This document shows positions 1-42,228 of a stretch of DNA of 42,228 nt, in pieces. The notes below the pieces were generated by a model. The model did no database searches and was not told where the DNA came from. It saw nothing but the letters and a program-made list of their open reading frames with translations. The translations under genes were made by a program, and so were the position numbers. The stretch's first letter is position 1. The number at the start of each line of letters is the position of its first letter. Source of the DNA: a virus (lineage: Duplodnaviria > Heunggongvirae > Uroviricota > Caudoviricetes); IMG/VR virus record IMGVR_UViG_648861009_000010. One strand, written 5' to 3'.

Positions 1-516
1 ATGAAATTTAAAAAATGTCTTCTGCCTGTGGCAACGTTAGCGTCATTCACTCTGGCAGGATGCCAGTCAAATGCTGATGATCATGCCGCCGATGTTTATC
101 AAACCGATCAACTGAATACCAAACAAGAAACTAAAACCGTTAATATTATTTCCATTCTTCCCGCAAAAGTTGCCGTAGACAACTCCCAAAATAAACGAAA
201 CGCACAAGCCTTCGGCGCGCTTATTGGTGCAGTCGCTGGCGGTGTTATTGGCCACAACGTCGGGTCTGGCAGCAATTCCGGAACGACGGCAGGTGCAGTT
301 GGCGGCGGAGCTGTTGGCGCGGCAGCGGGTTCTATGGTGAATGATAAAACCTTAGTGGAAGGTGTTTCTTTAACGTATAAGGAAGGCACCAAAGTGTATA
401 CCTCCACCCAGGTGGGTAAAGAGTGCCAGTTTACGACAGGTTTAGCCGTTGTTATTACCACGACGTATAACGAAACGCGTATTCAGCCAAATACGAAATG
501 TCCTGAAAAGAGCTAA
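1..516 (+). CDS. Host outer-membrane lipoprotein with glycine-zipper domain (YcfJ/SlyB-like architecture)
   Basis: 171-aa ORF; N-terminal signal peptide with lipobox LAGC; Gly/Ala-rich zipper segment GALIGAVAGGVIGHNVGSG; lies outside the prophage, before a strong terminator. Confidence 0.7.
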   Translation: MKFKKCLLPVATLASFTLAGCQSNADDHAADVYQTDQLNTKQETKTVNIISILPAKVAVDNSQNKRNAQAFGALIGAVAGGVIGHNVGSGSNSGTTAGAVGGGAVGAAAGSMVNDKTLVEGVSLTYKEGTKVYTSTQVGKECQFTTGLAVVITTTYNETRIQPNTKCPEKS

Positions 517-531
517 TGATCAGGAGGAGTC

Positions 532-1071
532 ATGAAGAAAGTTTTTCTTTGCGCCATCTTAGCCTCCTTAAGCTATCCGGCTATCGCCTCATCATTGCAG
601 GATCAACTCTCTGCTGTCGCAGAAGCGGAACAGCAAGGTAAAAATGAAGAGCAAAGGCAGCATGACGAATGGATCGCGGAGCGCAACAGGGAAATCCAGC
701 AAGAGAAGCAACGTCGCGCAAACGCCCAGGCCGCCGCTAACAAAAGAGCGGCAACGGCAGCGGCAAATAAGAAAGCTCGTCAGGATAAACTGGATGCCGA
801 AGCCACTGCGGACAAAAAACGCGATCAAAGTTATGAAGATGAGCTACGCAGCTTAGAGATTCAGAAACAAAAACTGGCGCTGGCGAAAGAAGAAGCCCGC
901 GTTAAGCGCGAAAACGAATTTATCGATCAGGAACTGAAGCACAAAGCTGCGCAAACCGATGTGGTGCAATCTGAAGCTGACGCAAACAGGAATATGACTG
1001 AGGGCGGTCGCGATCTGATGAAAAGCGTGGGCAAAGCAGAAGAGAACAAATCGGACAGCTGGTTTAACTAA
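532..1071 (+). CDS. Host secreted Lys/Glu/Gln-rich coiled-coil protein, function unknown
   Basis: 179-aa ORF; signal peptide MKKVFLCAILASLSYPAIA; RBS GGAGG 6 nt upstream of ATG; highly charged low-complexity body. Confidence 0.6.
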   Translation: MKKVFLCAILASLSYPAIASSLQDQLSAVAEAEQQGKNEEQRQHDEWIAERNREIQQEKQRRANAQAAANKRAATAAANKKARQDKLDAEATADKKRDQSYEDELRSLEIQKQKLALAKEEARVKRENEFIDQELKHKAAQTDVVQSEADANRNMTEGGRDLMKSVGKAEENKSDSWFN

Positions 1072-1118
1072 GCGATGTCAGTAACTTCAAGCCTATGATT
1101 CGTGAGTATAATAAATAT

Positions 1119-1143
1119 CCTCCGGCATAGCCGGAGGTTTTTC
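1119..1143 (+). terminator. Rho-independent terminator after the host gene pair
   Basis: Hairpin cctccgg-catag-ccggagg followed by TTTTT. Confidence 0.75.
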
Positions 1144-1218
1144 AAATGCGCCTATAAGGCTCTCTTACCAGCCGCGCCCTAACAGGCGCACACGATCTGA
1201 CATTTGCATCCAACTTCG

Positions 1219-2136
1219 TTACTTACGGCCCGTAAACGGGCTGCCCGGATAGGGAATCGATAACTGCTCTCCCATTTTATCCTCTTCAAGCTGGTGCTTT
1301 ATGTAATCCTGTATCTTCGCCGTGTTCTTACCCACTGTATCGACGTAGTACCCTCTGCACCAGAACTCCCTGTTCCTGTATTTGAATTTCAAATCACCAA
1401 ACTGCTCGTAAAGCATCAGACTGCTTTTCCCTTTCAGATATCCCATAAACCCCGGATACGCTCATTTTAGGCGGGATCTCCACAAGCATATGGATATGAT
1501 CTGCACAGCATTCAGCTTCCAGAATCCGTACGCTTTTTCCANNNNNNNNNNNNNNNNNNNNNNNNNNNNNNNNNNNNNNNNNNNNNNNNNNNNNNNNNNN
1601 NNNNNNNNNNNNNNNNNNNNNNNNNNNNNNNNNNNNNNNNNNNNNNNNNNNNNNNNNNNNNNNNNNNNNNNNNNNNNNNNNNNNNNNNNNNNNNNNNNNN
1701 NNNNNNNNNNNNNNNNNNNNNNNNNNNNNNNNNNNNNNNNNNNNNNNNNNNNNNNNNNNNNNNNNNNNNNNNNNNNNNNNNNNNNNNNNNNNNNNNNNNN
1801 NNNNNNNNNNNNNNNNNNNNNNNNNNNNNNNNNNNNNNNNNNNNNNNNNNNNNNNNNNNNNNNNNNNNNNNNNNNNNNNNNNNNNNNNNNNNNNNNNNNN
1901 NNNNNNNNNNNNNNNNNNNNNNNNNNNNNNATCTCCACAAGCTATATGGATATGATCTGCACAGCATTCAGCTTCCAGAATCCGTACGCTTTTTCCACTC
2001 ACACAGCTTTTCTCAAAATACTGCCTATTGCTCTACGCTTCTCTCTGTAGAACACCTGTCTTCGGTATTTTGGCGCAAAAACTATGTGATATTTACAGTT
2101 CCATCGGGTGTGCGCTAAGCTCTTTTCGTTCCCCAT
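1219..2136 (-). CDS. tnpA: IS200 transposase TnpA (HUH Y1 type), reading frame interrupted by the N-run
   Basis: Recognisable IS200 TnpA sequence on both sides of the gap; about 60 bp flanking the N-run is duplicated, so the apparent frame changes are assembly artefacts. Confidence 0.75.
1542..1930. other. Assembly gap (389 N) inside IS200, flanked by a near-identical ~63-bp duplicate
   Basis: atctccacaagc[a/t]atatggatatgatctgcacagcattcagcttccagaatccgtacgctttttcca present on both sides of the N-run. Confidence 0.95.
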
Positions 2137-2459
2137 TGGGACCCCCTTTTGATTTCTTGTTTGACACTTGCAGTTGCCAGACCGCAAGGTGTTTTAACAA
2201 ATCAAAAGGGGTTTTAATAACTGGCTCAAAGCTGAAAGCTTTCCGGAACCCCCAGCCTAGCTGGGGGTTTTCTGTGCACAAAAAAACCCTCTGTAGTAAC
2301 AGAGGGTTTTGTTCATTCATAGTGCAGGGTCAAATCATTCCCACTCAATTATTTACGATAACCATAACCAATTGAGTGATAACATTTTTCCAAATCTCAA
2401 TTTTTATCGTACCGTTTTATATACCGTCACCGGAAATCAGTACCATGAAAAATGCCATG

Positions 2460-2942
2460 CTATCTGGTCAGGGTGTCGTACTGTTTTTCACAGACTCTTC
2501 CGGCTTCGGCTGCCCGGTCAGCATACTCTGCCAGTTGTCTGTTTCTCTCGAGAGATTTACTGAGCACGTCGGCAAGCAAAACTCCGGTGTCTGCGGCTGA
2601 CGTCCCAGCGCCGACAATGGCGTTATACTGCCTGAGCTGCTCACGGATGGCAACGAGCTGTTGCTGCAACCGGCCAGCGCGAGCGGCAGCATCAAGAGCA
2701 TCATTGCGCGCCTGGTCGATCCTCTGCTGCGCTTCACGTTCATTGATCGCTTTCTCCTGTTCGTAGTGCTGACGAATTCTCTCATCTTCGGTTTTGCGGT
2801 CTTCTTTCGCCTGCGCATACCCGGCGTCGTACTGACGACTGCCGTGTACACTCCAGGCAACAACTCCTGATATGACCAGAACAGCAAGCACCGCCATGAT
2901 AATCAACTGTTTCCGGTATGCTTTTACGAATGCCCAGATCAT
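2460..2942 (-). CDS. Rz: Rz-like i-spanin (lysis)
   Basis: 160 aa; N-terminal TM helix, Q/R/E-rich coiled-coil periplasmic domain; last gene of the lysis cassette; start overlaps the endolysin stop (ATGA). Confidence 0.7.
2468..2704 (-). CDS. Rz1: Rz1-like o-spanin lipoprotein embedded in Rz in another frame
   Basis: [13 protein letters not shown] lipobox signal followed by a Pro/Ser-rich 60-aa mature peptide, entirely inside Rz. Confidence 0.6.
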   Translation of the reverse strand: MMLLMLPLALAGCSNSSLPSVSSSGSITPLSALGRQPQTPEFCLPTCSVNLSRETDNWQSMLTGQPKPEESVKNSTTP

Positions 2943-3568
2943 ACCGCCAGCACCTTACTGGCATTGATGTATCGCGCGCGCCGGTCGTCGATGCCGTTCC
3001 GGCCACCATTGATAATCAGAGTTACACGTGCAATATCGCCGGTATACTTCATGCATCCTTTGCTGGCAAAGAACCACGCCGCGCTACGAGCCGCGTATTC
3101 GTCCTGCGCCAGCAGTTCAGGACTCTCCAGCAGGTCAACCTTAAGACCGTTTCCACAGTCACGATAGTTATTCAAACCGGTAACCTGGATAAGCCCGCGC
3201 CCACGGTAGTTCCAGCCATCACCAGGGGCATTGTTCCCCATGCGTTTGCTGTACACCAGATTGGCAATCGCTCTCTGGCGCTCAAGTGGCAATGGTGGTT
3301 CGCCTGCACGTCGCCCCAATGCGTTGGCCTGTCCCTGAGTGAGACGCCCAGCCCGAACAAAGTTAGCCAGTCCGCTGACGCTGTAGTTGAAATTCTCCTG
3401 CAACCGGGTGAAGCCTCCAGACTCATGCCCGACCTGAGCAATAAACATAGCCTGATCTTCTGGTTTGCTGATACCAAACTCTTTCATCGCAGAAGTTATA
3501 TGCGAGAACCAGCGTGCGGCCAGTGCCTCGCTGATACCAGCAGCTCGCTGGAATTGTTTAATCTCCAT
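2939..3568 (-). CDS. Endolysin, glycoside hydrolase family 19 (chitinase-like) type
   Basis: 209 aa; motifs [11 protein letters not shown] and [13 protein letters not shown] recalled from GH19 phage lysins; sits between holin-like genes and Rz. Confidence 0.7.
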
Positions 3569-3866
3569 GTTTAGACCTCGATACTTTGAAAATTTGAACG
3601 ACGTTACCGCGCGTTTTAATAACCGCAGCTAGCATGACAGCGTTGATAATGACCTCAGATAAATCCACAGCCATTGGCGTACGTAACCAGATTGCATAGG
3701 CGACACGAACAGGAATACTGGCCGCAGCAACAATCAGGAAATAAGCAAGCCATCCTCCCCACCTTCGGTGTTGAGAGCCGTTACGCCGGAATGTGACAAC
3801 GCGAATTGCTATGCCAGTGCAAATAACTGCATTGGTGATAAGCAAAAAAAACTCATGCGTTACCAT
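3558..3866 (-). CDS. Small membrane protein, putative holin or antiholin
   Basis: 102 aa, 2-3 predicted TM helices, immediately upstream of the endolysin. Confidence 0.5.
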
Positions 3867-4266
3867 CGTCTTTTCTCCCCGGAATTAACTCGCGTGGATT
3901 ATCGGAACGGTGATAGAGCCATATACCAATACGCACAGCGACAATTGCTGACACGAATGCGCCTGCAGAGAAAACAATCCCTTTTTCAAAAGAGTCCTGC
4001 GTGATGGTAGGGATCAGGCTGGCTATGCCGATAAGAATTGATGCTGCTGGTTTGTAAAAGAGAAGGCCGCAAAGAAAGCTGAGCATCGACAGGAGCACCC
4101 GGCGACGGATGGGGTACTCTACTGCAGAGGTAACAAAAATTACCGCTCCAGCCAAAGCACCCAAAGCAACCTCAGGAGGAACTCCTGCTATCACCGCCGC
4201 CAGAGAACTCATGCTAAGCCACTGATTTAAAGTTTCACTGGTTAGTTGAGCTGACATGTTTTCCAC
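3853..4266 (-). CDS. Putative holin (multi-TM small membrane protein)
   Basis: 137 aa with several hydrophobic helices and a charged C-terminus; position in lysis cassette. Confidence 0.5.
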   Translation of the reverse strand: MENMSAQLTSETLNQWLSMSSLAAVIAGVPPEVALGALAGAVIFVTSAVEYPIRRRVLLSMLSFLCGLLFYKPAASILIGIASLIPTITQDSFEKGIVFSAGAFVSAIVAVRIGIWLYHRSDNPRELIPGRKDDGNA

Positions 4267-4754
4267 CGTTTATATGCATAACAACCTCCTGAACAGTAAA
4301 GCATTACGCATAATAAACCATTTATGGTTTTTGTTACTTTAACATCGTCAATTCCCTGTTTTTCATGCCGAGAATAAAGCTCACCTTTTACATGACTCTG
4401 AAGAAACAAACAGTGAAGAGCAGGTTGAATACCGCACCATTTAATGGCGCGGTAGCAGTCAAATAGAGAAATAAACACAAAAACAAAAACAACAGGAACA
4501 GCAAAATCCAACAGACTTCCCACATCCCACACGCGTGGATCAAAACCTCCCCACCACGGCATGTTGATACGTTTCCCTTTCCCAAACTTTTCTATCCAGC
4601 GATATTCTGCCTGGGTGTGTTCACGCGCAATGAAGAACGTACAACCGGCTATCGCACCGTAAGCCCAGTTTCCGGTAAAAATACCAACCAGTACCTGAGC
4701 CACAAAAGCGCAAAGCGAGTGAAGAAATGGAGTGACATCAATGCTCTTAATCAT
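4242..4754 (-). CDS. Integral membrane protein of unknown function between tailspike and lysis genes
   Basis: 170 aa; two long hydrophobic segments, Cys-rich C-terminus; start overlaps the tailspike stop. Confidence 0.55.
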   Translation of the reverse strand: MIKSIDVTPFLHSLCAFVAQVLVGIFTGNWAYGAIAGCTFFIAREHTQAEYRWIEKFGKGKRINMPWWGGFDPRVWDVGSLLDFAVPVVFVFVFISLFDCYRAIKWCGIQPALHCLFLQSHVKGELYSRHEKQGIDDVKVTKTINGLLCVMLYCSGGCYAYKRWKTCQLN

Positions 4755-7193
4755 GAAACTTCCCCATTGGTTGAAAATATGGCTCCTCCAACGCCAAGTG
4801 TATTTCGTGTTGTGCTCAACCTCAGAGGGCTGGAGTCAGAATTAGAATATCCTGTAGCAGAAATAAAAGATCCTCCACTAATAGTCAACTGCGGAACATC
4901 GGCTATATCTGAATAAGTTCTGTCAGCAACAGTATTATTTATAGCCACATATGATCCAAAAAAACTTCTTATTGTTTGGTTTTTAACTTTACTTCCTTCA
5001 ATGGTTATCCTACTACCACAGTCGGCAATAAATCCTGAATCTGCATCCAGCGTTGCATTCATAAAAGAAGCTTCAGATCTCTCTACATCAATCCATCTAA
5101 TATCTTTTGTGGGATTTGCACCAAATACATGACAAATATTAGAGTTAAACCTTACACCATCTTGGAGGTGCATTAATTTTTTTATATCTGTACCCCATAG
5201 CCTTGGAAAATTAACAGATGCTCCTGCATGGCAATCAAATCCCAGCTCAGCCCCTGAGATATCTACAGCCTTTCCTGAAATAACAGCACCAGTGTCTGCA
5301 TTAACGGCTGTTCCACAATTGCGCATATCATTACCAGCAACATCAACGCAACCCGCACCATCAATACGCACACCAAGTGCACATCCATAAAAACCTTTTT
5401 CAATATTTGGTTCAAGGACTTTACCACTTGTTTCTGCATCACTTTCTTCAACGTCATGTCGTCTTGCATCAACATATGCTGTATGAATGCAGGTTAATCC
5501 ACGATATGAGCAATGTATAGTTTTATGGTCGCGTATATTAACATTTGAACCATCTCTTACATTCCATCCTATATAACAATAGCTTGCACTTGACCCCTGA
5601 AAATCTGNNNNNNNNNNNNNNNNNNNNNNNNNNNNNNNNNNNNNNNNNNNNNNNNNNNNNNNNNNNNNNNNNNNNNNNNNNNNNNNNNNNNNNNNNNNNN
5701 NNNNNNNNNNNNNNNNNNNNNNNNNNNNNNNNNNNNNNNNNNNNNNNNATCCACGATATGAGCAATGTATAGTTTTATGGTCGCGTATATTAACATTTGA
5801 ACCATCTCTTACATTCCATCCTATATAACAATAGCTTGCACTTGACCCCTGAAAATCTGCTTTTAACATTATAAATACAATTAACTGACGCAACCGTACT
5901 CTCTGTGCACCGTTCAAACTTGCTTACAGGCATTGATGCCTTGACATTATTTACCAGTTGCAGGGAAGAGTATCTGCTATAAGAAAAATCACATACGTAA
6001 TACCCTTCTGGCATATATGCAGCAACACTTTCCTCATCAGGAGCACATCCGGTATGATATGCACTAATTTTTGCACCAAAACTACCATGAATTCCAACGT
6101 AGAACTTTCGAGCACCTGAATACGGATAGAAATTAAGTTCAGCTTTTTGAGTTACAATAAATGCACAAACATCGCTATCATCTCTATTTTCTTCGATCTG
6201 AATAGCAAATACAGGACTTTTTGCTGCATCGCAAATGTAAAATAAATACTTGTATTCGTAATACGTTCTAACGATTTTAGTAAACAAACGAGTGTCAGAG
6301 AAAACCACTGAGTCTTCTGATGTTATTTTAATCCAAGACAAATCAACACCTGAACTGAATTCAATTTGATAGTTGATAATATGCCCGGTCTTAATTCTTA
6401 TTTCGCAGAAAGCATTACCACCATCCCACATAGGTCTCATTGACTGGGCTGCAATGATTGCATCTTTGAGTGTAGGGTAATCACCCCATTCGCCAACAGT
6501 AATAACAAAAGTATAATATGAGTTAAAAACAGCGGCATTTTTGCCTTTGGATATCAACTCCTTAATCATAAAAATATTATCTTCGTAATCACAAGGAGAA
6601 ATTATATCCCTCATTTTGCTTTGAAATGTTCGTTGTCTTGCCCCGCTTCCTGACGGTATAAACCAACCAAAACCACCAACAACCCCGGCGATTGCAGCAT
6701 CGACATAATTACGCATTGAGCGATTATTTACAGCGTCCTGCTCAAATGATGGATCTGCAAGGTTAGAAATTTTGTTTTGCTTTGCATCGTAATATTTTGC
6801 AAGCAAAGATGGTTTCATCAATGCACGTCTGAACCACCCAAAACATCGCTGGATCAGCATCGTCAGGTAGTCAAATGCATCTTCATGAACTTCGGGGAAA
6901 AATTTTCCCTGATTGCGAAGATCAGTCTCCTGCACCACATCAAGCACACGCTCTATCGTAATTCGCCAGCCAGCAGCAAGCGGCGACGGGAGAACCACTT
7001 CACCGCCACTATAAGTGCCCGCTCCAGTTACCTTATAACCGGTATCCAGAACCAATTCTGTTACGTTCCCGTTCAGGTCAGACACCTGAACAACCAGGTC
7101 GGTTTTTTTGAAAATACGGAAGGTATACGGAAATGATGTCGTAACGCCGTTACCGGTGTATTCGTTGTGGTCAACTTCGGTTGAGACCGTCAT
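4751..7193 (-). CDS. Tailspike: T7-fibre-type N-terminal adaptor domain plus C-terminal parallel beta-helix domain; reading frame broken by gap and frame change (ORFs 5790-7193 and 4751-5917)
   Basis: N-terminus MTVSTEVDHNEYTGNGVTTSFPYTFRIFKK resembles podovirus tail fibre/tailspike anchor domains; C-terminal part has beta-helix-like repeats (NCGTAVNADTGAVISGKAVDISGAELGFDCHAGAS); SD GGAG 7 nt before ATG at 7193; 111-bp exact duplication flanks the N-run. Confidence 0.6.
5608..5748. other. Assembly gap (141 N) inside the tailspike, flanked by 111-bp exact duplicates (5497-5607 and 5749-5859)
   Basis: Identical sequence atccacgatatgagcaatgtatag...ccctgaaaatctg on both sides of the N-run. Confidence 0.95.
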
Positions 7194-7297
7194 GTTAAAT
7201 CTCCAGATAGTCGCAGCACCCGTTGCGCCGCATATCTGGTTATTCTATTACCTGAAAAACCACATATGGATAGAAAGGCTGTGAATATGAATAGATA

Positions 7298-7312
7298 TTA
7301 CCTTTCAGGTAA
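7298..7312. promoter_or_regulatory. Operator-like palindrome TTACC-TTTCA-GGTAA in the divergent tailspike / SOS-gene intergenic region
   Basis: Perfect 5-bp inverted arms; identical 16-mer ATTACCTTTCAGGTAA also at 26830-26845; half-site TTACC at 7248-7252. Confidence 0.55.
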
Positions 7313-7349
7313 TTTGCAAAACGTGCTGGATAGCAAACAAATTATTTGA

Positions 7350-7369
7350 TACTGTATATTTATACAGTT
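7350..7369. promoter_or_regulatory. LexA (SOS) box
   Basis: taCTGTatatttatACAGtt, a perfect CTGT-N8-ACAG with AT-rich spacer, 20 bp upstream of the ATG at 7389. Confidence 0.75.
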
Positions 7370-7388
7370 ATTGCATGGAGAAGATAAG

Positions 7389-7646
7389 ATGCAGCAGTAT
7401 CACTATCCACTGGAAGACGGATTTACCGAAAGGATTCACACGCCGGGAGGCGTCAGGTCACTGGTGGAGGGATCGCACTTGATGAAATTACTCCGGGATC
7501 TCGATAAGGATGGATTTAATGTCGATGGCCCACTTGCCGAACTGACTGCACTGATTAACTACGTCACCAGCTCACAGATGTCTATGCGGGATCTGCAAAC
7601 ACATCTCGACTATTGTGCCGAACAATTACGAAAACAAACCAGATAA
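7389..7646 (+). CDS. Small SOS-controlled protein, paralog of the C-terminal domain of the downstream BRO-N protein; candidate antirepressor
   Basis: 85 aa from ATG with SD GGAG 8 nt upstream; aligns with the 7947-8672 product C-terminus (LLRDLDKDGFNVDGPLAELT...RDLQTHLDY vs LLNQLQEDGHDVSGAAAELT...RDIQTHAEY). Confidence 0.65.
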   Translation: MQQYHYPLEDGFTERIHTPGGVRSLVEGSHLMKLLRDLDKDGFNVDGPLAELTALINYVTSSQMSMRDLQTHLDYCAEQLRKQTR

Positions 7647-7677
7647 GGTTTGCAATTACCAAATGGAGTGCTTATAT

Positions 7678-7692
7678 TTACCTTTGCGGTAA
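7678..7692. promoter_or_regulatory. Operator-like palindrome TTACC-TTTGC-GGTAA
   Basis: Perfect arms; abuts a TTTACA -35-like hexamer; half-site TTACC at 7655-7659. Confidence 0.5.
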
Positions 7693-7783
7693 ATTTACAT
7701 CGCACTCCTCTTGTGCCATAGTAATCGGGCACTGGCAAAATCCAGTGCCGGGATTGGCGTCCCGGGTTACTAAGTGGCGCATA

Positions 7784-7805
7784 CCACGCCAGACGTGGTT
7801 TTTTT
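7784..7805 (+). terminator. Rho-independent terminator-like hairpin in the 300-bp untranslated spacer
   Basis: ccacg-ccaga-cgtgg followed by 7 T; preceded by two more perfect hairpins (7728-7749, 7748-7765). Confidence 0.5.
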
Positions 7806-7946
7806 ATGCGTTAAGCACAGCTATATCCGAATTATGGTGGGCTGGGCAGGGGTCCGAAAGGACGCCGGTACCACTTAGGCCGGTACGCCAACCTTGTCCA
7901 GTTCACCACCAGTAATTGGCGTTGCGGTGGTGATTAAAATCACTAA

Positions 7947-8672
7947 GTGGAGATAACCACCATGGCTAATGCTCAAACTGCCATCTTCAAATTTGAATCT
8001 GTTAACCCTATCCGTTCCATCATTATCGATGGCCAACCATGGTTTGTAGCCCAAGACGTTTGTAGTGCGCTGCGTATCCAAAACGTCACCCAAGCACTTG
8101 AAAAACTGGATGATGATGAAAGGTCTATGTTCAACATAGGGCATGAACATCGTGCAATTTTTGACAGCCGAGTAAAAGAGATCAACATCATCTCCGAGTC
8201 AGGCCTCTACACACTGATCCTCCGCTGCCGCGACGCAGTGACACCAGGCACTATCCCCTACCGCTTTCGTAAATGGGTTACAGGTGAGGTTCTTCCTCAG
8301 ATCCGCCGCACCGGAAGTTACATTAAAAACTCGCTCCCGCAGGAAGAACGCATAAAGATAGTTGCCGACCAGGTAGCCAACGCCACAGCATCAGCAGTGA
8401 TGCAGGCAATGAAGATAGAGAACAAAACCTACAGTGCCCCACTGAAGCCCGGCTACCGCAGCCTGATTCATTCTCCGTCTGGTGTTCTCGGCCTGACGGA
8501 GAACTCACTGCTGATGAATCTGCTGAACCAGTTACAGGAAGACGGGCACGACGTATCGGGCGCGGCGGCGGAGCTGACCACCATGTTCTGCTACATTGTT
8601 GGTGTGAGCAAATGCCTGCGTGATATCCAGACCCACGCGGAGTACATCAACGACAAGGCTGGGTTCTTCTGA
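7947..8672 (+). CDS. BRO-N domain antirepressor-like protein (Ant-like)
   Basis: N-terminal BRO-N signature (IFKFESVNPIRSIIIDGQPWFVAQDVCSALRI ... SGLYTLILRCRDAVTPGTIPYRFRKWVTGEVLPQIRRTGSY); start may be ATG 7947 or 7962. Confidence 0.7.
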   Translation: MEITTMANAQTAIFKFESVNPIRSIIIDGQPWFVAQDVCSALRIQNVTQALEKLDDDERSMFNIGHEHRAIFDSRVKEINIISESGLYTLILRCRDAVTPGTIPYRFRKWVTGEVLPQIRRTGSYIKNSLPQEERIKIVADQVANATASAVMQAMKIENKTYSAPLKPGYRSLIHSPSGVLGLTENSLLMNLLNQLQEDGHDVSGAAAELTTMFCYIVGVSKCLRDIQTHAEYINDKAGFF

Positions 8673-8744
8673 CGGGCGGCGGCACAGGGATGTGCCTTTA
8701 AATAATTCTGTACAGATTGCAGACTGTGGGTGAATAGCGTACTA

Positions 8745-8759
8745 TTACCTTAAAGGTAA
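8745..8759. promoter_or_regulatory. Operator-like palindrome TTACC-TTAAA-GGTAA overlapping the moron promoter/RBS
   Basis: Perfect arms; directly abuts SD GGAGG of ORF 8772; putative -35 TTGCAG (8717) and -10 TACTAT (8740) upstream. Confidence 0.55.
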
Positions 8760-8771
8760 AGGAGGCGCGAT

Positions 8772-8939
8772 ATGACAGCGTTGAAAAATCGTACTCAGCA
8801 CAATGAACAAGCCAAGCAATGCTGGGATGTCATTGGAAAAGTTATGCTTGGCCGCGCAAGCAAAGAGCGCGACAAGGATATGGTTTACCAGACAGGAACA
8901 TCTTTCAGCGACTTCAAGGCGGCATTTCGCTCCAAATAG
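8772..8939 (+). CDS. Small protein (55 aa), unknown function, first gene of an AT-rich moron
   Basis: ATG with SD AAAGGAGG at 6-nt spacing; not in the ORF track (<60 aa); MTALKNRTQHNEQAKQCWDVIGKVMLGRASKERDKDMVYQTGTSFSDFKAAFRSK. Confidence 0.55.
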   Translation: MTALKNRTQHNEQAKQCWDVIGKVMLGRASKERDKDMVYQTGTSFSDFKAAFRSK

Positions 8940-8959
8940 AAGCACATCAGGAGTTTTCC

Positions 8960-9400
8960 TTGAAGTTTAACATTAGAATATCTAATAGTTTTCTACATGG
9001 GGAAAGCAACACCCCTTTCGCTGTAGACGGACCTTTCCTTACTGATGATGAAATAAAAATCATACAAAGTTTTTTAGAGGATGTTGCCAATGGAAGGGCG
9101 CTTGTTGGAAAAAACAAGCCCTCGTGGGTTGATGATAACCATGATAAAATTCCCGGCTCAGACAATTATGAGCAAGAGAATTATTGGCATTATCATTGTG
9201 GGCCAACATGGTATCCAAACACATTTAAGAATTATACCATTAACTTAAATTTCAACCCTGGCGGAAGGCATTCTAATGAATGCATTCATTATGCAAAAAA
9301 TGATAATGAAATTGTCATTGTTGGATTTTCAAGAGAACACATACCTTTCCTTTCATCAGATGGAAACAACAATCCGCTTTTTAATGATGAAGAAGAATAG
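8960..9400 (+). CDS. Unknown 147-aa protein with His/Cys-containing motifs, second gene of the AT-rich moron
   Basis: Open frame with no internal Met; likely TTG start at 8960 with SD AGGAG 6 nt upstream (the ATG at 8819 overlaps ORF 8772 and lacks an RBS); motifs YWHYHCGP and HSNECIHYAK; all four Arg codons are AGA/AGG; strong terminator follows. Confidence 0.55.
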   Translation: MKFNIRISNSFLHGESNTPFAVDGPFLTDDEIKIIQSFLEDVANGRALVGKNKPSWVDDNHDKIPGSDNYEQENYWHYHCGPTWYPNTFKNYTINLNFNPGGRHSNECIHYAKNDNEIVIVGFSREHIPFLSSDGNNNPLFNDEEE

Positions 9401-9423
9401 CCCGCGCTGCGGGCTTTTTTGTG
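9401..9423 (+). terminator. Rho-independent terminator ending the moron
   Basis: gcccgcg-ctg-cgggc hairpin followed by TTTTTTGTG. Confidence 0.8.
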
Positions 9424-9493
9424 GGCGAAACAAAAGTCAGTGCTACACTCATTGACGCCACATTGAGGTGGCTTATAGATGGAAATTTCACAA

Positions 9494-9654
9494 TGAAAAA
9501 AGCATTTGCTGCACTGTTCGTTTTGTTGTCTCTGGTAGCTTCAACTCAGGCCTTTGCCGGTCGTTGTCAGCACGACAGCGACACTGCTGCTGACGGCTCC
9601 CGCTGCGGTGGGCGTTCTGCGGATTCCCGCCCGGGTGGCGGTGGCATTCGTTAA
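9494..9654 (+). CDS. Possible small secreted peptide (53 aa)
   Basis: Classic signal peptide MKKAFAALFVLLSLVASTQAFA then Gly/Arg/Asp-rich tail; weak RBS; the 3' end overlaps a hairpin that looks like the terminator of the convergent lipoprotein gene. Confidence 0.35.
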
Positions 9655-9677
9655 AAACAAGGCCGCGAAAGCGGCCT

Positions 9678-9689
9678 GTGACATGTCAC
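9678..9689. promoter_or_regulatory. 12-bp perfect palindrome GTGACATGTCAC (copy 1 of 3)
   Basis: Exact 12-mer, also at 27819-27830 and 30084-30095; sits at a convergent gene junction. Confidence 0.45.
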
Positions 9690-9692
9690 GAC

Positions 9693-10106
9693 TTATAAAG
9701 ATGACTGATATTTTACAACTCTGTTCATGGCATCTTTTTTCACCGAGCTGATATCAGTTCTTATTTTGGCTTCGTCATTACTGCTTATCATGCTATTAAT
9801 TTTTTGCACTGACATGCCGTTTCTTTCAGCCATTGCACATACAGCAGCATCGTATGAAGAACTCGCTGCGATGGATATCACCTTGTTACACTCAAACACA
9901 GCACCTTCAGCAATATCAGATGCCGATGAGGCTGGCTTGGTATAAGTCTTGACGTAGTGATCAATACAACTATCCTTCGCCGTCTTGGCAAGAGAAAAAT
10001 CCATTTTAACTTTGTCGCAATATGCCTTATCAACACCGTCATAAACATCATAGGATGTCGAGCAAGCGGATATCAAAAATACCGATAACAGCAATAATTC
10101 CTTCAT
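9693..10106 (-). CDS. AT-rich phage lipoprotein; candidate superinfection-exclusion / lysogenic-conversion moron
   Basis: 137 aa; lipobox LISAC after a hydrophobic signal; SD AGGA 6 nt upstream; terminal gene after the ejection-protein genes; uses AGA for Arg. Confidence 0.6.
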   Translation of the reverse strand: MKELLLLSVFLISACSTSYDVYDGVDKAYCDKVKMDFSLAKTAKDSCIDHYVKTYTKPASSASDIAEGAVFECNKVISIAASSSYDAAVCAMAERNGMSVQKINSMISSNDEAKIRTDISSVKKDAMNRVVKYQSSL

Positions 10107-10115
10107 TGTTGTTCC

Positions 10116-12590
10116 TTATTGCGGAGTGACATCCTGAGGTCGCCACCAGTATGTCTGGTTAAACTCTTTCTTCGAACGTTGCTCCATTTTACGCAAATAG
10201 CCTGGTGAAAAATACTCCTGCATCTGATTAAAGATCATGTGATCGAGAGCCGCCTTCAAGTACCAGAGATTCGCACCAGGCATCAAACCTTTCCCAAGCT
10301 TAACCAGATCACCACCAGTCTGCTCATTCTTCCCTTCCACAGCATTTAACGGTATGCCCTGAGCAATCTTCACTACGTCATCAACCAGACCAGCTACCGG
10401 GCCAAGCATCGACGCTAGTGCGCCGCTCCCGTACCTGGTATGGTCAGAGAAAAGAAAATCACCATACAACCCTGCCCCACCACCTTTTAAAAATGCATTT
10501 ATCCAGAATTTAACCATGTTGTCACCGGTCATTTCTTTTGGATTTCTCCCATTAATAAGATCAGTAATCTGCATGGAAAGAGCACCAAGCATGGTTGTGC
10601 TTGCTAAAAACGTTGCTATATATGCCGCACGCCCACCAGCAGACGGCATCCCCATAGCTCTATGCCAGTGACGCATAACTACCGAGATAGGGAACGATTT
10701 AAACAGGAAAACACTTCTCGTTAATTCACCTTTCCATGTTCCACGCTGAAGACCAGACCCTACGAACATCTGTTCACGTGCGCCCGGTGTAATAACAGCC
10801 ATATCAACTTCTTCAGTTACGGCACCGAGCAGTTTACGCATTGCCTCAAATTTCACGCGTTCAGGCTCACCAAGATGTTTAACTGCTGAATCAGGGATAC
10901 GCATAATGCTTTCCGGTGTCAGCATCGTATTATTACCGTTCCCCCAGTCCTCCTGTTGCGCCAGCTTCCATACGCTCCAGTCTGTGTCAGTAATCCCTTT
11001 GCTTTTCAGGATACGAAAATCAGAGTCATCGAGGCTACGAAGGTCTGGTGTCCGTGACACTACTTCTCCCAGGCTTCCCATCATGGTTACGCCATAGGCG
11101 CGCTTGTGCGCATCTGACCATGCTGTAAGCCCACTGGCACGCATTACCGCCGTTGCCGCCCAACGAGACACAGACGGCCCCATATTATCCATCGCCCAGC
11201 GGTTAACGCTGCCAAGTAGAGATTCCATCGCCAGGCCAGCGCGGCGCGCCCGCGCAAGTTCTGTACGGTTCGTTGGGTCCATAGCTTCAAGCTGGTTGCG
11301 AAATAACTGGTTCATTGGAAGGTTGGTAACCTTCGCAGACAGATACATGGTTCCAAGATCAGAGAACGATGACAGCAACGCGGATCCGAGTCTGCTGGCA
11401 ACCAGCCAGTTGCGGATATTGTCAGACCATCGCGCGATGTGCGGATTCGCTACAGGCTGTGTTTTTCCGGAAATAAAGTTGTACAAGTTCTCTGTTTTGT
11501 TCGCCAGACGCTCGACGCTACCGGTTTTACTCGGGTTAGCTGTTGCCGTTTCTGCCTTAACCTGATCAAGAAGGGAGCGGAAAACATGATCGGGGTTTGG
11601 GCCATATGTTTCCACCAGCGCAATATCTTTACTGATACCTTCCAGGTGACCGACCATGATTTCCCATAGAGAGCGATCGCCATAAAGTTGCTGATATTGC
11701 AGATAGGAATCTGCATCTTTGAAATGTATCTGTCGTGATGCATTACCACGGTTAGCACGTGCTCCGGAAATTCGCATTCCGGTGTCAGTAAGCTTATTCA
11801 GCCCACCAGTAGCGATCGTGTTATAAGCCTCTCCAAGAAATGCAGACAACTCGGCATCGTTCATCAGTTGTCCATCGGCTCGGGTATAATATTTGCGATC
11901 CAGCTTACCTATAACATCGCTAACCCATTTATCTTTTGATACCGCCCCAACCTTTTCCATAGAATGATGTTGAGGGATCCCCCAGTTTTCGAGATAGCCA
12001 ATGTCCCCACCAGCATCATTAAACCGGCGGCGAAGTAGATCTGTCACTTCTCTCCACGCCTTAGCACCTTTTCTTGCTTTAGCATTGCCAGTATTTTGCC
12101 CTCGCATTTCATATACCAGGTCACGCACGCCCGCTTCATCTTCAAACAGGCCAAAAAAGCGAGGATCAACTGCTTCAAATGCCTCCTGCAATTGACTCAA
12201 TGCATAATCACGAGTGGCTTTTGTTCTGGATTCAACAGAGAGGAAATTCGATTTACCGTCTGCATTAAAAGCAATAGTACGGTTAAGAGCGCCAAGTTTC
12301 CCATCAGCCCCTTGATAGTTATTGATAAATTTATCCAATCTCTGACGTGCGGCTATAGTGAGGGCCACACGACGTTTCTTTAATGCCGCTTCTCGCTGTA
12401 ATTCTTCAGATGCCAATTGTGCTGCACGATACAACCGTTCTGATTCGGAAAGTTGTCGCCACGACATCTGGTCATCACGAGCAATGGAGCGCATATTTCG
12501 ATAAATGCGGTCTTCAATGTTCTGTATTTCTCGCGCCGTTAACGTGCGCTGCGCCGCCTGCTGGACCGCTTGTATACATTCCTGTCTCAT
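10116..12590 (-). CDS. Large internal virion / ejection protein (T7 gp16-like position)
   Basis: 824-aa ORF in the structural gene run, tightly packed with neighbours; function by position only. Confidence 0.5.
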   Translation of the reverse strand: MRQECIQAVQQAAQRTLTAREIQNIEDRIYRNMRSIARDDQMSWRQLSESERLYRAAQLASEELQREAALKKRRVALTIAARQRLDKFINNYQGADGKLGALNRTIAFNADGKSNFLSVESRTKATRDYALSQLQEAFEAVDPRFFGLFEDEAGVRDLVYEMRGQNTGNAKARKGAKAWREVTDLLRRRFNDAGGDIGYLENWGIPQHHSMEKVGAVSKDKWVSDVIGKLDRKYYTRADGQLMNDAELSAFLGEAYNTIATGGLNKLTDTGMRISGARANRGNASRQIHFKDADSYLQYQQLYGDRSLWEIMVGHLEGISKDIALVETYGPNPDHVFRSLLDQVKAETATANPSKTGSVERLANKTENLYNFISGKTQPVANPHIARWSDNIRNWLVASRLGSALLSSFSDLGTMYLSAKVTNLPMNQLFRNQLEAMDPTNRTELARARRAGLAMESLLGSVNRWAMDNMGPSVSRWAATAVMRASGLTAWSDAHKRAYGVTMMGSLGEVVSRTPDLRSLDDSDFRILKSKGITDTDWSVWKLAQQEDWGNGNNTMLTPESIMRIPDSAVKHLGEPERVKFEAMRKLLGAVTEEVDMAVITPGAREQMFVGSGLQRGTWKGELTRSVFLFKSFPISVVMRHWHRAMGMPSAGGRAAYIATFLASTTMLGALSMQITDLINGRNPKEMTGDNMVKFWINAFLKGGGAGLYGDFLFSDHTRYGSGALASMLGPVAGLVDDVVKIAQGIPLNAVEGKNEQTGGDLVKLGKGLMPGANLWYLKAALDHMIFNQMQEYFSPGYLRKMEQRSKKEFNQTYWWRPQDVTPQ

Positions 12591-12595
12591 TTAAT

Positions 12596-14398
12596 TTAAC
12601 CTCTCAAGAAACACGCCACAGCGACATCAAACAGGCTGGAATCCTGTATTGCCTGCTCACTTTCCCTGTTCGCTTCATCCAGTACTTCACGCGCGCTGCG
12701 CGATTGTGGATTACCATCATCATCCAGCACGGTGATTATCATGTCAGGTGATTCAAGCAGCGAGTCTTCAGCTATGCGCAGATCAACATCTCCTGCCTGA
12801 TCCGCCATCATTTTTTGTTCTGCCTGTTGCAATATTTTATCAGGCTCAAAAGGAGCTACTTCGTCTGGCGTCCTGACCTCTGCTGTTTTATAGAATGAAA
12901 CAGCCTGAGCATTAAGTTCACTTTCAGCCTGCTGTCTCCGTGTCAGTTCTGCTCGAGCTTCAAAAAACTGACCGCCAGGCTCATGCGGTGCCAACGCGTT
13001 ACGGGAAAATTCCAGGCGTTCTTGTGCCTGCCGGATTCGTTGGTCAATATCGCGAAGTCTGACCTGTTTATCTGATCGAGCACGAGACAAAGATTTACCG
13101 CTACCGGTTGGCTCTTCTGCAAGAATTTGTGCGCGCTGTTCAGTGAGATTTTCAATAATTCGTTGGCTATTAGCGATTTCAGACTGGTAAACCTGTCTAT
13201 CGCCACGCGGCAAAAGCTGCGCGGCCTGTTCTTCAAGCAACCGATTTTCTATAGCGCGCGCCGTTACTCCATCATCTACAGATGACAGAGCCTCATTAAC
13301 TGCCTGAGACAGCAGACTCTTGCGCCCAGGAATTTCACTGAAAGATGCAGACTCAACAATGCTGGCAACGTCTACAGGTCTCCCCTGGCTAACATCAGAC
13401 ATAGCTTTTCGCAGAGCCTGAATGTGAGAATTGCGCGAAAGCACGTTGATCGGCACGCCGGGCGCAATATCAATTTCAGCATGATGAGCGGCATTCGCCG
13501 CCAGTGCAGCATCAACATCAACTGGTGAAAAATTTGGTGCGCTTGTAGACTCGCCGCGAGAGTTAATAAATCTGCCGACACCACCAAACGCCACTCCAAG
13601 AACAGCATCAATAGCAATTGCCTGTCGATCCAACACATCATACTGGTTAGCCATTTCGCTATAGCCACCATCACGAAGCGTTTTTGCAGTAAGCCCACGC
13701 TGTGCCATACCGAACGCAATATTTGTACCTGCGGCATAGGCAATATCTGGCGTTGCACGTACTGCTGTTGCTGCGGCGCGTCGCACTGAACTTTCACCCG
13801 TCCGCGCAAGCTGGGCCGCCACACCTTCCGCCAGCGCACCACCAGCACGTAACCCGAGGCTCATAGGGATCAGTGTTCCGGCACCAGCAGTAATACCCTG
13901 CACTAATCCTGCTTCCTGCGCCGTCCTAAAATCAACACCCTGTGCTGTCAGCCGTTCAAACTCAGAAAAACCCTGTAGCGAAGTTACCGCCGCTGCACCT
14001 CCGACCGGACCACCGAGCGTTGTACCGACAACAGCCTGCCCGCCCATATCGAACAACCCATAAAGAACCTGCCCGGCGGTTCCGGTTGTCGCCGCATCAG
14101 GCGTCAGCCGCTTAACCTGCTGCTCTGCTAGTTTTCTCTGCTCGGCAATGTATGAAACTGAAGTGTCATTGAGCGAGGTGTTTTCGTTAACAAACTGAGC
14201 AATCGGGGATACGATTTTATCCATCCCTGCCCATAGCAACTGATCTGGCTTTGCCACCAGCCCGGAGTACAAACCAGACAATGCCGATCCTACAGCATTG
14301 TCGAAAAAACCAACATCGCTGTTAAAGCCAGCTGGATTTGATGCTGCTTCGTCAAGCTGCTGATTCTGGTTTACTGGATTAAGGCCAAAGTAACTCAT
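12596..14398 (-). CDS. Internal virion / ejection protein, Gly/Ala-rich
   Basis: 600-aa ORF; start overlaps the stop of the upstream gene; function by position only. Confidence 0.5.
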   Translation of the reverse strand: MSYFGLNPVNQNQQLDEAASNPAGFNSDVGFFDNAVGSALSGLYSGLVAKPDQLLWAGMDKIVSPIAQFVNENTSLNDTSVSYIAEQRKLAEQQVKRLTPDAATTGTAGQVLYGLFDMGGQAVVGTTLGGPVGGAAAVTSLQGFSEFERLTAQGVDFRTAQEAGLVQGITAGAGTLIPMSLGLRAGGALAEGVAAQLARTGESSVRRAAATAVRATPDIAYAAGTNIAFGMAQRGLTAKTLRDGGYSEMANQYDVLDRQAIAIDAVLGVAFGGVGRFINSRGESTSAPNFSPVDVDAALAANAAHHAEIDIAPGVPINVLSRNSHIQALRKAMSDVSQGRPVDVASIVESASFSEIPGRKSLLSQAVNEALSSVDDGVTARAIENRLLEEQAAQLLPRGDRQVYQSEIANSQRIIENLTEQRAQILAEEPTGSGKSLSRARSDKQVRLRDIDQRIRQAQERLEFSRNALAPHEPGGQFFEARAELTRRQQAESELNAQAVSFYKTAEVRTPDEVAPFEPDKILQQAEQKMMADQAGDVDLRIAEDSLLESPDMIITVLDDDGNPQSRSAREVLDEANRESEQAIQDSSLFDVAVACFLRG

Positions 14399-16908
14399 TG
14401 CGGAATATCTCCGGAGAATCTCTGACGCTTCTGTGTCAGATTAAGAACAACGGGAGAACCATCATCTTTCAGCAGATAACCAGTACCAAGTTTCACCAGG
14501 TACTGACTATCGCCGTAACTTTGCAAACCATACTGACCAGGCGGTGTTTTTATCCCGGAGCCGACAACTTGTTCATTCCAAGCCTGATTAACCTGCTTAT
14601 CGAATTGCTCTGCAGACATTCCCCACGGCAAAAGGACATTCCCCATTCCGTTATAGTCATGCACGCCACCTGTAGCTACGTTAACAGCCTGTTTCCAGAC
14701 ATCATTGTCAATTTCGCCTGATACCACGCCTTTTTTCGCCATCACACCAGCGTAATAGTCCTTTGCGATCTCGTATGCCATTGATGCCCCCTGAGCATCA
14801 CCAGCAAATGCATCCTTCACCATGTCAGAAAACTCAAGGCGGAGATCAGCATCTTTAGGCATCGGAATACCTTTCGCGTCATCAGTACCTTTACGAGCCG
14901 CCGCGCCAGCAAGAATTGTCTGCGCAGCGGTTTCAGGAGACACGGAAACATCCGGATTAAACCAGTTTTTTTCTGCCAAAATACCACCTGGCTTATCCAT
15001 CAGTATCCCGGCAACGGCAGCAGATGGAGCGTTGGCACTGATCTGCTGTAGTGCTGACATATACACCTGCCCACCACCAGTGCTCTGCCTGATGGTATCG
15101 AGATATGCTGCCTGTTGGGAAACGGGCGCATCACGAAAGAAAACACCGATCTGATTGGCCTCGTCTTTGGAAAAGAACGTCAGTGGAGTGCCATATGACT
15201 TAGCAAGGTCACTGACCTGAGTAGCACGCAAGGCAACGCTCTGTCCAAAGTTATCCTTATTGCTCATGTCGATAGGCTTTGCCTGTCCGGCGGCAAGAGA
15301 GAACTGTACAGGATCAGCCTGTCGCTGCTTTATCACCTGACTTGCAGCCGACACAACGTTGTCATAAAGAGCGGCTCGTGCCGCATAACCCTCCCCTGTC
15401 TCACCAGTATCCGGGCGTAATTGCTCAACATATGCTGTAATGCTGCTTGTCGGCATGTTGCGGAAAGAGCCTATATACTGTCCGGCGATTTGCGTATTTC
15501 TGAACTCGGTATATCGCAGGTTTCCTTCTCTGACTCCATAAGCTGCAATAAAATCAGCCTCACCAGGTGGGTTAGGAAATTCAACGCCACGCATATACGC
15601 AGCTGTCGCATCGCGAACCTGGCTGTCAATCATCGTTTTATATTCAGCCTGCTGCTGCCGACGCAGTTGATCCGCCTGTCGCATAAAACTTGCCTGCGCC
15701 TCAGGAGATGCCGCATCGAATGCTGCATTACCGGTATAGCGTTTGGTGTTGGTTGGAATTGTTGATAAACCAAGTGCTGCACTGACACCAGCAGTTAACT
15801 GCTGATCACTGTATGGCTGGCTACCGTTCTCATGATGGATAATGGCTGCACAAAGCGCCTTCAGGGTATCAGGATTAGATGCATCGAGAGGCTCATCAGC
15901 AGAAACGCCAAGTTGTTCGCACACTGCTTTGATATACGACATAGTGTCATTTTTATCAGTAGGCGGTGCCCAGCGATTAATTATCTCGCTGACGGTATCA
16001 ATACCCTGCCTCTGATACGACATCAGGTTCCGCCCTAATGCACGAATCCCGTGTTCAGGTGTTTCGAATTTAGCAAATCGACCATCATCACCGGTCTGGC
16101 CTACCCACGGATTAGTTTTGCTGTATTCGAGATTTCCTGGGTTATTGTTGCGTATGCCACGGGCACGCTCGGAAGAGTCACTATCTGCTACAGCACGGCG
16201 AGCTCCAGCAGCAGTATCACTTAACTCGCCATTACTTTGGATGAATGCGGTCGCATTGTTTGCCGACCACTGGGACAATGCAGCATCAGCAACCTTCTCT
16301 TTAAACTCGATTTTCTTGGCCTGGATTTGCTCGTCACTCCAGCCATGTGCAATGCCGTAATCCTCAATTTGCTGGAAAGTTTGCTTATTAGCCAATACGT
16401 ATGCGGCGTTGTCGCCATACAATGCTGCGGCATTTTTACCATTGTTCAGCAGCGTAACCTGAAACTGGCCTTCTTCGTAGGCATTTATTTGCCCTATCTC
16501 GTGCCGCCCTGCCTGCGTAGTGAACTGAATGCGCTGCTGCTGCGCCTGCTGCATGAAAGCATTACGAGCCTGTTCATCCGGCAGCGACATAGCCAGTTGT
16601 TCGACCTGAGCATCAAACTGCTGCGTATACTCCTGACCTTTTCCAATAGCATTTTTCCCTTTCAGGTTAAGCAAACCTGTTTCAGGGTTATTCAGCAGAT
16701 CGCTGCCTGTCTGACTGAGTTTAAGGGATGCCTCCTGAACCAAGGCAATATTGGCACGCTGTTTTTCCTGACCAAAAACATCAATAGCCTCTGCCCCTGC
16801 CCGAACAAAAGCATCACCAATACCTGGCTGAGAAAACGTCTGCAAGCCTGCTGACTGAACTCCACGGCTCTGAACCTGACGGCCGGATACTGTTGGTACG
16901 ACTGGCAT
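14395..16908 (-). CDS. Internal virion protein (T7 gp15-like position) with a conserved NNPGN-containing domain
   Basis: ATG at 16908 overlapping the upstream stop (TAATG) with SD GGAGG (the 862-aa track ORF starts further upstream); domain RGIRNNNPGNLEYSKTNPWVGQTGDDGRFAKFETPEHGIRALGRNLMSYQRQGIDTVSEII. Confidence 0.5.
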   Translation of the reverse strand: MPVVPTVSGRQVQSRGVQSAGLQTFSQPGIGDAFVRAGAEAIDVFGQEKQRANIALVQEASLKLSQTGSDLLNNPETGLLNLKGKNAIGKGQEYTQQFDAQVEQLAMSLPDEQARNAFMQQAQQQRIQFTTQAGRHEIGQINAYEEGQFQVTLLNNGKNAAALYGDNAAYVLANKQTFQQIEDYGIAHGWSDEQIQAKKIEFKEKVADAALSQWSANNATAFIQSNGELSDTAAGARRAVADSDSSERARGIRNNNPGNLEYSKTNPWVGQTGDDGRFAKFETPEHGIRALGRNLMSYQRQGIDTVSEIINRWAPPTDKNDTMSYIKAVCEQLGVSADEPLDASNPDTLKALCAAIIHHENGSQPYSDQQLTAGVSAALGLSTIPTNTKRYTGNAAFDAASPEAQASFMRQADQLRRQQQAEYKTMIDSQVRDATAAYMRGVEFPNPPGEADFIAAYGVREGNLRYTEFRNTQIAGQYIGSFRNMPTSSITAYVEQLRPDTGETGEGYAARAALYDNVVSAASQVIKQRQADPVQFSLAAGQAKPIDMSNKDNFGQSVALRATQVSDLAKSYGTPLTFFSKDEANQIGVFFRDAPVSQQAAYLDTIRQSTGGGQVYMSALQQISANAPSAAVAGILMDKPGGILAEKNWFNPDVSVSPETAAQTILAGAAARKGTDDAKGIPMPKDADLRLEFSDMVKDAFAGDAQGASMAYEIAKDYYAGVMAKKGVVSGEIDNDVWKQAVNVATGGVHDYNGMGNVLLPWGMSAEQFDKQVNQAWNEQVVGSGIKTPPGQYGLQSYGDSQYLVKLGTGYLLKDDGSPVVLNLTQKRQRFSGDIPQ

Positions 16909-17453
16909 TATAATCCTCCGGGTAATCTGGTTCCTGCTGCTGCCCCGATTGGCGCAGGGGTGCTTTGAGTAAACGGACTCCACGTCCCACCAAACATCTG
17001 GTACGCACCGTATGCCTTCAGAGGCGCAGTGAGCAATGTTGTTACTGCTCCCACATTCCCCTGTTTACGGGCTGAACTGGCTTCTGCTTTATAGTTGGCA
17101 GCCTGAACCTGATAACCGTAAGCCTCGCGTTGCGCGTTATTCACCGTCGTCAGAGAATCAAGAGCGCCAAACTGGGCAGTGTCGCCAAATATATCCAGCG
17201 CGTTACCTGTAGATAAATCAGCGCCGGTAGCCCCCATTGTCGCCGCCTGTGTACCAAGCCGCTGTCGGGTCTCTCTGCGCCGTTGCTCAGCTTCAGCGTT
17301 ACCTCTGTTTATTGCATCATTTGCCTGAGCTGTGGCTATATCTGCGTTCGCTTCTGCAACCTTCGAGGCATACTTTCCCTGTTGGTACTGGGTGTATGCC
17401 TGAATGCCACTCATGGCGAGCATTGCGCCACCAGCAATAACCGGATCGCACAT
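16908..17453 (-). CDS. Internal virion protein (T7 gp14-like position)
   Basis: 181-aa ORF, Ala/Gln-rich, translationally coupled to neighbours. Confidence 0.45.
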   Translation of the reverse strand: MCDPVIAGGAMLAMSGIQAYTQYQQGKYASKVAEANADIATAQANDAINRGNAEAEQRRRETRQRLGTQAATMGATGADLSTGNALDIFGDTAQFGALDSLTTVNNAQREAYGYQVQAANYKAEASSARKQGNVGAVTTLLTAPLKAYGAYQMFGGTWSPFTQSTPAPIGAAAGTRLPGGL

Positions 17454-17917
17454 TATTTTCTCTCCATGTGAAATCTGTGGAAATTAAGACCAAGAGCACC
17501 ATAAGGCGCGGCTTCTTCAAGCCTGAATCCAAGCCAGTGCAGCCATGCTTTGGCAACATGGTTTCGCTCGTCGACATAGTTTTCCAGGCGCGGATAAACT
17601 GCCAGCATCTGCTGCAATACAGGGCGGCAGTGGCGAAGAAATGTCTTCTGATATTTTTCGATACGGCTGGTTCCGACCAGCCAGGGCGTACCATTGCCAC
17701 CGATCATTGACGCCGGAGATACGCCAAACATGGTTACCAGTTCTCCGTTCGCAAATCCTGACCAGGCCATAGTCGCAGTACGCAGACCAACACGCAGCGC
17801 ATCTTCGGTAGTCATCAGTGATACCGCATACAGTTCGTCAATATCAGCCTGACGAACATCCGGCAAAATCATCTGAAGATGCTCTTCGGTTGCGGGAATA
17901 ATTTGAACATCGATCAT
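17453..17917 (-). CDS. Small virion-assembly protein (T7 gp13-like position)
   Basis: 154-aa ORF between tail tubular B-like and gp14-like genes. Confidence 0.4.
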   Translation of the reverse strand: MIDVQIIPATEEHLQMILPDVRQADIDELYAVSLMTTEDALRVGLRTATMAWSGFANGELVTMFGVSPASMIGGNGTPWLVGTSRIEKYQKTFLRHCRPVLQQMLAVYPRLENYVDERNHVAKAWLHWLGFRLEEAAPYGALGLNFHRFHMERK

Positions 17918-20388
17918 CAGAATCCCCCAACAGTAAGGCGAGGAATAACGGCAAGAACAGACAGCGGCAACGGATCAAGCTGACGGATTTTTACACGTCC
18001 GTTTTTGCCCCAGTTACTGTCCAGTTTCACTTCTACTTTTCCGGTAGCATCATCAACAGGATCATCGTAGAACTCGAATTCACGCTGTGGATATTCGTAC
18101 CATTTACCGCCGGGCGTAGTCGCCCAGATGCCGCGACTGGCATTCACAACCAGAGTAACGGAGGGGATCACCTGTTTTTTGTCCAGCAGCGTTTCCTGTC
18201 CGTTAATGTTGATATCCAGTGTTTCGAATTCAGCAGTTATTGGCAGGCCGATGTGCACTACAGCCCCAGGAGATTCCAGCGTGACGGCACCTCCGGAAAC
18301 CACTTTCTGTGGTTCCACGTTCGCATCAGAGAGAATGTTTACGGTCTGGCCTTCAAGATGAGATAGGCCTCCAAATGTCCGGCGCGCCATCTGCCAGTTC
18401 GTGGTGGCCACATTCCTGAGGGATGGCGGGACGTTCCTGTTAGCACGAACCACTACAGCGGTATTGCTGGTTACAGAAATAATGTCGCAACGTAATTCTT
18501 TTGACACCTCATCGCCAGTATCAGGAACAGTTCCGGTATAAGGGAACTGTAGTTGCGCGCCGACATCACTACTGGTGAAGTACGCACCACCAGAAACACT
18601 GATTGTATATTCCGCACGGTAATCCCATTCACCAGAACCACCAGTGATGGTCATCGTTCTGTCAGACGTATTTCTTCCATCATAGCTAAGGCCAGAATCA
18701 ACAAAGAAAGCATCTTCATCGCTGGTAAATAAACGGCTGGACAGCCGCTCGATGTATCTCACTGTTTGCCCGTTAACGGTTCGGTTAACGACGAAATACA
18801 CCGCATCTTCATTGCCTTCGCTGATACTGCATGTGCTTTCATATTTTCCGGTACTGGATTGTGGTGCCCATGCAAAAACCTGCTGATCACGCAAATAGGT
18901 CATCACCAGTAATTTACCGTCATCACGAATGCAGAAGGCGCTGGAGTAAGGGACAATAGAGAAGCACCAGTCAACAATGCTGTGCTTCTGAAAAAGATGA
19001 TTGGCAAGGATGGTCAGGTCGTTCCCCTGATAGCCGTCAACATCGAATGAGTAGGCCAGATCACGGACAACACTGCCTTTCTCCTGGACGAACAGAGCAA
19101 TATTCGCCACGGCAATTGGTGGGACATTGCTCGAGCCATTTGATCCCTGAGAGCTGAATGCAAATGATGATGGGGTTAATACTTTGTTCTGGTCGCCGGT
19201 GATGACGTACTCACCTCCGGAAGTCAGCGCTACCAGCGAACCAACATCAATCAGGTGGCGGATCTCATTAACCTGACGCCCGGCATAGGTGTAGATAATT
19301 CTGTCGTCATCCTGCGTAGGATTGCTTTTGCCAAAATCCTTATAATCCCCGGTACGGCTGGCCCAGATAGTCTGAGGGAACGCAGTCGATGCGGCGAAGT
19401 AAAGACGTTGTTGATAATAAACAACAGTGCCAGGATAACCATTAACACTGTTCCAGGCATATTTAGCCCATTTATAGCTGGCATTATCCTCGCCAACGAC
19501 CTGCGAAGGGATATAGGAAATCACCTCGGCAGTTGCAGTAGTTCCATTTGCAGCAGTGATACGGGCAATGCCAAAACCACTGTGCAGATATTCCCACTCA
19601 ATACCAGTATCATCATCACCGGATCCGCCCCAGCCATCCCATGATGTGCCTTCTGTATGCGAAGGGCGCAAAGTACCTGTTTTGCCTGCTGTAACGGCGC
19701 GATAGTAGTTACTGTCTGCACGGCGAATATCGCCAATCGACGTACTCTTACTGGTTTCCCATACCGGCACTGAATCCACTGCAGGCTGTTCCAGATAGAA
19801 CAATTTGCCTACCTGCTCCGCGCCAAAAATAGAGGCGCTTGCCGTTAACGTAATTGTCCCGGTGCTGGCGCTGGCATAAACCGTCACTGACTCGTCAATA
19901 TTGATATCTTCAAATGGTCCGTTCTTCGTTACCACATCAACCAGTTGCCAGTTGTCATGCGCATAGCGACGCAACTCTTTCGGCGGGTATGCCGGATGAA
20001 CAAGCGTAAGCACGTCTGCGCTTTGCGTGAATTTAATTCGGAACAGATCGGCTTCAGTATATGGCGTGGCAATTTCATAAATAACATTGCTGCTGTTCAG
20101 CACCAACGCACCATCTTTGATAACGCGCATGTACTGGTGTCCGAACTCCAGAGCATAAGTCTGAACCGTCGAGAACTGGAACGGTATCAGGCGGCATTTC
20201 CGATTTGGGTATTTGGCGGCACCGACAAAACGCGTACCAGGTCGATTCTCAACGCCGCCATACTGCCGCACGATAAAGTTATCGCACTTGCGCAATGCCA
20301 CCTGGTACTTCGCCATGTCGATACGACCGTACAACGACGGTCCAATCTCACCACCGGCAAAGCTGGGCTGGATCCAACTGATAGCCAT
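17917..20388 (-). CDS. Tail tubular protein B-like (podovirus nozzle, T7 gp12-like)
   Basis: 823 aa; N-terminus MAISWIQPSFAGGEIGPSLYGRIDMAKYQ resembles the T7 gp12 family N-terminus; follows the tubular A-like gene. Confidence 0.55.
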   Translation of the reverse strand: MAISWIQPSFAGGEIGPSLYGRIDMAKYQVALRKCDNFIVRQYGGVENRPGTRFVGAAKYPNRKCRLIPFQFSTVQTYALEFGHQYMRVIKDGALVLNSSNVIYEIATPYTEADLFRIKFTQSADVLTLVHPAYPPKELRRYAHDNWQLVDVVTKNGPFEDINIDESVTVYASASTGTITLTASASIFGAEQVGKLFYLEQPAVDSVPVWETSKSTSIGDIRRADSNYYRAVTAGKTGTLRPSHTEGTSWDGWGGSGDDDTGIEWEYLHSGFGIARITAANGTTATAEVISYIPSQVVGEDNASYKWAKYAWNSVNGYPGTVVYYQQRLYFAASTAFPQTIWASRTGDYKDFGKSNPTQDDDRIIYTYAGRQVNEIRHLIDVGSLVALTSGGEYVITGDQNKVLTPSSFAFSSQGSNGSSNVPPIAVANIALFVQEKGSVVRDLAYSFDVDGYQGNDLTILANHLFQKHSIVDWCFSIVPYSSAFCIRDDGKLLVMTYLRDQQVFAWAPQSSTGKYESTCSISEGNEDAVYFVVNRTVNGQTVRYIERLSSRLFTSDEDAFFVDSGLSYDGRNTSDRTMTITGGSGEWDYRAEYTISVSGGAYFTSSDVGAQLQFPYTGTVPDTGDEVSKELRCDIISVTSNTAVVVRANRNVPPSLRNVATTNWQMARRTFGGLSHLEGQTVNILSDANVEPQKVVSGGAVTLESPGAVVHIGLPITAEFETLDININGQETLLDKKQVIPSVTLVVNASRGIWATTPGGKWYEYPQREFEFYDDPVDDATGKVEVKLDSNWGKNGRVKIRQLDPLPLSVLAVIPRLTVGGF

Positions 20389-20996
20389 CAGGACAACCTC
20401 GCAATGGTAAACTCGTCAACCGGTGGCTGTGGTTCCTGTGATTCATTCTGGCTATGCGAACCAGCACTAAGAATCACGCGATTGTACATATTGAGAGCAA
20501 ATGTACCGAGATCCGCATTCCCAGTCAGCGCCATGTTAATGGCTGCCGCAAGACGCCAGGCCAGCGCCTCCATAAAAATGGCATCAAACATGTTCACATC
20601 TGAAACGCGAGAGACATACTTGAGCCATGCCTGCGGCTGGTCTGTGTAGATCAACTTTCCTGTTCCGTCGGTGTCTGCACCAACTTCGTACTGAACGCGC
20701 ATTGCTGCTGTTGGATTGCGAACACCGGGAAGCATGATTTCAGTGATGCGCAGGCAATCAGACGGGTACTGATACGCATACGCCCAGTCAGGCGGTGGAT
20801 TGCTCGTATCTGCAAGCGCCACGCGTTTGGTAGCAAAGTTCCAGTCAAAATCAGAAAGCACAGCATCACGACAGGCATCGAAATGCAGGGAACACTCCCC
20901 CGCCTCTTTGCTGGCCTCAGTCAGGCTATTGATGCTGCGACTGTTGCCGATATTCGACAGCGCGCGGTTGCAGATCTCGACAACAGAAGCCATCAC
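20388..20996 (-). CDS. Tail tubular protein A-like (gatekeeper/adaptor, T7 gp11-like)
   Basis: 202 aa; N-terminal pattern ICNRALSNIGNSRSINSL similar to gp11-type adaptors; SD GGGGGTGA upstream; upstream region lost in the gap. Confidence 0.5.
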   Translation of the reverse strand: MMASVVEICNRALSNIGNSRSINSLTEASKEAGECSLHFDACRDAVLSDFDWNFATKRVALADTSNPPPDWAYAYQYPSDCLRITEIMLPGVRNPTAAMRVQYEVGADTDGTGKLIYTDQPQAWLKYVSRVSDVNMFDAIFMEALAWRLAAAINMALTGNADLGTFALNMYNRVILSAGSHSQNESQEPQPPVDEFTIARLS

Positions 20997-21018
20997 TCAC
21001 CCCCGTTACCGTAAAGGG

Positions 21019-21476
21019 NNNNNNNNNNNNNNNNNNNNNNNNNNNNNNNNNNNNNNNNNNNNNNNNNNNNNNNNNNNNNNNNNNNNNNNNNNNNNNNNNN
21101 NNNNNNNNNNNNNNNNNNNNNNNNNNNNNNNNNNNNNNNNNNNNNNNNNNNNNNNNNNNNNNNNNNNNNNNNNNNNNNNNNNNNNNNNNNNNNNNNNNNN
21201 NNNNNNNNNNNNNNNNNNNNNNNNNNNNNNNNNNNNNNNNNNNNNNNNNNNNNNNNNNNNNNNNNNNNNNNNNNNNNNNNNNNNNNNNNNNNNNNNNNNN
21301 NNNNNNNNNNNNNNNNNNNNNNNNNNNNNNNNNNNNNNNNNNNNNNNNNNNNNNNNNNNNNNNNNNNNNNNNNNNNNNNNNNNNNNNNNNNNNNNNNNNN
21401 NNNNNNNNNNNNNNNNNNNNNNNNNNNNNNNNNNNNNNNNNNNNNNNNNNNNNNNNNNNNNNNNNNNNNNNNNNNN
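21019..21476. other. Assembly gap (458 N) within the head-tail joining genes
   Basis: N-run; the upstream minus-strand gene runs into it. Confidence 0.95.
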
Positions 21477-21611
21477 CATGATTGCCTGACTGTCGGCGTT
21501 CCAATCAACATGGATAAAACCAAATCCCCATGCGCACATCATGCTGACCACGAGGCTGTCGGACCTGCTGGGTTCGGCGGAAAGGTCAGGGACTGGAACG
21601 ACCGGACACAT
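21477..21611 (-). CDS. 5' fragment of a structural gene truncated by the assembly gap
   Basis: ORF begins at 21611 and runs into the N-run; 45 aa visible. Confidence 0.35.
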
Positions 21612-21629
21612 GCCGAGACGTGGCGTGCA

Positions 21630-21968
21630 TCATGGGCTGACCATGCAAACAGAGCACTGGCGAACTTCAGCAGCGGATTTATCCGGCTCGCCGGTTGCAG
21701 GTGCGATCGCCATGTCGGTGATCTGCAGGTCTGCGCTACGGTTAACGCCGTCATCAGTTTCGCGGGCAGACAGTCCGCGAATTACCGCCTTAGCAGTAAT
21801 CATCACTTCGGTTCCTACACCCTGCGGTTGCGCCTTGAGCTTATTCAGCGTGTCATTGTTCAACGTGATGCAAAGCCCCCATGGATATTCGTCGCGGTTT
21901 TTGGTTTCTCCGCTCTCGTCCTGGTAGCTGTCGGTGCCGGTTTTGAGGTTGACCAGTTCCATATACAC
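21630..21968 (-). CDS. Hypothetical head-associated protein
   Basis: 112-aa ORF in the head gene run. Confidence 0.5.
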   Translation of the reverse strand: MYMELVNLKTGTDSYQDESGETKNRDEYPWGLCITLNNDTLNKLKAQPQGVGTEVMITAKAVIRGLSARETDDGVNRSADLQITDMAIAPATGEPDKSAAEVRQCSVCMVSP

Positions 21969-22012
21969 TCCTGCAATAAAGGGGCCGAAGCCCCTTGTCT
22001 GATACGCGAGGC

Positions 22013-22348
22013 TTACACGCCCAGTTCTTTGCGCTTATCTGCGATTTTCTCGCGAAGCGTTTCGGCTTTGGCGTTATGGTGCGGCTTCTCGTTAAAGAGC
22101 AGTTCATACTCTTCGCGGATCTTATCCAGATCGCCATCTTCGGCTGCATCGTTGATGGGTTTGGCACTGGTTACGGTTTCTGCTGCTTTACCTGTAACCT
22201 TTGCTTTCGCCGCCTTCGCTGCATCGTTGATGGGCTCCAGTGCACTACCTGGCTCGCCGTCGTATTCAATTTCAGAGCCCTCCTGCCACAGGTTATTGTG
22301 GATATGAGAGAGGCGCAGAACGCGGTACTTCGGTTTCTCACCTGACAT
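22013..22348 (-). CDS. Small head protein, possible capsid decoration protein
   Basis: 111-aa ORF, Ala/Lys-rich with repeated PINDAA motif; downstream of the capsid gene. Confidence 0.5.
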   Translation of the reverse strand: MSGEKPKYRVLRLSHIHNNLWQEGSEIEYDGEPGSALEPINDAAKAAKAKVTGKAAETVTSAKPINDAAEDGDLDKIREEYELLFNEKPHHNAKAETLREKIADKRKELGV

Positions 22349-22358
22349 CGATATCCCC

Positions 22359-22796
22359 TTAGCCGGTTACTTTGGAGCGGATCGGATACGGCGTATTTGC
22401 ATCAACATCCAGGTTAATGCCGGAAGTGAATTTGCCGGCCGTTAGTGGGCCAGTTGCGACGGAGTAGTTAACACGCAGATATCGCTGAACACCGGCAGGC
22501 ACCTTTGCAGAAACAACTCGTTTACCTGCTGTCAGGGTAGCCTTTGCCAGTGCTCCACTATCATAAATAGTGGACCATGAGCTGTTATTCTCACTCGTCT
22601 GCAACTGGATGTTTACAGTTGCCTCACCACTTGCCGTGGCGGCTTCGTTAACCAGCGCCCAAAACTCAAGCGGGTAACCCACGCCGATATCGCGACGATT
22701 TCCATCAATTGGACCTAGATCGATTACGTCAGTAGAAGCCGCGGTATCAGTTACCGCCTGTGCTTCGGAGAACATCAACAGTTTGTCGGTGATCAT
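22359..22796 (-). CDS. Hypothetical head protein
   Basis: 145-aa ORF immediately downstream of the major capsid gene. Confidence 0.5.
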   Translation of the reverse strand: MITDKLLMFSEAQAVTDTAASTDVIDLGPIDGNRRDIGVGYPLEFWALVNEAATASGEATVNIQLQTSENNSSWSTIYDSGALAKATLTAGKRVVSAKVPAGVQRYLRVNYSVATGPLTAGKFTSGINLDVDANTPYPIRSKVTG

Positions 22797-22847
22797 CTTC
22801 TTTCTCCATTAGTGGGTCTGTTACGACCCACTGGTTAATAACAGGCG

Positions 22848-23840
22848 TTACACCACACGGGCTTCTGTTTCCAGAAGCGCATCAGTTTCACGGATTGGTA
22901 CACCACGGAATGAAGTCCACCACTCGCCTTCTGTCTCTTTTACGCTGATCGCCAGAGATGTTTTCTCCAGAGATTGCAGATCAAGAGCCTGGCCTACAGT
23001 GCGGTTCATGTAGAACACCGGGCGACCCATTCCACGGTTTGGAATGCGATGCAGTGCTTTAACCATCAACTTCGCAATATTTGCGGCAGAGGAAGGTTCT
23101 GAAAGATTGCTGACATCGATGTTTGCAATGCGAACAACATAACGCCAGTCACGCAGAGCAAGTCCGTTGTCCCATTTGTAATGGGTGCGATAGCCTTCGT
23201 ACTTGCCGCCATTAGCATCTTCCAGTGTCACCTGGCCTTTATCTTCCATCTGGATGCCAGCCTTCTGCCCTTTCGGGAAGATGCCATGCACGGTGTTTTC
23301 GCCCCACACCACTAACCAGATTGAGGTGTTATCTGTACCCGTGCCACCAGCATCAATGATGTTCTGAGCATTACCCGCAGACAGGCTGGAATAGCGGGAG
23401 GACAGTCCCATAAACTGCTGAGGGTTAACGCTGGAATCACCATAAAACAGTGTCTGCGCCATCTGCTGATTCATCGCTTCAATAAATGCGCGGTCTTCAG
23501 ACAGGCGGAATTCGGCGGTATTACCGTTCAGATCAGCCAGTGACTTATCGACTTCAGCATAGGTTTCCAGCATGCCAACGTAATCGGTGACCTGCACTGT
23601 GGTTGATTTGCTTGGCTGTACACCATAGTTCAGCAAACGCCAGGTAGCTGAAGGTAAACCAGAACGAATGGTGGTTCGGTGTCCGGTAGGAAGGTTCCCT
23701 TCGACAAAAGGCATATCCTGAAGGATCGGGTTAGTTTGACCGAGAAGCTCGATAATCTTATCGACTTTCCCGTTTGGATCGACGCGCTTACCCCAGTCAG
23801 CCAGCGTTAGCGCAGTTAAGCCTTTAACAGCCATTGTCAT
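22848..23840 (-). CDS. Major capsid protein
   Basis: 330-aa ORF directly after the scaffold gene in portal-scaffold-capsid order. Confidence 0.7.
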   Translation of the reverse strand: MTMAVKGLTALTLADWGKRVDPNGKVDKIIELLGQTNPILQDMPFVEGNLPTGHRTTIRSGLPSATWRLLNYGVQPSKSTTVQVTDYVGMLETYAEVDKSLADLNGNTAEFRLSEDRAFIEAMNQQMAQTLFYGDSSVNPQQFMGLSSRYSSLSAGNAQNIIDAGGTGTDNTSIWLVVWGENTVHGIFPKGQKAGIQMEDKGQVTLEDANGGKYEGYRTHYKWDNGLALRDWRYVVRIANIDVSNLSEPSSAANIAKLMVKALHRIPNRGMGRPVFYMNRTVGQALDLQSLEKTSLAISVKETEGEWWTSFRGVPIRETDALLETEARVV

Positions 23841-23848
23841 TTCCTCTC

Positions 23849-24550
23849 TTATTTGCCATAGAGCACTTCGGCCGCACTACGCTGGCCTTCATTACCACCG
23901 GTGACCATGCCATCTTCAGACATCGCCTTTCCGATTTTCACGAACGTTTTGACCAGATCAGGGTGATTACCCAGCCCGGTGGTGTTCAGATATTCTTTGA
24001 GTTCAGGTGTCCCGAACTGGTCAAGCGCACGCTGTGCGGCGCTAAGGTTAGAAATCAACTTGTCGCCACCGATTTCTTTGTCAGCTTTTACATCCGCAGC
24101 CCACTGCTCGGTTGTTTTCTGCCAGGCTTCTACCTGGCGCTGCTGAACACCTGCCAGAATCTTCGGATAAGCATCAACCAGCTTTTGCGCTTGCTCGTTG
24201 GTCAGGTTTAGTTCTCGCGCCACCGGCTCGAATTCCTTCAACGCTTCTGTATCCAGCTCTACGCCTTCGGCAGCCTGAAACTCGTACTTCTCAGGCGCAC
24301 CCTCTGGTTTATCGCCGTCCTTTTTTTCATCCTGCTTATCGTTTTCAGGATTTTTGTCATCAGCAGGTTTATCGCCATCAGCAACAGGTTGTGACTTATC
24401 ACCTTCCGGTTGTGATGGATCACCAACTGGAGCATGGTTATCACCTGCAGGCGCTGACGGTTCTGACGCAGCCGGAGCTGCTCCACCATCGACTGGTTGC
24501 TCATTGCAAAGACGGCGATACAGCAAACGCTCAAATAAATTCATGATCAC
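23849..24550 (-). CDS. Scaffolding protein
   Basis: 233 aa, very acidic low-complexity N-terminal region (PEGDKSQPVADGDKPADDKNPENDKQDEKKDGDKPEG) then helical region; between portal and capsid. Confidence 0.65.
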   Translation of the reverse strand: MIMNLFERLLYRRLCNEQPVDGGAAPAASEPSAPAGDNHAPVGDPSQPEGDKSQPVADGDKPADDKNPENDKQDEKKDGDKPEGAPEKYEFQAAEGVELDTEALKEFEPVARELNLTNEQAQKLVDAYPKILAGVQQRQVEAWQKTTEQWAADVKADKEIGGDKLISNLSAAQRALDQFGTPELKEYLNTTGLGNHPDLVKTFVKIGKAMSEDGMVTGGNEGQRSAAEVLYGK

Positions 24551-24843
24551 TCCTGTTCACTGGCCTCTTTGGCCATCTTCAAATACTGTTCAGGGCAATG
24601 CGCCATAACGCGCTGAAACAGTTCCAGCGCCAGATTGCGTTGCCCCTCATTAAATGCCATTGCCATAGCGTCCATCGGTGAGATAGCGGAAAACACACGG
24701 CCTTTCTCCAGCACCGACCAGACAACGCGACGCCCCTGTTCACTGCTCATGACAAAGCGAATGTCATCAATTTCACGCTGCGCCATGTCACGTTGCTTAC
24801 GGGCGTTTTCTTCTTTCAGTTGATCGTCTTCGTAATCTGTCAT
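24547..24843 (-). CDS. Small head-assembly protein, unknown function
   Basis: 98-aa ORF translationally coupled between portal and scaffold. Confidence 0.5.
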   Translation of the reverse strand: MTDYEDDQLKEENARKQRDMAQREIDDIRFVMSSEQGRRVVWSVLEKGRVFSAISPMDAMAMAFNEGQRNLALELFQRVMAHCPEQYLKMAKEASEQE

Positions 24844-26519
24844 TGTGATTGCCCACCCTGACCACTAACTGCATTCGCCATAGCTGACAACACACTCGGA
24901 TCCGAAGTTTTAGCTTCGCTTAGCGTCTTGGCCCCCTGTGCCGCCGCCATCCCCATCGCCATCATTTGTTGCTGCTGTTGTTGCTGTGCCCGTTGCTGGC
25001 GAGCCTGCTCAACCTGTTCCTGCGGAACAATGACGGTTGGAGACACTCCGGACATATCAGCGAATGCATCGATCGCCTGATCAACGTTGAGTTTGTCGAG
25101 AGCTTCTGGTTTCGCTTGCGCAAGTTGACCAATGAAGTTAACCGTGGACGCCAGACTGGACAGGCCGATAGACTTCTGCGCCTGAGCCATGACGGAAATG
25201 TATTCGACCTTCAGGGGCATGCCTTCCATCGCGTCAGGCGGTGGCGGCAGCATGTTTTTGCGCACCATCATCGAGAAAGCGCGGTCAATGAGAGGATTAA
25301 GACATTCGTCGTTCAGACGCTCCAGAACCGGCCCCAACATCAGAAGTTTTTCTTCTTTCATTTCGATCACCGCTTCAACAGGCATCGAGCGGGTATTGAT
25401 GTTCTGCAACATCATGAACAGATCGACAAAGTAGGCGCTGTTAATGATTTGACGAGTGTCCTGAATGTCTGCCACCAAATCTGCTGTACTGGGGTTAACC
25501 AGATAAGCAGGCCTGAAGCCATCCTGACCAGTAATCTGATCGATATACGTGATGTCGCCAGGAAGAAGGGAGGCGCGCTGATTCTTGAGGGAAGTCGGAG
25601 CAACCATCGGCGGATTGGTGGCTTTATCAATCAACTGCGACTTGCGCTTCTGGAGAAGCTGCAATGCCTTAACAGGTCCAAGCGCCAGCATACCCGGGCA
25701 TGATGATCCATAAACATCTTCGCCGTTAACTTCCCAGCGCGGAGCCATAATTGGAAACTCATCGAATCCGGACTCACGCAACAACTTGTCGTTATCGCCA
25801 CCAACCTCGTAATAAACCGATTTGAATGGCTTGTTCTTGCTATCCAGCTTCGATGTATCGCGGTCAATGTTCGGGTAAACCGAATGCATCACTTCAATCC
25901 ACTTCTCGTAGGTGCCGCTTTCCCACATGCTTTTTACGGATTCGCTGACGTTATTTAGCCCGAACTCCTGAACAAGCTGACGAACAGTCATAGAGAACTT
26001 GCGAAAACAGGTGTCCACACTGCCACGAGGTGAGTTAGCTAGGTAGTAACTGCCTATCGGGAATGGCATTGTGCGAATGATGTCCTCGTCATCCTCCAGC
26101 ACTGCCATTGCACCAGTGCTGTATGTGCCGAGGCTTCCGTATAACTGCGGCAGAGACTGATAGAGATTCGAGTTATTGAACATATCGTTCATGCGGTTCT
26201 GCACCGCCTCAAGCCACAACTTAACAGGGCCATAATCCATCATTTCAGGATCTGGCGTAGCCAGGCGAAACCACGGACGCGCGGGGCTTGTGATGCCTGA
26301 CATCATGCCGCTGGCGAGAGTGCGCGCCGCCATAGTCCCGGTCGAATCAATAATGCGTGTATTGCGTCGATCGTTACGGTTGACCTCAGAAGTCAGAAAG
26401 CGGGAACCACGTGGGTTGATGTAATCACTCAACTCGCGCCAGTGCGGCTCGAACGACTGACGCTCGCTTTCAAGTTGTGCGAACTGTTTGTTCAATCGCT
26501 CTTTAGTTGTTTCCGCCAT
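24840..26519 (-). CDS. Portal (head-to-tail connector) protein
   Basis: 559 aa; position after terminase and before scaffold; sequence style of T7 gp8-type connectors. Confidence 0.75.
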   Translation of the reverse strand: MAETTKERLNKQFAQLESERQSFEPHWRELSDYINPRGSRFLTSEVNRNDRRNTRIIDSTGTMAARTLASGMMSGITSPARPWFRLATPDPEMMDYGPVKLWLEAVQNRMNDMFNNSNLYQSLPQLYGSLGTYSTGAMAVLEDDEDIIRTMPFPIGSYYLANSPRGSVDTCFRKFSMTVRQLVQEFGLNNVSESVKSMWESGTYEKWIEVMHSVYPNIDRDTSKLDSKNKPFKSVYYEVGGDNDKLLRESGFDEFPIMAPRWEVNGEDVYGSSCPGMLALGPVKALQLLQKRKSQLIDKATNPPMVAPTSLKNQRASLLPGDITYIDQITGQDGFRPAYLVNPSTADLVADIQDTRQIINSAYFVDLFMMLQNINTRSMPVEAVIEMKEEKLLMLGPVLERLNDECLNPLIDRAFSMMVRKNMLPPPPDAMEGMPLKVEYISVMAQAQKSIGLSSLASTVNFIGQLAQAKPEALDKLNVDQAIDAFADMSGVSPTVIVPQEQVEQARQQRAQQQQQQQMMAMGMAAAQGAKTLSEAKTSDPSVLSAMANAVSGQGGQSQ

Positions 26520-26533
26520 TTCAATGACTCCGG

Positions 26534-26740
26534 TTACTGACCAAGCAGCGTTTTACCGCTGGTCTTAGCGGTTGATGTGTCGCCCTGAGAACCGGTAAGC
26601 AGCGTAGAACTACGACCAGCAGCAGCGCGACGGCGACGAGTTTCTTCGTCGCGGGCATCAACAACGGCGGCATCCTGCTCCTGTGGTGCTGCCTGAACTT
26701 CTGGTGTTGCAGGCACTGATGGTGAGCTACCCATGCACAT
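26534..26740 (-). CDS. Small low-complexity protein upstream of portal
   Basis: 68 aa, SD GGAG 8 nt upstream, coupled to portal; preferred over the overlapping 79-aa frame. Confidence 0.4.
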   Translation of the reverse strand: MCMGSSPSVPATPEVQAAPQEQDAAVVDARDEETRRRRAAAGRSSTLLTGSQGDTSTAKTSGKTLLGQ

Positions 26741-26830
26741 ATCAATGACTCCGTACGCAATTAAATTATTACCAATTTAACCATATATGATTTATTTATC
26801 GTAGATAGTTGACATTTAACGCGCGAATTA

Positions 26831-26845
26831 TTACCTTTCAGGTAA
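26831..26845. promoter_or_regulatory. Operator-like palindrome TTACC-TTTCA-GGTAA
   Basis: Perfect arms; identical to the 7298 site; between the head operon start and the tRNA region; TTGACA hexamer 18 bp upstream on the + strand. Confidence 0.55.
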
Positions 26846-27167
26846 CTAAAGAGTTCATTCCGGTTACTAACCTGACTGGCCTGTCGTTAAATTGAACAGG
26901 TGGAGTGAGCTTTTATTTTGAGCAGTACGGCGTATGGCACATGCGACGATAGCGGTCTGGATACGTTTAAGTGGCACCCTCCCTTGCTCGGGCAAACGAA
27001 CCAGGTAGCCGGAATGTGCAAGTCGAGCGGTTTTATTCCGCGCACGGGGATTCACCATCCCGGCGATTCGGTGTGACGCCTCGGAAGAGACGAGGGTACA
27101 ACGATGAGAGCATTTATGGAGCCGCGACAAAGTGTGGCGCCTTAACAGGCTAAGTGCTCTCAGCGTT

Positions 27168-27244
27168 GTGGCATTAGCTCAGTTGGACAGAGCAACCGCC
27201 TTCTAAGCGGTTGGTCGCAGGTTCGAATCCTGCATGCCACGCCA
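27168..27244 (+). tRNA. tRNA-Arg (anticodon UCU), phage-encoded
   Basis: Cloverleaf folded by hand: acceptor GTGGCAT/ATGCCAC, D-stem GCTC/GAGC, anticodon stem ACCGC/GCGGT with loop CTTCTAA, T-arm GCAGG-TTCGAAT-CCTGC, discriminator G, encoded CCA. Confidence 0.85.
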
Positions 27245-27287
27245 GAATCACGCCTAAGGACCGTGATACCAGAAGTTCCAGGTGCTT

Positions 27288-27330
27288 GGCGGTGATGGTT
27301 TCCCTTGAAGGACTATCACCGCCCTTTTTA
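27288..27330 (+). terminator. Terminator-like hairpin downstream of the tRNA
   Basis: 9-bp stem ggcggtgat/atcaccgcc followed by CTTTTTA. Confidence 0.5.
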
Positions 27331-27407
27331 CAGCAGGACGCCATTGCGATGACTTCATGCTGTAAACCCGTACAGCCACGGAAGGCATAACTCATTGCTT
27401 CCAGTTC

Positions 27408-27431
27408 GCCCGGTTCGCCGGGCATTTTTTT
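27408..27431 (+). terminator. Rho-independent terminator
   Basis: gcccgg-ttcg-ccgggc hairpin followed by ATTTTTTT. Confidence 0.75.
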
Positions 27432-27442
27432 AAGGTGAGATT

Positions 27443-27814
27443 ATGAACGACCAGCAAATCGAAAAAGAAATCGTTGAGAAAGGCAAAACGGCACCGCGCG
27501 TTACGCCAGACCATATCGAAGGCATTATTGCTCAGGAGGCATATTTCACAGCAGAAGATGGTGCCTTTGGCAAAGCCATAAAAGCGAAACATACTGGCGG
27601 AGAGGTAAACTACCAGCCGCACGAATCACTTTCTCTGCTGACGTTCTGCGTCCTGGTGCTGCGCAACGGCTTCACCGTCACCGGAGAGAGCGCCTGTGCA
27701 AGCCAGGAAAACTTTGATGCAGAAATTGGTCGGAAGATTGCCCGGCAGAATGCTGTAAACAAAATCTGGATGCTCGAAGGTTACTTGCTGAAGCAGAAGC
27801 TAAGCGAGCAATAA
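27443..27814 (+). CDS. Hypothetical phage protein (possibly N4 Gp49 / Sf6 gp66-like family)
   Basis: 123-aa ORF with SD AAGGTGAG; the only plus-strand gene in the packaging/head region; family assignment is recollection only. Confidence 0.5.
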   Translation: MNDQQIEKEIVEKGKTAPRVTPDHIEGIIAQEAYFTAEDGAFGKAIKAKHTGGEVNYQPHESLSLLTFCVLVLRNGFTVTGESACASQENFDAEIGRKIARQNAVNKIWMLEGYLLKQKLSEQ

Positions 27815-27818
27815 CACC

Positions 27819-27830
27819 GTGACATGTCAC
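27819..27830. promoter_or_regulatory. 12-bp perfect palindrome GTGACATGTCAC (copy 2 of 3)
   Basis: Exact 12-mer right after the stop of ORF 27443-27814. Confidence 0.45.
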
Positions 27831-27833
27831 AAA

Positions 27834-27861
27834 CAGCCAGCCGATGAGCTGGCTTTGTTTT
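27834..27861. terminator. Bidirectional terminator hairpin between convergent ORF 27443-27814 and TerL
   Basis: agccagc-cgatga-gctggct stem-loop followed by TTGTTTT. Confidence 0.6.
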
Positions 27862-27904
27862 ATCCTCATCAGAGGATATCAACGACATTATCCCCACCAG
27901 CGGA

Positions 27905-29380
27905 TTAAGCATATGGATCGTAATCTGTGATGGCCTTGCCTTGCTGGTTCTGCTGCCCGGGAATTCGCAGACGCTTCGACACAGGGAACGCAAACGTCAG
28001 CAGTAGCGCATCGCCTTTACCAGGAGAACGCCCAAGCCGCTCCTTGATATCTTCCTTCGGTTCGATAACGATTTTACCGTCCACTCGAACTTTGTACTCT
28101 GCCGCAGACAGGTCGTCCGCTGTTTCCTGGTCATCCAGCATGCCGCCCAGCCTCAGCCATGTCTTACATGAGTTGAACATCTCCCCACGCTTGTTAAGCA
28201 TCTGCGGGTCAGTGGACGCACCGCCGAACGGAACAAGTTGCCATGTACGTCCCCAGCCATCACCGATTGACTTCAAACCGGTTCCGTAACCGAAGTCGAT
28301 GAACACCGCGTCAGCCTGATACTGGTCTTCAAAGTCAGCGATACGCTTCGCCATAATCAGATCGTCGGTTGTCTTGTTGCCAGTCCATAGCACCTTACTG
28401 TGCAACCCCTGCCGCAGGTATATCACAGCGTCATCAACGCCTGAGTATGCCGGGTCAACACCGATTATCACCGGAGCATGCGCCACCTGCGCAGCGGTTA
28501 CCACCCGTTTCATTGCCTCATCAGTAAGACCGGTAGGGATAAACTGCAATTCAGATGCATCAGGGAATATGCCGCGCACACGGATTTTAACGAAGTCGCT
28601 GTCTTCCCCGTAGTCATCAACCCATTTCTGCAACTGCTGTTTGTTAGTGCCTTCCACCGTCCGGCTGTCAATCTGCGCAGTTTTCCAGCGGTGTTTATAT
28701 TTGCGGAAACATTCGCGGAAACGCCCGGTGTTACGTGTAGGGTTTCCGAATGCCACCCAGATAATCTCAGTGTCTTCGTCCGTCAGCGCACCCTCTGCTA
28801 CCTCCCACACCAGATCGGCAATGTTGGATGCTTCGTCGAATACCACGATGATGCGTTTGCGCTCGTTGTGTAGTCCGGCGAATGCCTCAGTGTTGTGCTC
28901 AGACCAGGGGATTGCGTCAGCTCGCCACCGCTTGTCGTGCCCAGGGTCATTGCTGTACATCGCGGTAGCGGTACAGGTAAACCAGTCTTTCGTGATAGCA
29001 AGGTTCGACCACTTGATAATTTCCGGCCAGGTCTTCGTTCGTAGCTGGTTGTCGGTGTTGGCGGTCACCACGACCTTACAATCCTCGCAAGTGGACATGC
29101 CCCAGTTGATCAGCATTGAGATGAATGCGGATTTACCAATACCGTGACCCGAAGCGCGTGCCAGCATAAGCGGCTGATAGCGCGTCTCTGGATTCTGCAG
29201 GTGATCACGTATCTCTCGGAACGCATCAGCCTGCCACTGACGTGGGCCGGTAGCATGTGCCAGTTCAGTCCCCTCTTCCCCCCACGGGAACGCATAGAGG
29301 GCATAGCCAAGCGGATCGTGAGTGAACCCTGCAATATCCTCGATCAACTGCTCTTCAGGAGATAACGCTGTATCTGTCAC
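27905..29380 (-). CDS. terL: Terminase large subunit
   Basis: 491 aa; P-loop-like ASGHGIGKS; acidic nuclease-domain motifs; overlaps TerS by 4 nt. Confidence 0.85.
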   Translation of the reverse strand: MTDTALSPEEQLIEDIAGFTHDPLGYALYAFPWGEEGTELAHATGPRQWQADAFREIRDHLQNPETRYQPLMLARASGHGIGKSAFISMLINWGMSTCEDCKVVVTANTDNQLRTKTWPEIIKWSNLAITKDWFTCTATAMYSNDPGHDKRWRADAIPWSEHNTEAFAGLHNERKRIIVVFDEASNIADLVWEVAEGALTDEDTEIIWVAFGNPTRNTGRFRECFRKYKHRWKTAQIDSRTVEGTNKQQLQKWVDDYGEDSDFVKIRVRGIFPDASELQFIPTGLTDEAMKRVVTAAQVAHAPVIIGVDPAYSGVDDAVIYLRQGLHSKVLWTGNKTTDDLIMAKRIADFEDQYQADAVFIDFGYGTGLKSIGDGWGRTWQLVPFGGASTDPQMLNKRGEMFNSCKTWLRLGGMLDDQETADDLSAAEYKVRVDGKIVIEPKEDIKERLGRSPGKGDALLLTFAFPVSKRLRIPGQQNQQGKAITDYDPYA

Positions 29381-29973
29381 TGATTACCATCCTGACGTTC
29401 TTTGAGTCGCTTCCTGGCTGCCGCTATGCGATCAGCAATTGTCACATTCACATTAACATCCAGGCGTTCTTTGAATGCGTTGACGTCGACGTGCTTACCA
29501 ATCAGTTCGAGGTTCTTCACCTTGTCAGGCCATTTAATTTTTTTGAGGATTGTCTCTATCGAATCCTCGTTCATGTTCATGATGGTCGATGACAGATCAA
29601 AGCCACTAAGCGTAGTGCGCCAGATTTTCGGCCACTCGCGGATTGGCTTAAGGCTCCCATCGTCGTTGAGGATATCAATCACGTCCATCTGGTCGATCTC
29701 CACCAGGCGCATGAGAACGTAATCGGCACTGACGCGCATTCGTTTGTTGCGCTCCTCCATCAACTCGGCAATCCGTTTTTGAATGCGTTCATCGCGCATC
29801 ATGACACTGGCTTTAACTGCCGCTGTATTTGGGGAGAATCCTGCGTTAATCGCTGCCTGAGTCTGGTTTTCAGGCGTTTTGATGTATGACTGGCAATAAG
29901 CCTCCTGCATTGCGGTTAGTGGCTTAAATTGCGTTGATTTGCGTTTATAGGTTTTAGGTTCAGCAGGCATCAT
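29377..29973 (-). CDS. terS: Terminase small subunit
   Basis: Start taken at the internal ATG at 29973 (MMPAEPKTYKRK...) with SD AGGGTGG; the track ORF extends to a TTG at 30051; coupled to TerL. Confidence 0.65.
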   Translation of the reverse strand: MMPAEPKTYKRKSTQFKPLTAMQEAYCQSYIKTPENQTQAAINAGFSPNTAAVKASVMMRDERIQKRIAELMEERNKRMRVSADYVLMRLVEIDQMDVIDILNDDGSLKPIREWPKIWRTTLSGFDLSSTIMNMNEDSIETILKKIKWPDKVKNLELIGKHVDVNAFKERLDVNVNVTIADRIAAARKRLKERQDGNQ

Positions 29974-29990
29974 AACCACCCTGGTAATTG

Positions 29991-30005
29991 TTACCGTTGT
30001 GGTAA
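29991..30005. promoter_or_regulatory. Operator-like palindrome TTACC-GTTGT-GGTAA just upstream of terS
   Basis: Perfect arms, 18 bp upstream of the ATG at 29973; an everted GGTAA-TTG-TTACC overlaps at 29983-29995. Confidence 0.5.
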
Positions 30006-30083
30006 TAGTACCATGCAAAATAAAGCCGCCATAGTTGGCGGCAGTATTCAAAACCCATCAAATTCATCATGCATAATCTACTC

Positions 30084-30095
30084 GTGACATGTCAC
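30084..30095. promoter_or_regulatory. 12-bp perfect palindrome GTGACATGTCAC (copy 3 of 3)
   Basis: Exact 12-mer about 110 bp upstream of the terS start, overlapping the stop of the preceding gene. Confidence 0.45.
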
Positions 30096-30433
30096 ACTAT
30101 TAATTTAGTTTCATGCCAGCCTTTAGTCACCCAGCATTGCGAGTCACCATTACACGGGCATGAATTAACTGGAACTCTCTCGCCGCACTTACCGCAACGT
30201 TTTCTGCTGATCGATTTTATACGCCCGTGCACGCGTGCATCATCCTGGCGGATCAGTAACGCTATATACTCACCAAATTCGTAAGGCGCACGCCCGGGGC
30301 GACGCGTAGCACAGTTACGCTCCAGCATTTCAATTTCCTGAGCATCAAGCACAATTTCCAGCTTACGCACACCAGATGCAGCTTGTCTGGCTCTCTGAGC
30401 GGCTTTGCGCTCTGCTGCTGATTTAGCCATCAA
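30092..30433 (-). CDS. Small basic protein with C-terminal Cys4 zinc-ribbon-like motif
   Basis: 113 aa; CGKCGERVPVNSCPCNGDSQC; last gene before the packaging operon. Confidence 0.5.
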   Translation of the reverse strand: MMAKSAAERKAAQRARQAASGVRKLEIVLDAQEIEMLERNCATRRPGRAPYEFGEYIALLIRQDDARVHGRIKSISRKRCGKCGERVPVNSCPCNGDSQCWVTKGWHETKLIV

Positions 30434-30704
30434 TATTTACCTTTATCGCGTATACCTTTACCGGTTTATCACCGAAGTGTGGATGTGTGATTGTTTTTAT
30501 TTCATATCCGTTATACGGGACGTCAATTCTGCGACTGAAGTCGTCGCGCTTCGGATATCCCTTTGTGATAATCAGGCGGTCATACTCCCGGAACATAATT
30601 CGCTTATTCCAGTAGTCATTACACAGGCGATATTCTTCTGTTTTCTCCCCGCGAATCATGGCATCGAAGTATTCACCTTTGACGGCAAGTTGCAGGTTAG
30701 CCAC
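30423..30704 (-). CDS. ASCH-domain (PUA-like) protein
   Basis: GTG start at 30704 with SD GGAGG at 6-nt spacing; LQLAVKGEYFDAMIRGEKTEEYRL typical of ASCH domains. Confidence 0.55.
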   Translation of the reverse strand: MANLQLAVKGEYFDAMIRGEKTEEYRLCNDYWNKRIMFREYDRLIITKGYPKRDDFSRRIDVPYNGYEIKTITHPHFGDKPVKVYAIKVNIDG

Positions 30705-31269
30705 GGTTAACCTCCTGCGGCGGTTCCGGTAGCGGCATCCAGTGAGTTGCCTGCTCAATACCATTACCCGGCTTAATCGTTGCATCTCCGCGCCGAAAGG
30801 TGCTTCCGGTATAGCGTGCGGAGCATATTAGCGGTTCAACCAGAGAGCTATCGAAATTCACCGAAATAAGCACGTTCTGGCCCTTTTCAGGCATTTGGTC
30901 ACTACAGCTTATCCAACTATCCGGAGTTCCCGGAGAGTTGCCATTTACATCGAAGTTTGGCTCTGCGTCCTGAACCAGGAGGATGTAACCATTCTTGGCT
31001 GTATCAAGTTCTAACGCCTCGGTGACGGTGCCGAAATAGCGATTACCTAAATCAGCATCACAAGTGCTTACATCAATGGAAACTTCCATGCCTTCGATTA
31101 ATTCTGGCAAGTTGTAAGTTTGGTTTACAGGCTCTGCTTCCAGCGATGCCAGAGCAATTCGTGCCAGTTCTTCCGCTTCTTCTGCTGGCAGTACAACGTT
31201 GCTACCAGGTCCGTATGTTTCGCGCCACTGCTTGATTGTCAGCAGTCGCTCTTTGGTAATAGTGGTCAT
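30697..31269 (-). CDS. Hypothetical phage protein (possible DUF551-type C-terminal domain)
   Basis: 190-aa ORF in the nin-like region; family call from recollection. Confidence 0.45.
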   Translation of the reverse strand: MTTITKERLLTIKQWRETYGPGSNVVLPAEEAEELARIALASLEAEPVNQTYNLPELIEGMEVSIDVSTCDADLGNRYFGTVTEALELDTAKNGYILLVQDAEPNFDVNGNSPGTPDSWISCSDQMPEKGQNVLISVNFDSSLVEPLICSARYTGSTFRRGDATIKPGNGIEQATHWMPLPEPPQEVNRG

Positions 31270-31272
31270 GTG

Positions 31273-31422
31273 TTAGTCCTCTGTAGCAGGTGATACGCCG
31301 TAGTTGCATTCTTCATAGAATATGTCTCTGCCTATTTCTTCGGCATCCTCTGGCGTGTCTGCTTCAAACTCAACAACCTTGCAATCATTAAATCCTTCGA
31401 TAGTCACGATGTACTTAGCCAT
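31273..31422 (-). CDS. Small acidic protein (49 aa)
   Basis: ATG with strong SD AAGGAG; MAKYIVTIEGFNDCKVVEFEADTPEDAEEIGRDIFYEECNYGVSPATED; the longer 91-aa track ORF has no RBS. Confidence 0.5.
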   Translation of the reverse strand: MAKYIVTIEGFNDCKVVEFEADTPEDAEEIGRDIFYEECNYGVSPATED

Positions 31423-31774
31423 ATCACTCTCCTTTAGTGCGAAAGTGGTTTTTCCAGCGGTTTTGTGCTGCGCTTCTGTTTCGCCAGACACCGTAAAAAC
31501 GAATAGAGGAACACCCCCTAAAACCCAGATATCTATAGTAAATAACAAGCCGATTTGAGATACGGATACGCTGCCCGGGCTTTGCTATCAGCATCTTTGC
31601 CTTACGGTTTTTCATCGCACTGCGTACCCCTTCTCTCGTCTGTTCCGCGACGCGGTGGGTTTATAGTTAAATGCGAATACCACCCTACCAAACATGCCGA
31701 TCACCGCCCGTTTGTGATTGCTGATTGGTAGCCTCTCGTACCCCGTCGAACGCGATAAAAGAAGTAATTTTGCT

Positions 31775-32344
31775 TTACGGTTTTTCATCGTTTTGTTCTC
31801 CTGCGTCTCCTTTGATGCGAATGTCAGCGACGCGTAATGCGTGTTCTAGGTCAATCAGGTAAAGCCAACTGCCATTTTCTTTAGGTATCATGACTTGTCG
31901 CTCATCTGCATTTATCGGGTGTCCATATCGAAGGTCGTAGCGAGTCGGTAATTGAACTTCCCGCGCTTCCAGTTCAGCAATACGCTTGCACCCATCAGAG
32001 ATAACTCCCTCGTAATACTCGCGCTGCTCGTTGAGTTTTGATTTTGCTGCTTCAAGCTCAACGCGCAGCCTCCCAACCGTAAGCGCAATTTCCTCGTTCT
32101 CCTGGTCGCGGCGTTTGATGTATTGCTGGTTCCTTTCCCGTTCATCCAGTAGTGCCAGCACGGTTTCTGGTCCGGTCAGAAATTTGAAGGCGTTGAGCGC
32201 ATCAATATCCACACCGTAATCTTTAAGTTCCTGTTCACTTAACAAATCATCATCAACTGGCAACATTAACAGGCGTTCCATTGCTGGAATTGCACGTTCT
32301 GCTGCCTCACGCAGTGCCTGATAGTCAATTGTCATTCTCGCCAT
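31775..32344 (-). CDS. Ead/Ea22-like protein
   Basis: 189 aa with coiled-coil segment; pattern recalled from lambdoid ea22-like genes. Confidence 0.45.
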   Translation of the reverse strand: MARMTIDYQALREAAERAIPAMERLLMLPVDDDLLSEQELKDYGVDIDALNAFKFLTGPETVLALLDERERNQQYIKRRDQENEEIALTVGRLRVELEAAKSKLNEQREYYEGVISDGCKRIAELEAREVQLPTRYDLRYGHPINADERQVMIPKENGSWLYLIDLEHALRVADIRIKGDAGEQNDEKP

Positions 32345-32976
32345 CCTTCACAGTTGTAATCACTACAGCCTTCAAAATCATATGGGCTGTACTGCCAGGT
32401 GATTTTTCCGCAATGCGGACAATTCCAACGCACCTTCCCGCTTCGCGACTTCTTTCTTCTGTTCTGCTTTTTCAACCAGTCAGGCATGACCAAACCTGCG
32501 CCCTGAACCATTGTTCTGCGGTTAAAGTTATTGATATTGAACGTCCGGCGCTTTACTGCATCAGCAATGGAAAATGGCAACCAAACTATTCCTGGTTCGT
32601 TTTTGTTGGCGACGCAAAAGATGGTCGCTTTACTGAAGTCATCGGTTGGCAATCCACCGTGTTGAAGCCAGTAAACATCGTTGCCGTTCCAGCTACCTTT
32701 TTTGTAGGCCACATACGCAGTGCAATCTGACTCAATCAGGCTTTCTGTAGGGATGTACTGGCAATCAACGTGCCACACAGCCATTGCATCCACGCTATCA
32801 GCGCAAACAGGCTGATCGATATCTCGTCCACAATTCCAGGCTTTTTGGGCTTCTTCCAGCGTGTAAACATGAGCGCGATCGATATCAGAACTGTAACCAT
32901 TGCCGTTATGGCAATGGAATGAGGCGTTATTACCCACAGTTTCACGCAAGCACATCATGTAAAAGCGGTTATTCAC
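32332..32976 (-). CDS. Hypothetical Cys-rich early protein
   Basis: 214-aa ORF, coupled to neighbours. Confidence 0.45.
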   Translation of the reverse strand: MNNRFYMMCLRETVGNNASFHCHNGNGYSSDIDRAHVYTLEEAQKAWNCGRDIDQPVCADSVDAMAVWHVDCQYIPTESLIESDCTAYVAYKKGSWNGNDVYWLQHGGLPTDDFSKATIFCVANKNEPGIVWLPFSIADAVKRRTFNINNFNRRTMVQGAGLVMPDWLKKQNRRKKSRSGKVRWNCPHCGKITWQYSPYDFEGCSDYNCEGWRE

Positions 32977-33229
32977 TGGTTGCCTCCGCTTCCCACGTTT
33001 TCAGACTTTCACCACAGAACGGGCAAAATGAAACTCGAATAGGCGATTTAGAAAATTCACCAGACCGCAGCATGATCAGGTCTTGTGAATGAATTAATTC
33101 ATGGTTATAGATTTTGTATTTCAGCAGACCTTTCCGCGTCGTGTATTCAGCGTCATGCTCCAGGGATTGCGTCAACGCCGCGCACGGTTCTATCTTGTTG
33201 CCATTAATTTGGCATTTTGACTCACTCAC
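32969..33229 (-). CDS. Hypothetical small protein with CxxC pairs
   Basis: 86-aa ORF, start overlaps the upstream stop. Confidence 0.45.
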   Translation of the reverse strand: MSESKCQINGNKIEPCAALTQSLEHDAEYTTRKGLLKYKIYNHELIHSQDLIMLRSGEFSKSPIRVSFCPFCGESLKTWEAEATSE

Positions 33230-33660
33230 TGGTTGCCTCCTTTGCGAAGCTGGGCAGCAAAGTCACGGATAGTGTCATCAAGGTCTGGGCACAACAGATG
33301 GTCAGCAAACATCTCTACCCCCTGCGCCCGGACTTCATCCAGGAAAGTGTCGGTGGCTGTGGTTTCGATATCGTTAATTTCAGGAAGAATCTCTTCCCAT
33401 GTAGCGATATCGCCATTCAAATGCCATCCGGCAATTCCACTGGAGTTATCCGCAACACTGCGAACGGCTTCAATAGTTTCGAGCATTACCGCATTCTCCG
33501 CCGCAAGCGCATTAGCACGCACCAGTTGCACTTCCAGTTGCGTTGCCAAATCGCTGATCAGCTTTGCCACACTGCGCATATCAACGGCACCACATTCAGC
33601 TTTCAGTTCCGAAGCCATCTCATGCCCGGCGGCAACTAACCCTTTGATATTACTTTCCAT
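33226..33660 (-). CDS. Hypothetical acidic early protein
   Basis: 144-aa ORF. Confidence 0.45.
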   Translation of the reverse strand: MESNIKGLVAAGHEMASELKAECGAVDMRSVAKLISDLATQLEVQLVRANALAAENAVMLETIEAVRSVADNSSGIAGWHLNGDIATWEEILPEINDIETTATDTFLDEVRAQGVEMFADHLLCPDLDDTIRDFAAQLRKGGNQ

Positions 33661-33721
33661 CTTTACCCTCGTTTATCCACATAACTTATTGATTACATTG
33701 ATAACTAAAAAGATCGTCGAT

Positions 33722-34066
33722 TCAGAACTCTTCGATGTTCCAGCCACCACCTGCTTTCTTTGGCTTAACCGTTACCCCGATGATTCGGAACGGATACTGA
33801 TCTGCGGCGACTTTGGTTTTCACCCTGGCGTCGTCGGTCCAGAAACCTTTCACTTCGTGCAGTTCCATCTCGCCGGTGGCGAGCATCACAGCAAAATCTG
33901 GCGTATAGAACGTGTTGTCAGCTAACCGCAGCTTGATACCCTCGAATCGATACCATGCGATTTCCCCTGCACGTTTACGCAGCTCAAGGTGCTGGCAATA
34001 CGCAGATTCTGTTTTGTTCATCTGGCCTGTTTTGAGCCGACCAAGAGCCTGTATCTGTTTTCTCAT
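33722..34066 (-). CDS. Small conserved phage protein, possibly DUF1064-type putative nuclease
   Basis: 114 aa; pattern AGEI...YTPDF...HEVKGF recalled from DUF1064 proteins; an operator palindrome overlaps its RBS. Confidence 0.4.
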   Translation of the reverse strand: MRKQIQALGRLKTGQMNKTESAYCQHLELRKRAGEIAWYRFEGIKLRLADNTFYTPDFAVMLATGEMELHEVKGFWTDDARVKTKVAADQYPFRIIGVTVKPKKAGGGWNIEEF

Positions 34067-34069
34067 GAT

Positions 34070-34084
34070 TTACCCCTTAGGTAA
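34070..34084. promoter_or_regulatory. Operator-like palindrome TTACC-CCTTA-GGTAA
   Basis: Perfect arms, 4 bp upstream of the ATG at 34066; the spacer contains the SD. Confidence 0.5.
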
Positions 34085-34131
34085 TTAAAAACCACATAAG
34101 ACATTAAATCAATAGACGTTAGAACATTTTA

Positions 34132-34146
34132 TTACCCACTAGGTAA
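34132..34146. promoter_or_regulatory. Operator-like palindrome TTACC-CACTA-GGTAA
   Basis: Perfect arms; 48 bp from the 34070 site. Confidence 0.5.
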
Positions 34147-34183
34147 TTACGTGGGCGTAAAAAAATGCGCTATCGCGCTGGTA

Positions 34184-34984
34184 TTACTTGATAAATCCTG
34201 CCGCCTTTCCCCGCCTGTATTCCTCCATCAGCCACTGCGCCGGTGTTATTCCCCCCAGGGTGGCGGCGTTAGGCATACACCCGAGACTTCGCCCTGGTGG
34301 ATGGTAAACGTCTCTCCCTGTGTCCGGAGGCGTACTCATGGGTTCTGGCTTTGCCTGTATGCTGATCACCGGATCGGGTATCTGCTGTCCGGAAGCCACC
34401 TTTTTCGCCCAATCATCGAGCAGCCTGCGCGCGTGTTTCTCAACCTCAATCTCGCTAAGCTGGCGCTGATACATTGCGCGGCGGGTATCACATACGACCC
34501 AGTACATAACCGGATGTCGCCACGGGAATCTTTCGGGACCACCAGGATATAAACTTTTTTCCTTGCTGTACCGGTGAAACTCCGCCATCACATCGTCAAT
34601 GGTGACGCCAAGAACCATCTTGCTGTCTTTGCACCACTTGATGAATTGCCCAGGCGACGGCCAGAACGGAGATTCACTGGCTCGGGCGTGGCGCATACCA
34701 GCAGAAACCTGTTCACGGGTTCGGATCCCCCCTTCGGCAAACGCAGCAATCCACTGCTGTTTTGCAGCAACTTCCTGCTCTGGCGTCTTCAGGTTGGTTA
34801 CCACTGCCGCCGGAAACAGTTGTTTCAGCTGTTTGAAAAGGGCATCAACAAGCCTCTCTGCTGACATGTTCACCACGTTGTCATTGTTGGTGTACTGATG
34901 CTCATAACCTGACATGCGAGAAAGGGCTTCTCCGTCACGGTTTTGTATCGCGGTAAAAACGTTGTTCACAAGAAATCCTCCCAT
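34184..34984 (-). CDS. Replication protein P-like (lambda P-type DnaB helicase loader)
   Basis: QQWIAAFAEGGIRTREQVSAGMRHARASESPFWPSPGQFIKWCKD closely matches the lambda P segment RQWVLAFRENGITTMEQVNAGMRVARRQNRPFLPSPGQFVAWCRE. Confidence 0.75.
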   Translation of the reverse strand: MGGFLVNNVFTAIQNRDGEALSRMSGYEHQYTNNDNVVNMSAERLVDALFKQLKQLFPAAVVTNLKTPEQEVAAKQQWIAAFAEGGIRTREQVSAGMRHARASESPFWPSPGQFIKWCKDSKMVLGVTIDDVMAEFHRYSKEKSLYPGGPERFPWRHPVMYWVVCDTRRAMYQRQLSEIEVEKHARRLLDDWAKKVASGQQIPDPVISIQAKPEPMSTPPDTGRDVYHPPGRSLGCMPNAATLGGITPAQWLMEEYRRGKAAGFIK

Positions 34985-35781
34985 GCTTCAGGGCTGTTCC
35001 AGTGCGGAACGTTGTTATCAGGTAATGTTGATTGCTTCTGTCTGCTAATCTGCAGTCGCCTTGCCAGCTTCTGCTCCCACTGTGCCTGATGGTATGCCTT
35101 ACCCTCAGCCATCCAGTAAATTCTGAACTCTGCAAGTTCCTGTGCCGTTGGCAGACTGTCCAGGTAGATCCCCTGCAATGAGCTTTTCCGAAGAAAGTCA
35201 TCTGATGGTTGCCATTGTTCATGCATGACAAATTTGCCTAATTGCCCTGGCCCACCAGGAGGAACAAAGTTATTCATCACGGCGTTGTTTGCGCCGGGGT
35301 CATGAGGCACAGAATCCCCGGTTTTTGTCCTGCTCTCCCTCTCTTGGTTAAATGACTGGTTATATGACTGGTTCTGGATCCCGTTTTTGGGATCATTCAA
35401 CATCCCGTTTTTGGGATCATTCAACATCCCGTTTTTGGGTATATTCCCGTTTTCGGTAACATTACCGTTTTCGGGTTCATTACCCCCTTCCCGGTTGCCT
35501 TTAATGTTCCCGTTTTTGGTTATATTAAGAGAGAAAACCCGCACTCTTTTCGTCGCTCCCTTTCTCTCTCCGGTATCTGAAATAAGCCCCATTTTCATGA
35601 GCGATATAAGTCCGGCCTGCACGGTTTTTTTATTCAGGCAAGTGTCTTTAACGAGGCGTTCTATGCTGGGGTAGCAGAGGTTATATTCATCGGCTCTGTC
35701 AGCCATCGAGAGCAGTATGAGCTTTAATGACGAGCTACCTGGATCTGTCTCCCAGGCCCAATCTGTTGCATGTCTGCTCAT
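34966..35781 (-). CDS. Replication initiator (O-like), HTH N-terminus, origin iterons inside the gene
   Basis: 271 aa; internal peptide repeats NGNIPKNGMLNDPKNGMLNDPKNGIQ encoded by DNA iterons; directly upstream of the P-like gene. Confidence 0.6.
   Translation of the reverse strand: MSRHATDWAWETDPGSSSLKLILLSMADRADEYNLCYPSIERLVKDTCLNKKTVQAGLISLMKMGLISDTGERKGATKRVRVFSLNITKNGNIKGNREGGNEPENGNVTENGNIPKNGMLNDPKNGMLNDPKNGIQNQSYNQSFNQERESRTKTGDSVPHDPGANNAVMNNFVPPGGPGQLGKFVMHEQWQPSDDFLRKSSLQGIYLDSLPTAQELAEFRIYWMAEGKAYHQAQWEQKLARRLQISRQKQSTLPDNNVPHWNSPEAWEDFL
35378..35520. repeat. Origin-like iteron array (about 6 copies of cccgttttYgg at 18-24 bp spacing) inside the O-like gene
   Basis: Two perfect 24-bp tandem units atcccgtttttgggatcattcaac, then degenerate copies; adjacent direct repeat atgactggtt x2. 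Confidence 0.7.
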
Positions 35782-35796
35782 GATTAATCTCCGCTA

Positions 35797-35997
35797 TCAG
35801 CTTGAATGCTGTGGGGAGGAATTAATCATGATCTGCTTAATCTCTGCCCTGATACGACGGTTTGATTCCATGGTGCACTCAACACAGTGTCCGTTGTAAA
35901 CCCAGCGTTCACTGTCATGTCCGTGCTTACATGTTTTTCCGGTGTAGTAGCGTTTAAGTCCGCGCTTTGCGGCATCAATACGTGTAATGATTTCCAT
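35797..35997 (-). CDS. Small zinc-finger protein (CII-position regulator candidate)
   Basis: MEIITRIDAAKRGLKRYYTGKTCKHGHDSERWVYNGHCVECT; start uncertain, the track ORF extends upstream through the hexamer repeat. Confidence 0.45.
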   Translation of the reverse strand: MEIITRIDAAKRGLKRYYTGKTCKHGHDSERWVYNGHCVECTMESNRRIRAEIKQIMINSSPQHSS

Positions 35998-36008
35998 GGT
36001 AAGCCCTG

Positions 36009-36035
36009 TTATTGGTATTGGTATTGGTATTGGTA
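36009..36035. repeat. Hexanucleotide microsatellite (TATTGG)x4 plus partial copy
   Basis: tattggtattggtattggtattggtat, 12-40 bp upstream of the zinc-finger gene ATG; on the coding strand CCAATA, in-frame Ile-Pro repeats if the upstream start is used. Confidence 0.8.
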
Positions 36036-36159
36036 TTACGGTCATTTTGTGCTGACACAAAAAAAAGATCAACCACATTTGGTTTTTTATTACCTTTGAG
36101 GTACGAATAGATATGAAAAGACCGCCGGGTGGCGGTCTACAGAGGGTTGTAGCTGGATA

Positions 36160-36390
36160 TCATGAGTAGAAGAAGTATGCCAGTTCTGCTTTTGAGCGCA
36201 ACCATTGTCTTGTTTTACAGGCTTTAAAAAGCCCATTCATCAATACTTTACCTGGCATTTTGCGCTTACCTGTTAAGTGAGTCTGGATATAATGACTCGT
36301 CGTTCCGGCTTCCTGTGCGAAGGCTTCACGCTCATCCGGAGTAAGTGCAAGCCAGTGCTTTTTGAAATCGAAATGTCCGTTATCGCTCAT
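36160..36390 (-). CDS. Cro-like HTH regulator
   Basis: 76 aa; HTH-like segment EAFAQEAGTTSHYIQTHLTGKRK; divergent from the repressor gene across an operator-rich region. Confidence 0.5.
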   Translation of the reverse strand: MSDNGHFDFKKHWLALTPDEREAFAQEAGTTSHYIQTHLTGKRKMPGKVLMNGLFKACKTRQWLRSKAELAYFFYS

Positions 36391-36426
36391 AGCTATTGCC
36401 TGATATTTATTTCAGATAATAAATAT

Positions 36427-36489
36427 TCACCCATAAGGTAACAAAAATCAAGGATAGTTACCTATGGGGTGCATTTACCTGTTGGGTAA
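36427..36489. promoter_or_regulatory. Immunity-region operator cluster (three TTACC-N5-GGTAA-type sites)
   Basis: TCACC-CATAA-GGTAA (36427-36441), TTACC-TATGG-GGTGC (36458-36472), perfect TTACC-TGTTG-GGTAA (36475-36489); an imperfect site TTACC-TTTGA-GGTAC lies at 36090-36104. Confidence 0.6.
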
Positions 36490-36544
36490 TATTGCTTTAA
36501 ATTGAATCATCTACTGATTCATATATGAGGCGATTTTCCAGAAA

Positions 36545-37129
36545 ATGAAAAGTATCCAGGACGTCCGCAGGCAAAATCTCAACGACTTGATCGACCGTGA
36601 ATTCAATGGTGTTCAGACGCGGATGGCTGAAAAACTTGGAACTCAGGCAAATCTGGTAAACCGCTGGGCTCTTGGCAAGAAGGTTATCGGCGACCAGGTT
36701 GCGCGAAAAATTGAAGCTGCCGCCAATAAACCCCGTAACTGGCTTGATATCGATCGCTCGCTTTCTCAGGAAGGTTTTCAGCCTGTCGGCCCTAGCGACA
36801 TTGGTCAGCTGGCGGCTCACAACCTGGAACGCTGGATGAGCGAAAGCCGCGACCTTTCAACGCAGGGAAAACTACACCGCGCATCCGGCGTCGCCCAGGT
36901 GACAATCAGCCGCCTGTTAAACAATGAGGTCAGCGTTTCCATTTCCACCCTGGAGAATGTTGCATCCGCATTCGGGCGTCACGGCTATGAATTACTGATT
37001 CACCCGCACGACCCTGCGACCATCAACTATGATCGCTCGCGCTACGCATTGTTACCCGAAACCGAGAAAGCAAAGATCGAAAGTTACATTGAATTTGTCA
37101 TCAACCAGAACGAAAAAAACAAACAATAA
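36545..37129 (+). CDS. Prophage repressor candidate: two XRE-type HTH-like segments, no LexA-like (S24) cleavage domain
   Basis: 194 aa; HTH-like TRMAEKLGTQANLVNRWALGKKVIGDQVARKIEAA and RASGVAQVTISRLLNNEVSVSISTLENVASAFG; no Ala-Gly / Ser-Lys peptidase motifs; own terminator. Confidence 0.55.
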   Translation: MKSIQDVRRQNLNDLIDREFNGVQTRMAEKLGTQANLVNRWALGKKVIGDQVARKIEAAANKPRNWLDIDRSLSQEGFQPVGPSDIGQLAAHNLERWMSESRDLSTQGKLHRASGVAQVTISRLLNNEVSVSISTLENVASAFGRHGYELLIHPHDPATINYDRSRYALLPETEKAKIESYIEFVINQNEKNKQ

Positions 37130-37150
37130 AATCATACTTTTCAGTAAGTA

Positions 37151-37176
37151 AGCCGCCTTCTGGCGGCTTTTTTATT
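37151..37176 (+). terminator. Rho-independent terminator after the repressor gene
   Basis: agccgcc-ttct-ggcggct hairpin followed by TTTTTATT. Confidence 0.8.
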
Positions 37177-37186
37177 GCCTATACTA

Positions 37187-37201
37187 TTACCTAATGGGTA
37201 A
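37187..37201. promoter_or_regulatory. Operator-like palindrome TTACC-TAATG-GGTAA (pL-like region)
   Basis: Perfect arms, upstream of TTGACA at 37221. Confidence 0.55.
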
Positions 37202-37248
37202 TTTTTTTAACTCATATCTATTGACATCAAACCAAATACGCATAATTA

Positions 37249-37263
37249 TTACCTCAACGGTAA
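37249..37263. promoter_or_regulatory. Operator-like palindrome TTACC-TCAAC-GGTAA overlapping the -10/+1 of the early-left promoter
   Basis: Perfect arms; TTGACA 37221-37226, -10-like ATAATT about 15 bp downstream, ORF start at 37283. Confidence 0.55.
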
Positions 37264-37282
37264 CAGACCGAGGTAACAAGTT

Positions 37283-37435
37283 ATGCAGTGGAAAATCATC
37301 AACGGTTGGTACTGCGTTACTGCATGCGGATTCATGAGCTGGAAGTTCCGCACCTTACAGGAAGGCATTAAGTGGGCTTTCGTCAGCAAAGAAGCTCGCG
37401 ATGTGGCCAACGATAACGAGATATGGGAGGGCTGA
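37283..37435 (+). CDS. Small protein (50 aa), first gene of the early-left operon
   Basis: ATG with SD GAGGT at 8 nt; MQWKIINGWYCVTACGFMSWKFRTLQEGIKWAFVSKEARDVANDNEIWEG. Confidence 0.45.
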   Translation: MQWKIINGWYCVTACGFMSWKFRTLQEGIKWAFVSKEARDVANDNEIWEG

Positions 37436-37437
37436 TA

Positions 37438-37737
37438 ATGAACGTTAATCAGCAGAAAAATCTTCAAAAAATCATGCTGGCATTCGACAAGGACTACAGC
37501 CTGTCAGAACAGCTATATGACCGACAAGTTGAACTGATTGAGAGTATCCGGCTTCATCAACTGGCATCAACTTTCGACGTTGTAACAGTTAAAGGCGTTC
37601 GCCAGGAAGTACTGGAGGCCGCTAAAGACAGCCCTGAGTTCGAAGAACTAATGGATGCCTACCGGCGCGAGGCAATGGCAATTATCGCCCGCTGGGATCT
37701 GGCTGATCAGATTGATGGGCAGAGGGACGCGGCATGA
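37438..37737 (+). CDS. Hypothetical early protein (99 aa)
   Basis: ATG with SD GGGAGGG; coupled to the upstream and downstream genes. Confidence 0.55.
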   Translation: MNVNQQKNLQKIMLAFDKDYSLSEQLYDRQVELIESIRLHQLASTFDVVTVKGVRQEVLEAAKDSPEFEELMDAYRREAMAIIARWDLADQIDGQRDAA

Positions 37738-38555
37738 ATCCGGGAATTTATTTCGATATCAGCAACGAGGACTACCACGCCGGTGACGGCGTGAGTAAGT
37801 CGCAGCTAGATATGGTGGCTAAGAACCCTGCCCTTCTGAAATGGGTGAAGGCTGCTCCGGAAGACGAAGAGAAGAAGTCTGCACTGGACATGGGTACTGC
37901 TCTGCACTGTCTGCTTCTGGAACCTGGAGAGTTTGACAAACGCTTCATCGTTTCACCGAAATTCGATCGTCGGACAAAACAAGGTAAAGCTGACGAAGAG
38001 GCATTTCTTCGTGATGTAGCGGATATGGGGATTACGGTACTTGATGCCGAGCAGTGGCGGAAACTGGAGCTGATGCGTGATAGCGCAATGGCTCACCCGG
38101 CGGCACGCTGGATGCTGGAAGCACCTGGTTACTGCGAAGCATCAATGTACTGGAACGATGAAGAGACTGGTGAGTTGTGCCGCATTCGTCCAGACAAATG
38201 GCTGAACGAGCACAACGTGATCGTCGACGTGAAAAAGGTTGCAGATATGGACCGTTTTGCACGCCACATCGAGGAATTCCGCTACCACGTGCAGGACGCA
38301 ATGTACCGCGAAGGCGCAATGAGGGTTACTGGTCAGCCGCATGGTTTTTTCTTTCTTGCCGTGAGCGAAAGCATTGATTGTGGTCGGTATCCGGTACGCG
38401 TGTTCGAGCTGGATGCGCCGGATGTCGATGCCGGTCACGATCTGTTCCGCCGGGATCTGAATACCTATCACGAATGCCGCATCAACGATGAGTGGGGCGG
38501 AGTGGAAATTATTAAACGCCCTGACTGGGCACGTAAACAGGATATGTACGTATGA
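37734..38555 (+). CDS. PD-(D/E)XK family exonuclease (RecE C-terminal-domain-like)
   Basis: 273 aa; IVDVKK motif in a D...(D/E)xK context; directly upstream of the annealase gene. Confidence 0.65.
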   Translation: MNPGIYFDISNEDYHAGDGVSKSQLDMVAKNPALLKWVKAAPEDEEKKSALDMGTALHCLLLEPGEFDKRFIVSPKFDRRTKQGKADEEAFLRDVADMGITVLDAEQWRKLELMRDSAMAHPAARWMLEAPGYCEASMYWNDEETGELCRIRPDKWLNEHNVIVDVKKVADMDRFARHIEEFRYHVQDAMYREGAMRVTGQPHGFFFLAVSESIDCGRYPVRVFELDAPDVDAGHDLFRRDLNTYHECRINDEWGGVEIIKRPDWARKQDMYV

Positions 38556-39433
38556 GCAATGATATCGCAATCACATCACAACCAGGCGCAACTGTAGGTA
38601 CTGCTGCGGCAATCTTCAGCCCGGAGGGCATGAATCAACTGGTGCGTTTCGCGGAGTTGATGTCACAAAGCAAAGAGACTGTACCGGAACATCTTGAAGG
38701 CAAACCTGCCGATTGTCTGGCGGTGACCATGCAGGCGGCACAGTGGGGAATGAACCCTTTCGCCGTGGCGCAGAAAACGCATGTGGTAAACGGAAAGTTA
38801 GGCTACGAAGCACAGTTGGTAAACGCGGTCGTATCCTCTTCCAGCCTGCTAGCGACACGCCTGAATTATCGCTGGAGCGGTGACTGGTCGAATGTTAACG
38901 GCAAAACAGATAAATCACCGAATCTGACGGTAACTGTGTCAGCAGTTCTTAAAGGAGAAGCAGAACCCCGTGAGCTTACCATCAGTATGGCGCAAGCCGG
39001 AGTGCGTAACTCTCCATTGTGGGAACAGGATCCGCGCCAGCAGCTTGCCTATCTTTGCACGAAACGATGGGCTCGCCTGCACGCTCCTGATGTGCTTCTC
39101 GGTGTTTATACCCCTGACGAATTACAGGAAACGGCACCGCGCGTTGAGCGAGACATTACTCCGCAAACAACTACTGCTGCGGGAATGAACAGTCTGATCA
39201 ACGCTAAACCAGTGAAAAAGCCTGATGAGCAAACTCGTAAAGCGGATAGCCGTGATCCAGAAGAAATGCTGATGGCCTTTACCAGCGCAGCGATGAATTA
39301 CAGCACTGTCTCCGAACTGGATAAGGCTTACAAATACATTGCACAAAAACTTTCAGATGATGACGAACTGCTGGCAAAAGCCACCGACGTTTACAGCGTT
39401 CGTCGGGAAGAATTAAACGAAACATCTATGTAA
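38552..39433 (+). CDS. Single-strand annealing protein, Red-beta/RecT family
   Basis: 293 aa; GMNPFA and ERDITPQ segments resemble lambda Bet (GLNPWT, ERDITPV). Confidence 0.7.
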   Translation: MSNDIAITSQPGATVGTAAAIFSPEGMNQLVRFAELMSQSKETVPEHLEGKPADCLAVTMQAAQWGMNPFAVAQKTHVVNGKLGYEAQLVNAVVSSSSLLATRLNYRWSGDWSNVNGKTDKSPNLTVTVSAVLKGEAEPRELTISMAQAGVRNSPLWEQDPRQQLAYLCTKRWARLHAPDVLLGVYTPDELQETAPRVERDITPQTTTAAGMNSLINAKPVKKPDEQTRKADSRDPEEMLMAFTSAAMNYSTVSELDKAYKYIAQKLSDDDELLAKATDVYSVRREELNETSM

Positions 39434-39482
39434 CCACCACCGCGGCGCCACGCGCGCCGCACTGCAACCAAGAGAGGTATTT

Positions 39483-39731
39483 ATGAAAGGTGCATTAGGT
39501 AAGAAGGAACTCCTGGCGGTGGTGCCACTGTCATGGAGCACTATCGACCGTATGGAGCGCGCAGGGGAATTTCCTAAACGCTGGTATATCACCGACAAAC
39601 GCTGCGCATGGAACCGTGACGAAGTTGAGCGTTGGCTTGATGAACGTCAGGCAGCAAGCCCGGCAGAGTTCCAGGGTAAAAAACCTCCTGTTCAGCAACG
39701 TGTATATCGTCCTGTGAGCAACGCTGCATGA
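39483..39731 (+). CDS. AlpA-family HTH regulator / excisionase candidate
   Basis: 82 aa; LSWSTIDRMERAGEFPKRWYITDKRCAWNRDEVERWL matches the AlpA/Xis-type pattern. Confidence 0.7.
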   Translation: MKGALGKKELLAVVPLSWSTIDRMERAGEFPKRWYITDKRCAWNRDEVERWLDERQAASPAEFQGKKPPVQQRVYRPVSNAA

Positions 39732-39840
39732 GTGTGCTGCTAAGACACTGGAGCAAATGGTCAGGATGGTACTTATTCCTGGCCTCTGTTTCAGCATGGC
39801 TTTATCTGCTGGCATTAATTTTCAGAGAGGGTTGGATTAA

Positions 39841-40140
39841 GTGAGAAAGTTAAGCCGACTTGAAAAATATCACATGAATAAGGTTTCAATGCGCAGTCCG
39901 TCAAAGATTGTCGCCGTTACTCCTGCGGCGATAGAGATCGAAAAACGCGCGATTGAAAGAGAGAAAAAAGGGCAATTCCGAATTGCCGCCTACCTTTGGC
40001 TTCAGTGTATGGATGTTGCTTCTGGTGATGTTGAGCGTGCAAGGATCGCGGTTCGCAGGGACCAATGTATCACAAAAGGTAACGGCCTTCGCCGTGGCGA
40101 CTATAGCGGCATAGGATGTTGTGGGGTGGTTTATGACTAA
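39841..40140 (+). CDS. Hypothetical protein
   Basis: 99-aa ORF (GTG at 39841 or ATG at 39874). Confidence 0.4.
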   Translation: MRKLSRLEKYHMNKVSMRSPSKIVAVTPAAIEIEKRAIEREKKGQFRIAAYLWLQCMDVASGDVERARIAVRRDQCITKGNGLRRGDYSGIGCCGVVYD

Positions 40141-40783
40141 GAAATACACACTAATCTATGCAGATCCACCCTGGGTATACCGGGACAAAGCCGCAGATGG
40201 TAATCGCGGTGCCGGTTTTAAATATCCGGTTATGAGTGTGCTGGATATCTGCCGCCTTCCTGTGTGGGATTTGGCCGATGAAAACTGTCTGTTGGCCATG
40301 TGGTGGGTGCCAACACAACCACTCGAAGCACTAAAAGTTGTTGAAGCCTGGGGATTCCGTCTGATGACGATGAAGGGCTTCACGTGGATAAAATGTGGTA
40401 GTCGACAACCAGATAAACTTGTTATGGGTATGGGACACATGACTCGCGCCAATAGTGAAGATTGCCTGTTTGCGGTAAAGGGAAAACTACCTACGCGCAT
40501 TAATGCAGGGATCGTTCAGTCATTTACCGCACCGCGGCTTGAGCATTCAAGAAAGCCAGATATCGTTCGTGAAAAACTTGTGCAATTATTAGGCGATGTT
40601 TCTCGCATTGAACTGTTCGCCCGCCAGACGTCTCATGGCTTCGATGTTTGGGGTAATCAGTGCGAAGACCCGGCAGTGCAACTACACCCTGGATACGCGT
40701 TGGATATTGGCGGATTAACAAATGCATTCAGCAATGCTCCGCTGTCACCAACAGACAACCAGGGACGGGAGCGTGCTGCATGA
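40133..40783 (+). CDS. MT-A70 family DNA N6-adenine methyltransferase, orphan
   Basis: ATG 40133 with SD GGGGTGG; catalytic DPPW motif in MTKKYTLIYADPPWVY; no adjacent restriction endonuclease gene. Confidence 0.75.
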   Translation: MTKKYTLIYADPPWVYRDKAADGNRGAGFKYPVMSVLDICRLPVWDLADENCLLAMWWVPTQPLEALKVVEAWGFRLMTMKGFTWIKCGSRQPDKLVMGMGHMTRANSEDCLFAVKGKLPTRINAGIVQSFTAPRLEHSRKPDIVREKLVQLLGDVSRIELFARQTSHGFDVWGNQCEDPAVQLHPGYALDIGGLTNAFSNAPLSPTDNQGRERAA

Positions 40784-40974
40784 ACAGGGCATCACCAGCA
40801 GATTTAAGAAAATGCCTTGAAACTGCAAACATGCTTGCACACAGCGGGATCAGGTTTGTTCCAATTCCCGCTGTCACTGATGCTGAATTTGCAACACTGT
40901 CAGCAATATTCGAAAACAAAATTGAATCACTGGCAGCAGAAGCAGAGATGGAAGAAAATCAGCAGAACTATTAA
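40780..40974 (+). CDS. Small hypothetical protein, translationally coupled to the methyltransferase
   Basis: ATG overlaps the methyltransferase stop (ATGA); 64 aa. Confidence 0.45.
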   Translation: MNRASPADLRKCLETANMLAHSGIRFVPIPAVTDAEFATLSAIFENKIESLAAEAEMEENQQNY

Positions 40975-40977
40975 ACG

Positions 40978-42228
40978 TTATTCCCCCGCCATCCACTTCT
41001 CAAACTTCGACGGGGAGAACGGAATCAGATCCGTATGCTCCCCGTCAATCCATGAATCAATCATATCGGCCCACTGCTGCAACATGTAGGCGCGCTGTCT
41101 GGCGTATTCCGCTTTGTTATATACGGCGCGCACACCTTTCTGCTCATGTGCCAGAGCCTTTTCAATCCAGTCTGAAGGATAACCAGCCTCATGCAACAAC
41201 GTACTGGCTGTACGGCGCATATCATGTACAGTGAAGTCCTGAATATGCTCACCATCTTCATTTATTATTTTCACCGTTCTGTCGATCAGAGAGTTCAGCG
41301 CGGCATTAGATAATGGCTTCCGGAAATTGTAACGACCAGGAACCAGATATTCACTTCCACCAGCGCACATCTGCAACCCGACCAATATATCCTGTGCCTG
41401 TTTAGGCAGGTAAATAACGTGCGCCCGGCTTCCCTTCATGCGGTCTGGAGGAATTGTCCATGTCCATTTTTTAAAATCTATTTCGTCCCACGTTGCATTG
41501 GTGAATTCGCCTTTACGAACCATAGTGATAAGCACCAGCTTTAAAGCCATTTTCATAGTGCCCATAGCACCAATGGCATCCAGCGTGCGGAAGAACAGAC
41601 CAATTTCTTCTGGTGTCAGTGTTCGCTCTCGTGGTTTAAATATGGCGATAGACGAAGGTTTAATGTCAGCCGCAGGATTAAACAAACCATGACCACGGTC
41701 ATTGGCGTGACGGTATACGCTGCTAATGATCTCCCTGGCCTGTACTGCTGTTGCCCGACCACCGCGTTCGACAATCCGGTCACACAAATCACGAACCATC
41801 GATGTGGTAATTTCAGTCATCATTTTGTTGCCAAGAACAGGAAGTATGTCACGGTCGATCACTGCCTGCTTCATTGCGCGGGTACTTTCAGCCAGGATGA
41901 CGTGTTTCATATAACTGTCGGTATGTACCGCAAACGTCTCGGCACCACGAATCTTTTTGATACCGTCACGTTTAGCCGCAGCCGGCGACTGGCCTGCTTT
42001 AAGCAGCTTCTTTGCAGCAATCAGTTCTTCTCGCGCTTCTGCCAGGCTGATACCGTCACGCCCATACTGCCCGATTACCAGTGTTTCGCGGCGACCGTTG
42101 ATACGGTAGTCATAGCGAAACGAGACCGTACCTGACGTAAGCACAGCTACATACAGCCCGTCACGATCGGAAACTTTGTACAGTTTGTCCTGTGGCTTGA
42201 GGTTCTTTAATTTTGTATCGGTAAGCAC
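40978..42228 (-). CDS. int: Tyrosine integrase, P4-like (N-terminus at the window edge, start codon possibly just outside)
   Basis: N-terminal LTDTKLKNLKP domain, catalytic-region motifs HDMRRTASTLL and VRAVYNKAEY; convergent with the early-left operon. Confidence 0.85.
   Translation of the reverse strand: MLTDTKLKNLKPQDKLYKVSDRDGLYVAVLTSGTVSFRYDYRINGRRETLVIGQYGRDGISLAEAREELIAAKKLLKAGQSPAAAKRDGIKKIRGAETFAVHTDSYMKHVILAESTRAMKQAVIDRDILPVLGNKMMTEITTSMVRDLCDRIVERGGRATAVQAREIISSVYRHANDRGHGLFNPAADIKPSSIAIFKPRERTLTPEEIGLFFRTLDAIGAMGTMKMALKLVLITMVRKGEFTNATWDEIDFKKWTWTIPPDRMKGSRAHVIYLPKQAQDILVGLQMCAGGSEYLVPGRYNFRKPLSNAALNSLIDRTVKIINEDGEHIQDFTVHDMRRTASTLLHEAGYPSDWIEKALAHEQKGVRAVYNKAEYARQRAYMLQQWADMIDSWIDGEHTDLIPFSPSKFEKWMAGE

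Follow-up and report, generated by a model that had tools for sequence, protein, structure and literature searches.

A conserved 12-bp palindrome at transcription-unit ends of temperate phages and its candidate ribbon-helix-helix partner

A 12-bp palindrome that occurs three times in a single prophage, each time at an operon boundary, raises the question of which protein is likely to recognize it and what that protein would do there.

Three exact palindromes at unit ends

The window (42,228 nucleotides, the whole stretch of DNA that was analysed) is a phiV10/epsilon15-like (Uetakevirus) E. coli prophage. It contained three exact copies of the palindrome GTGACATGTCAC, hereafter the box, at 9678-9689, 27819-27830 and 30084-30095, where none was expected. 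A match was not obtained in any of 100 dinucleotide-preserving shuffles of the window, in agreement with the original prediction that the repeat was non-random, and, masked N runs aside, this was the sole palindromic 12-mer repeated in the window. When two mismatches were allowed, extra sites appeared only at 24391 and 24780, which was not above chance. The half-site GTGAC/GTCAC by itself was not enriched in the window (63 seen vs 82 expected). The three palindromes are real, strongly conserved and functional sites. Their neighbourhood was as follows.

30084-30095: box 1; its positions 2-4, read on the minus strand, form the TGA at which the regulator gene stops
30092-30430 (ORF 30092-30433), minus strand: regulator gene, 112 aa, phrog_536, of the family of PhiV10p55, epsilon15 gp49, N15 gp46 and ZF40 gp22
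30017-30042, minus strand: intrinsic terminator between the regulator gene and terS; stem 30042-30025, GCCGCC-AACTAT-GGCGGC followed by a T run
27819-27830: box 2, at the convergent junction of terL (minus strand) and the tRNA and gp49/66-like unit (plus strand)
27443-27814, plus strand: gp49/66-like gene (PF13876), with its stop 4 nt before box 2
27835-27864, plus strand: intrinsic terminator of the gp49/66-like unit; stem 27835-27854, beginning 4 nt past box 2
9678-9689: box 3, where the late structural operon (minus strand) ends against the convergent antirepressor operon (plus strand), which is under C4-RNA control
9693-10106, minus strand: last gene of the late structural operon (phrog_8691), with its stop 3 nt before box 3
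9650-9677, minus strand: intrinsic terminator of the late operon, AGGCCGC-TTTC-GCGGCCT followed by a T run; stem 9677-9660, abutting box 3

All three boxes abutted or preceded intrinsic terminators at unit ends, and the gene and hairpin positions at each of them confirmed the earlier placement of the copies at operon boundaries beside terminators. Box 1 lay 41 nt before its terminator, with the probable terS ATG (~29974) about 115 nt from the box, and terS-terL was flanked by boxes 1 and 2. On the minus strand, the order at box 2 was hairpin, GTTTG and then box. The box was also considered as a part of the terminator hairpin itself; this was rejected, the adjacent hairpins forming mainly from flanking sequence in predicted folds. 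Variable inserted genes adjoined all three boxes, and homology with relatives broke near box 3.

Conservation of the box and of a small candidate partner protein

Recurrence in related phages, on which the original prediction depended, was found. Epsilon15 (~77% DNA identity) and Tyrion carried three exact copies of GTGACATGTCAC at homologous places with diverged flanks. PhiV10 carried two exact copies and a third with one mismatch, the latter lying across the record ends. More widely, the box generalized to GTGAC-NN-GTCAC. In the 255 kb of E. coli K-12 that were sampled, this motif did not occur, contrary to what a motif frequent throughout the host chromosome would give, and no description of it was found in the searchable literature.

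By protein homology to the regulator alone, 33 prophage loci from more than 20 genera were collected. The box was present at 32 of these loci, and their 612 kb contained 50 boxes vs approximately 0.6 expected. At 21 of the 33 loci the TGA stop codon of the regulator coincided with box positions 2-4, irrespective of what lay downstream; where the stop codon carried no box, boxes were still found 0.2-9 kb off. Among unrelated phages with a regulator gene, N15, phiKO2 and ZF40 carried three boxes each, Vibrio K303 carried three boxes and one 13-mer that was a perfect 13-bp matS-type site, and a Yersinia P2-like phage carried one box. The hosts found belonged to Enterobacterales, Vibrio and Aeromonas. 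The small zinc-ribbon protein at 30092-30433, which had been named earlier, is the one implicated by all of the comparative evidence.

The positions of the boxes were diverse. Many lay within open reading frames (cII-like, phrog_2479 and repA, and also Q-like genes) or between translationally coupled genes, some adjoined ribosome-binding sites or held a start codon, and in many phages no terminator intervened between the box and the next gene, whose ribosome-binding site came straight after it. A terminator-like hairpin was found within 45 nt of 41% of unique box contexts vs 4.6% of random positions, a comparison dominated by homologous Uetakevirus sites that are not independent. In N15, the box at 28550 separated the end of the repA operon from the antirepressor promoter. 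Taken together, the sequence comparisons point to the box and the regulator as an undescribed pair shared by many unrelated temperate phages, situated mostly at transcription-unit ends.

Boxes within genes appeared as islands of synonymous-site conservation in two unrelated genes. Third-codon-position identity was 0.97-1.00 over the box codons of cII-like genes vs about 0.6 in the flanks, and 0.86-1.00 over those of phrog_2479 genes vs about 0.4. One phrog_2479 clade encoded V-D-M-S-K as GTT GAT ATG TCA AAA and had no box; in this clade, the regulator was found within 10 kb at 0 of 16 loci, whereas it was present at most box-bearing loci.

The regulator also covaried with the box. A beta-strand of the type xK[LIFV]E[LIV]x[LV]D was paired with the box centre AT, INE[IV]R[AV]RLE with GC (7/7) and TTRRDWVLE with TG/CA (6/6), while the RK..QR.R arm of the protein and the outer GTGAC of the box were constant across all centre types. 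This covariation of the strand with the central dinucleotide is seen in only 3 or 4 clades and is confounded with phylogeny.

In a confident model, the regulator consisted of a basic N-terminal helix, a ribbon-helix-helix (RHH) fold and a four-cysteine zinc knuckle, the predicted structure having the beta-alpha-alpha arrangement with dimerization via the N-terminal strand. C79 and C82 were invariant in the family and C99 was nearly so; the fourth zinc-finger position differed. The window protein had no Pfam or NCBIfam match, only 2 of 74 family members touched RHH_5 (E 0.013) or RepB-RCR_reg (E 0.028), both below threshold, and the phrog_536 label was only "transcriptional regulator". For the C-terminal half, the only near-significant sequence matches in the PDB were marginal profile matches of residues 49-111 to YbiI (E 0.0098) and TraR (E 0.026-0.028), and a match to Pfam zf-dskA_traR was not found.

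Possible action of the protein at the box

Judging from co-occurrence, covariation and fold, the likeliest of the readings compared is that the box is the operator of the dimeric RHH/zinc-knuckle protein encoded at 30092-30430, by which the passage of RNA polymerase at unit boundaries would be controlled; a roadblock that reinforces terminators is the likeliest form of such control, and the proposal as a whole is put forward tentatively. The early-right operon would yield the regulator as its last product, and one dimer would occupy each box, its conserved basic N-terminal arm reading the invariant outer GTGAC arms and its RHH beta-sheet reading the central base pairs. The bound protein would then act on transcribing RNA polymerase at unit ends, most likely as a boundary element or roadblock that aids the adjacent terminators. 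In this prophage, the units kept apart would be the early and the late operon at box 1, terS-terL and the convergent tRNA/gp49-like unit at box 2, and the late operon and the antirepressor operon convergent with it at box 3. Boxes inside early genes of other phages would let this protein shut down the operons concerned.

Several observations count against a roadblock. A roadblock placed just ahead of a terminator is partly redundant with it. In the late direction at box 2 the hairpin comes before the box, and bound protein would sterically stall the polymerase before the hairpin was complete. Boxes near promoters leave ordinary control of initiation possible, and the order of gene, box, terminator and late genes fits an antiterminator equally well.

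Antitermination, with the box as a loading site like that of lambda Q/qut, is the first alternative to be weighed. It is unlikely, if not negligibly so, that the protein at box 1 modifies passing polymerase and thereby lets early transcription continue into the late genes; it is similarly doubtful that read-through starts once the protein has accumulated and that boxes 2 and 3 re-load it at later terminators. As in lambda, the regulator comes last in the early-right operon and is followed by a DNA site, a terminator and the late (packaging) genes, an order seen again in several types of phage. The stretch from terminator 1 to terS yielded no good sigma-70 promoter, the late units past boxes 2 and 3 lie behind convergent inserts that a terminator-resistant polymerase could cross, and YbiI and TraR, the marginal matches, are RNA-polymerase-binding DksA/TraR zinc-finger proteins. 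However, the regulator has no likeness to Q families (no Pfam, NCBIfam or PHROG antiterminator match), and it coexists with Q-like proteins in N15, phiKO2 and ZF40. The box is not demonstrably within a promoter, and further boxes are found where later units end and within early genes. The boxes followed directly by a ribosome-binding site and the hairpin-first order at box 2 also speak against loading ahead of terminators. In addition, operator-like TTACC-N5-GGTAA sites were found ahead of each late unit, which suggests that these units have their own promoters.

The same evidence bears on the original suggestion of a late-activator site, which is possible for this phage and unlikely as a general role because N15, phiKO2 and ZF40 have Q-like regulators of their own and because the Yersinia P2-like phage has a separate small regulator at the ogr position. 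The other roles suggested with it, in packaging and in DNA modification, gained no support.

The likeness to DksA/TraR consists of a long helix followed by CxxCG..LP....G...C in the C-terminal half of the regulator, with marginal E-values. In contrast to the CxxC-x17-CxxC of DksA/TraR, the second CxxC pair lacks its last cysteine (C-W-V-T). The long helix here serves as helix B of the predicted RHH fold and therefore could not enter the secondary channel of the polymerase in the manner of the TraR helix. In a widespread phage system, a DNA-tethered RHH protein with a zinc module of this kind could form sequence-programmed termination/antitermination checkpoints on elongating polymerase, or the box could be a phage counterpart of matS that interfaces with the chromosome-organising machinery of the host; we regard this pair of readings as speculative and unlikely. 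A checkpoint would act where the boxes are placed, which is where operons end, beside terminators and within early genes.

Ordinary regulation of initiation, with the boxes as operators that activate or repress nearby promoters and with the gene-end position incidental, is rather improbable. RHH proteins are typically promoter-binding repressors, and the regulator resembles P22 Arc and Mnt, CopG and AmrZ in being a small, here predicted, dimer matched to a short symmetric DNA site. There is also a link to antirepressors, box 3 lying at the end of the C4-controlled ant operon and the N15 box upstream of the ant promoter, its centre about 66 bp from the predicted Pa start. At box 1, a promoter-like GTGACA-18-CATGAT (9/12) uses the box as its -35 element, and GTGACA-17-TAAATT is found in epsilon15-type sequences. 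The putative promoter at box 1 is nevertheless weak and not conserved in other phage types, and boxes 2 and 3 showed nothing promoter-like. Whereas classical RHH operators overlap promoters ahead of the genes that they regulate, the commonest position of the box is the stop codon of the regulator's own gene, and others are inside open reading frames, between translationally coupled genes or against terminators. The regulator further differs from these repressors in having a zinc module added at its C terminus, and none of the Pfam RHH models matches above threshold.

A structural or organisational site, at which the protein bridges or marks a few places or with which host MatP/MukBEF interact, transcription not being the target, has a comparably small probability. 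The host groups found, Enterobacterales, Vibrio and Aeromonas, are groups that have MatP. The box shares with matS the short palindrome, the identical outer arms GTGAC...GTCAC and a scatter of few copies (about three per genome), of which some lie within genes; the K-12 sample contained two genuine matS sites, and Vibrio K303 carries its matS-type site in addition to its boxes. However, the matS consensus is the 13-bp GTGACRNYGTCAC (PMC6907758) with the spacer RNY, whereas the box has 12 bp with the spacer NN, as do all three window sites, so that half-site spacing differs. The phage protein, with its basic arm and four-cysteine zinc knuckle, showed no detectable homology to MatP (BLASTP E 1.3; hhalign probability 0.1-0.3%). 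MatP is built of an N-terminal four-helix bundle, an RHH domain and a C-terminal coiled coil, and the regulator model lacks both bundle and coil. The strong enrichment of boxes at gene ends and terminators is likewise not required of a purely structural site. The SlmA site, which we take to be the 12-bp palindrome GTGAGTACTCAC, has G5/C8, whereas the box has C5/G8 and would not fit.

An element acting at the RNA level, either through pairing of the self-complementary 12-mer with copies in other phage mRNAs (at ribosome-binding sites, start codons or within early genes) or through binding of the protein to RNA, is very improbable. Transcripts cover every box; with a terminator hairpin immediately 3' of them, boxes 2 and 3 resemble the seed of a 3'-UTR-derived small RNA; the copy in the N15 repA mRNA is the exact complement of the other two; and some boxes abut ribosome-binding sites or include a start codon. 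However, folding of the 12-mer by itself gives -1.2 kcal/mol, a value that shuffles equal; the dyad symmetry, the RHH fold and the covariation of strand and centre point to recognition of double-stranded DNA; and the boxes track the presence of the regulator gene even away from its 3' end.

A very low probability is likewise given to a pac (terminase) site, to a site for restriction-modification or another DNA-modifying enzyme, and to a relic of recombination where modules meet. In their favour, terS-terL lies between boxes 1 and 2, one Vibrio K303 box is 19 nt upstream of terS, variable inserts adjoin the window boxes, and homology with relatives breaks near box 3. However, box and protein are also shared by N15 (12-base cohesive ends are annotated in its record), by the related phiKO2 and by the P2-like phage, in which the boxes are far from terminase genes (at repA, the antirepressor leader and regulator gene ends). 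Methyltransferase content differs among box-bearing phages while the regulator is the constant partner, and a relic would account neither for boxes kept exact within coding sequence nor for their covariation with a protein.

Meaning for the regulator family

If the pairing of box and regulator is true, it would give a function and a defined DNA target to a family labelled in public records only "hypothetical" or "transcriptional regulator"; its members occur in the well-studied phages epsilon15, phiV10, N15, phiKO2 and ZF40 as well as in numerous prophages of enterobacteria. A small regulon with unusual sites would be defined at the same time, namely the regulator's own stop codon, terminators at convergent junctions and cII-like, repA and Q-like genes. 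Such placement suggests control of elongation or insulation of units rather than control of initiation. The box could then serve as a practical marker for annotating transcription-unit boundaries in such prophages.

Boxes of the window and of its Uetakevirus relatives

The window was identified as a phiV10/epsilon15-like podovirus prophage of E. coli (genus Uetakevirus), and its late region, in which the genes lie on the minus strand, was 96-97% identical to phiv142-3, phiV10 and many E. coli chromosomes. The box, the 12-bp palindrome GTGACATGTCAC, was present in exactly three copies, at 9678, 27819 and 30084, and none of 100 dinucleotide-preserving shuffles of the window contained even one. 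The original prediction that three identical copies were improbable by chance was thus borne out, and its description of the surroundings was correct at all three boxes. With masked N runs set aside (1542-1930, 5608-5748 and 21019-21476, where ORF calls and motif counts are blind), no other palindromic 12-mer was repeated in the window. Allowing up to two mismatches added two sites, which was no excess over chance, and the half-site GTGAC/GTCAC was not enriched (63 seen vs 82 expected). Because the half-site was not enriched and the whole palindrome was non-random, the full dyad is the special feature.

Boxes and other elements of the window
2146-2269, minus strand: strong match to STnc490, an Hfq-binding small RNA (Rfam, 146 bits)
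7298, 7678, 8745, 26831, 29991, 34070, 34132, 36475, 37187, 37249: ten copies of the dyad TTACC-N5-GGTAA
7729-7805, plus strand: isrK (Rfam, 67.7 bits)
7830-7913, plus strand: C4 antisense RNA (Rfam, 66 bits)
7947-8672, plus strand: Ant (antirepressor) gene, downstream of isrK and C4
9678-9689: box 3, 3 nt past the stop of the final late-operon gene and touching the late-operon terminator
27168-27241, plus strand: tRNA gene (Rfam, 73 bits)
27819-27830: box 2, 4 nt past the stop of a plus-strand gp49/66-like gene (PF13876) and 4 nt ahead of its terminator
29377-30051, minus strand: longest terS ORF, with a TTG start that is also the phiV10 RefSeq start
30048-30074, minus strand: mini-ORF of 8 codons (M-H-D-E-F-D-G-F-stop) between box 1 and its terminator
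30084-30095: box 1, whose positions 2-4 are the TGA stop of the regulator ORF (30092-30430, minus strand), the last in the early-right operon
35378-35520: iteron-like repeat CCCAAAAACGGGAT, 3-4 copies at 24-bp spacing
36010-36032: tandem ATACCA hexamer array

Box 1 was followed by an intrinsic terminator 41 nt on, then by an operator-like TTACC-N5-GGTAA, terS and terL. Copies of this dyad, which are repressor sites according to the epsilon15 record annotation, lay ahead of terS, the portal-side late unit, the tail-spike unit and the immunity region. If terS began at this TTG, its coding region would take in both the terminator hairpin and the operator; an ATG at ~29974, as in epsilon15, is the more plausible start. 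The mini-ORF, which stops 5 nt short of the terminator stem, was kept with synonymous changes in two other loci (MRDEFDGF in L135, MTDEFDGF in L134) and was missing from sequences of the epsilon15 type; a leader peptide acting on the terminator is one possible function. The plus-strand unit that finishes at box 2, a tRNA followed by the gp49/66-like gene, converges with terL. Because the tRNA overlaps it, the minus-strand ORF 27174-27425 is probably not a gene. On the opposite side of box 3, the incoming plus-strand operon carried isrK, the C4 elements and Ant, that is, a P1/N15-type RNA-controlled antirepressor operon which sits in a Uetakevirus prophage and terminates at this box; the same isrK/C4 elements were found downstream of one box of N15. 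No known Rfam family was found at any of the boxes. The CCCAAAAACGGGAT repeat and the ATACCA array may mark a replication origin or a regulatory region.

A search of related phages, proposed with the original prediction, showed that relatives with the same gene order carry the motif. Epsilon15 (DNA identity to the window ~77%, regulator protein identity 76%) had three exact boxes at the corresponding three sites (2142, 19517 and 39612), with intergenic flanks otherwise diverged. Three were found in Tyrion (2702, 20377 and 41755, the last spanning the record ends), and phiV10 had two exact boxes and a third with one mismatch, GTGACATGTTAC, spanning the record junction. The phiV10 record start, in the middle of box 1, was rejected as a true cos or pac end, the record merely opening past the gene 55 stop. 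The motif was annotated in none of these three records, of which that of epsilon15 is otherwise rich in repressor, IHF, RNase III and terminator features. Between the regulator's box and terS, many relatives have an inserted gene headed by a LexA-box-like perfect dyad, TACTGT-N8-ACAGTA (loci L004, L005, L022, L033, L131, L132 and L137).

The host motif count proposed at the same time gave no box across 255 kb of E. coli K-12, sampled as six stretches (~18 expected at phage density; chance alone would give roughly one GTGAC-NN-GTCAC per Mb), so the box is not frequent in the sampled part. One of these stretches, at 1.70-1.75 Mb, did hold two genuine matS sites of 13 bp.

Co-occurrence with the regulator family and selection within genes

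The regulator, the proposed box-binding protein of 112 aa, corresponds to PhiV10p55 and epsilon15 gp49. It belongs to phrog_536, labelled 'transcriptional regulator', and was matched by no Pfam or NCBIfam model. The family is compact, with 205 clusters at 50% identity, almost all of them stand-alone proteins of ~110-130 aa. Prophages were surveyed with one genome per species and found by protein homology only, which gave 33 loci from >20 Enterobacterales genera. The generalised box, GTGAC-NN-GTCAC, was present in 32 of them (50 boxes in 612 kb vs ~0.6 expected). In 21 of the 33, the TGA stop of the regulator formed box positions 2-4, and what came after this box varied: some loci had a terminator, some a gene with a LexA box, and some a next gene that was coupled directly; where the stop carried no box, boxes lay 0.2-9 kb off.

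Complete phage genomes picked by protein homology contained 22 boxes in ~390 kb vs ~0.4 expected. The tailed phage ZF40, which encodes a tail sheath, had three copies of GTGACATGTCAC, one right behind gp22. The linear plasmid prophages N15 and phiKO2 had three of GTGACTGGTCAC apiece: one at the gene 46/gp45 stop, one within repA and one in the gap that separates the repA operon from the promoter of the antirepressor. Vibrio K303 had three boxes and one 13-mer, and a Yersinia P2-like phage had GTGACGCGTCAC at the regulator stop. No box was found in Aeromonas 13AhydR10PP, whose regulator homologue is 30% identical. A Providencia prophage (L154) carried two exact boxes, at 10355 and 10387, 32 bp apart around the regulator stop, the second within a 22-bp perfect palindrome, CTATCGTGACATGTCACGATAG.

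An IMG/VR scan with CGTGACATGTCACA yielded a set chosen by motif, which was hence left out of the conservation statistics; roughly half of its loci were unrelated chance matches. Among these, arrays of GTGAC/GTCAC half-sites in replication-type genes of high-GC phages (L021:10700-10900, L040:700-800, L050:3120-3190, L069:1850-1960) had no relation to the regulator family and look like origin iterons. When box contexts were grouped by greedy clustering, most sites were chained together in a single cluster, and the result was uninformative.

Intragenic boxes, found in several phages, were always read as xGT GAC ATG TCA Cxx (x-D-M-S-x). The genes concerned include those for cII-like activators and phrog_2479 proteins, and a Q-like gene with the box in its first codons. 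Third-codon-position identity over the box codons was 0.97-1.00 in cII-like genes (35 distinct sequences; ~0.6 in the flanks) and 0.86-1.00 in phrog_2479 genes (69 sequences; ~0.4 in the flanks). One phrog_2479 clade retains D-M-S with V-D-M-S-K coded GTT GAT ATG TCA AAA, so that no box is formed. The regulator was within 10 kb in 0 of 16 of these loci, compared with most box-bearing loci with enough flank; since all the boxless loci form one clade, they count as a single evolutionary event. The cII-like family was rejected as a second presence/absence test because it was not clean (box in 75 of 80 homologues), and it was used for synonymous-site conservation alone. Judged from these alignments and loci, the box is under nucleotide selection that depends on the regulator.

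Predicted structure of the regulator

An initial AF2 model from a shallow alignment had a pLDDT of 63, and Foldseek found nothing with it. With a deeper alignment of 74 diverse family members from a representative search, the final model reached 90.1. It contains a basic N-terminal helix (5-19) with nearly invariant R8 and R13, an extended segment (20-29), helices 30-42 and 52-74, and a cysteine knuckle, in which C79 and C82 are invariant and C99 is almost so, followed by a short C-terminal helix. Over residues 49-111, the deep profile gave marginal matches to two members of the DksA/TraR zinc-finger family, YbiI (E 0.0098) and TraR (E 0.026); this possible likeness of the C-terminal half is a lead only. 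Across all collected loci, the predicted beta-strand motif followed the centre dinucleotide of the box.

Beta-strand motif of the regulator and box centre
xK[LIFV]E[LIV]x[LV]D: AT
INE[IV]R[AV]RLE (Yersinia P2-like phages): GC, 7/7
TTRRDWVLE (N15, phiKO2): TG/CA, 6/6
IQELRLKVS (Vibrio K303): AC and GC

The RK..QR.R arm of the regulator and the outer GTGAC of the box were constant across all clades. Such covariation, in few clades only, is what direct recognition would give.

Possible function of the box

The box is firmly regarded as a selected cis-element tied to the regulator, and it is probably bound as double-stranded DNA by a ribbon-helix-helix (RHH) dimer. A role as a boundary element or roadblock is preferred because box position argues for transcription units, not initiation. 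All three window boxes lie at unit ends next to terminators, and an N15 box divides the repA operon from the antirepressor's promoter. The cI region of ZF40 is flanked, at ~0.7-1.1 kb, by two boxes, one within the second gene of the leftward operon and the other within that of the rightward operon.

Antitermination by the regulator at the box fits equally well on gene order (gene, box, terminator, late genes), and the possible TraR-like module keeps this reading alive; lambda Q/qut, one of the three closest analogues along with P22 Arc/Mnt and MatP/matS, has the same gene order, but the regulator has no homology to Q. Control of initiation at nearby promoters is less likely. P22 Arc/Mnt-type RHH repressors share the fold, but their operators are at promoters. 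A structural role like that of matS, the site of E. coli MatP, is also less likely. MatP too is an RHH protein and its site has the same outer arms, but matS is 13 bp long and the regulator has no sequence homology to MatP. The regulator as a MatP homologue was rejected at the sequence level, only the generic RHH core being superposable. An RNA-level role is likewise less likely, since the 12-mer folded alone forms no stable hairpin (-1.2 kcal/mol). The pac-associated site and the DNA-modification target of the original prediction are disfavoured, as the box is also distributed in cos phages and no methyltransferase is common to box-bearing phages.

Full-text literature searches with the 12-mer and its variants returned nothing relevant, and no motif mark was present in the annotated phage records retrieved; the accessible part of the Uetakevirus ZX5 paper covers repressor, antirepressor and integrase only. 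On the modelled fold, the regulator and the box are classed as an RHH regulator/operator pair, in which the odd operator placement and the extra zinc module would be new. As a boundary element or roadblock, the box with its bound regulator would stop or insulate read-through at unit ends, and where the box is intragenic, the regulator would shut early operons down.

Follow-up and report, generated by a model that had tools for sequence, protein, structure and literature searches.

The DNA analyzed here is a stretch of 42,228 nucleotides from a virus (IMGVR_UViG_648861009_000010), referred to below as the window, and the locus of interest lies between the genes for the portal protein and TerL. 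Judged by sequence comparison, the source prophage is phiV10/epsilon15-like (Uetakevirus), and the 702 bases extending from the 68-aa gene to the Gp49-family ORF share 98% identity with phiV10, O157 typing phages 9 and 10, TL-2011b, and ZX5. The identities of portal, TerL, TerS, and the 68-aa gene were taken over from annotated relatives. On the opposite strand, a leader RNA and tRNA-Arg(UCU) share an operon with a 123-aa ORF of the Phage_gp49_66 family, which is its sole protein gene. The features are collected in Table 1, together with a C4/isrK module located elsewhere in the window. The paper describing ZX5 contains nothing on this region.

Table 1. Features of the locus and of other relevant parts of the window, numbered from its first nucleotide.
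Feature	Position	Strand	Basis or remark
C4/isrK module elsewhere in the window	7729-7913		Rfam
Lipoprotein	9693-10106	-	all three Arg codons AGA
Portal	24840-26519	-	annotated relatives
68-aa gene, adjoining portal	26534-26740	-	annotated relatives
Putative repressor-controlled promoter	26809-26845	+	-35 TTGACA at 26809-14, -10 TACCTT at 26832-37; operator overlap
Operator palindrome TTACCTTTCAGGTAA	26831-26845		overlaps putative -10
Conserved RNA core	26924-27098	+	47-sequence alignment A2, covariance model R1
Helix P1	26928-33 / 26943-48	+	alignment A2
Pseudoknot PK1	26937-42 / 27014-19	+	helix P1 loop GCACAU with AUGUGC
Helix P2	26956-60 / 27001-05	+	alignment A2
Near-invariant 19-mer junction GGUAGCCGGAAUGUGCAAG	27004-22	+	
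Helix P3	27027-30 / 27038-41	+	constrained fold of the window copy only, without covariation
Helix P4	27047-50 / 27058-61	+	alignment A2
Pseudoknot PK2	27053-56 / 27070-73	+	helix P4 loop CACC with GGUG
Helix P5	27079-83 / 27091-95	+	alignment A2
3' domain, basal stem CAACGAUGAGAGCA... / ...UGCUCUCAGCGUUG, hypervariable apex	27099-27168	+	folds, cognate-strand test
tRNA-Arg(UCU), 77 nt, CCA encoded	27168-27244	+	ARAGORN, Rfam RF00005
Intrinsic terminator 1	hairpin 27288-27323, with T tract to 27333	+	14-bp stem, then CTTTTT
Intrinsic terminator 2	hairpin 27408-27423, with tract to 27431	+	GCCCGG-TTCG-CCGGGC, then ATTTTTTT
123-aa ORF, Phage_gp49_66 family (N4 gp49 / Sf6 gp66)	27443-27814	+	Pfam PF13876, E = 1.8e-34; PHROG 322
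Third terminator, 3' of the 123-aa ORF	27835-27854	+	terminator scan
TerL	27905-29380	-	annotated relatives
TerS	29377-30051	-	annotated relatives

ARAGORN located exactly one tRNA in the 42 kb, a tRNA-Arg with anticodon tct, and the Rfam model RF00005 matched this gene over its full length with 73.3 bits (gathering score 29). Both tools agree with an earlier note on this DNA, which had described an intact 77-nt tRNA with anticodon UCU on the strand opposite to TerL and portal. That note had also connected the tRNA with the arginine codons of accessory genes. In the moron-type ORF ending at 9400 (146-147 aa), the four arginine codons read AGA, AGG, AGG, and AGA, exactly as claimed, and the AGA reported for the lipoprotein holds for all its arginines. 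The comparison of codon usage that had been suggested was performed with one ORF heuristic for both the window and 50 kb of core E. coli chromosome. Per 1000 codons, AGA amounted to 7.0 in the window genes versus 1.9 in the host sample (approximately 3.7-fold, Fisher p = 2e-8) and AGG to 4.4 versus 0.8 (Fisher p = 1e-7), so the expected excess was found. By gene group, AGA reached 5.1 per 1000 in late (structural) genes and 8.9 in other genes. The proposal that the tRNA provides an AGA/AGG decoder for the accessory genes is thus retained with regard to the elevated codons, but the excess is phage-wide and not specific to the moron. Based on these codon counts, a codon-supply reading of tRNA-Arg(UCU) appears reasonable. 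Both this tRNA and the codon logic are already known, the latter being well established for phage tRNAs. Several GenBank relatives already bear an annotation of this tRNA-Arg, which, in its context, is 98% identical to annotated genes among the phage rare-codon tRNAs (O157 typing phages 9 and 10, phiv142-3). Compared with such tRNAs, including trnI of phage P1, nothing sets it apart.

Upstream of the tRNA, the plus strand unit is probably repressor-controlled, as suggested by the palindrome TTACCTTTCAGGTAA. With up to two mismatches, 15 copies of it are present in the window versus 0.76 expected. One perfect copy is located at 7298, before the isrK/C4-antirepressor module, and another at 8745, before the "moron"; copies cluster at 36090-37263 around an HTH repressor gene (36545-37129). 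Since the palindrome recurs beyond chance around that gene, it represents the operator of the prophage repressor. The C1 operators of phage P1 are likewise dispersed. Furthermore, a repressor site is marked at the corresponding position in the record of epsilon15. The operator palindrome and the adjoining TTGACA hexamer described previously are both present, while a consensus promoter scan called no promoter at 26809-26845. We infer the promoter here, because its -10 element TACCTT is weak and the consensus scan was silent. As the operator lies over this putative -10, the tRNA-Arg is probably an early or derepressed gene, at variance with the view of it as a helper expressed in the lysogen. 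Downstream, the two terminators expected after the tRNA were both observed, the second of which ends 12 nt ahead of the start codon of the next ORF.

Between the putative promoter and the tRNA, a leader of approximately 245 nt (26924-27168) constitutes a structured RNA comprising five helices, two pseudoknots, and, at its 3' side, a long stem. From IMG/VR, over 120 additional copies were gathered by means of the 19-mer GGUAGCCGGAAUGUGCAAG and thinned to 47 diverse cores (alignment A2). It can be observed in the alignment that invariant blocks alternate with variable arms that display apparent compensatory changes. The structure was first drawn by eye from the alignment and then tested by pair counts. 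Standard pairs occupy 96.1% of 1394 cells (n = 47), whereas only 26-49% are obtained when the partners are slid by 1-3 columns. Both sides have changed in 13 of the 30 pairs (117 cells; 39 in shuffles), and the covariation score is 0.264 versus 0.118 for shuffled alignments, a value reached by none of 500 shuffles. PK1 is almost invariant and therefore lacks covariation support, and PK2 is formed in lambdoid copies by AACC with GGUU. Because most copies had been fetched with the 19-mer itself, the family was re-sampled through an independent anchor in helix P1. Of the loci obtained, about 115 of 120 keep the exact 19-mer; the five exceptions are one base off, at positions outside the pseudoknot.

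At least 79 of the 110 unique copies possess the 3' domain. Its stem strands were compared among 15 variants, and cognate combinations yielded -16.3 kcal/mol versus -12.1 kcal/mol for non-cognate ones (permutation p < 1e-4). The positions of bulges in this stem vary among copies, and in SPN1S and Stx2a_1447 the apex contains T-arm-like hairpins.

The alignment also bears on whether an RNA exists here at all, the alternative being a small protein gene or a DNA site such as an operator array, a pac site, or a single-strand origin. In favor of this alternative, "hypothetical proteins" are drawn over the leader in some records (mEp460, Ayreon, and others), and for epsilon15 an RNase III site is recorded on the opposite strand. 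Nevertheless, no reading frame over the leader is open in more than 13 of the 47 homologous copies, and the spacers vary in length in all three phases, consistent with the absence of a convincing ORF stated previously. The compensatory changes likewise argue against it, and many pairs on the plus strand are G.U, which would be C.A on the other strand, identifying plus as the transcribed strand. In the contexts inspected, this orientation is also that of the neighboring tRNAs, cI, and the genes downstream. An explanation without RNA is accordingly scarcely credible, and several of the GenBank "hypothetical proteins" drawn across the leader are probably mis-annotations. In generic terms, the leader is a structured non-coding RNA on the plus strand. 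The conjecture of the earlier note that roughly 300 bp upstream of the tRNA could hold a structured leader or sRNA was therefore right, an RNA that covaries on the plus strand having been found there.

A covariance model (R1) was built from A2, and it recognized the window copy with 149 bits (E = 1e-46). A copy from a Stenotrophomonas phage, which was not in the seed, scored 147 bits, a Klebsiella Lastavirus copy 115 bits, and copies in the genomes of 24 enterobacterial species 107-176 bits; members outside the seed covered 115-176 bits. By comparison with curated families, no match to 26924-27167 was obtained among the 4227 models of Rfam 15, even at E <= 10. When 13 divergent loci and the whole window were scanned with Rfam, the leader was again unmatched and the tRNA was the only hit over the region. 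The Rfam/Infernal scan proposed previously for the upstream stretch thus returned no family, and the structured RNA was revealed by covariation.

The distribution of the RNA is broad. Approximately 245 nt (roughly 26927-27174) are about 80% identical in unrelated phages, namely the lambdoids cdtI, mEp460, and 2H10, and P7. A sensitive search identified 86 phage records, including P1, P7, D6, SJ46, and RCS47, Stx2a, Stx2c, and Stx2k phages, phages of Klebsiella, Enterobacter, and Salmonella, and two Stenotrophomonas phages, almost all without annotation over the leader RNA. Among 5426 complete E. coli genomes, 1840 (about a third) carry it, at 1920 chromosomal and 554 plasmid places, and in 40 rows sampled across the ranking of these occurrences the adjacent tRNA was the only annotated feature under the match. 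R1 finds a single copy per phage genome; where copies lie beside pL, a second copy on the pR side was not found with R1. In epsilon15 and one IMG/VR phage, a deletion remnant persists without core and tRNA, and the RNA is absent from CPS-53 of K-12. Matches in Azonexus and in a MAG were rejected as chance 18-mers (10-15 bits; about 17 are expected in 596 Gb). Full-text searches of the accessible literature, with the sequence itself as well as by topic, yielded no description of the RNA, nor did PGAP/GenBank annotation or Rfam 15. Short candidate RNAs of phages were catalogued in 2023; the motifs listed there measure at most 151 nt, and fragments of the leader RNA may be among them. The Pas sRNAs were considered and set aside, being RNAs of about 84 nt, terminator-ended and encoded in the late region.

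The relation of the RNA to the tRNA was analyzed over 129 copies. A tRNA follows directly at the 3' side in 28, and it is always Arg(UCU). In 18 copies of the phage P1 type, a tRNA(CAT) is located about 15 nt from the 5' end of the RNA, and for the remaining 83 no tRNA lies close by. What is conserved is the RNA upstream, which also occurs in quite different phages, so that the earlier placing of the tRNA at the core of the locus is reversed: the tRNA is an optional passenger of the leader RNA. It follows that a dedicated 5' leader for tRNA-Arg, serving its processing, stability, or expression as the framing of the earlier note implies, is very improbable. The last base pair of the 3' stem does involve G+1 of the tRNA, and the identity of the following tRNA is constant, both as such a leader would have it. 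However, most copies are tRNA-less, the tRNA in phage P1 is a different one and lies upstream, and the lambdoid and Stenotrophomonas copies head protein-coding operons. The conservation and covariation of the tRNA-less copies speak against their being decaying pseudogenes. A shared downstream protein partner was also sought and rejected, as no protein family is common to the flanks.

What recurs is a layout, in which a repressor operator/promoter is followed by the RNA, then by one or more terminators, and then by genes. In mEp460, a terminator hairpin comes after the cI stop codon, the oR operator is then repeated, and the RNA follows, separated from the first ORF by about 300 nt that contain a strong terminator. 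The same layout is found in cdtI, with different operators and a promoter TTGACA-16-CATAAT about 30 nt upstream of the RNA. The Ayreon record bears its depositors' labels "cI, terminator, promoter" at the same place. The order cI, terminator, oL/pL, and RNA likewise holds for BUCT708 and several IMG/VR phages, and other IMG/VR phages encode CI-type repressors of at least four kinds just upstream and on the same strand. In the Stenotrophomonas phage, cro/cI is followed by TTGACG-17-TAAATT, the RNA, GCCCGGGCGCCCCGGGC plus ATTTTTTT, and genes. In P1 and P7, the RNA lies between trnI and ban, and the P7 record annotates C1 operators as controlling expression of the tRNAs and ban; these copies are without the 3' domain, and no terminator is nearby.

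Counts across contexts reflect this layout. Consensus sigma-70 promoters upstream are on the RNA strand in 18 of 60 contexts and antisense in 2 of 60. Terminator-like hairpins within 600 nt downstream on the RNA strand occur in 33 of 41 non-redundant contexts (60 sites), compared with 14 of 41 (18 sites) in upstream regions of equal size and 25 of 41 (36 sites) on the antisense strand; the enrichment is therefore partly common to the antisense strand, and a downstream terminator is absent in 8 of the 41. In three unrelated phage architectures, the leader RNA is a promoter-proximal leader of early transcripts that are repressor-controlled by annotation or by inference. It is real, widespread, and modular, matches no curated family, and has terminators enriched downstream.

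Taken together, position and regulatory grammar suggest that the leader RNA may be a new cis-acting leader for processive antitermination, a function to which we assign an even chance. According to this proposal, release of the repressor from the operator at 26831 would let RNA polymerase transcribe the leader, and the five helices, two pseudoknots, and 3' stem would fold while emerging. The folded RNA would then act in cis on its own polymerase, in the manner of HK022 put RNA, and the modified polymerase would resist pausing and termination and read through the terminators at 27288 and 27408. In lambdoids, the terminator ahead of the first pL gene would be read through in the same way. The tRNA-Arg(UCU), a predicted decoder of AGA, would be cargo between the RNA and the terminators, a place from which it would be made once the operon fires. 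Cutting by RNase P at the 5' end of the tRNA would free the leader RNA. Put RNA works even when untethered from its transcript. The antitermination reading is weakened by the P1/P7 copies, which have neither the 3' domain nor a nearby terminator, by the 8 of 41 contexts without a downstream terminator and the enrichment partly common to the antisense strand, by the single copy per phage, and by the weak -10 and uncalled promoter in the window.

The same features leave room for other functions. With a size of 170-245 nt, two pseudoknots, and near-invariant junctions, a ribozyme or RNP also fits. Conceivably, the leader is a stable trans-acting non-coding RNA (serving as a decoy for a host factor, against defence, as part of an RNP, or as a ribozyme) that forms the first product of derepression and is released by tRNA-processing enzymes, a possibility that constitutes the main rival and is judged doubtful but deserving some weight. 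The double-pseudoknot fold and the near-invariant 19-nt junction are typical of RNPs and ribozymes, and a tRNA that abuts the 3' end or stands close to the 5' end would allow RNase P or 3' processing to give defined ends. The hypervariable apex of the 3' domain, with its T-arm-like hairpins, is compatible with such a role, as is phage P1, where the context offers no terminator to overcome. Conversely, the lambdoid copies have neither a terminator nor a tRNA to define a 3' end, and their transcript runs on for about 300 nt. There is no recognizable partner protein and no match to a ribozyme or RNP in Rfam, and the steady place close to the promoter and upstream of terminators would not be required. 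That the leader represents a new ornate RNA class, either a ribozyme or a decoy/RNP that captures a host factor or neutralizes defence, and not an antiterminator, is rather unlikely; such an RNA would be the earliest product of derepressed P1, Stx2, lambdoid, and epsilon15-like prophages.

A riboswitch-like leader sensing a metabolite, a tRNA, or a host protein, with conditional termination or Rho access, would draw on the same positional evidence as antitermination, and a pocket for a ligand could arise from the conserved junctions that stay unpaired. Yet the downstream terminators vary in sequence and distance and the tRNA intervenes in the window, so there is no conserved expression platform able to pair alternatively with an aptamer. 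As no known riboswitch family matches either, this explanation is improbable.

Whatever its function, the leader defines a large RNA family with good support, for which neither Rfam nor PGAP annotation has an entry. Its carriers include model and medically relevant phages, such as P1/P7, the Stx2a, Stx2c, and Stx2k converting phages, cdtI, and phiV10/SPN1S. If the antitermination proposal is true, the early genes of some Stx phages would depend on a targetable RNA element. It would also explain how the early-left operon is expressed in N-less lambdoids, a gap noted by phage genomicists in 2025. In mEp460 and Ayreon, Q is annotated and N is not, and inspection by eye of the first pL ORF of both revealed no obvious arginine-rich motif of the N type. 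The 2025 paper treats N-less lambdoids close to 2H10, for which a put-like RNA was only speculated; 2H10 carries the leader RNA.

Among known systems, the put RNAs of HK022 and HK639 provide the closest parallel. The HK022 putRNA comprises about 70 nt in two stems and acts in cis on RNA polymerase through the beta' zinc-binding domain, with no protein factor needed in HK022 or HK639. The leader RNA resembles put in heading a repressor-controlled pL transcript, upstream of terminators, in N-less lambdoids, and in both a hairpin loop takes part in a pseudoknot, although its partner is upstream in put and downstream in the leader RNA. The HK639 record annotates one putL-like antiterminator RNA downstream of pL, whereas HK022 has both putL and putR and the leader RNA occurs once per phage. 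In architecture, the leader RNA is much more elaborate, with 170-245 nt, five helices, two pseudoknots, and a 3' domain, and unlike put it is also present in podoviruses, P1, and a Stenotrophomonas phage. R1 was run against the immunity region of HK022 and the complete genome of HK639; neither gave a match, and with filters off the put regions scored at most 5 bits. Since R1 was silent on both phages, membership in the put family is not supported and homology is not demonstrated.

A local resemblance was nevertheless noticed post hoc. The lower helix of putL stem I pairs C10-G14 with C30-G34, including a G12.U32 wobble; A9 precedes it, and the bulge C26-A27-U28-G29, which holds the critical U28, abuts its 3' strand. 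In its lambdoid form, helix P1 reads A-CGGCG...CAUG-CGUCG with G.U as the third pair, which is letter-for-letter the lower helix of putL stem I. The signature in HK639 is identical, and in putR the helix and wobble are kept while CAUG is absent, in line with the putR paper. A relaxed pattern of the signature matched putL only in 8 kb of HK022 (0.07 expected). The signature spans about 15 nt, its significance is estimated at ~1e-3, and HK022 and HK639 are not independent; the resemblance is thus suggestive, a lead from sequence. The P5 loop GGAAGAG also resembles a string in HK639 put, but superficially: in HK639 these letters comprise loop plus stem, and HK022 putL lacks them. Possibly, the leader RNA is a functional analogue of put or its distant, elaborated relative, with a real chance that it differs categorically from RNA-only early antitermination leaders.

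Compared with nutL of lambda, the leader RNA occupies the same position, some 30-45 nt past the early promoter (in the window, roughly 85 nt past it) and before terminators, although boxA plus boxB are far smaller and N is not annotated in mEp460 and Ayreon. A boxA-like UGCUCU(U/C) is present, but within the covarying 3' stem. Annotation and inspection of mEp460 and Ayreon provided no indication of a lambda N/nut system. The C4 RNAs of P1/P7 and the CI RNA of P4 (Rfam C4, isrK) are small RNAs processed from repressor-controlled leaders of temperate phages; they differ in structure and family, no Rfam clan matches 26924-27168, and the leader RNA is without evident target repeats. GOLLD and ROOL are likewise phage-borne, sometimes tRNA-adjacent, and elaborately folded, whereas the leader RNA is much smaller and its hosts are Gammaproteobacteria. 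Finally, EAR, which like every Rfam model fails to match the leader RNA, sets a precedent for an antitermination RNA other than put. If the proposal is true, the leader RNA would join put and EAR as the third, structurally distinct class of RNA-only processive antiterminators, and would far exceed both in distribution.

In epsilon15 (compared locus L005, 1549-1662) and in an IMG/VR relative (L171, 6959-7072), the leader RNA is reduced to P1 and the beginning of P2, scoring about 45 bits with the covariance model R1. The core and the tRNA are gone from both remnants, and the terminator and the Gp49-family gene are kept. These loci are natural deletion mutants and would be useful material for testing the function of the RNA.

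An insertion of ~60 nt is located at the apex of the 3' domain in the copies of SPN1S (L009, about 1610-1740) and Stx2a_1447 (L007, about 2680-2810), characterized by two T-arm-like hairpins, CUGG-UUCAAUU-CCAG and GUCCG-UUCGAUU-CGGAC, which could be tRNA-like modules or remnants within the RNA. In most variants the 3' stem has UGCUCUCA / UGCUCUUU as its 3' strand (window 27146-27167 and homologues). BoxA is UGCUCUUUA, with the lambda version CGCUCUUA; the 3' strand displays a likeness to it, the string being situated inside a covarying helix.

It can be observed that a copy of 115 bits is also present in the Klebsiella phage SopranoGao, a 61-kb Lastavirus (L162, 2435-2608), positioned after the lysis genes and close to a genome end. 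The annotation shows no repressor gene in the roughly 2.4 kb upstream of this copy, and its context therefore does not fit the early-leader pattern of repressor operator/promoter, RNA, terminator(s) and genes. The HK639 record (L174) carries an annotated “M3-like RNA” at 37910-37969, directly after cII in the pR operon, next to the single putL-like RNA of that record. In mEp460 (L160, 31040-31408), Ayreon (L172, 8668-8787) and further records, “hypothetical protein” CDSs are drawn over the leader RNA, mostly on the wrong strand, and are probably mis-annotations. Within the window itself, three runs of N (1542-1930, 389 nt; 5608-5748, 141 nt; 21019-21476, 458 nt) render genuine genes unreadable in the masked parts, and ORFs crossing them are artefacts.

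Close to the window's left end, the Hfq-binding sRNA STnc490 (Rfam) is matched at full length, with 146 bits, at 2146-2269 (-). The region 7298-8672 represents a P1-type immI module, here in a podovirus, the components of which are listed below together with examples of the operator palindrome.

Operator sites and components of the immI module in the window
Feature	Position	Score (bits)	Remark
Operator palindrome	7298, 7678, 8745, 26831, 34070, 34132, 36090, 36475, 37187, 37249		examples of the 15 copies
Perfect operator copy	7298		start of immI module
isrK-like RNA	7729-7805	67.7	after operator 7298
C4 antisense RNA	7830-7913	66	immI module
Bro-N antirepressor ORF	7962-8672		immI module

The palindrome TTACCTnnnAGGTAA occurs 15 times in the window against 0.76 expected, scattered genome-wide. 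Such scattered copies suggest a multi-operon repressor regulon, the putative members of which include the “moron”, an AGA/AGG-rich accessory ORF (operator 8745), and the unit of RNA and tRNA. The C1 operators of P1 are likewise dispersed.

Follow-up and report, generated by a model that had tools for sequence, protein, structure and literature searches.

A probable replication origin inside the initiator gene of phiV10/epsilon15-type temperate phages

Where does DNA replication begin in a phiV10/epsilon15-type temperate phage? The 42,228-nt stretch of DNA analysed here, which we call the window, belongs to such a podophage or prophage, of the genus Uetakevirus: the context matches phage phiV10 at 97% identity, and the initiator gene is 97–99% identical to its counterparts in phiV10, EC.W1-9, phiv142-3, and PAS61. 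No paper on the phiV10 or epsilon15 origin was found in the literature searched—weak evidence of absence, as many subscription journals lay outside its scope. Sequence comparisons point to the repeat array at 35314–35522, within the initiator gene, as very probably the replication origin of this E. coli prophage. The arrangement is an ordinary one, as in phage lambda, and the initiator family is one without a previously described origin.

What does the array consist of? A sequence-only reading of this DNA had proposed six direct repeats with the core cccgttttYgg at 18–24 bp phasing, embedded in the gene at 34966–35781. There are indeed six copies, although CCCG is not found in all of them, one core reading ACCG instead. 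In a motif scan of the 42-kb window, CCGTTTTYGG occurs on the plus strand at 35381, 35405, 35429, 35447, 35465, and 35510 (6 observed vs. 0.14 expected; 0 of 100 shuffles reached 6), with no copy outside 35381–35519. A repeat search places a 16-bp unit in register six times, at 35378, 35402, 35426, 35444, 35462, and 35507. The spacings are therefore 24, 24, 18, 18, and 45 bp, the first four within the proposed phasing and the last outside it. The perfect 24-bp tandem units were recovered by Tandem Repeats Finder (24-bp unit ×2.6 at 100% identity, 35378–35439), together with an 18-bp unit ×3.1 at 35429–35484. Throughout the window, no other local cluster of direct repeats with at least four copies was found. 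The iterons are dyad-symmetric with an A-tract at the centre, ATCCC-AAAAAC-GGGAT (general form ATCCC-N6-GGGAT), and the perfect dyads are the copies closest to a triple 12-mer that directly follows the last iteron and was absent from the earlier reading. The elements are as follows:

34966–35781, minus strand: initiator gene, 271 aa (HTH_36, linker, and DnaT-like domain)
35507–35522, minus strand: iteron 1, isolated and promoter-proximal (coding strand AACCAAAAACGGGAAC)
35462–35477, minus strand: iteron 2 (coding strand ACCCGAAAACGGTAA)
35444–35459, minus strand: iteron 3 (coding strand TACCGAAAACGGGAA)
35426–35441, minus strand: iteron 4 (coding strand ACCCAAAAACGGGAT)
35402–35417, minus strand: iteron 5, a full dyad (ATCCCAAAAACGGGAT)
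35378–35393, minus strand: iteron 6, a full dyad adjoining the triple 12-mer (ATCCCAAAAACGGGAT)
35346–35374, minus strand: three 12-nt repeats, GAAYC ×3 (coding strand GAACCAGTCATAT / AACCAGTCATTT / AACC)
35314–35329, minus strand: degenerate iteron-like site beyond the 12-mers (GACAAAAACCGGGGAT)

The degenerate site differs at one position among strains. “Terminator-like” matches at 35388–35431 were set aside as merely the iteron dyads. Rfam gave no match in 33900–36700, and single-strand folding of the array region was not notable (z-score −1.0). A full-text literature search with the iteron and 12-mer sequences returned only unrelated primers, many subscription journals being outside its scope.

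How does the array sit among the surrounding genes? As had been proposed, the cluster lies inside a gene, the minus-strand open reading frame of 271 aa, and encodes peptide repeats: the translation reads ...NITKNGN...EPENGNVTENGNIPKNGMLNDPKNGMLNDPKNGIQ (in a fuller stretch, ...ENGNVTENGNIPKNGMLNDPKNGMLNDPKNGIQ...), with one frame for all six copies. The lambda P-like loader claimed to lie immediately downstream is there as well, its gene overlapping the initiator stop by 19 nt. On the same strand upstream of the initiator come, in order, a PR-like promoter, a cro-like gene, an intrinsic terminator, and a small gene.

34184–34984, minus strand: lambda-P-family helicase loader gene (PF06992 Phage_lambda_P, E = 1.5e-56)
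36119–36138, minus strand: tR1-like intrinsic terminator separating the cro-like gene from the replication genes (the same terminator is annotated in phiV10)
36416–36444, minus strand: candidate PR-like sigma-70 promoter (consensus match only)

This promoter would drive the cro-like gene, the small gene, the initiator, and the loader, and would thereby transcribe through the array.

Is the initiator a relative of lambda O? It matches phrog_1032, “replication initiation protein” (E = 1e-108), and is built from an N-terminal HTH_36 winged-helix domain (aa 18–67, E = 1.8e-10 in Pfam), the iteron-encoded linker (aa 88–135), and a DnaT domain (PF17948, aa 184–252, E = 1.1e-15; DnaT-like region aa 180–265). 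The C-terminal 86 residues align with residues 85–170 of E. coli DnaT (PDB 9zbt_D, E = 6.6e-21); the alignment spans those residues only, and the N-terminal domain of DnaT (residues 1–84) is absent from the initiator. GenBank and RefSeq carry the protein as “primosomal protein I,” “DnaT,” or “DnaT-like ssDNA-binding domain-containing protein.” Because only DnaT 85–170 aligned and the N terminus is HTH_36, “primosomal protein I” is a misnomer; the protein is a phage initiator, DnaT-like only in its C-terminal 86 residues, and the widespread “primosomal protein I”/“DnaT-like” label can be corrected accordingly.

The description “O-like” fits the architecture and the probable function of the protein but not its domains. 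Pfam Phage_rep_O (PF04492), which lambda O itself matches at E = 5.7e-36, is unmatched by the initiator, and in place of the lambda O-type C terminus (Phg_2220_C), which it does not carry, the window protein has its DnaT-like domain. BLASTP found no match between the initiator and lambda O. With hhalign, a 42-sequence profile of the N-domain aligned to lambda O at a probability of 9%; the aligned segment is topologically sensible, comprising a helix and a wing, and stops where the iterons start. Both proteins match phrog_678 and phrog_345 through their N-terminal halves, and Brezellec et al. report that HHpred detects HTH_36 in lambda O (PMC5509034). By BLASTP and hhalign, homology of the initiator to lambda O cannot be demonstrated. 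Nor did it match plasmid Rep families (Rep_3/RepA type) in Pfam. A PDB search with the N-domain profile gave one marginal match, to a hypothetical regulator (E = 0.07), and a single-sequence AlphaFold2 model of the N-domain was unusable (mean pLDDT 51.9).

With which part of the protein is the array inherited? Searched with tblastn against phage genomes, the initiator splits in two: aa 1–150, repeats included, match the initiators of Edwardsiella phage GF-2, Vibrio phage H20, AP22, and the E. coli PPompW prophage, and aa 161–271 match those of SPN1S, Tyrion, TL-2011b, and Rac. When one genome per species was scanned with the N-domain alignment as query, 80 loci emerged, from Enterobacterales, Vibrio, Pseudoalteromonas, Marinomonas, Acinetobacter, Sulfuricella, Polaromonas, Sphingomonadales, and Desulfovibrio. 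The 71 family members searched for domains all carry HTH_36, and their C termini are diverse—DnaT in 7, Phg_2220_C in 5, DnaA_N in 2, and no recognised domain in most—with a weak RP-C match in 1 of the 71. The downstream partner varies too: the window, GF-2, and PPompW have a P-family loader there, and AP22 has a DnaB-type helicase.

The clearest case of such exchange is GF-2 (gp62/gp63), a natural chimera. Residues 1–139 of its initiator are 52% identical to the window initiator, whereas its C-terminal half is the lambda O C terminus (aa 137–280, 62% identical to lambda O aa 156–299). It has iterons ATCCCAAAATTGGGAT ×3 plus ACCCAAAAACGGGAT, GAAYC repeats, and a P-family loader, and the chimera junction coincides with the right end of lambda's AT-rich region. 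GF-2 thus indicates that the N-domain, the iterons, and the repeats that follow were exchanged together, as a unit, for the corresponding N-domain, iterons, and AT-rich tract of lambda. Three sibling Uetakevirus loci present the converse combination:

L174 (TL-2011b), 1282–2854
L007 (Tyrion), 1240–2789
L006 (SPN1S), 1030–1845

Their initiators have the window-type DnaT C-domain behind a different, unrecognised N-domain, and in none of the three (0/3) does the initiator gene or its vicinity contain an iteron array. A P-family loader lies next to the initiator in TL-2011b and Tyrion and not in SPN1S; the TL-2011b phage is otherwise ~96% identical to the initiator-bearing half of the window. Across these genomes, then, the array is inherited with the N-domain and not with the C-domain or the loader.

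Are the 12-mers beside the last iteron part of the same element? Array statistics were taken from the 72 loci with a full-length gene, each from a different species. In 52 of the 72 the last iteron is followed by a GAAYC triple with 12–13-nt spacing, and in 67 by at least a double, against a background of 0.003 elements per 370 nt. The copies encode NQSY/NQSF in the window phage and NQSL/EPVI in H20. Because the 12- or 13-nt spacing puts copies in different frames across phages, the GAAYC repeat is a DNA element as well. In Acinetobacter loci it continues into a AAAAATAAAAA tract. In the window the element is ~38% GC and the lowest 40-bp windows are 30–37.5% GC; no lambda-like A+T block lies beside the array. 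We infer that the 12-mer segment at 35346–35374 is a candidate unwinding or ssDNA-contact element, the unwinding role being suggested by analogy with the AT-rich tract of lambda and the 13-mers of oriC and RK2.

Could the repeats instead be initiator-binding sites with a purely regulatory role, replication starting elsewhere? Autoregulation, copy control or handcuffing, and exclusion of a co-resident phage that shares the module are all possible roles, and plasmid iterons have such roles (PMC4980987). No strong AT-rich tract adjoins the array, and the sibling phages with another N-domain must replicate although they have no in-gene array. Against this, the 42-kb window contains no further repeat cluster, the array and 12-mers of GF-2 stand exactly in place of lambda's iterons and AT-rich tract, and a conserved triple 12–13-mer at the last iteron is what an unwinding element would look like. 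We therefore consider a regulatory-only array unlikely and an origin the better account of the locus.

Does selection act on the DNA or on the peptide? Because the six copies in the window share one frame, the window sequence alone does not discriminate between a DNA element and a peptide repeat. The repeats might be a low-complexity peptide linker (NG..PKNG) generated by replication slippage, with no cis-acting function in the DNA, and two features of these phages agree with that: the window copies are all in frame and encode peptide repeats, and copy number changes in steps of a whole unit, the outcome expected of slippage. Of 5,426 complete E. coli genomes, 422 (about 8%) carry the 401-bp origin segment, strain S87 with a 100% match, and the segment's length variants (377, 383, 395, 419, and 425 bp) correspond to gains or losses of whole 18- or 24-bp iterons; the phiV10 segment has a third 12-mer. 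In 77 viral contigs whose N-domain is essentially the same, we counted between 4 and 9 iterons, most often 6 (57/77), and the 12-mer count is 2 in 75; these contigs are near-identical E. coli prophages only and serve for copy-number counts, not diversity. A per-site polymorphism analysis of 49 equal-length E. coli genes was discarded, as indels shift the register.

The wider family separates the two possibilities. We scored an array where the 300 nt after the HTH domain held at least four copies of a 9-mer (1 mismatch allowed), and 68 of the 72 loci have one. Control windows (n = 976) had a mean best copy count of 2.36, and 62 of the 72 loci scored higher than any of their own control windows. 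In 60 of the 72 loci at least two reading frames hold copies, and in 33 all three do. The density of CC-N6-GG sites whose centre is A/T-rich is 4.76 per 330 nt in array windows vs. 0.31 elsewhere, and 290 of 343 such sites have the same orientation. Taken together, copies in more than one frame and enriched, co-oriented CC-N6-GG sites argue for selection on the DNA rather than on the peptide. The same ACCCAAAAACGGGA, for example, is read as TQKR in GF-2 and PPompW and as PKNG in the window phage. That the repeats are merely a peptide linker is accordingly very unlikely: in those 60 homologues the DNA motif recurs in other frames and encodes other peptides, and the dyad and site orientation are kept from Enterobacterales to Acinetobacter and Desulfovibrio despite differing peptides.

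The family consensus of the iteron is GTCCCAAAAACGGGAC, with variants such as CCCAAAAACGGG vs. the Acinetobacter form CCCAACAATGGG. Arrays occupy the same location as in the window in GF-2 (ATCCCAAAATTGGGAT ×3), Vibrio phage H20 (CCGAAAACGGTAC ×5), and Acinetobacter phage AP22 (CCCAAAAACGGA, CCCATATACGGG, and CCCAAATTTGGG). Some relatives (among L112, L125, and L146–L167) have up to 9–10 iterons with 17-nt spacing, and inverted copies, e.g., CCGTTTTTCC, occur in Enterobacter, Kluyvera, and Scandinavium loci; array architecture thus varies considerably from clade to clade.

A-tract dyads are generic bent-DNA sites, but it is highly improbable that these serve another protein (DnaA, IHF, or the phage repressor or Cro) instead of the initiator, since no DnaA box lies within about 1.7 kb of the array, the phage's own operator-like palindrome (TTACCYNNNRGGTAA) differs in sequence, and the array tracks the initiator N-domain in E. 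coli, Vibrio, Acinetobacter, and Desulfovibrio.

How might an origin of this kind work? On the model of lambda O/P, transcription that starts at the PR-like promoter would both supply the initiator and activate the origin. N-domain dimers seated on the iterons would bend the DNA, giving an O-some-like complex, and the adjacent 12-mer segment would open. The DnaT-like C-domain could then hold ssDNA, dock the P-like loader carrying host DnaB, or do both, after which host DnaB would be loaded and replication would start. 

How close is the resemblance to oriλ, where O and P act at four iterons and an AT-rich tract in gene O? There, too, the array lies in the initiator reading frame between the N- and C-domains; a P-family loader follows immediately, and the module stands downstream of a cro-like gene and a terminator. 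The lambda iterons, ATCCCTC-AAAAC-GAGGGA, have the same ATCCC...GGGAT-type dyad and A-tract centre as those of the window. The lambda-type arrangement that had been proposed for this locus is thus well supported by the placement of the array, the neighbouring loader, the lambda-like dyads, the signs of selection at the DNA level, and the joint inheritance of array and N-domain. The differences are in the parts: the N-domain is Phage_rep_O in lambda and HTH_36 here, the C-domain is Phg_2220_C in lambda and DnaT-like here, the iteron is 18 bp in lambda and 16 bp here, and in place of lambda's long and far A+T-richer tract the window has three 12-nt repeats at ~38% GC. The element probably works like oriλ, if the analogy holds, yet with a protein outside the lambda O family. 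The understanding of lambdoid replication itself is unchanged.

Other phages offer further parallels. Iteron number varies among relatives of lambda as it does in the window phage family: lambda has four and Stx phages such as 933W and P27 have six, and those nearest the AT-rich tract are bound best (PMC7466680). Gene 18 of P22 and phage L likewise contains its own iterons (PMC8022706). The Stx, P22, and L initiators are relatives of lambda O/gp18, unlike the window initiator, and the window iterons bear no sequence relationship to the phage L iteron, TGTCCAACGGA. The L origin, too, was inferred in silico; for lambdoid phages such inference of in-gene iterons from sequence is routine (PMC8022706). 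The three or four tandem 13-mers of E. coli oriC and RK2 oriV resemble the window element in being 12–13-nt repeats beside an initiator-binding array, and the Rep proteins of iteron plasmids bind a single strand of such repeats (PMC4081077). They differ in their unrelated sequence, and in that the window element is part of a coding sequence and has only a moderate A+T content.

On the protein side, a parallel with identical architecture is the DopC/DopE pair of Cellvibrionales and Oceanospirillales, in which the same HTH_36 domain and DnaT C-terminal motif are found with a lambda-P-like neighbour (PMC5509034). DopC is a domesticated chromosomal gene, for which Brezellec et al. (2017) found neither iterons nor a signal of origin activity (PMC5509034). 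The chromosomal gene is iteron-free, whereas the window gene lies in a prophage and has a full array; because of this location and array, it looks like the undomesticated state of DopC, and the locus shows the likely phage ancestor state of this domesticated helicase-loading pair.

Could a single origin cassette be shared more widely? A tentative reading, which we hold to be possible but rather less likely than not, is that prophages of Gamma-, Beta-, and Alphaproteobacteria and Desulfovibrio share one portable cassette whose GAAYC repeats are read by the initiator. Such a cassette may comprise the HTH_36 N-domain, the GTCCCAAAAACGGGAC iterons, and three 12–13-nt GAAYC repeats, and it may plug into DnaT-like, lambda O C-terminal, DnaA_N-like, or DnaB-type modules. 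GAAYC may then be, rather than a passive AT-rich tract, a sequence-specific unwinding or ssDNA-binding element, a phage counterpart of the oriC and RK2 13-mers. Of everything in this analysis, the family-wide GAAYC element most deserves follow-up.

Whatever the standing of the wider cassette, the probable origin in the initiator gene has practical uses. It gives a concrete candidate for the phiV10-type replication module carried by about 8% of complete E. coli genomes, and the signature of iterons plus triple GAAYC permits origin annotation in hundreds of prophages from many genera. It also predicts iteron-based cross-talk or exclusion between co-resident prophages with a common N-domain.

What other sequence features does the replication and control region contain? 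The palindrome TTACCYNNNRGGTAA has 17 matches in the window at up to two mismatches (2.45 expected; 0 of 100 shuffles), with perfect copies at 7298, 8745, 26831, 34070, 34132, 36475, and 37187 and one-mismatch copies at 7678, 36090, 36427, and 37249. Three lie in the divergent repressor/cro region, two just beyond the repressor gene, and two between the P-like gene and the DUF1064 gene; it looks like an operator used at several sites in the genome. The repressor-like protein encoded at 36545–37129 has two HTH regions (aa 21–61 and 106–147) and no match to a LexA/S24-type autocleavage domain, so induction may need an antirepressor or another route. The sole perfect DnaA box of the window, TTATCCACA, is at 33673–33681, in the small space that separates the DUF1064 gene from the gene after it and ~1.7 kb away from the iterons; boxes with at most one mismatch are mildly enriched over the whole window (17 vs. 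9.3 expected). Finally, a perfect hexamer microsatellite, (TATTGG)×4.7 at 36010–36037 and (CCAATA)n on the minus strand, stands directly upstream of the ATG (35997) of the phrog_1081 small gene that precedes the initiator, where it could form a slippage-prone leader.

Follow-up and report, generated by a model that had tools for sequence, protein, structure and literature searches.

The repressor region analysed here (positions 36,391-37,282 of a 42,228-nucleotide stretch of DNA, the whole of which is hereafter called the window) is, with a probability of about 0.9, the immunity switch of a Uetakevirus (phiV10/epsilon15-like) E. coli prophage, with the mode of action of Rep-Ant in Salmonella phage SPC32H. 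This switch was already known and there is nothing new in the system itself: the finding is correct but ordinary, because structures of this system are already available from SPC32H. The two phages had in common their genus, gene order, full-length Rep homology (E 4e-42), Ant (85% identical), a LexA box and an operator before ant, the operator half-site and the site spacings. The window differed in having two OL sites versus three in SPC32H, the SPC32H hairpin and third operator being missing, in its less AT-rich operator spacers and in an extra Bro-N-Ant module with isrK/C4 RNAs. Closer relatives were found in phiV10 (p40), ZX5 (ORF21) and TL-2011b, whose repressors were 98.5-100% identical to Rep and whose immunity-region DNA was 96-99% identical; this region was essentially unchanged relative to these three phages, while elsewhere the window was mosaic (tailspike, accessory genes).

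The repressor gene, its predicted domains and its terminator were placed as follows.

36545..37129, plus strand: rep, prophage repressor of 194 aa, from the open reading frame and homology
Rep aa ~1-72: N-terminal HTH, putative DNA-binding domain, by alignment to SPC32H Rep
Rep aa ~88-153: middle HTH_3-like segment, putative dimerisation domain, by the same alignment
Rep aa ~154-190: C-terminal putative tetramerisation and Ant-binding domain, by the same alignment
37150..37176, plus strand: intrinsic terminator of rep, stem 37150-37169 followed by a T-run (-21.1 kcal/mol, z = -6.8)

The first-pass annotation had described the 194-aa product as lacking a peptidase domain and as having two HTH-like segments, and profile matches bore this out. 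Residues 106-147 matched Pfam HTH_3 (1.2e-9), residues 21-61 gave a weaker Cro/YdaS-type HTH match (3e-4, under the curated cut-off) and residues 1-76 were covered by PHROG repressor families (2.8e-11), with no match to Peptidase_S24 or any other protease family in a profile search at E up to 0.1. The terminator claimed for this gene was likewise recovered as a hairpin with a T-run and is also annotated in the phiV10 record, where the terminators are as in the window and the repressor is described as having 'two helix-turn-helix motifs'. Rep was 100% identical to that annotated repressor (phiV10p40) and to ORF21 of vB_EcoP_ZX5. Over aa 1-190 it aligned to PDB 5D50_A (SPC32H Rep, chain aa 2-197; E 4e-42, phmmer versus PDB), the three domain parts all aligning without large gaps, and 5D4Z was a further structural match. 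5D50 and 5D4Z are Rep/Ant structures from the Salmonella phages SPC32H and SPN1S (Kim & Ryu 2013; Kim et al. 2016). Identity with SPC32H Rep was about 42% overall, namely 53% in the N-terminal domain, 33% in the middle and 49% in the C-terminal part. A single-sequence AlphaFold2 model of Rep was unusable (mean pLDDT 45); the oligomeric state and Ant contacts presumed for Rep are extrapolated from SPC32H, over parts with only 33-49% identity outside the N-terminal domain.

For SPC32H Rep, DNA binding is assigned to the N-terminal HTH, dimerisation to the second HTH-like segment, and both tetramerisation and Ant binding to the C-terminus (PMC9986798); palindromic sites are bound, and the protein was reported to act on DNA as a tetramer that tetrameric Ant takes apart (PMC9638917), domain roles and mechanism being described across both papers. 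The earlier label 'tandem-HTH' thus stands for the sequence and falls as a statement of function, since the second segment dimerises in the solved homologue and only the N-terminal domain binds DNA. A true tandem reader, in which both HTH-like segments of one chain touch DNA and the palindrome is read, by a monomer or a dimer, through two distinct domains, would agree with the HTH signatures in both segments, the middle one even scoring above the N-terminal one against Pfam HTH_3. It is nevertheless improbable: besides the dimerisation role of the middle segment in SPC32H Rep (PMC9986798), the operator has two identical half-sites, fitting two copies of one domain, and the half-site and the motif NLVNRW were invariant across the genus, whereas the middle domain fell to 33% identity. 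NLVNRW is the recognition helix in the N-terminal HTH, the best-conserved portion of Rep. The two segments were also without significant mutual similarity: BLASTP gave no alignment between them, and hhalign placed their motifs in register with a probability of 1.7%. An origin of these segments by internal duplication was rejected as unsupported on the same two results.

The OR-like region and the divergent gene comprised the following features.

36160..36390, minus strand: cro-like gene divergent from rep, 76-aa HTH protein, phrog_35 'transcriptional repressor' (5.6e-13)
36427..36441, unstranded: cro-proximal OR operator, TCACCCATAAGGTAA, 1 mismatch, within the core of the putative leftward cro promoter
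36451-36446, leftward: candidate cro -35 TTGATT, within the invariant AAAAATCAA; or, from the promoter scan, TTGTTA-17-TATTAT at 36444-36416
36458..36472, unstranded: middle OR operator, TTACCTATGGGGTGC, 2 mismatches, read from the sequence
36475..36489, unstranded: rep-proximal OR operator, TTACCTGTTGGGTAA, perfect, overlapping the candidate rep promoter
36090..36138, minus strand: cro terminator (36138-36119), then operator GTACCTCAAAGGTAA (36104-36090)

The claim of a Cro-like gene diverging from rep across three operators was thereby upheld. Position, size, the phrog_35 match and a conserved HTH all fit a Cro-type lytic repressor, the role itself being inferred from position. Within the genus, identity of the protein ranged from 58 to 84% and AGTTSHYIQ-HLT was invariant; the protein had no Pfam or NCBIfam match, and its only PDB similarity was a non-significant HTH match (E 0.43). 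The middle operator, imperfect in the window, was a perfect palindrome at the aligned position in epsilon15, SPC32H and BUCT711, with the same distance of 17 bp to the rep-proximal operator. A scan for consensus sigma-70 promoters yielded no convincing rep promoter, and TTTACC (36474-36479)-17-TTAAAT (36497-36502) may serve as one, a candidate proposed from its conservation.

To the right of rep, the OL-like region led into the early-left operon.

37187..37201, unstranded: distal OL operator, TTACCTAATGGGTAA, 20 bp upstream of the -35
37221..37249, plus strand: early-left promoter, TTGACA (37221-37226)-17-AATTAT (37244-37249), 10/12 consensus match
37249..37263, unstranded: proximal OL operator, TTACCTCAACGGTAA, fused to the -10 and extending over the start site

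These two operators, lying 62 bp apart centre-to-centre, do flank the TTGACA/-10 promoter of the recombination operon, as had been noticed from the sequence, and CTATTGACA and ATTATTACC of this promoter region were invariant in five genomes. The operon encoded 50-aa and 99-aa products, a PD-(D/E)XK exonuclease, RecT, an AlpA-like protein, PerC and a methylase. The operator scan, the promoter/terminator scan and the genus comparison together agreed with rep being a monocistronic unit between two operator-bearing promoter regions. Every feature listed in the first-pass annotation was recovered where it had been placed.

The palindrome of the OR-like and OL-like sets was shared with dispersed sites, again as had been proposed. 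TTACC-N5-GGTAA with at most one mismatch occurred 13 times in the window versus 0.47 expected by chance, and none of 100 shuffles reached 13. Judged from sequence, the complete Rep regulon of the prophage amounts to 14 predicted sites, among them the following.

34070..34146, minus strand: second PL-type cassette upstream of the DUF1064 gene (34066..33722), made of an operator, 18 bp, TTGATT, 17 bp and TTTAAT fused to a second operator
29973..30042, minus strand: terS leader, with a terminator (30042-30017), operators 30005-29991 and 29987-29973, and the terS ATG at 29973
26831..26845, unstranded: operator ahead of a small gene preceding the portal gene
8745..8759, unstranded: operator immediately 5' of an AGGAGG ribosome-binding site and an ORF starting at 8772
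7298..7312, unstranded: operator in the ant promoter region, invariant in five genomes

Epsilon15, SPC32H, Tyrion and BUCT711 also carried the half-site between genes at syntenic positions, and the spacings of 17, 18, 30/31 and 62 bp were kept; the 62-bp spacing of the second PL-type cassette was found in 5/5 genomes. In DNA alignments, TTACC/GGTAA, CTATTGACA and the LexA box (see below) were invariant while spacers varied. Prior annotation of these operators rests on the GenBank features of epsilon15 (Kropinski et al. 2007; AY150271.2), where seven of these sites are annotated as 'protein_bind: repressor'; a full-text literature search for the consensus string ATTACCWDWWNGGTAAT returned no match. 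Epsilon15, whose repressor is gp38, has ATTACC-N5-GGTAAT sites at OL, ahead of terS, gp3/portal, the tailspike gene and ant, and following the replication genes. Its record shows the identical terminator/double-operator/terS layout and a repressor site at 2931-2947 syntenic to 26831..26845; three OR sites are present in its sequence, unannotated, and some of the neighbouring genes differ from those of the window.

The sites following terminators (36090-36104, 29973-30005 and, in epsilon15, the third OL site) may, rather than acting on promoters, oppose read-through as roadblocks or as second locks, which would refine the Rep-Ant explanation and not replace it. One or two operators directly behind a terminator recurred at three loci and in several genomes, Tyrion and BUCT711 having sites equivalent to the one behind the cro terminator, and no clear promoter overlapped the post-terminator sites. 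The basis is nevertheless purely positional, weak promoters may be present, and the window sites have no orientation dependence of the L5-stoperator kind because each is a palindrome; we regard this refinement as possible but doubtful. Immunity of the mycobacteriophage L5 stoperator type was also rejected as a family assignment: gp71-type sites are asymmetric, orientation-dependent and located inside transcription units, whereas those of the window were symmetric, intergenic palindromes that resemble L5 only in their dispersal.

The reading of Rep as immunity repressor draws on ZX5: when ORF21, identical to Rep, was heavily overexpressed, no free phage was obtained and holin and endolysin mRNA fell by 99.97-99.99%, so that the phenotype first proposed from sequence is matched by lysis-gene transcription cut by >99.9%. 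It could be argued that the palindromes chiefly serve a different protein, for instance the Cro-like product or a late regulator, and that Rep acts elsewhere or a different gene is the true repressor. Conservation of the Cro-like protein equals that of the operator, and lytic and lysogenic repressors usually share operators. Such sharing is, however, compatible with the Rep-Ant explanation, and the silencing of lytic genes in ZX5 by an identical Rep alone, together with the lack of any other CI-like/XRE repressor among the prophage genes of the annotated close relative NZ_LR882057, makes this reading unlikely. The same conclusion is favoured by the binding of SPC32H Rep to palindromic sites (PMC9638917) and by the epsilon15 curators, who gave the sites to the repressor.

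The induction arm was found within the window, 29 kb from the rep region (LexA box and ant, 7350-7646); the first-pass annotation had recognised neither this arm nor the fact that the switch was a known one.

7350..7369, unstranded: predicted near-consensus LexA box, TACTGTATATTTATACAGTT, perfect CTGT-N8-ACAG, 20 bp upstream of ant and conserved in five genomes
7389..7646, plus strand: ant, antirepressor of 85 aa, matching PDB 5D50_E 'Anti-repressor protein' (E 1.4e-46), 85% identical to SPC32H Ant
7678..8672, plus strand: second antirepressor module, with an operator (7678-7692), an isrK-like RNA (7729-7805) and a C4 antisense RNA (7830-7913, Rfam C4 match)
7962..8672, plus strand: Bro-N protein with an Ant-like C-terminus, in this second module

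The position of ant next to the tailspike gene is that of ant in SPC32H. A second LexA-like site (7279-7294) had one mismatch, was not a conserved feature in relatives and was not counted. An SOS relay through LexA-controlled Ant is given in a review citing Kim & Ryu 2013. In the ZX5 study, the Bro-N protein ORF4, tested as anti-repressor, promoted the lytic state; it was the sole anti-repressor named, the small Ant not being mentioned as such.

These elements bear directly on the possibility that the system is of the lambda CI/LexA type, in which the repressor would cleave itself on activated RecA and the operators would act as lambda OR and OL. The layout is indeed lambda-like, with divergent rep and cro genes, three operators between them and a two-operator left promoter, and ZX5 lysogens respond to mitomycin C. 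Self-cleavage is nonetheless extremely improbable and was rejected: Rep had no S24 or other protease match, it is a full-length homologue of a solved non-protease repressor, with its C-terminus aligning to the SPC32H tetramerisation domain, and a LexA-boxed antirepressor gene was present and conserved across the genus. The original description of a non-cleavable repressor consequently held, SPC32H Rep being inactivated by its antirepressor.

On the Rep-Ant reading, the domain roles, tetramer formation, mode of action of Ant and immunity phenotype would be those reported for homologues. Rep would bind the 15-17-bp palindrome (A)TTACC-N5-GGTAA(T) by its N-terminal HTH, dimerise through the middle HTH_3-like segment and form tetramers through its C-terminal domain. 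It would occupy the three OR sites between rep and the Cro-like gene, overlapping the cro promoter core, the two sites on either side of the early-left promoter, spaced 62 bp, and about nine more sites ahead of other lytic and accessory transcription units, so that the entire prophage would be silent. We infer that rep, from the candidate promoter given above and with possible autoregulation at the rep-proximal site, would stay expressed as a one-gene unit ending at its own terminator. Lacking a protease domain, Rep would remain uncleaved upon DNA damage, which would instead free the box at 7350-7369 of LexA; the 85-aa Ant then produced would bind the Rep C-terminal domains and take Rep off DNA. 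The second, Bro-N-fused Ant copy behind its c4-type antisense RNA would reinforce induction.

An uncleaved repressor relieved by SOS through a LexA-repressed antirepressor is also found with 186 Tum and the Gifsy/Fels-2 antirepressors (review). In all of these phages, and in N15, the proteins have no relationship, or at most a distant one, to those of the window, and in the window the antirepressor promoter also bears the phage repressor's own operator. The logic of N15 AntC is the same as that of other LexA-controlled antirepressors. Phage P1 offers another likeness, since its C1 repressor has many operators scattered over the genome and its immI antirepressor gene lies behind a c4-type antisense RNA, just as the window combines dispersed operators for one repressor with an antirepressor gene behind a c4-type RNA. 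However, C1 and Rep are unrelated proteins and the operators of P1 are 17-mers that lack symmetry; the likeness is one of analogy and not of family membership.

The TTACC half-site and NLVNRW were kept in all known Uetakeviruses of E. coli, Salmonella, Klebsiella and Enterobacter, while repressors diverged to 42% identity. Specificity may be locked in by about 14 operators at seven or more loci; if so, the genus would be one immunity group at the DNA level, and also one cross-induction group because Ant is 81-87% conserved. A single Rep tetramer would span both members of each 62-bp operator pair, a strictly conserved arrangement, and loop out the promoter. Taken jointly, this operator-locked specificity with a single genus-wide immunity and cross-induction group, looping over 62 bp and post-terminator roadblocks is put forward tentatively, as the less likely outcome.

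Of complete E. coli genomes, about 10% (540/5426) carried this prophage type. The present case adds one more E. coli prophage, and little else, to the characterised Rep-Ant lysogeny switch. It implies that induction of a common prophage should need LexA and Ant, not RecA-mediated repressor cleavage. The invariance of the operator across the genus also leads to a simple and testable prediction, namely that phages whose enterobacterial hosts differ should show cross-immunity and cross-induction.

The immunity region (36391-37280) is a known system, the Rep-Ant switch for lysogeny described in epsilon15-like phages; a protein identical to Rep had earlier been annotated in E. coli phages and tested there in part. 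Rep was 100% identical to phiV10p40, annotated as 'putative transcriptional repressor, two helix-turn-helix motifs', and to ORF21 of phage ZX5, overexpression of which left no free phage and cut the mRNA levels for endolysin and holin by 99.99% and 99.97%, respectively (PMC9782041). This experiment supports the immunity role proposed in the first-pass annotation and speaks against another gene being the real repressor, an alternative also contradicted by NZ_LR882057, a close relative in whose RefSeq annotation there is no other CI-like or XRE repressor gene. The region was 96-99% identical to E. coli phages phiV10, vB_EcoP_ZX5, TL-2011b and others, and 77% identical to Enterobacter phage Tyrion. 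Among 5426 complete E. coli genomes, 540 carried it, nearly always on the chromosome; in one of them, the prophage occupied the guaA-yfgI interval and its genes were ordered as in an epsilon15-like podovirus of the genus Uetakevirus.

Features of the immunity region and of related sites
34146..34070 (-), second promoter cassette before the DUF1064 gene: operator, 18 bp, -35, 17 bp, -10 fused to operator
35997..35797, 66-aa zinc-finger-like gene, phrog_1081
36090-36138, cro terminator, then operator 36090-36104
36160..36390 (-), putative cro, 76-aa ORF divergent from rep; phrog_35 'transcriptional repressor' match (5.6e-13)
36427-36441, OR operator, cro-proximal, 1 mismatch to TTACC-N5-GGTAA
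36458-36472, OR operator, middle, 2 mismatches to this palindrome
36475-36489, OR operator, rep-proximal, perfect
36545..37129 (+), rep, 194-aa ORF
37150-37169, stem of the strong rep intrinsic terminator, downstream of the ORF and followed by a T-run; -21.1 kcal/mol, z = -6.8
37187-37201, OL distal operator, perfect palindrome, after the rep terminator
37221-37226 and 37244-37249, left promoter: TTGACA, 17-bp spacer, AATTAT
37249-37263, OL proximal operator, perfect, fused to the -10
30042-17, terminator, then operators 30005-29973, then the terminase gene terS

Family profile searches assigned aa 106-147 of Rep to HTH_3 (Pfam, 1.2e-9) and gave a weaker Cro/YdaS-type HTH match, under the curated cut-off, at aa 21-61 (3e-4); PHROG repressor families matched aa 1-76 (2.8e-11) and, for phrog_8, the entire protein (4.5e-27), and no peptidase family was matched. 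Residues 1-190 aligned with 5D50 chain A, 'Repressor' of Salmonella phage SPC32H (PDB, E 4e-42), and the same search also aligned Rep with 5D4Z, which is Rep 92-198. By these alignments Rep is an SPC32H-type repressor; lacking a protease domain, it was rightly called non-cleavable, and self-cleavage of the lambda type is excluded to the extent that sequence allows. The tandem HTH description stands insofar as both segments look like HTH domains in sequence, a resemblance that would suit a two-domain DNA reader. However, such a reader is unlikely because no relatedness was detectable when the two segments were compared with each other, the two half-sites of the operator are identical, and the second segment serves dimerisation in the solved homologue, SPC32H Rep, according to PMC9986798.

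Second-hand accounts of SPC32H Rep, in PMC9638917 and PMC9986798, describe an N-terminal DNA-binding, a middle dimerisation and a C-terminal tetramerisation/Ant-binding domain, and a tetramer on palindromic sites in which paired DNA-binding domains are drawn from different dimers; Ant, itself a tetramer, engages two Rep dimers and takes the Rep tetramer apart. By homology, Rep of the window would form tetramers with the same domain roles, and Ant would take it off DNA. Identity to the repressors of relatives was 78% for Tyrion, 44% for BUCT711 and 43% for epsilon15 and SPC32H, and by domain the N-terminal part was best conserved with SPC32H (53%, versus 49% for the C-terminal and 33% for the middle part). 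The putative recognition helix of the N-terminal domain, NLVNRW, was invariant in the protein alignment, a pattern that fits an N-terminal domain reading an unchanged half-site.

The palindrome occurred 13 times in the window at ≤1 mismatch against 0.47 expected, a number reached in 0 of 100 shuffles. As the first-pass annotation had it, cro diverges from rep across three operators, rep is followed by its own terminator, two operators flank the TTGACA and -10-like hexamers, and both sets share their palindrome with dispersed sites; its sequence reading and its interpretation were both correct. Judged from sequence and homology, Rep operators overlap promoter cores and rep is a one-gene unit. 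The cro-proximal operator would sit inside the cro promoter, for which there are two candidates, TTGTTA-17-TATTAT from the promoter scan and, from the DNA alignment, a -35 TTGATT within AAAAATCAA, the invariant block of OR. The OL proximal operator would cover the -10 and start site of the left promoter, and one tetramer could bridge it to the distal operator, 62 bp (about six helical turns) away. In the conserved candidate rep promoter TTTACC-17-TTAAAT, the perfect rep-proximal operator would fall in the spacer, which would mean negative autoregulation of rep. The cassette before the DUF1064 gene has the same arrangement of operators, -35 and -10 as the left promoter. Directly upstream of the zinc-finger-like gene start lies a perfect hexanucleotide repeat, (TATTGG) x 4.7 (36010-36037), which could vary in copy number.

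The combination of a terminator with one or two Rep operators directly behind it is seen both after cro and before terS, and a hairpin with a third OL operator precedes gp37 in epsilon15 (32479-32560), SPC32H and BUCT711. As a refinement, operators straight after intrinsic terminators may be roadblocks and not promoter operators. RefSeq-style annotation starts terS at TTG 30051 (29377-30051), and the terminator hairpin and two operators would therefore fall within the coding sequence; a start at ATG 29973, with GGTGG upstream, agrees with the epsilon15 and Tyrion terS starts and is more likely. At the last early gene, the stop codon is overlapped by a perfect 12-bp palindrome, GTGACATGTCAC (30084-30095), with a TAGATT hexamer and this terminator shortly downstream; the palindrome may be a late-regulator site. 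A tRNA gene (27168-27241, +), tRNA-Arg by RefSeq in the close relative, is situated between the genes for large terminase and portal and is read from the opposite strand to the late genes; SPC32H annotates one in the same place.

Antirepressor features
7298-7312, Rep operator, ~40 bp upstream of the LexA box
7350-7369, perfect LexA box, TACTGTATATTTATACAGTT, 20 bp upstream of ant
7389..7646, ant, 85-aa ORF
7678-8672, second antirepressor module
7729-7805, isrK-like RNA of this module, 67.7 bits
7830-7913, C4 antisense RNA of this module, 66 bits

The ant product matched 5D50 chain E, 'Anti-repressor protein' (E 1.4e-46), and was 85% identical to SPC32H Ant. SPC32H, epsilon15, Tyrion and the Klebsiella phage BUCT711 all keep the operator, the LexA box and ant. 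LexA control of ant is predicted from its box, and a review citing Kim & Ryu 2013 (PMC7380047) describes LexA-controlled Ant production. Because a LexA-boxed ant lies in the same window, the protease-less Rep would still answer DNA damage. In the second module, the operator at 7678 is fused to TATATT, a -10-like hexamer, and the last 80 aa of the 236-aa Bro-N protein are 43% identical to the small Ant. In layout it is similar to P1 immI and to the Gifsy-1 isrK-anrP locus. SPC32H and epsilon15 lack this isrK/C4/Bro-N module. In ZX5, overexpressed Bro-N protein ORF4 lowered prophage titre and rep transcription (PMC9782041).

A further Rep operator, at 8745, stands directly before an AGGAGG ribosome-binding site and a 55-aa ORF (8772..8939), overlapped by a 193-aa ORF (8819..9400; phrog_5954, function not assigned). 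NZ_LR882057 carries different DNA at this position, with a YafO-family toxin gene in the neighbourhood (RefSeq), and 8745-9400 may hold a toxin-antitoxin or accessory gene under the control of the repressor. The otherwise similar prophage of NZ_LR882057 also lacks a 1.16-kb stretch at the prophage/host junction (1123-2280), within which the Hfq-binding sRNA STnc490 matched at full length (2146-2269, -, 146 bits, E 4e-30). A 24-bp iteron, ATCCCGTTTTTGGGATCATTCAAC, is present in at least four copies at 35378-35527, inside the DnaT-like replication gene (34966..35781). Lambda ori is located inside gene O, and by analogy the cluster is probably the phage replication origin.

The operator scan took in four further Uetakevirus genomes (Tyrion, BUCT711, epsilon15 and SPC32H), all of which use the half-site of the window at the same intergenic places.

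Operator places in the compared genomes
terS front: pair 18 bp apart; for SPC32H a single site at ≤1 mismatch; the BUCT711 record stops inside terS
Upstream of the small gene in front of portal: one site
Interval from ant to the tailspike gene: a single site
OL, left promoter: two or three sites
OR, rep-cro: three sites, 17 and 30-31 bp apart; Tyrion and BUCT711 have fewer at ≤1 mismatch
Following the replication genes: two sites with 62-bp spacing

The 62-bp spacing of the left-promoter pair and of the pair following the replication genes held in every genome (63 once), and these pairs may be looped. DNA alignments showed invariant TTACC and GGTAA blocks with variable spacers; CTATTGACA and ATTATTACC were invariant in the left promoter. 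Dispersed operators are not a new observation, since the epsilon15 GenBank record has 'protein_bind: repressor' features at seven of the compared sites. The five central bases, presumably non-contacted, were 64-69% A+T in the window and Tyrion and 81-93% in epsilon15, SPC32H and BUCT711, a split that runs parallel to the two repressor lineages; spacer composition might tune affinity or specificity. The genus-wide constancy of operator and recognition helix may mean a single immunity group.
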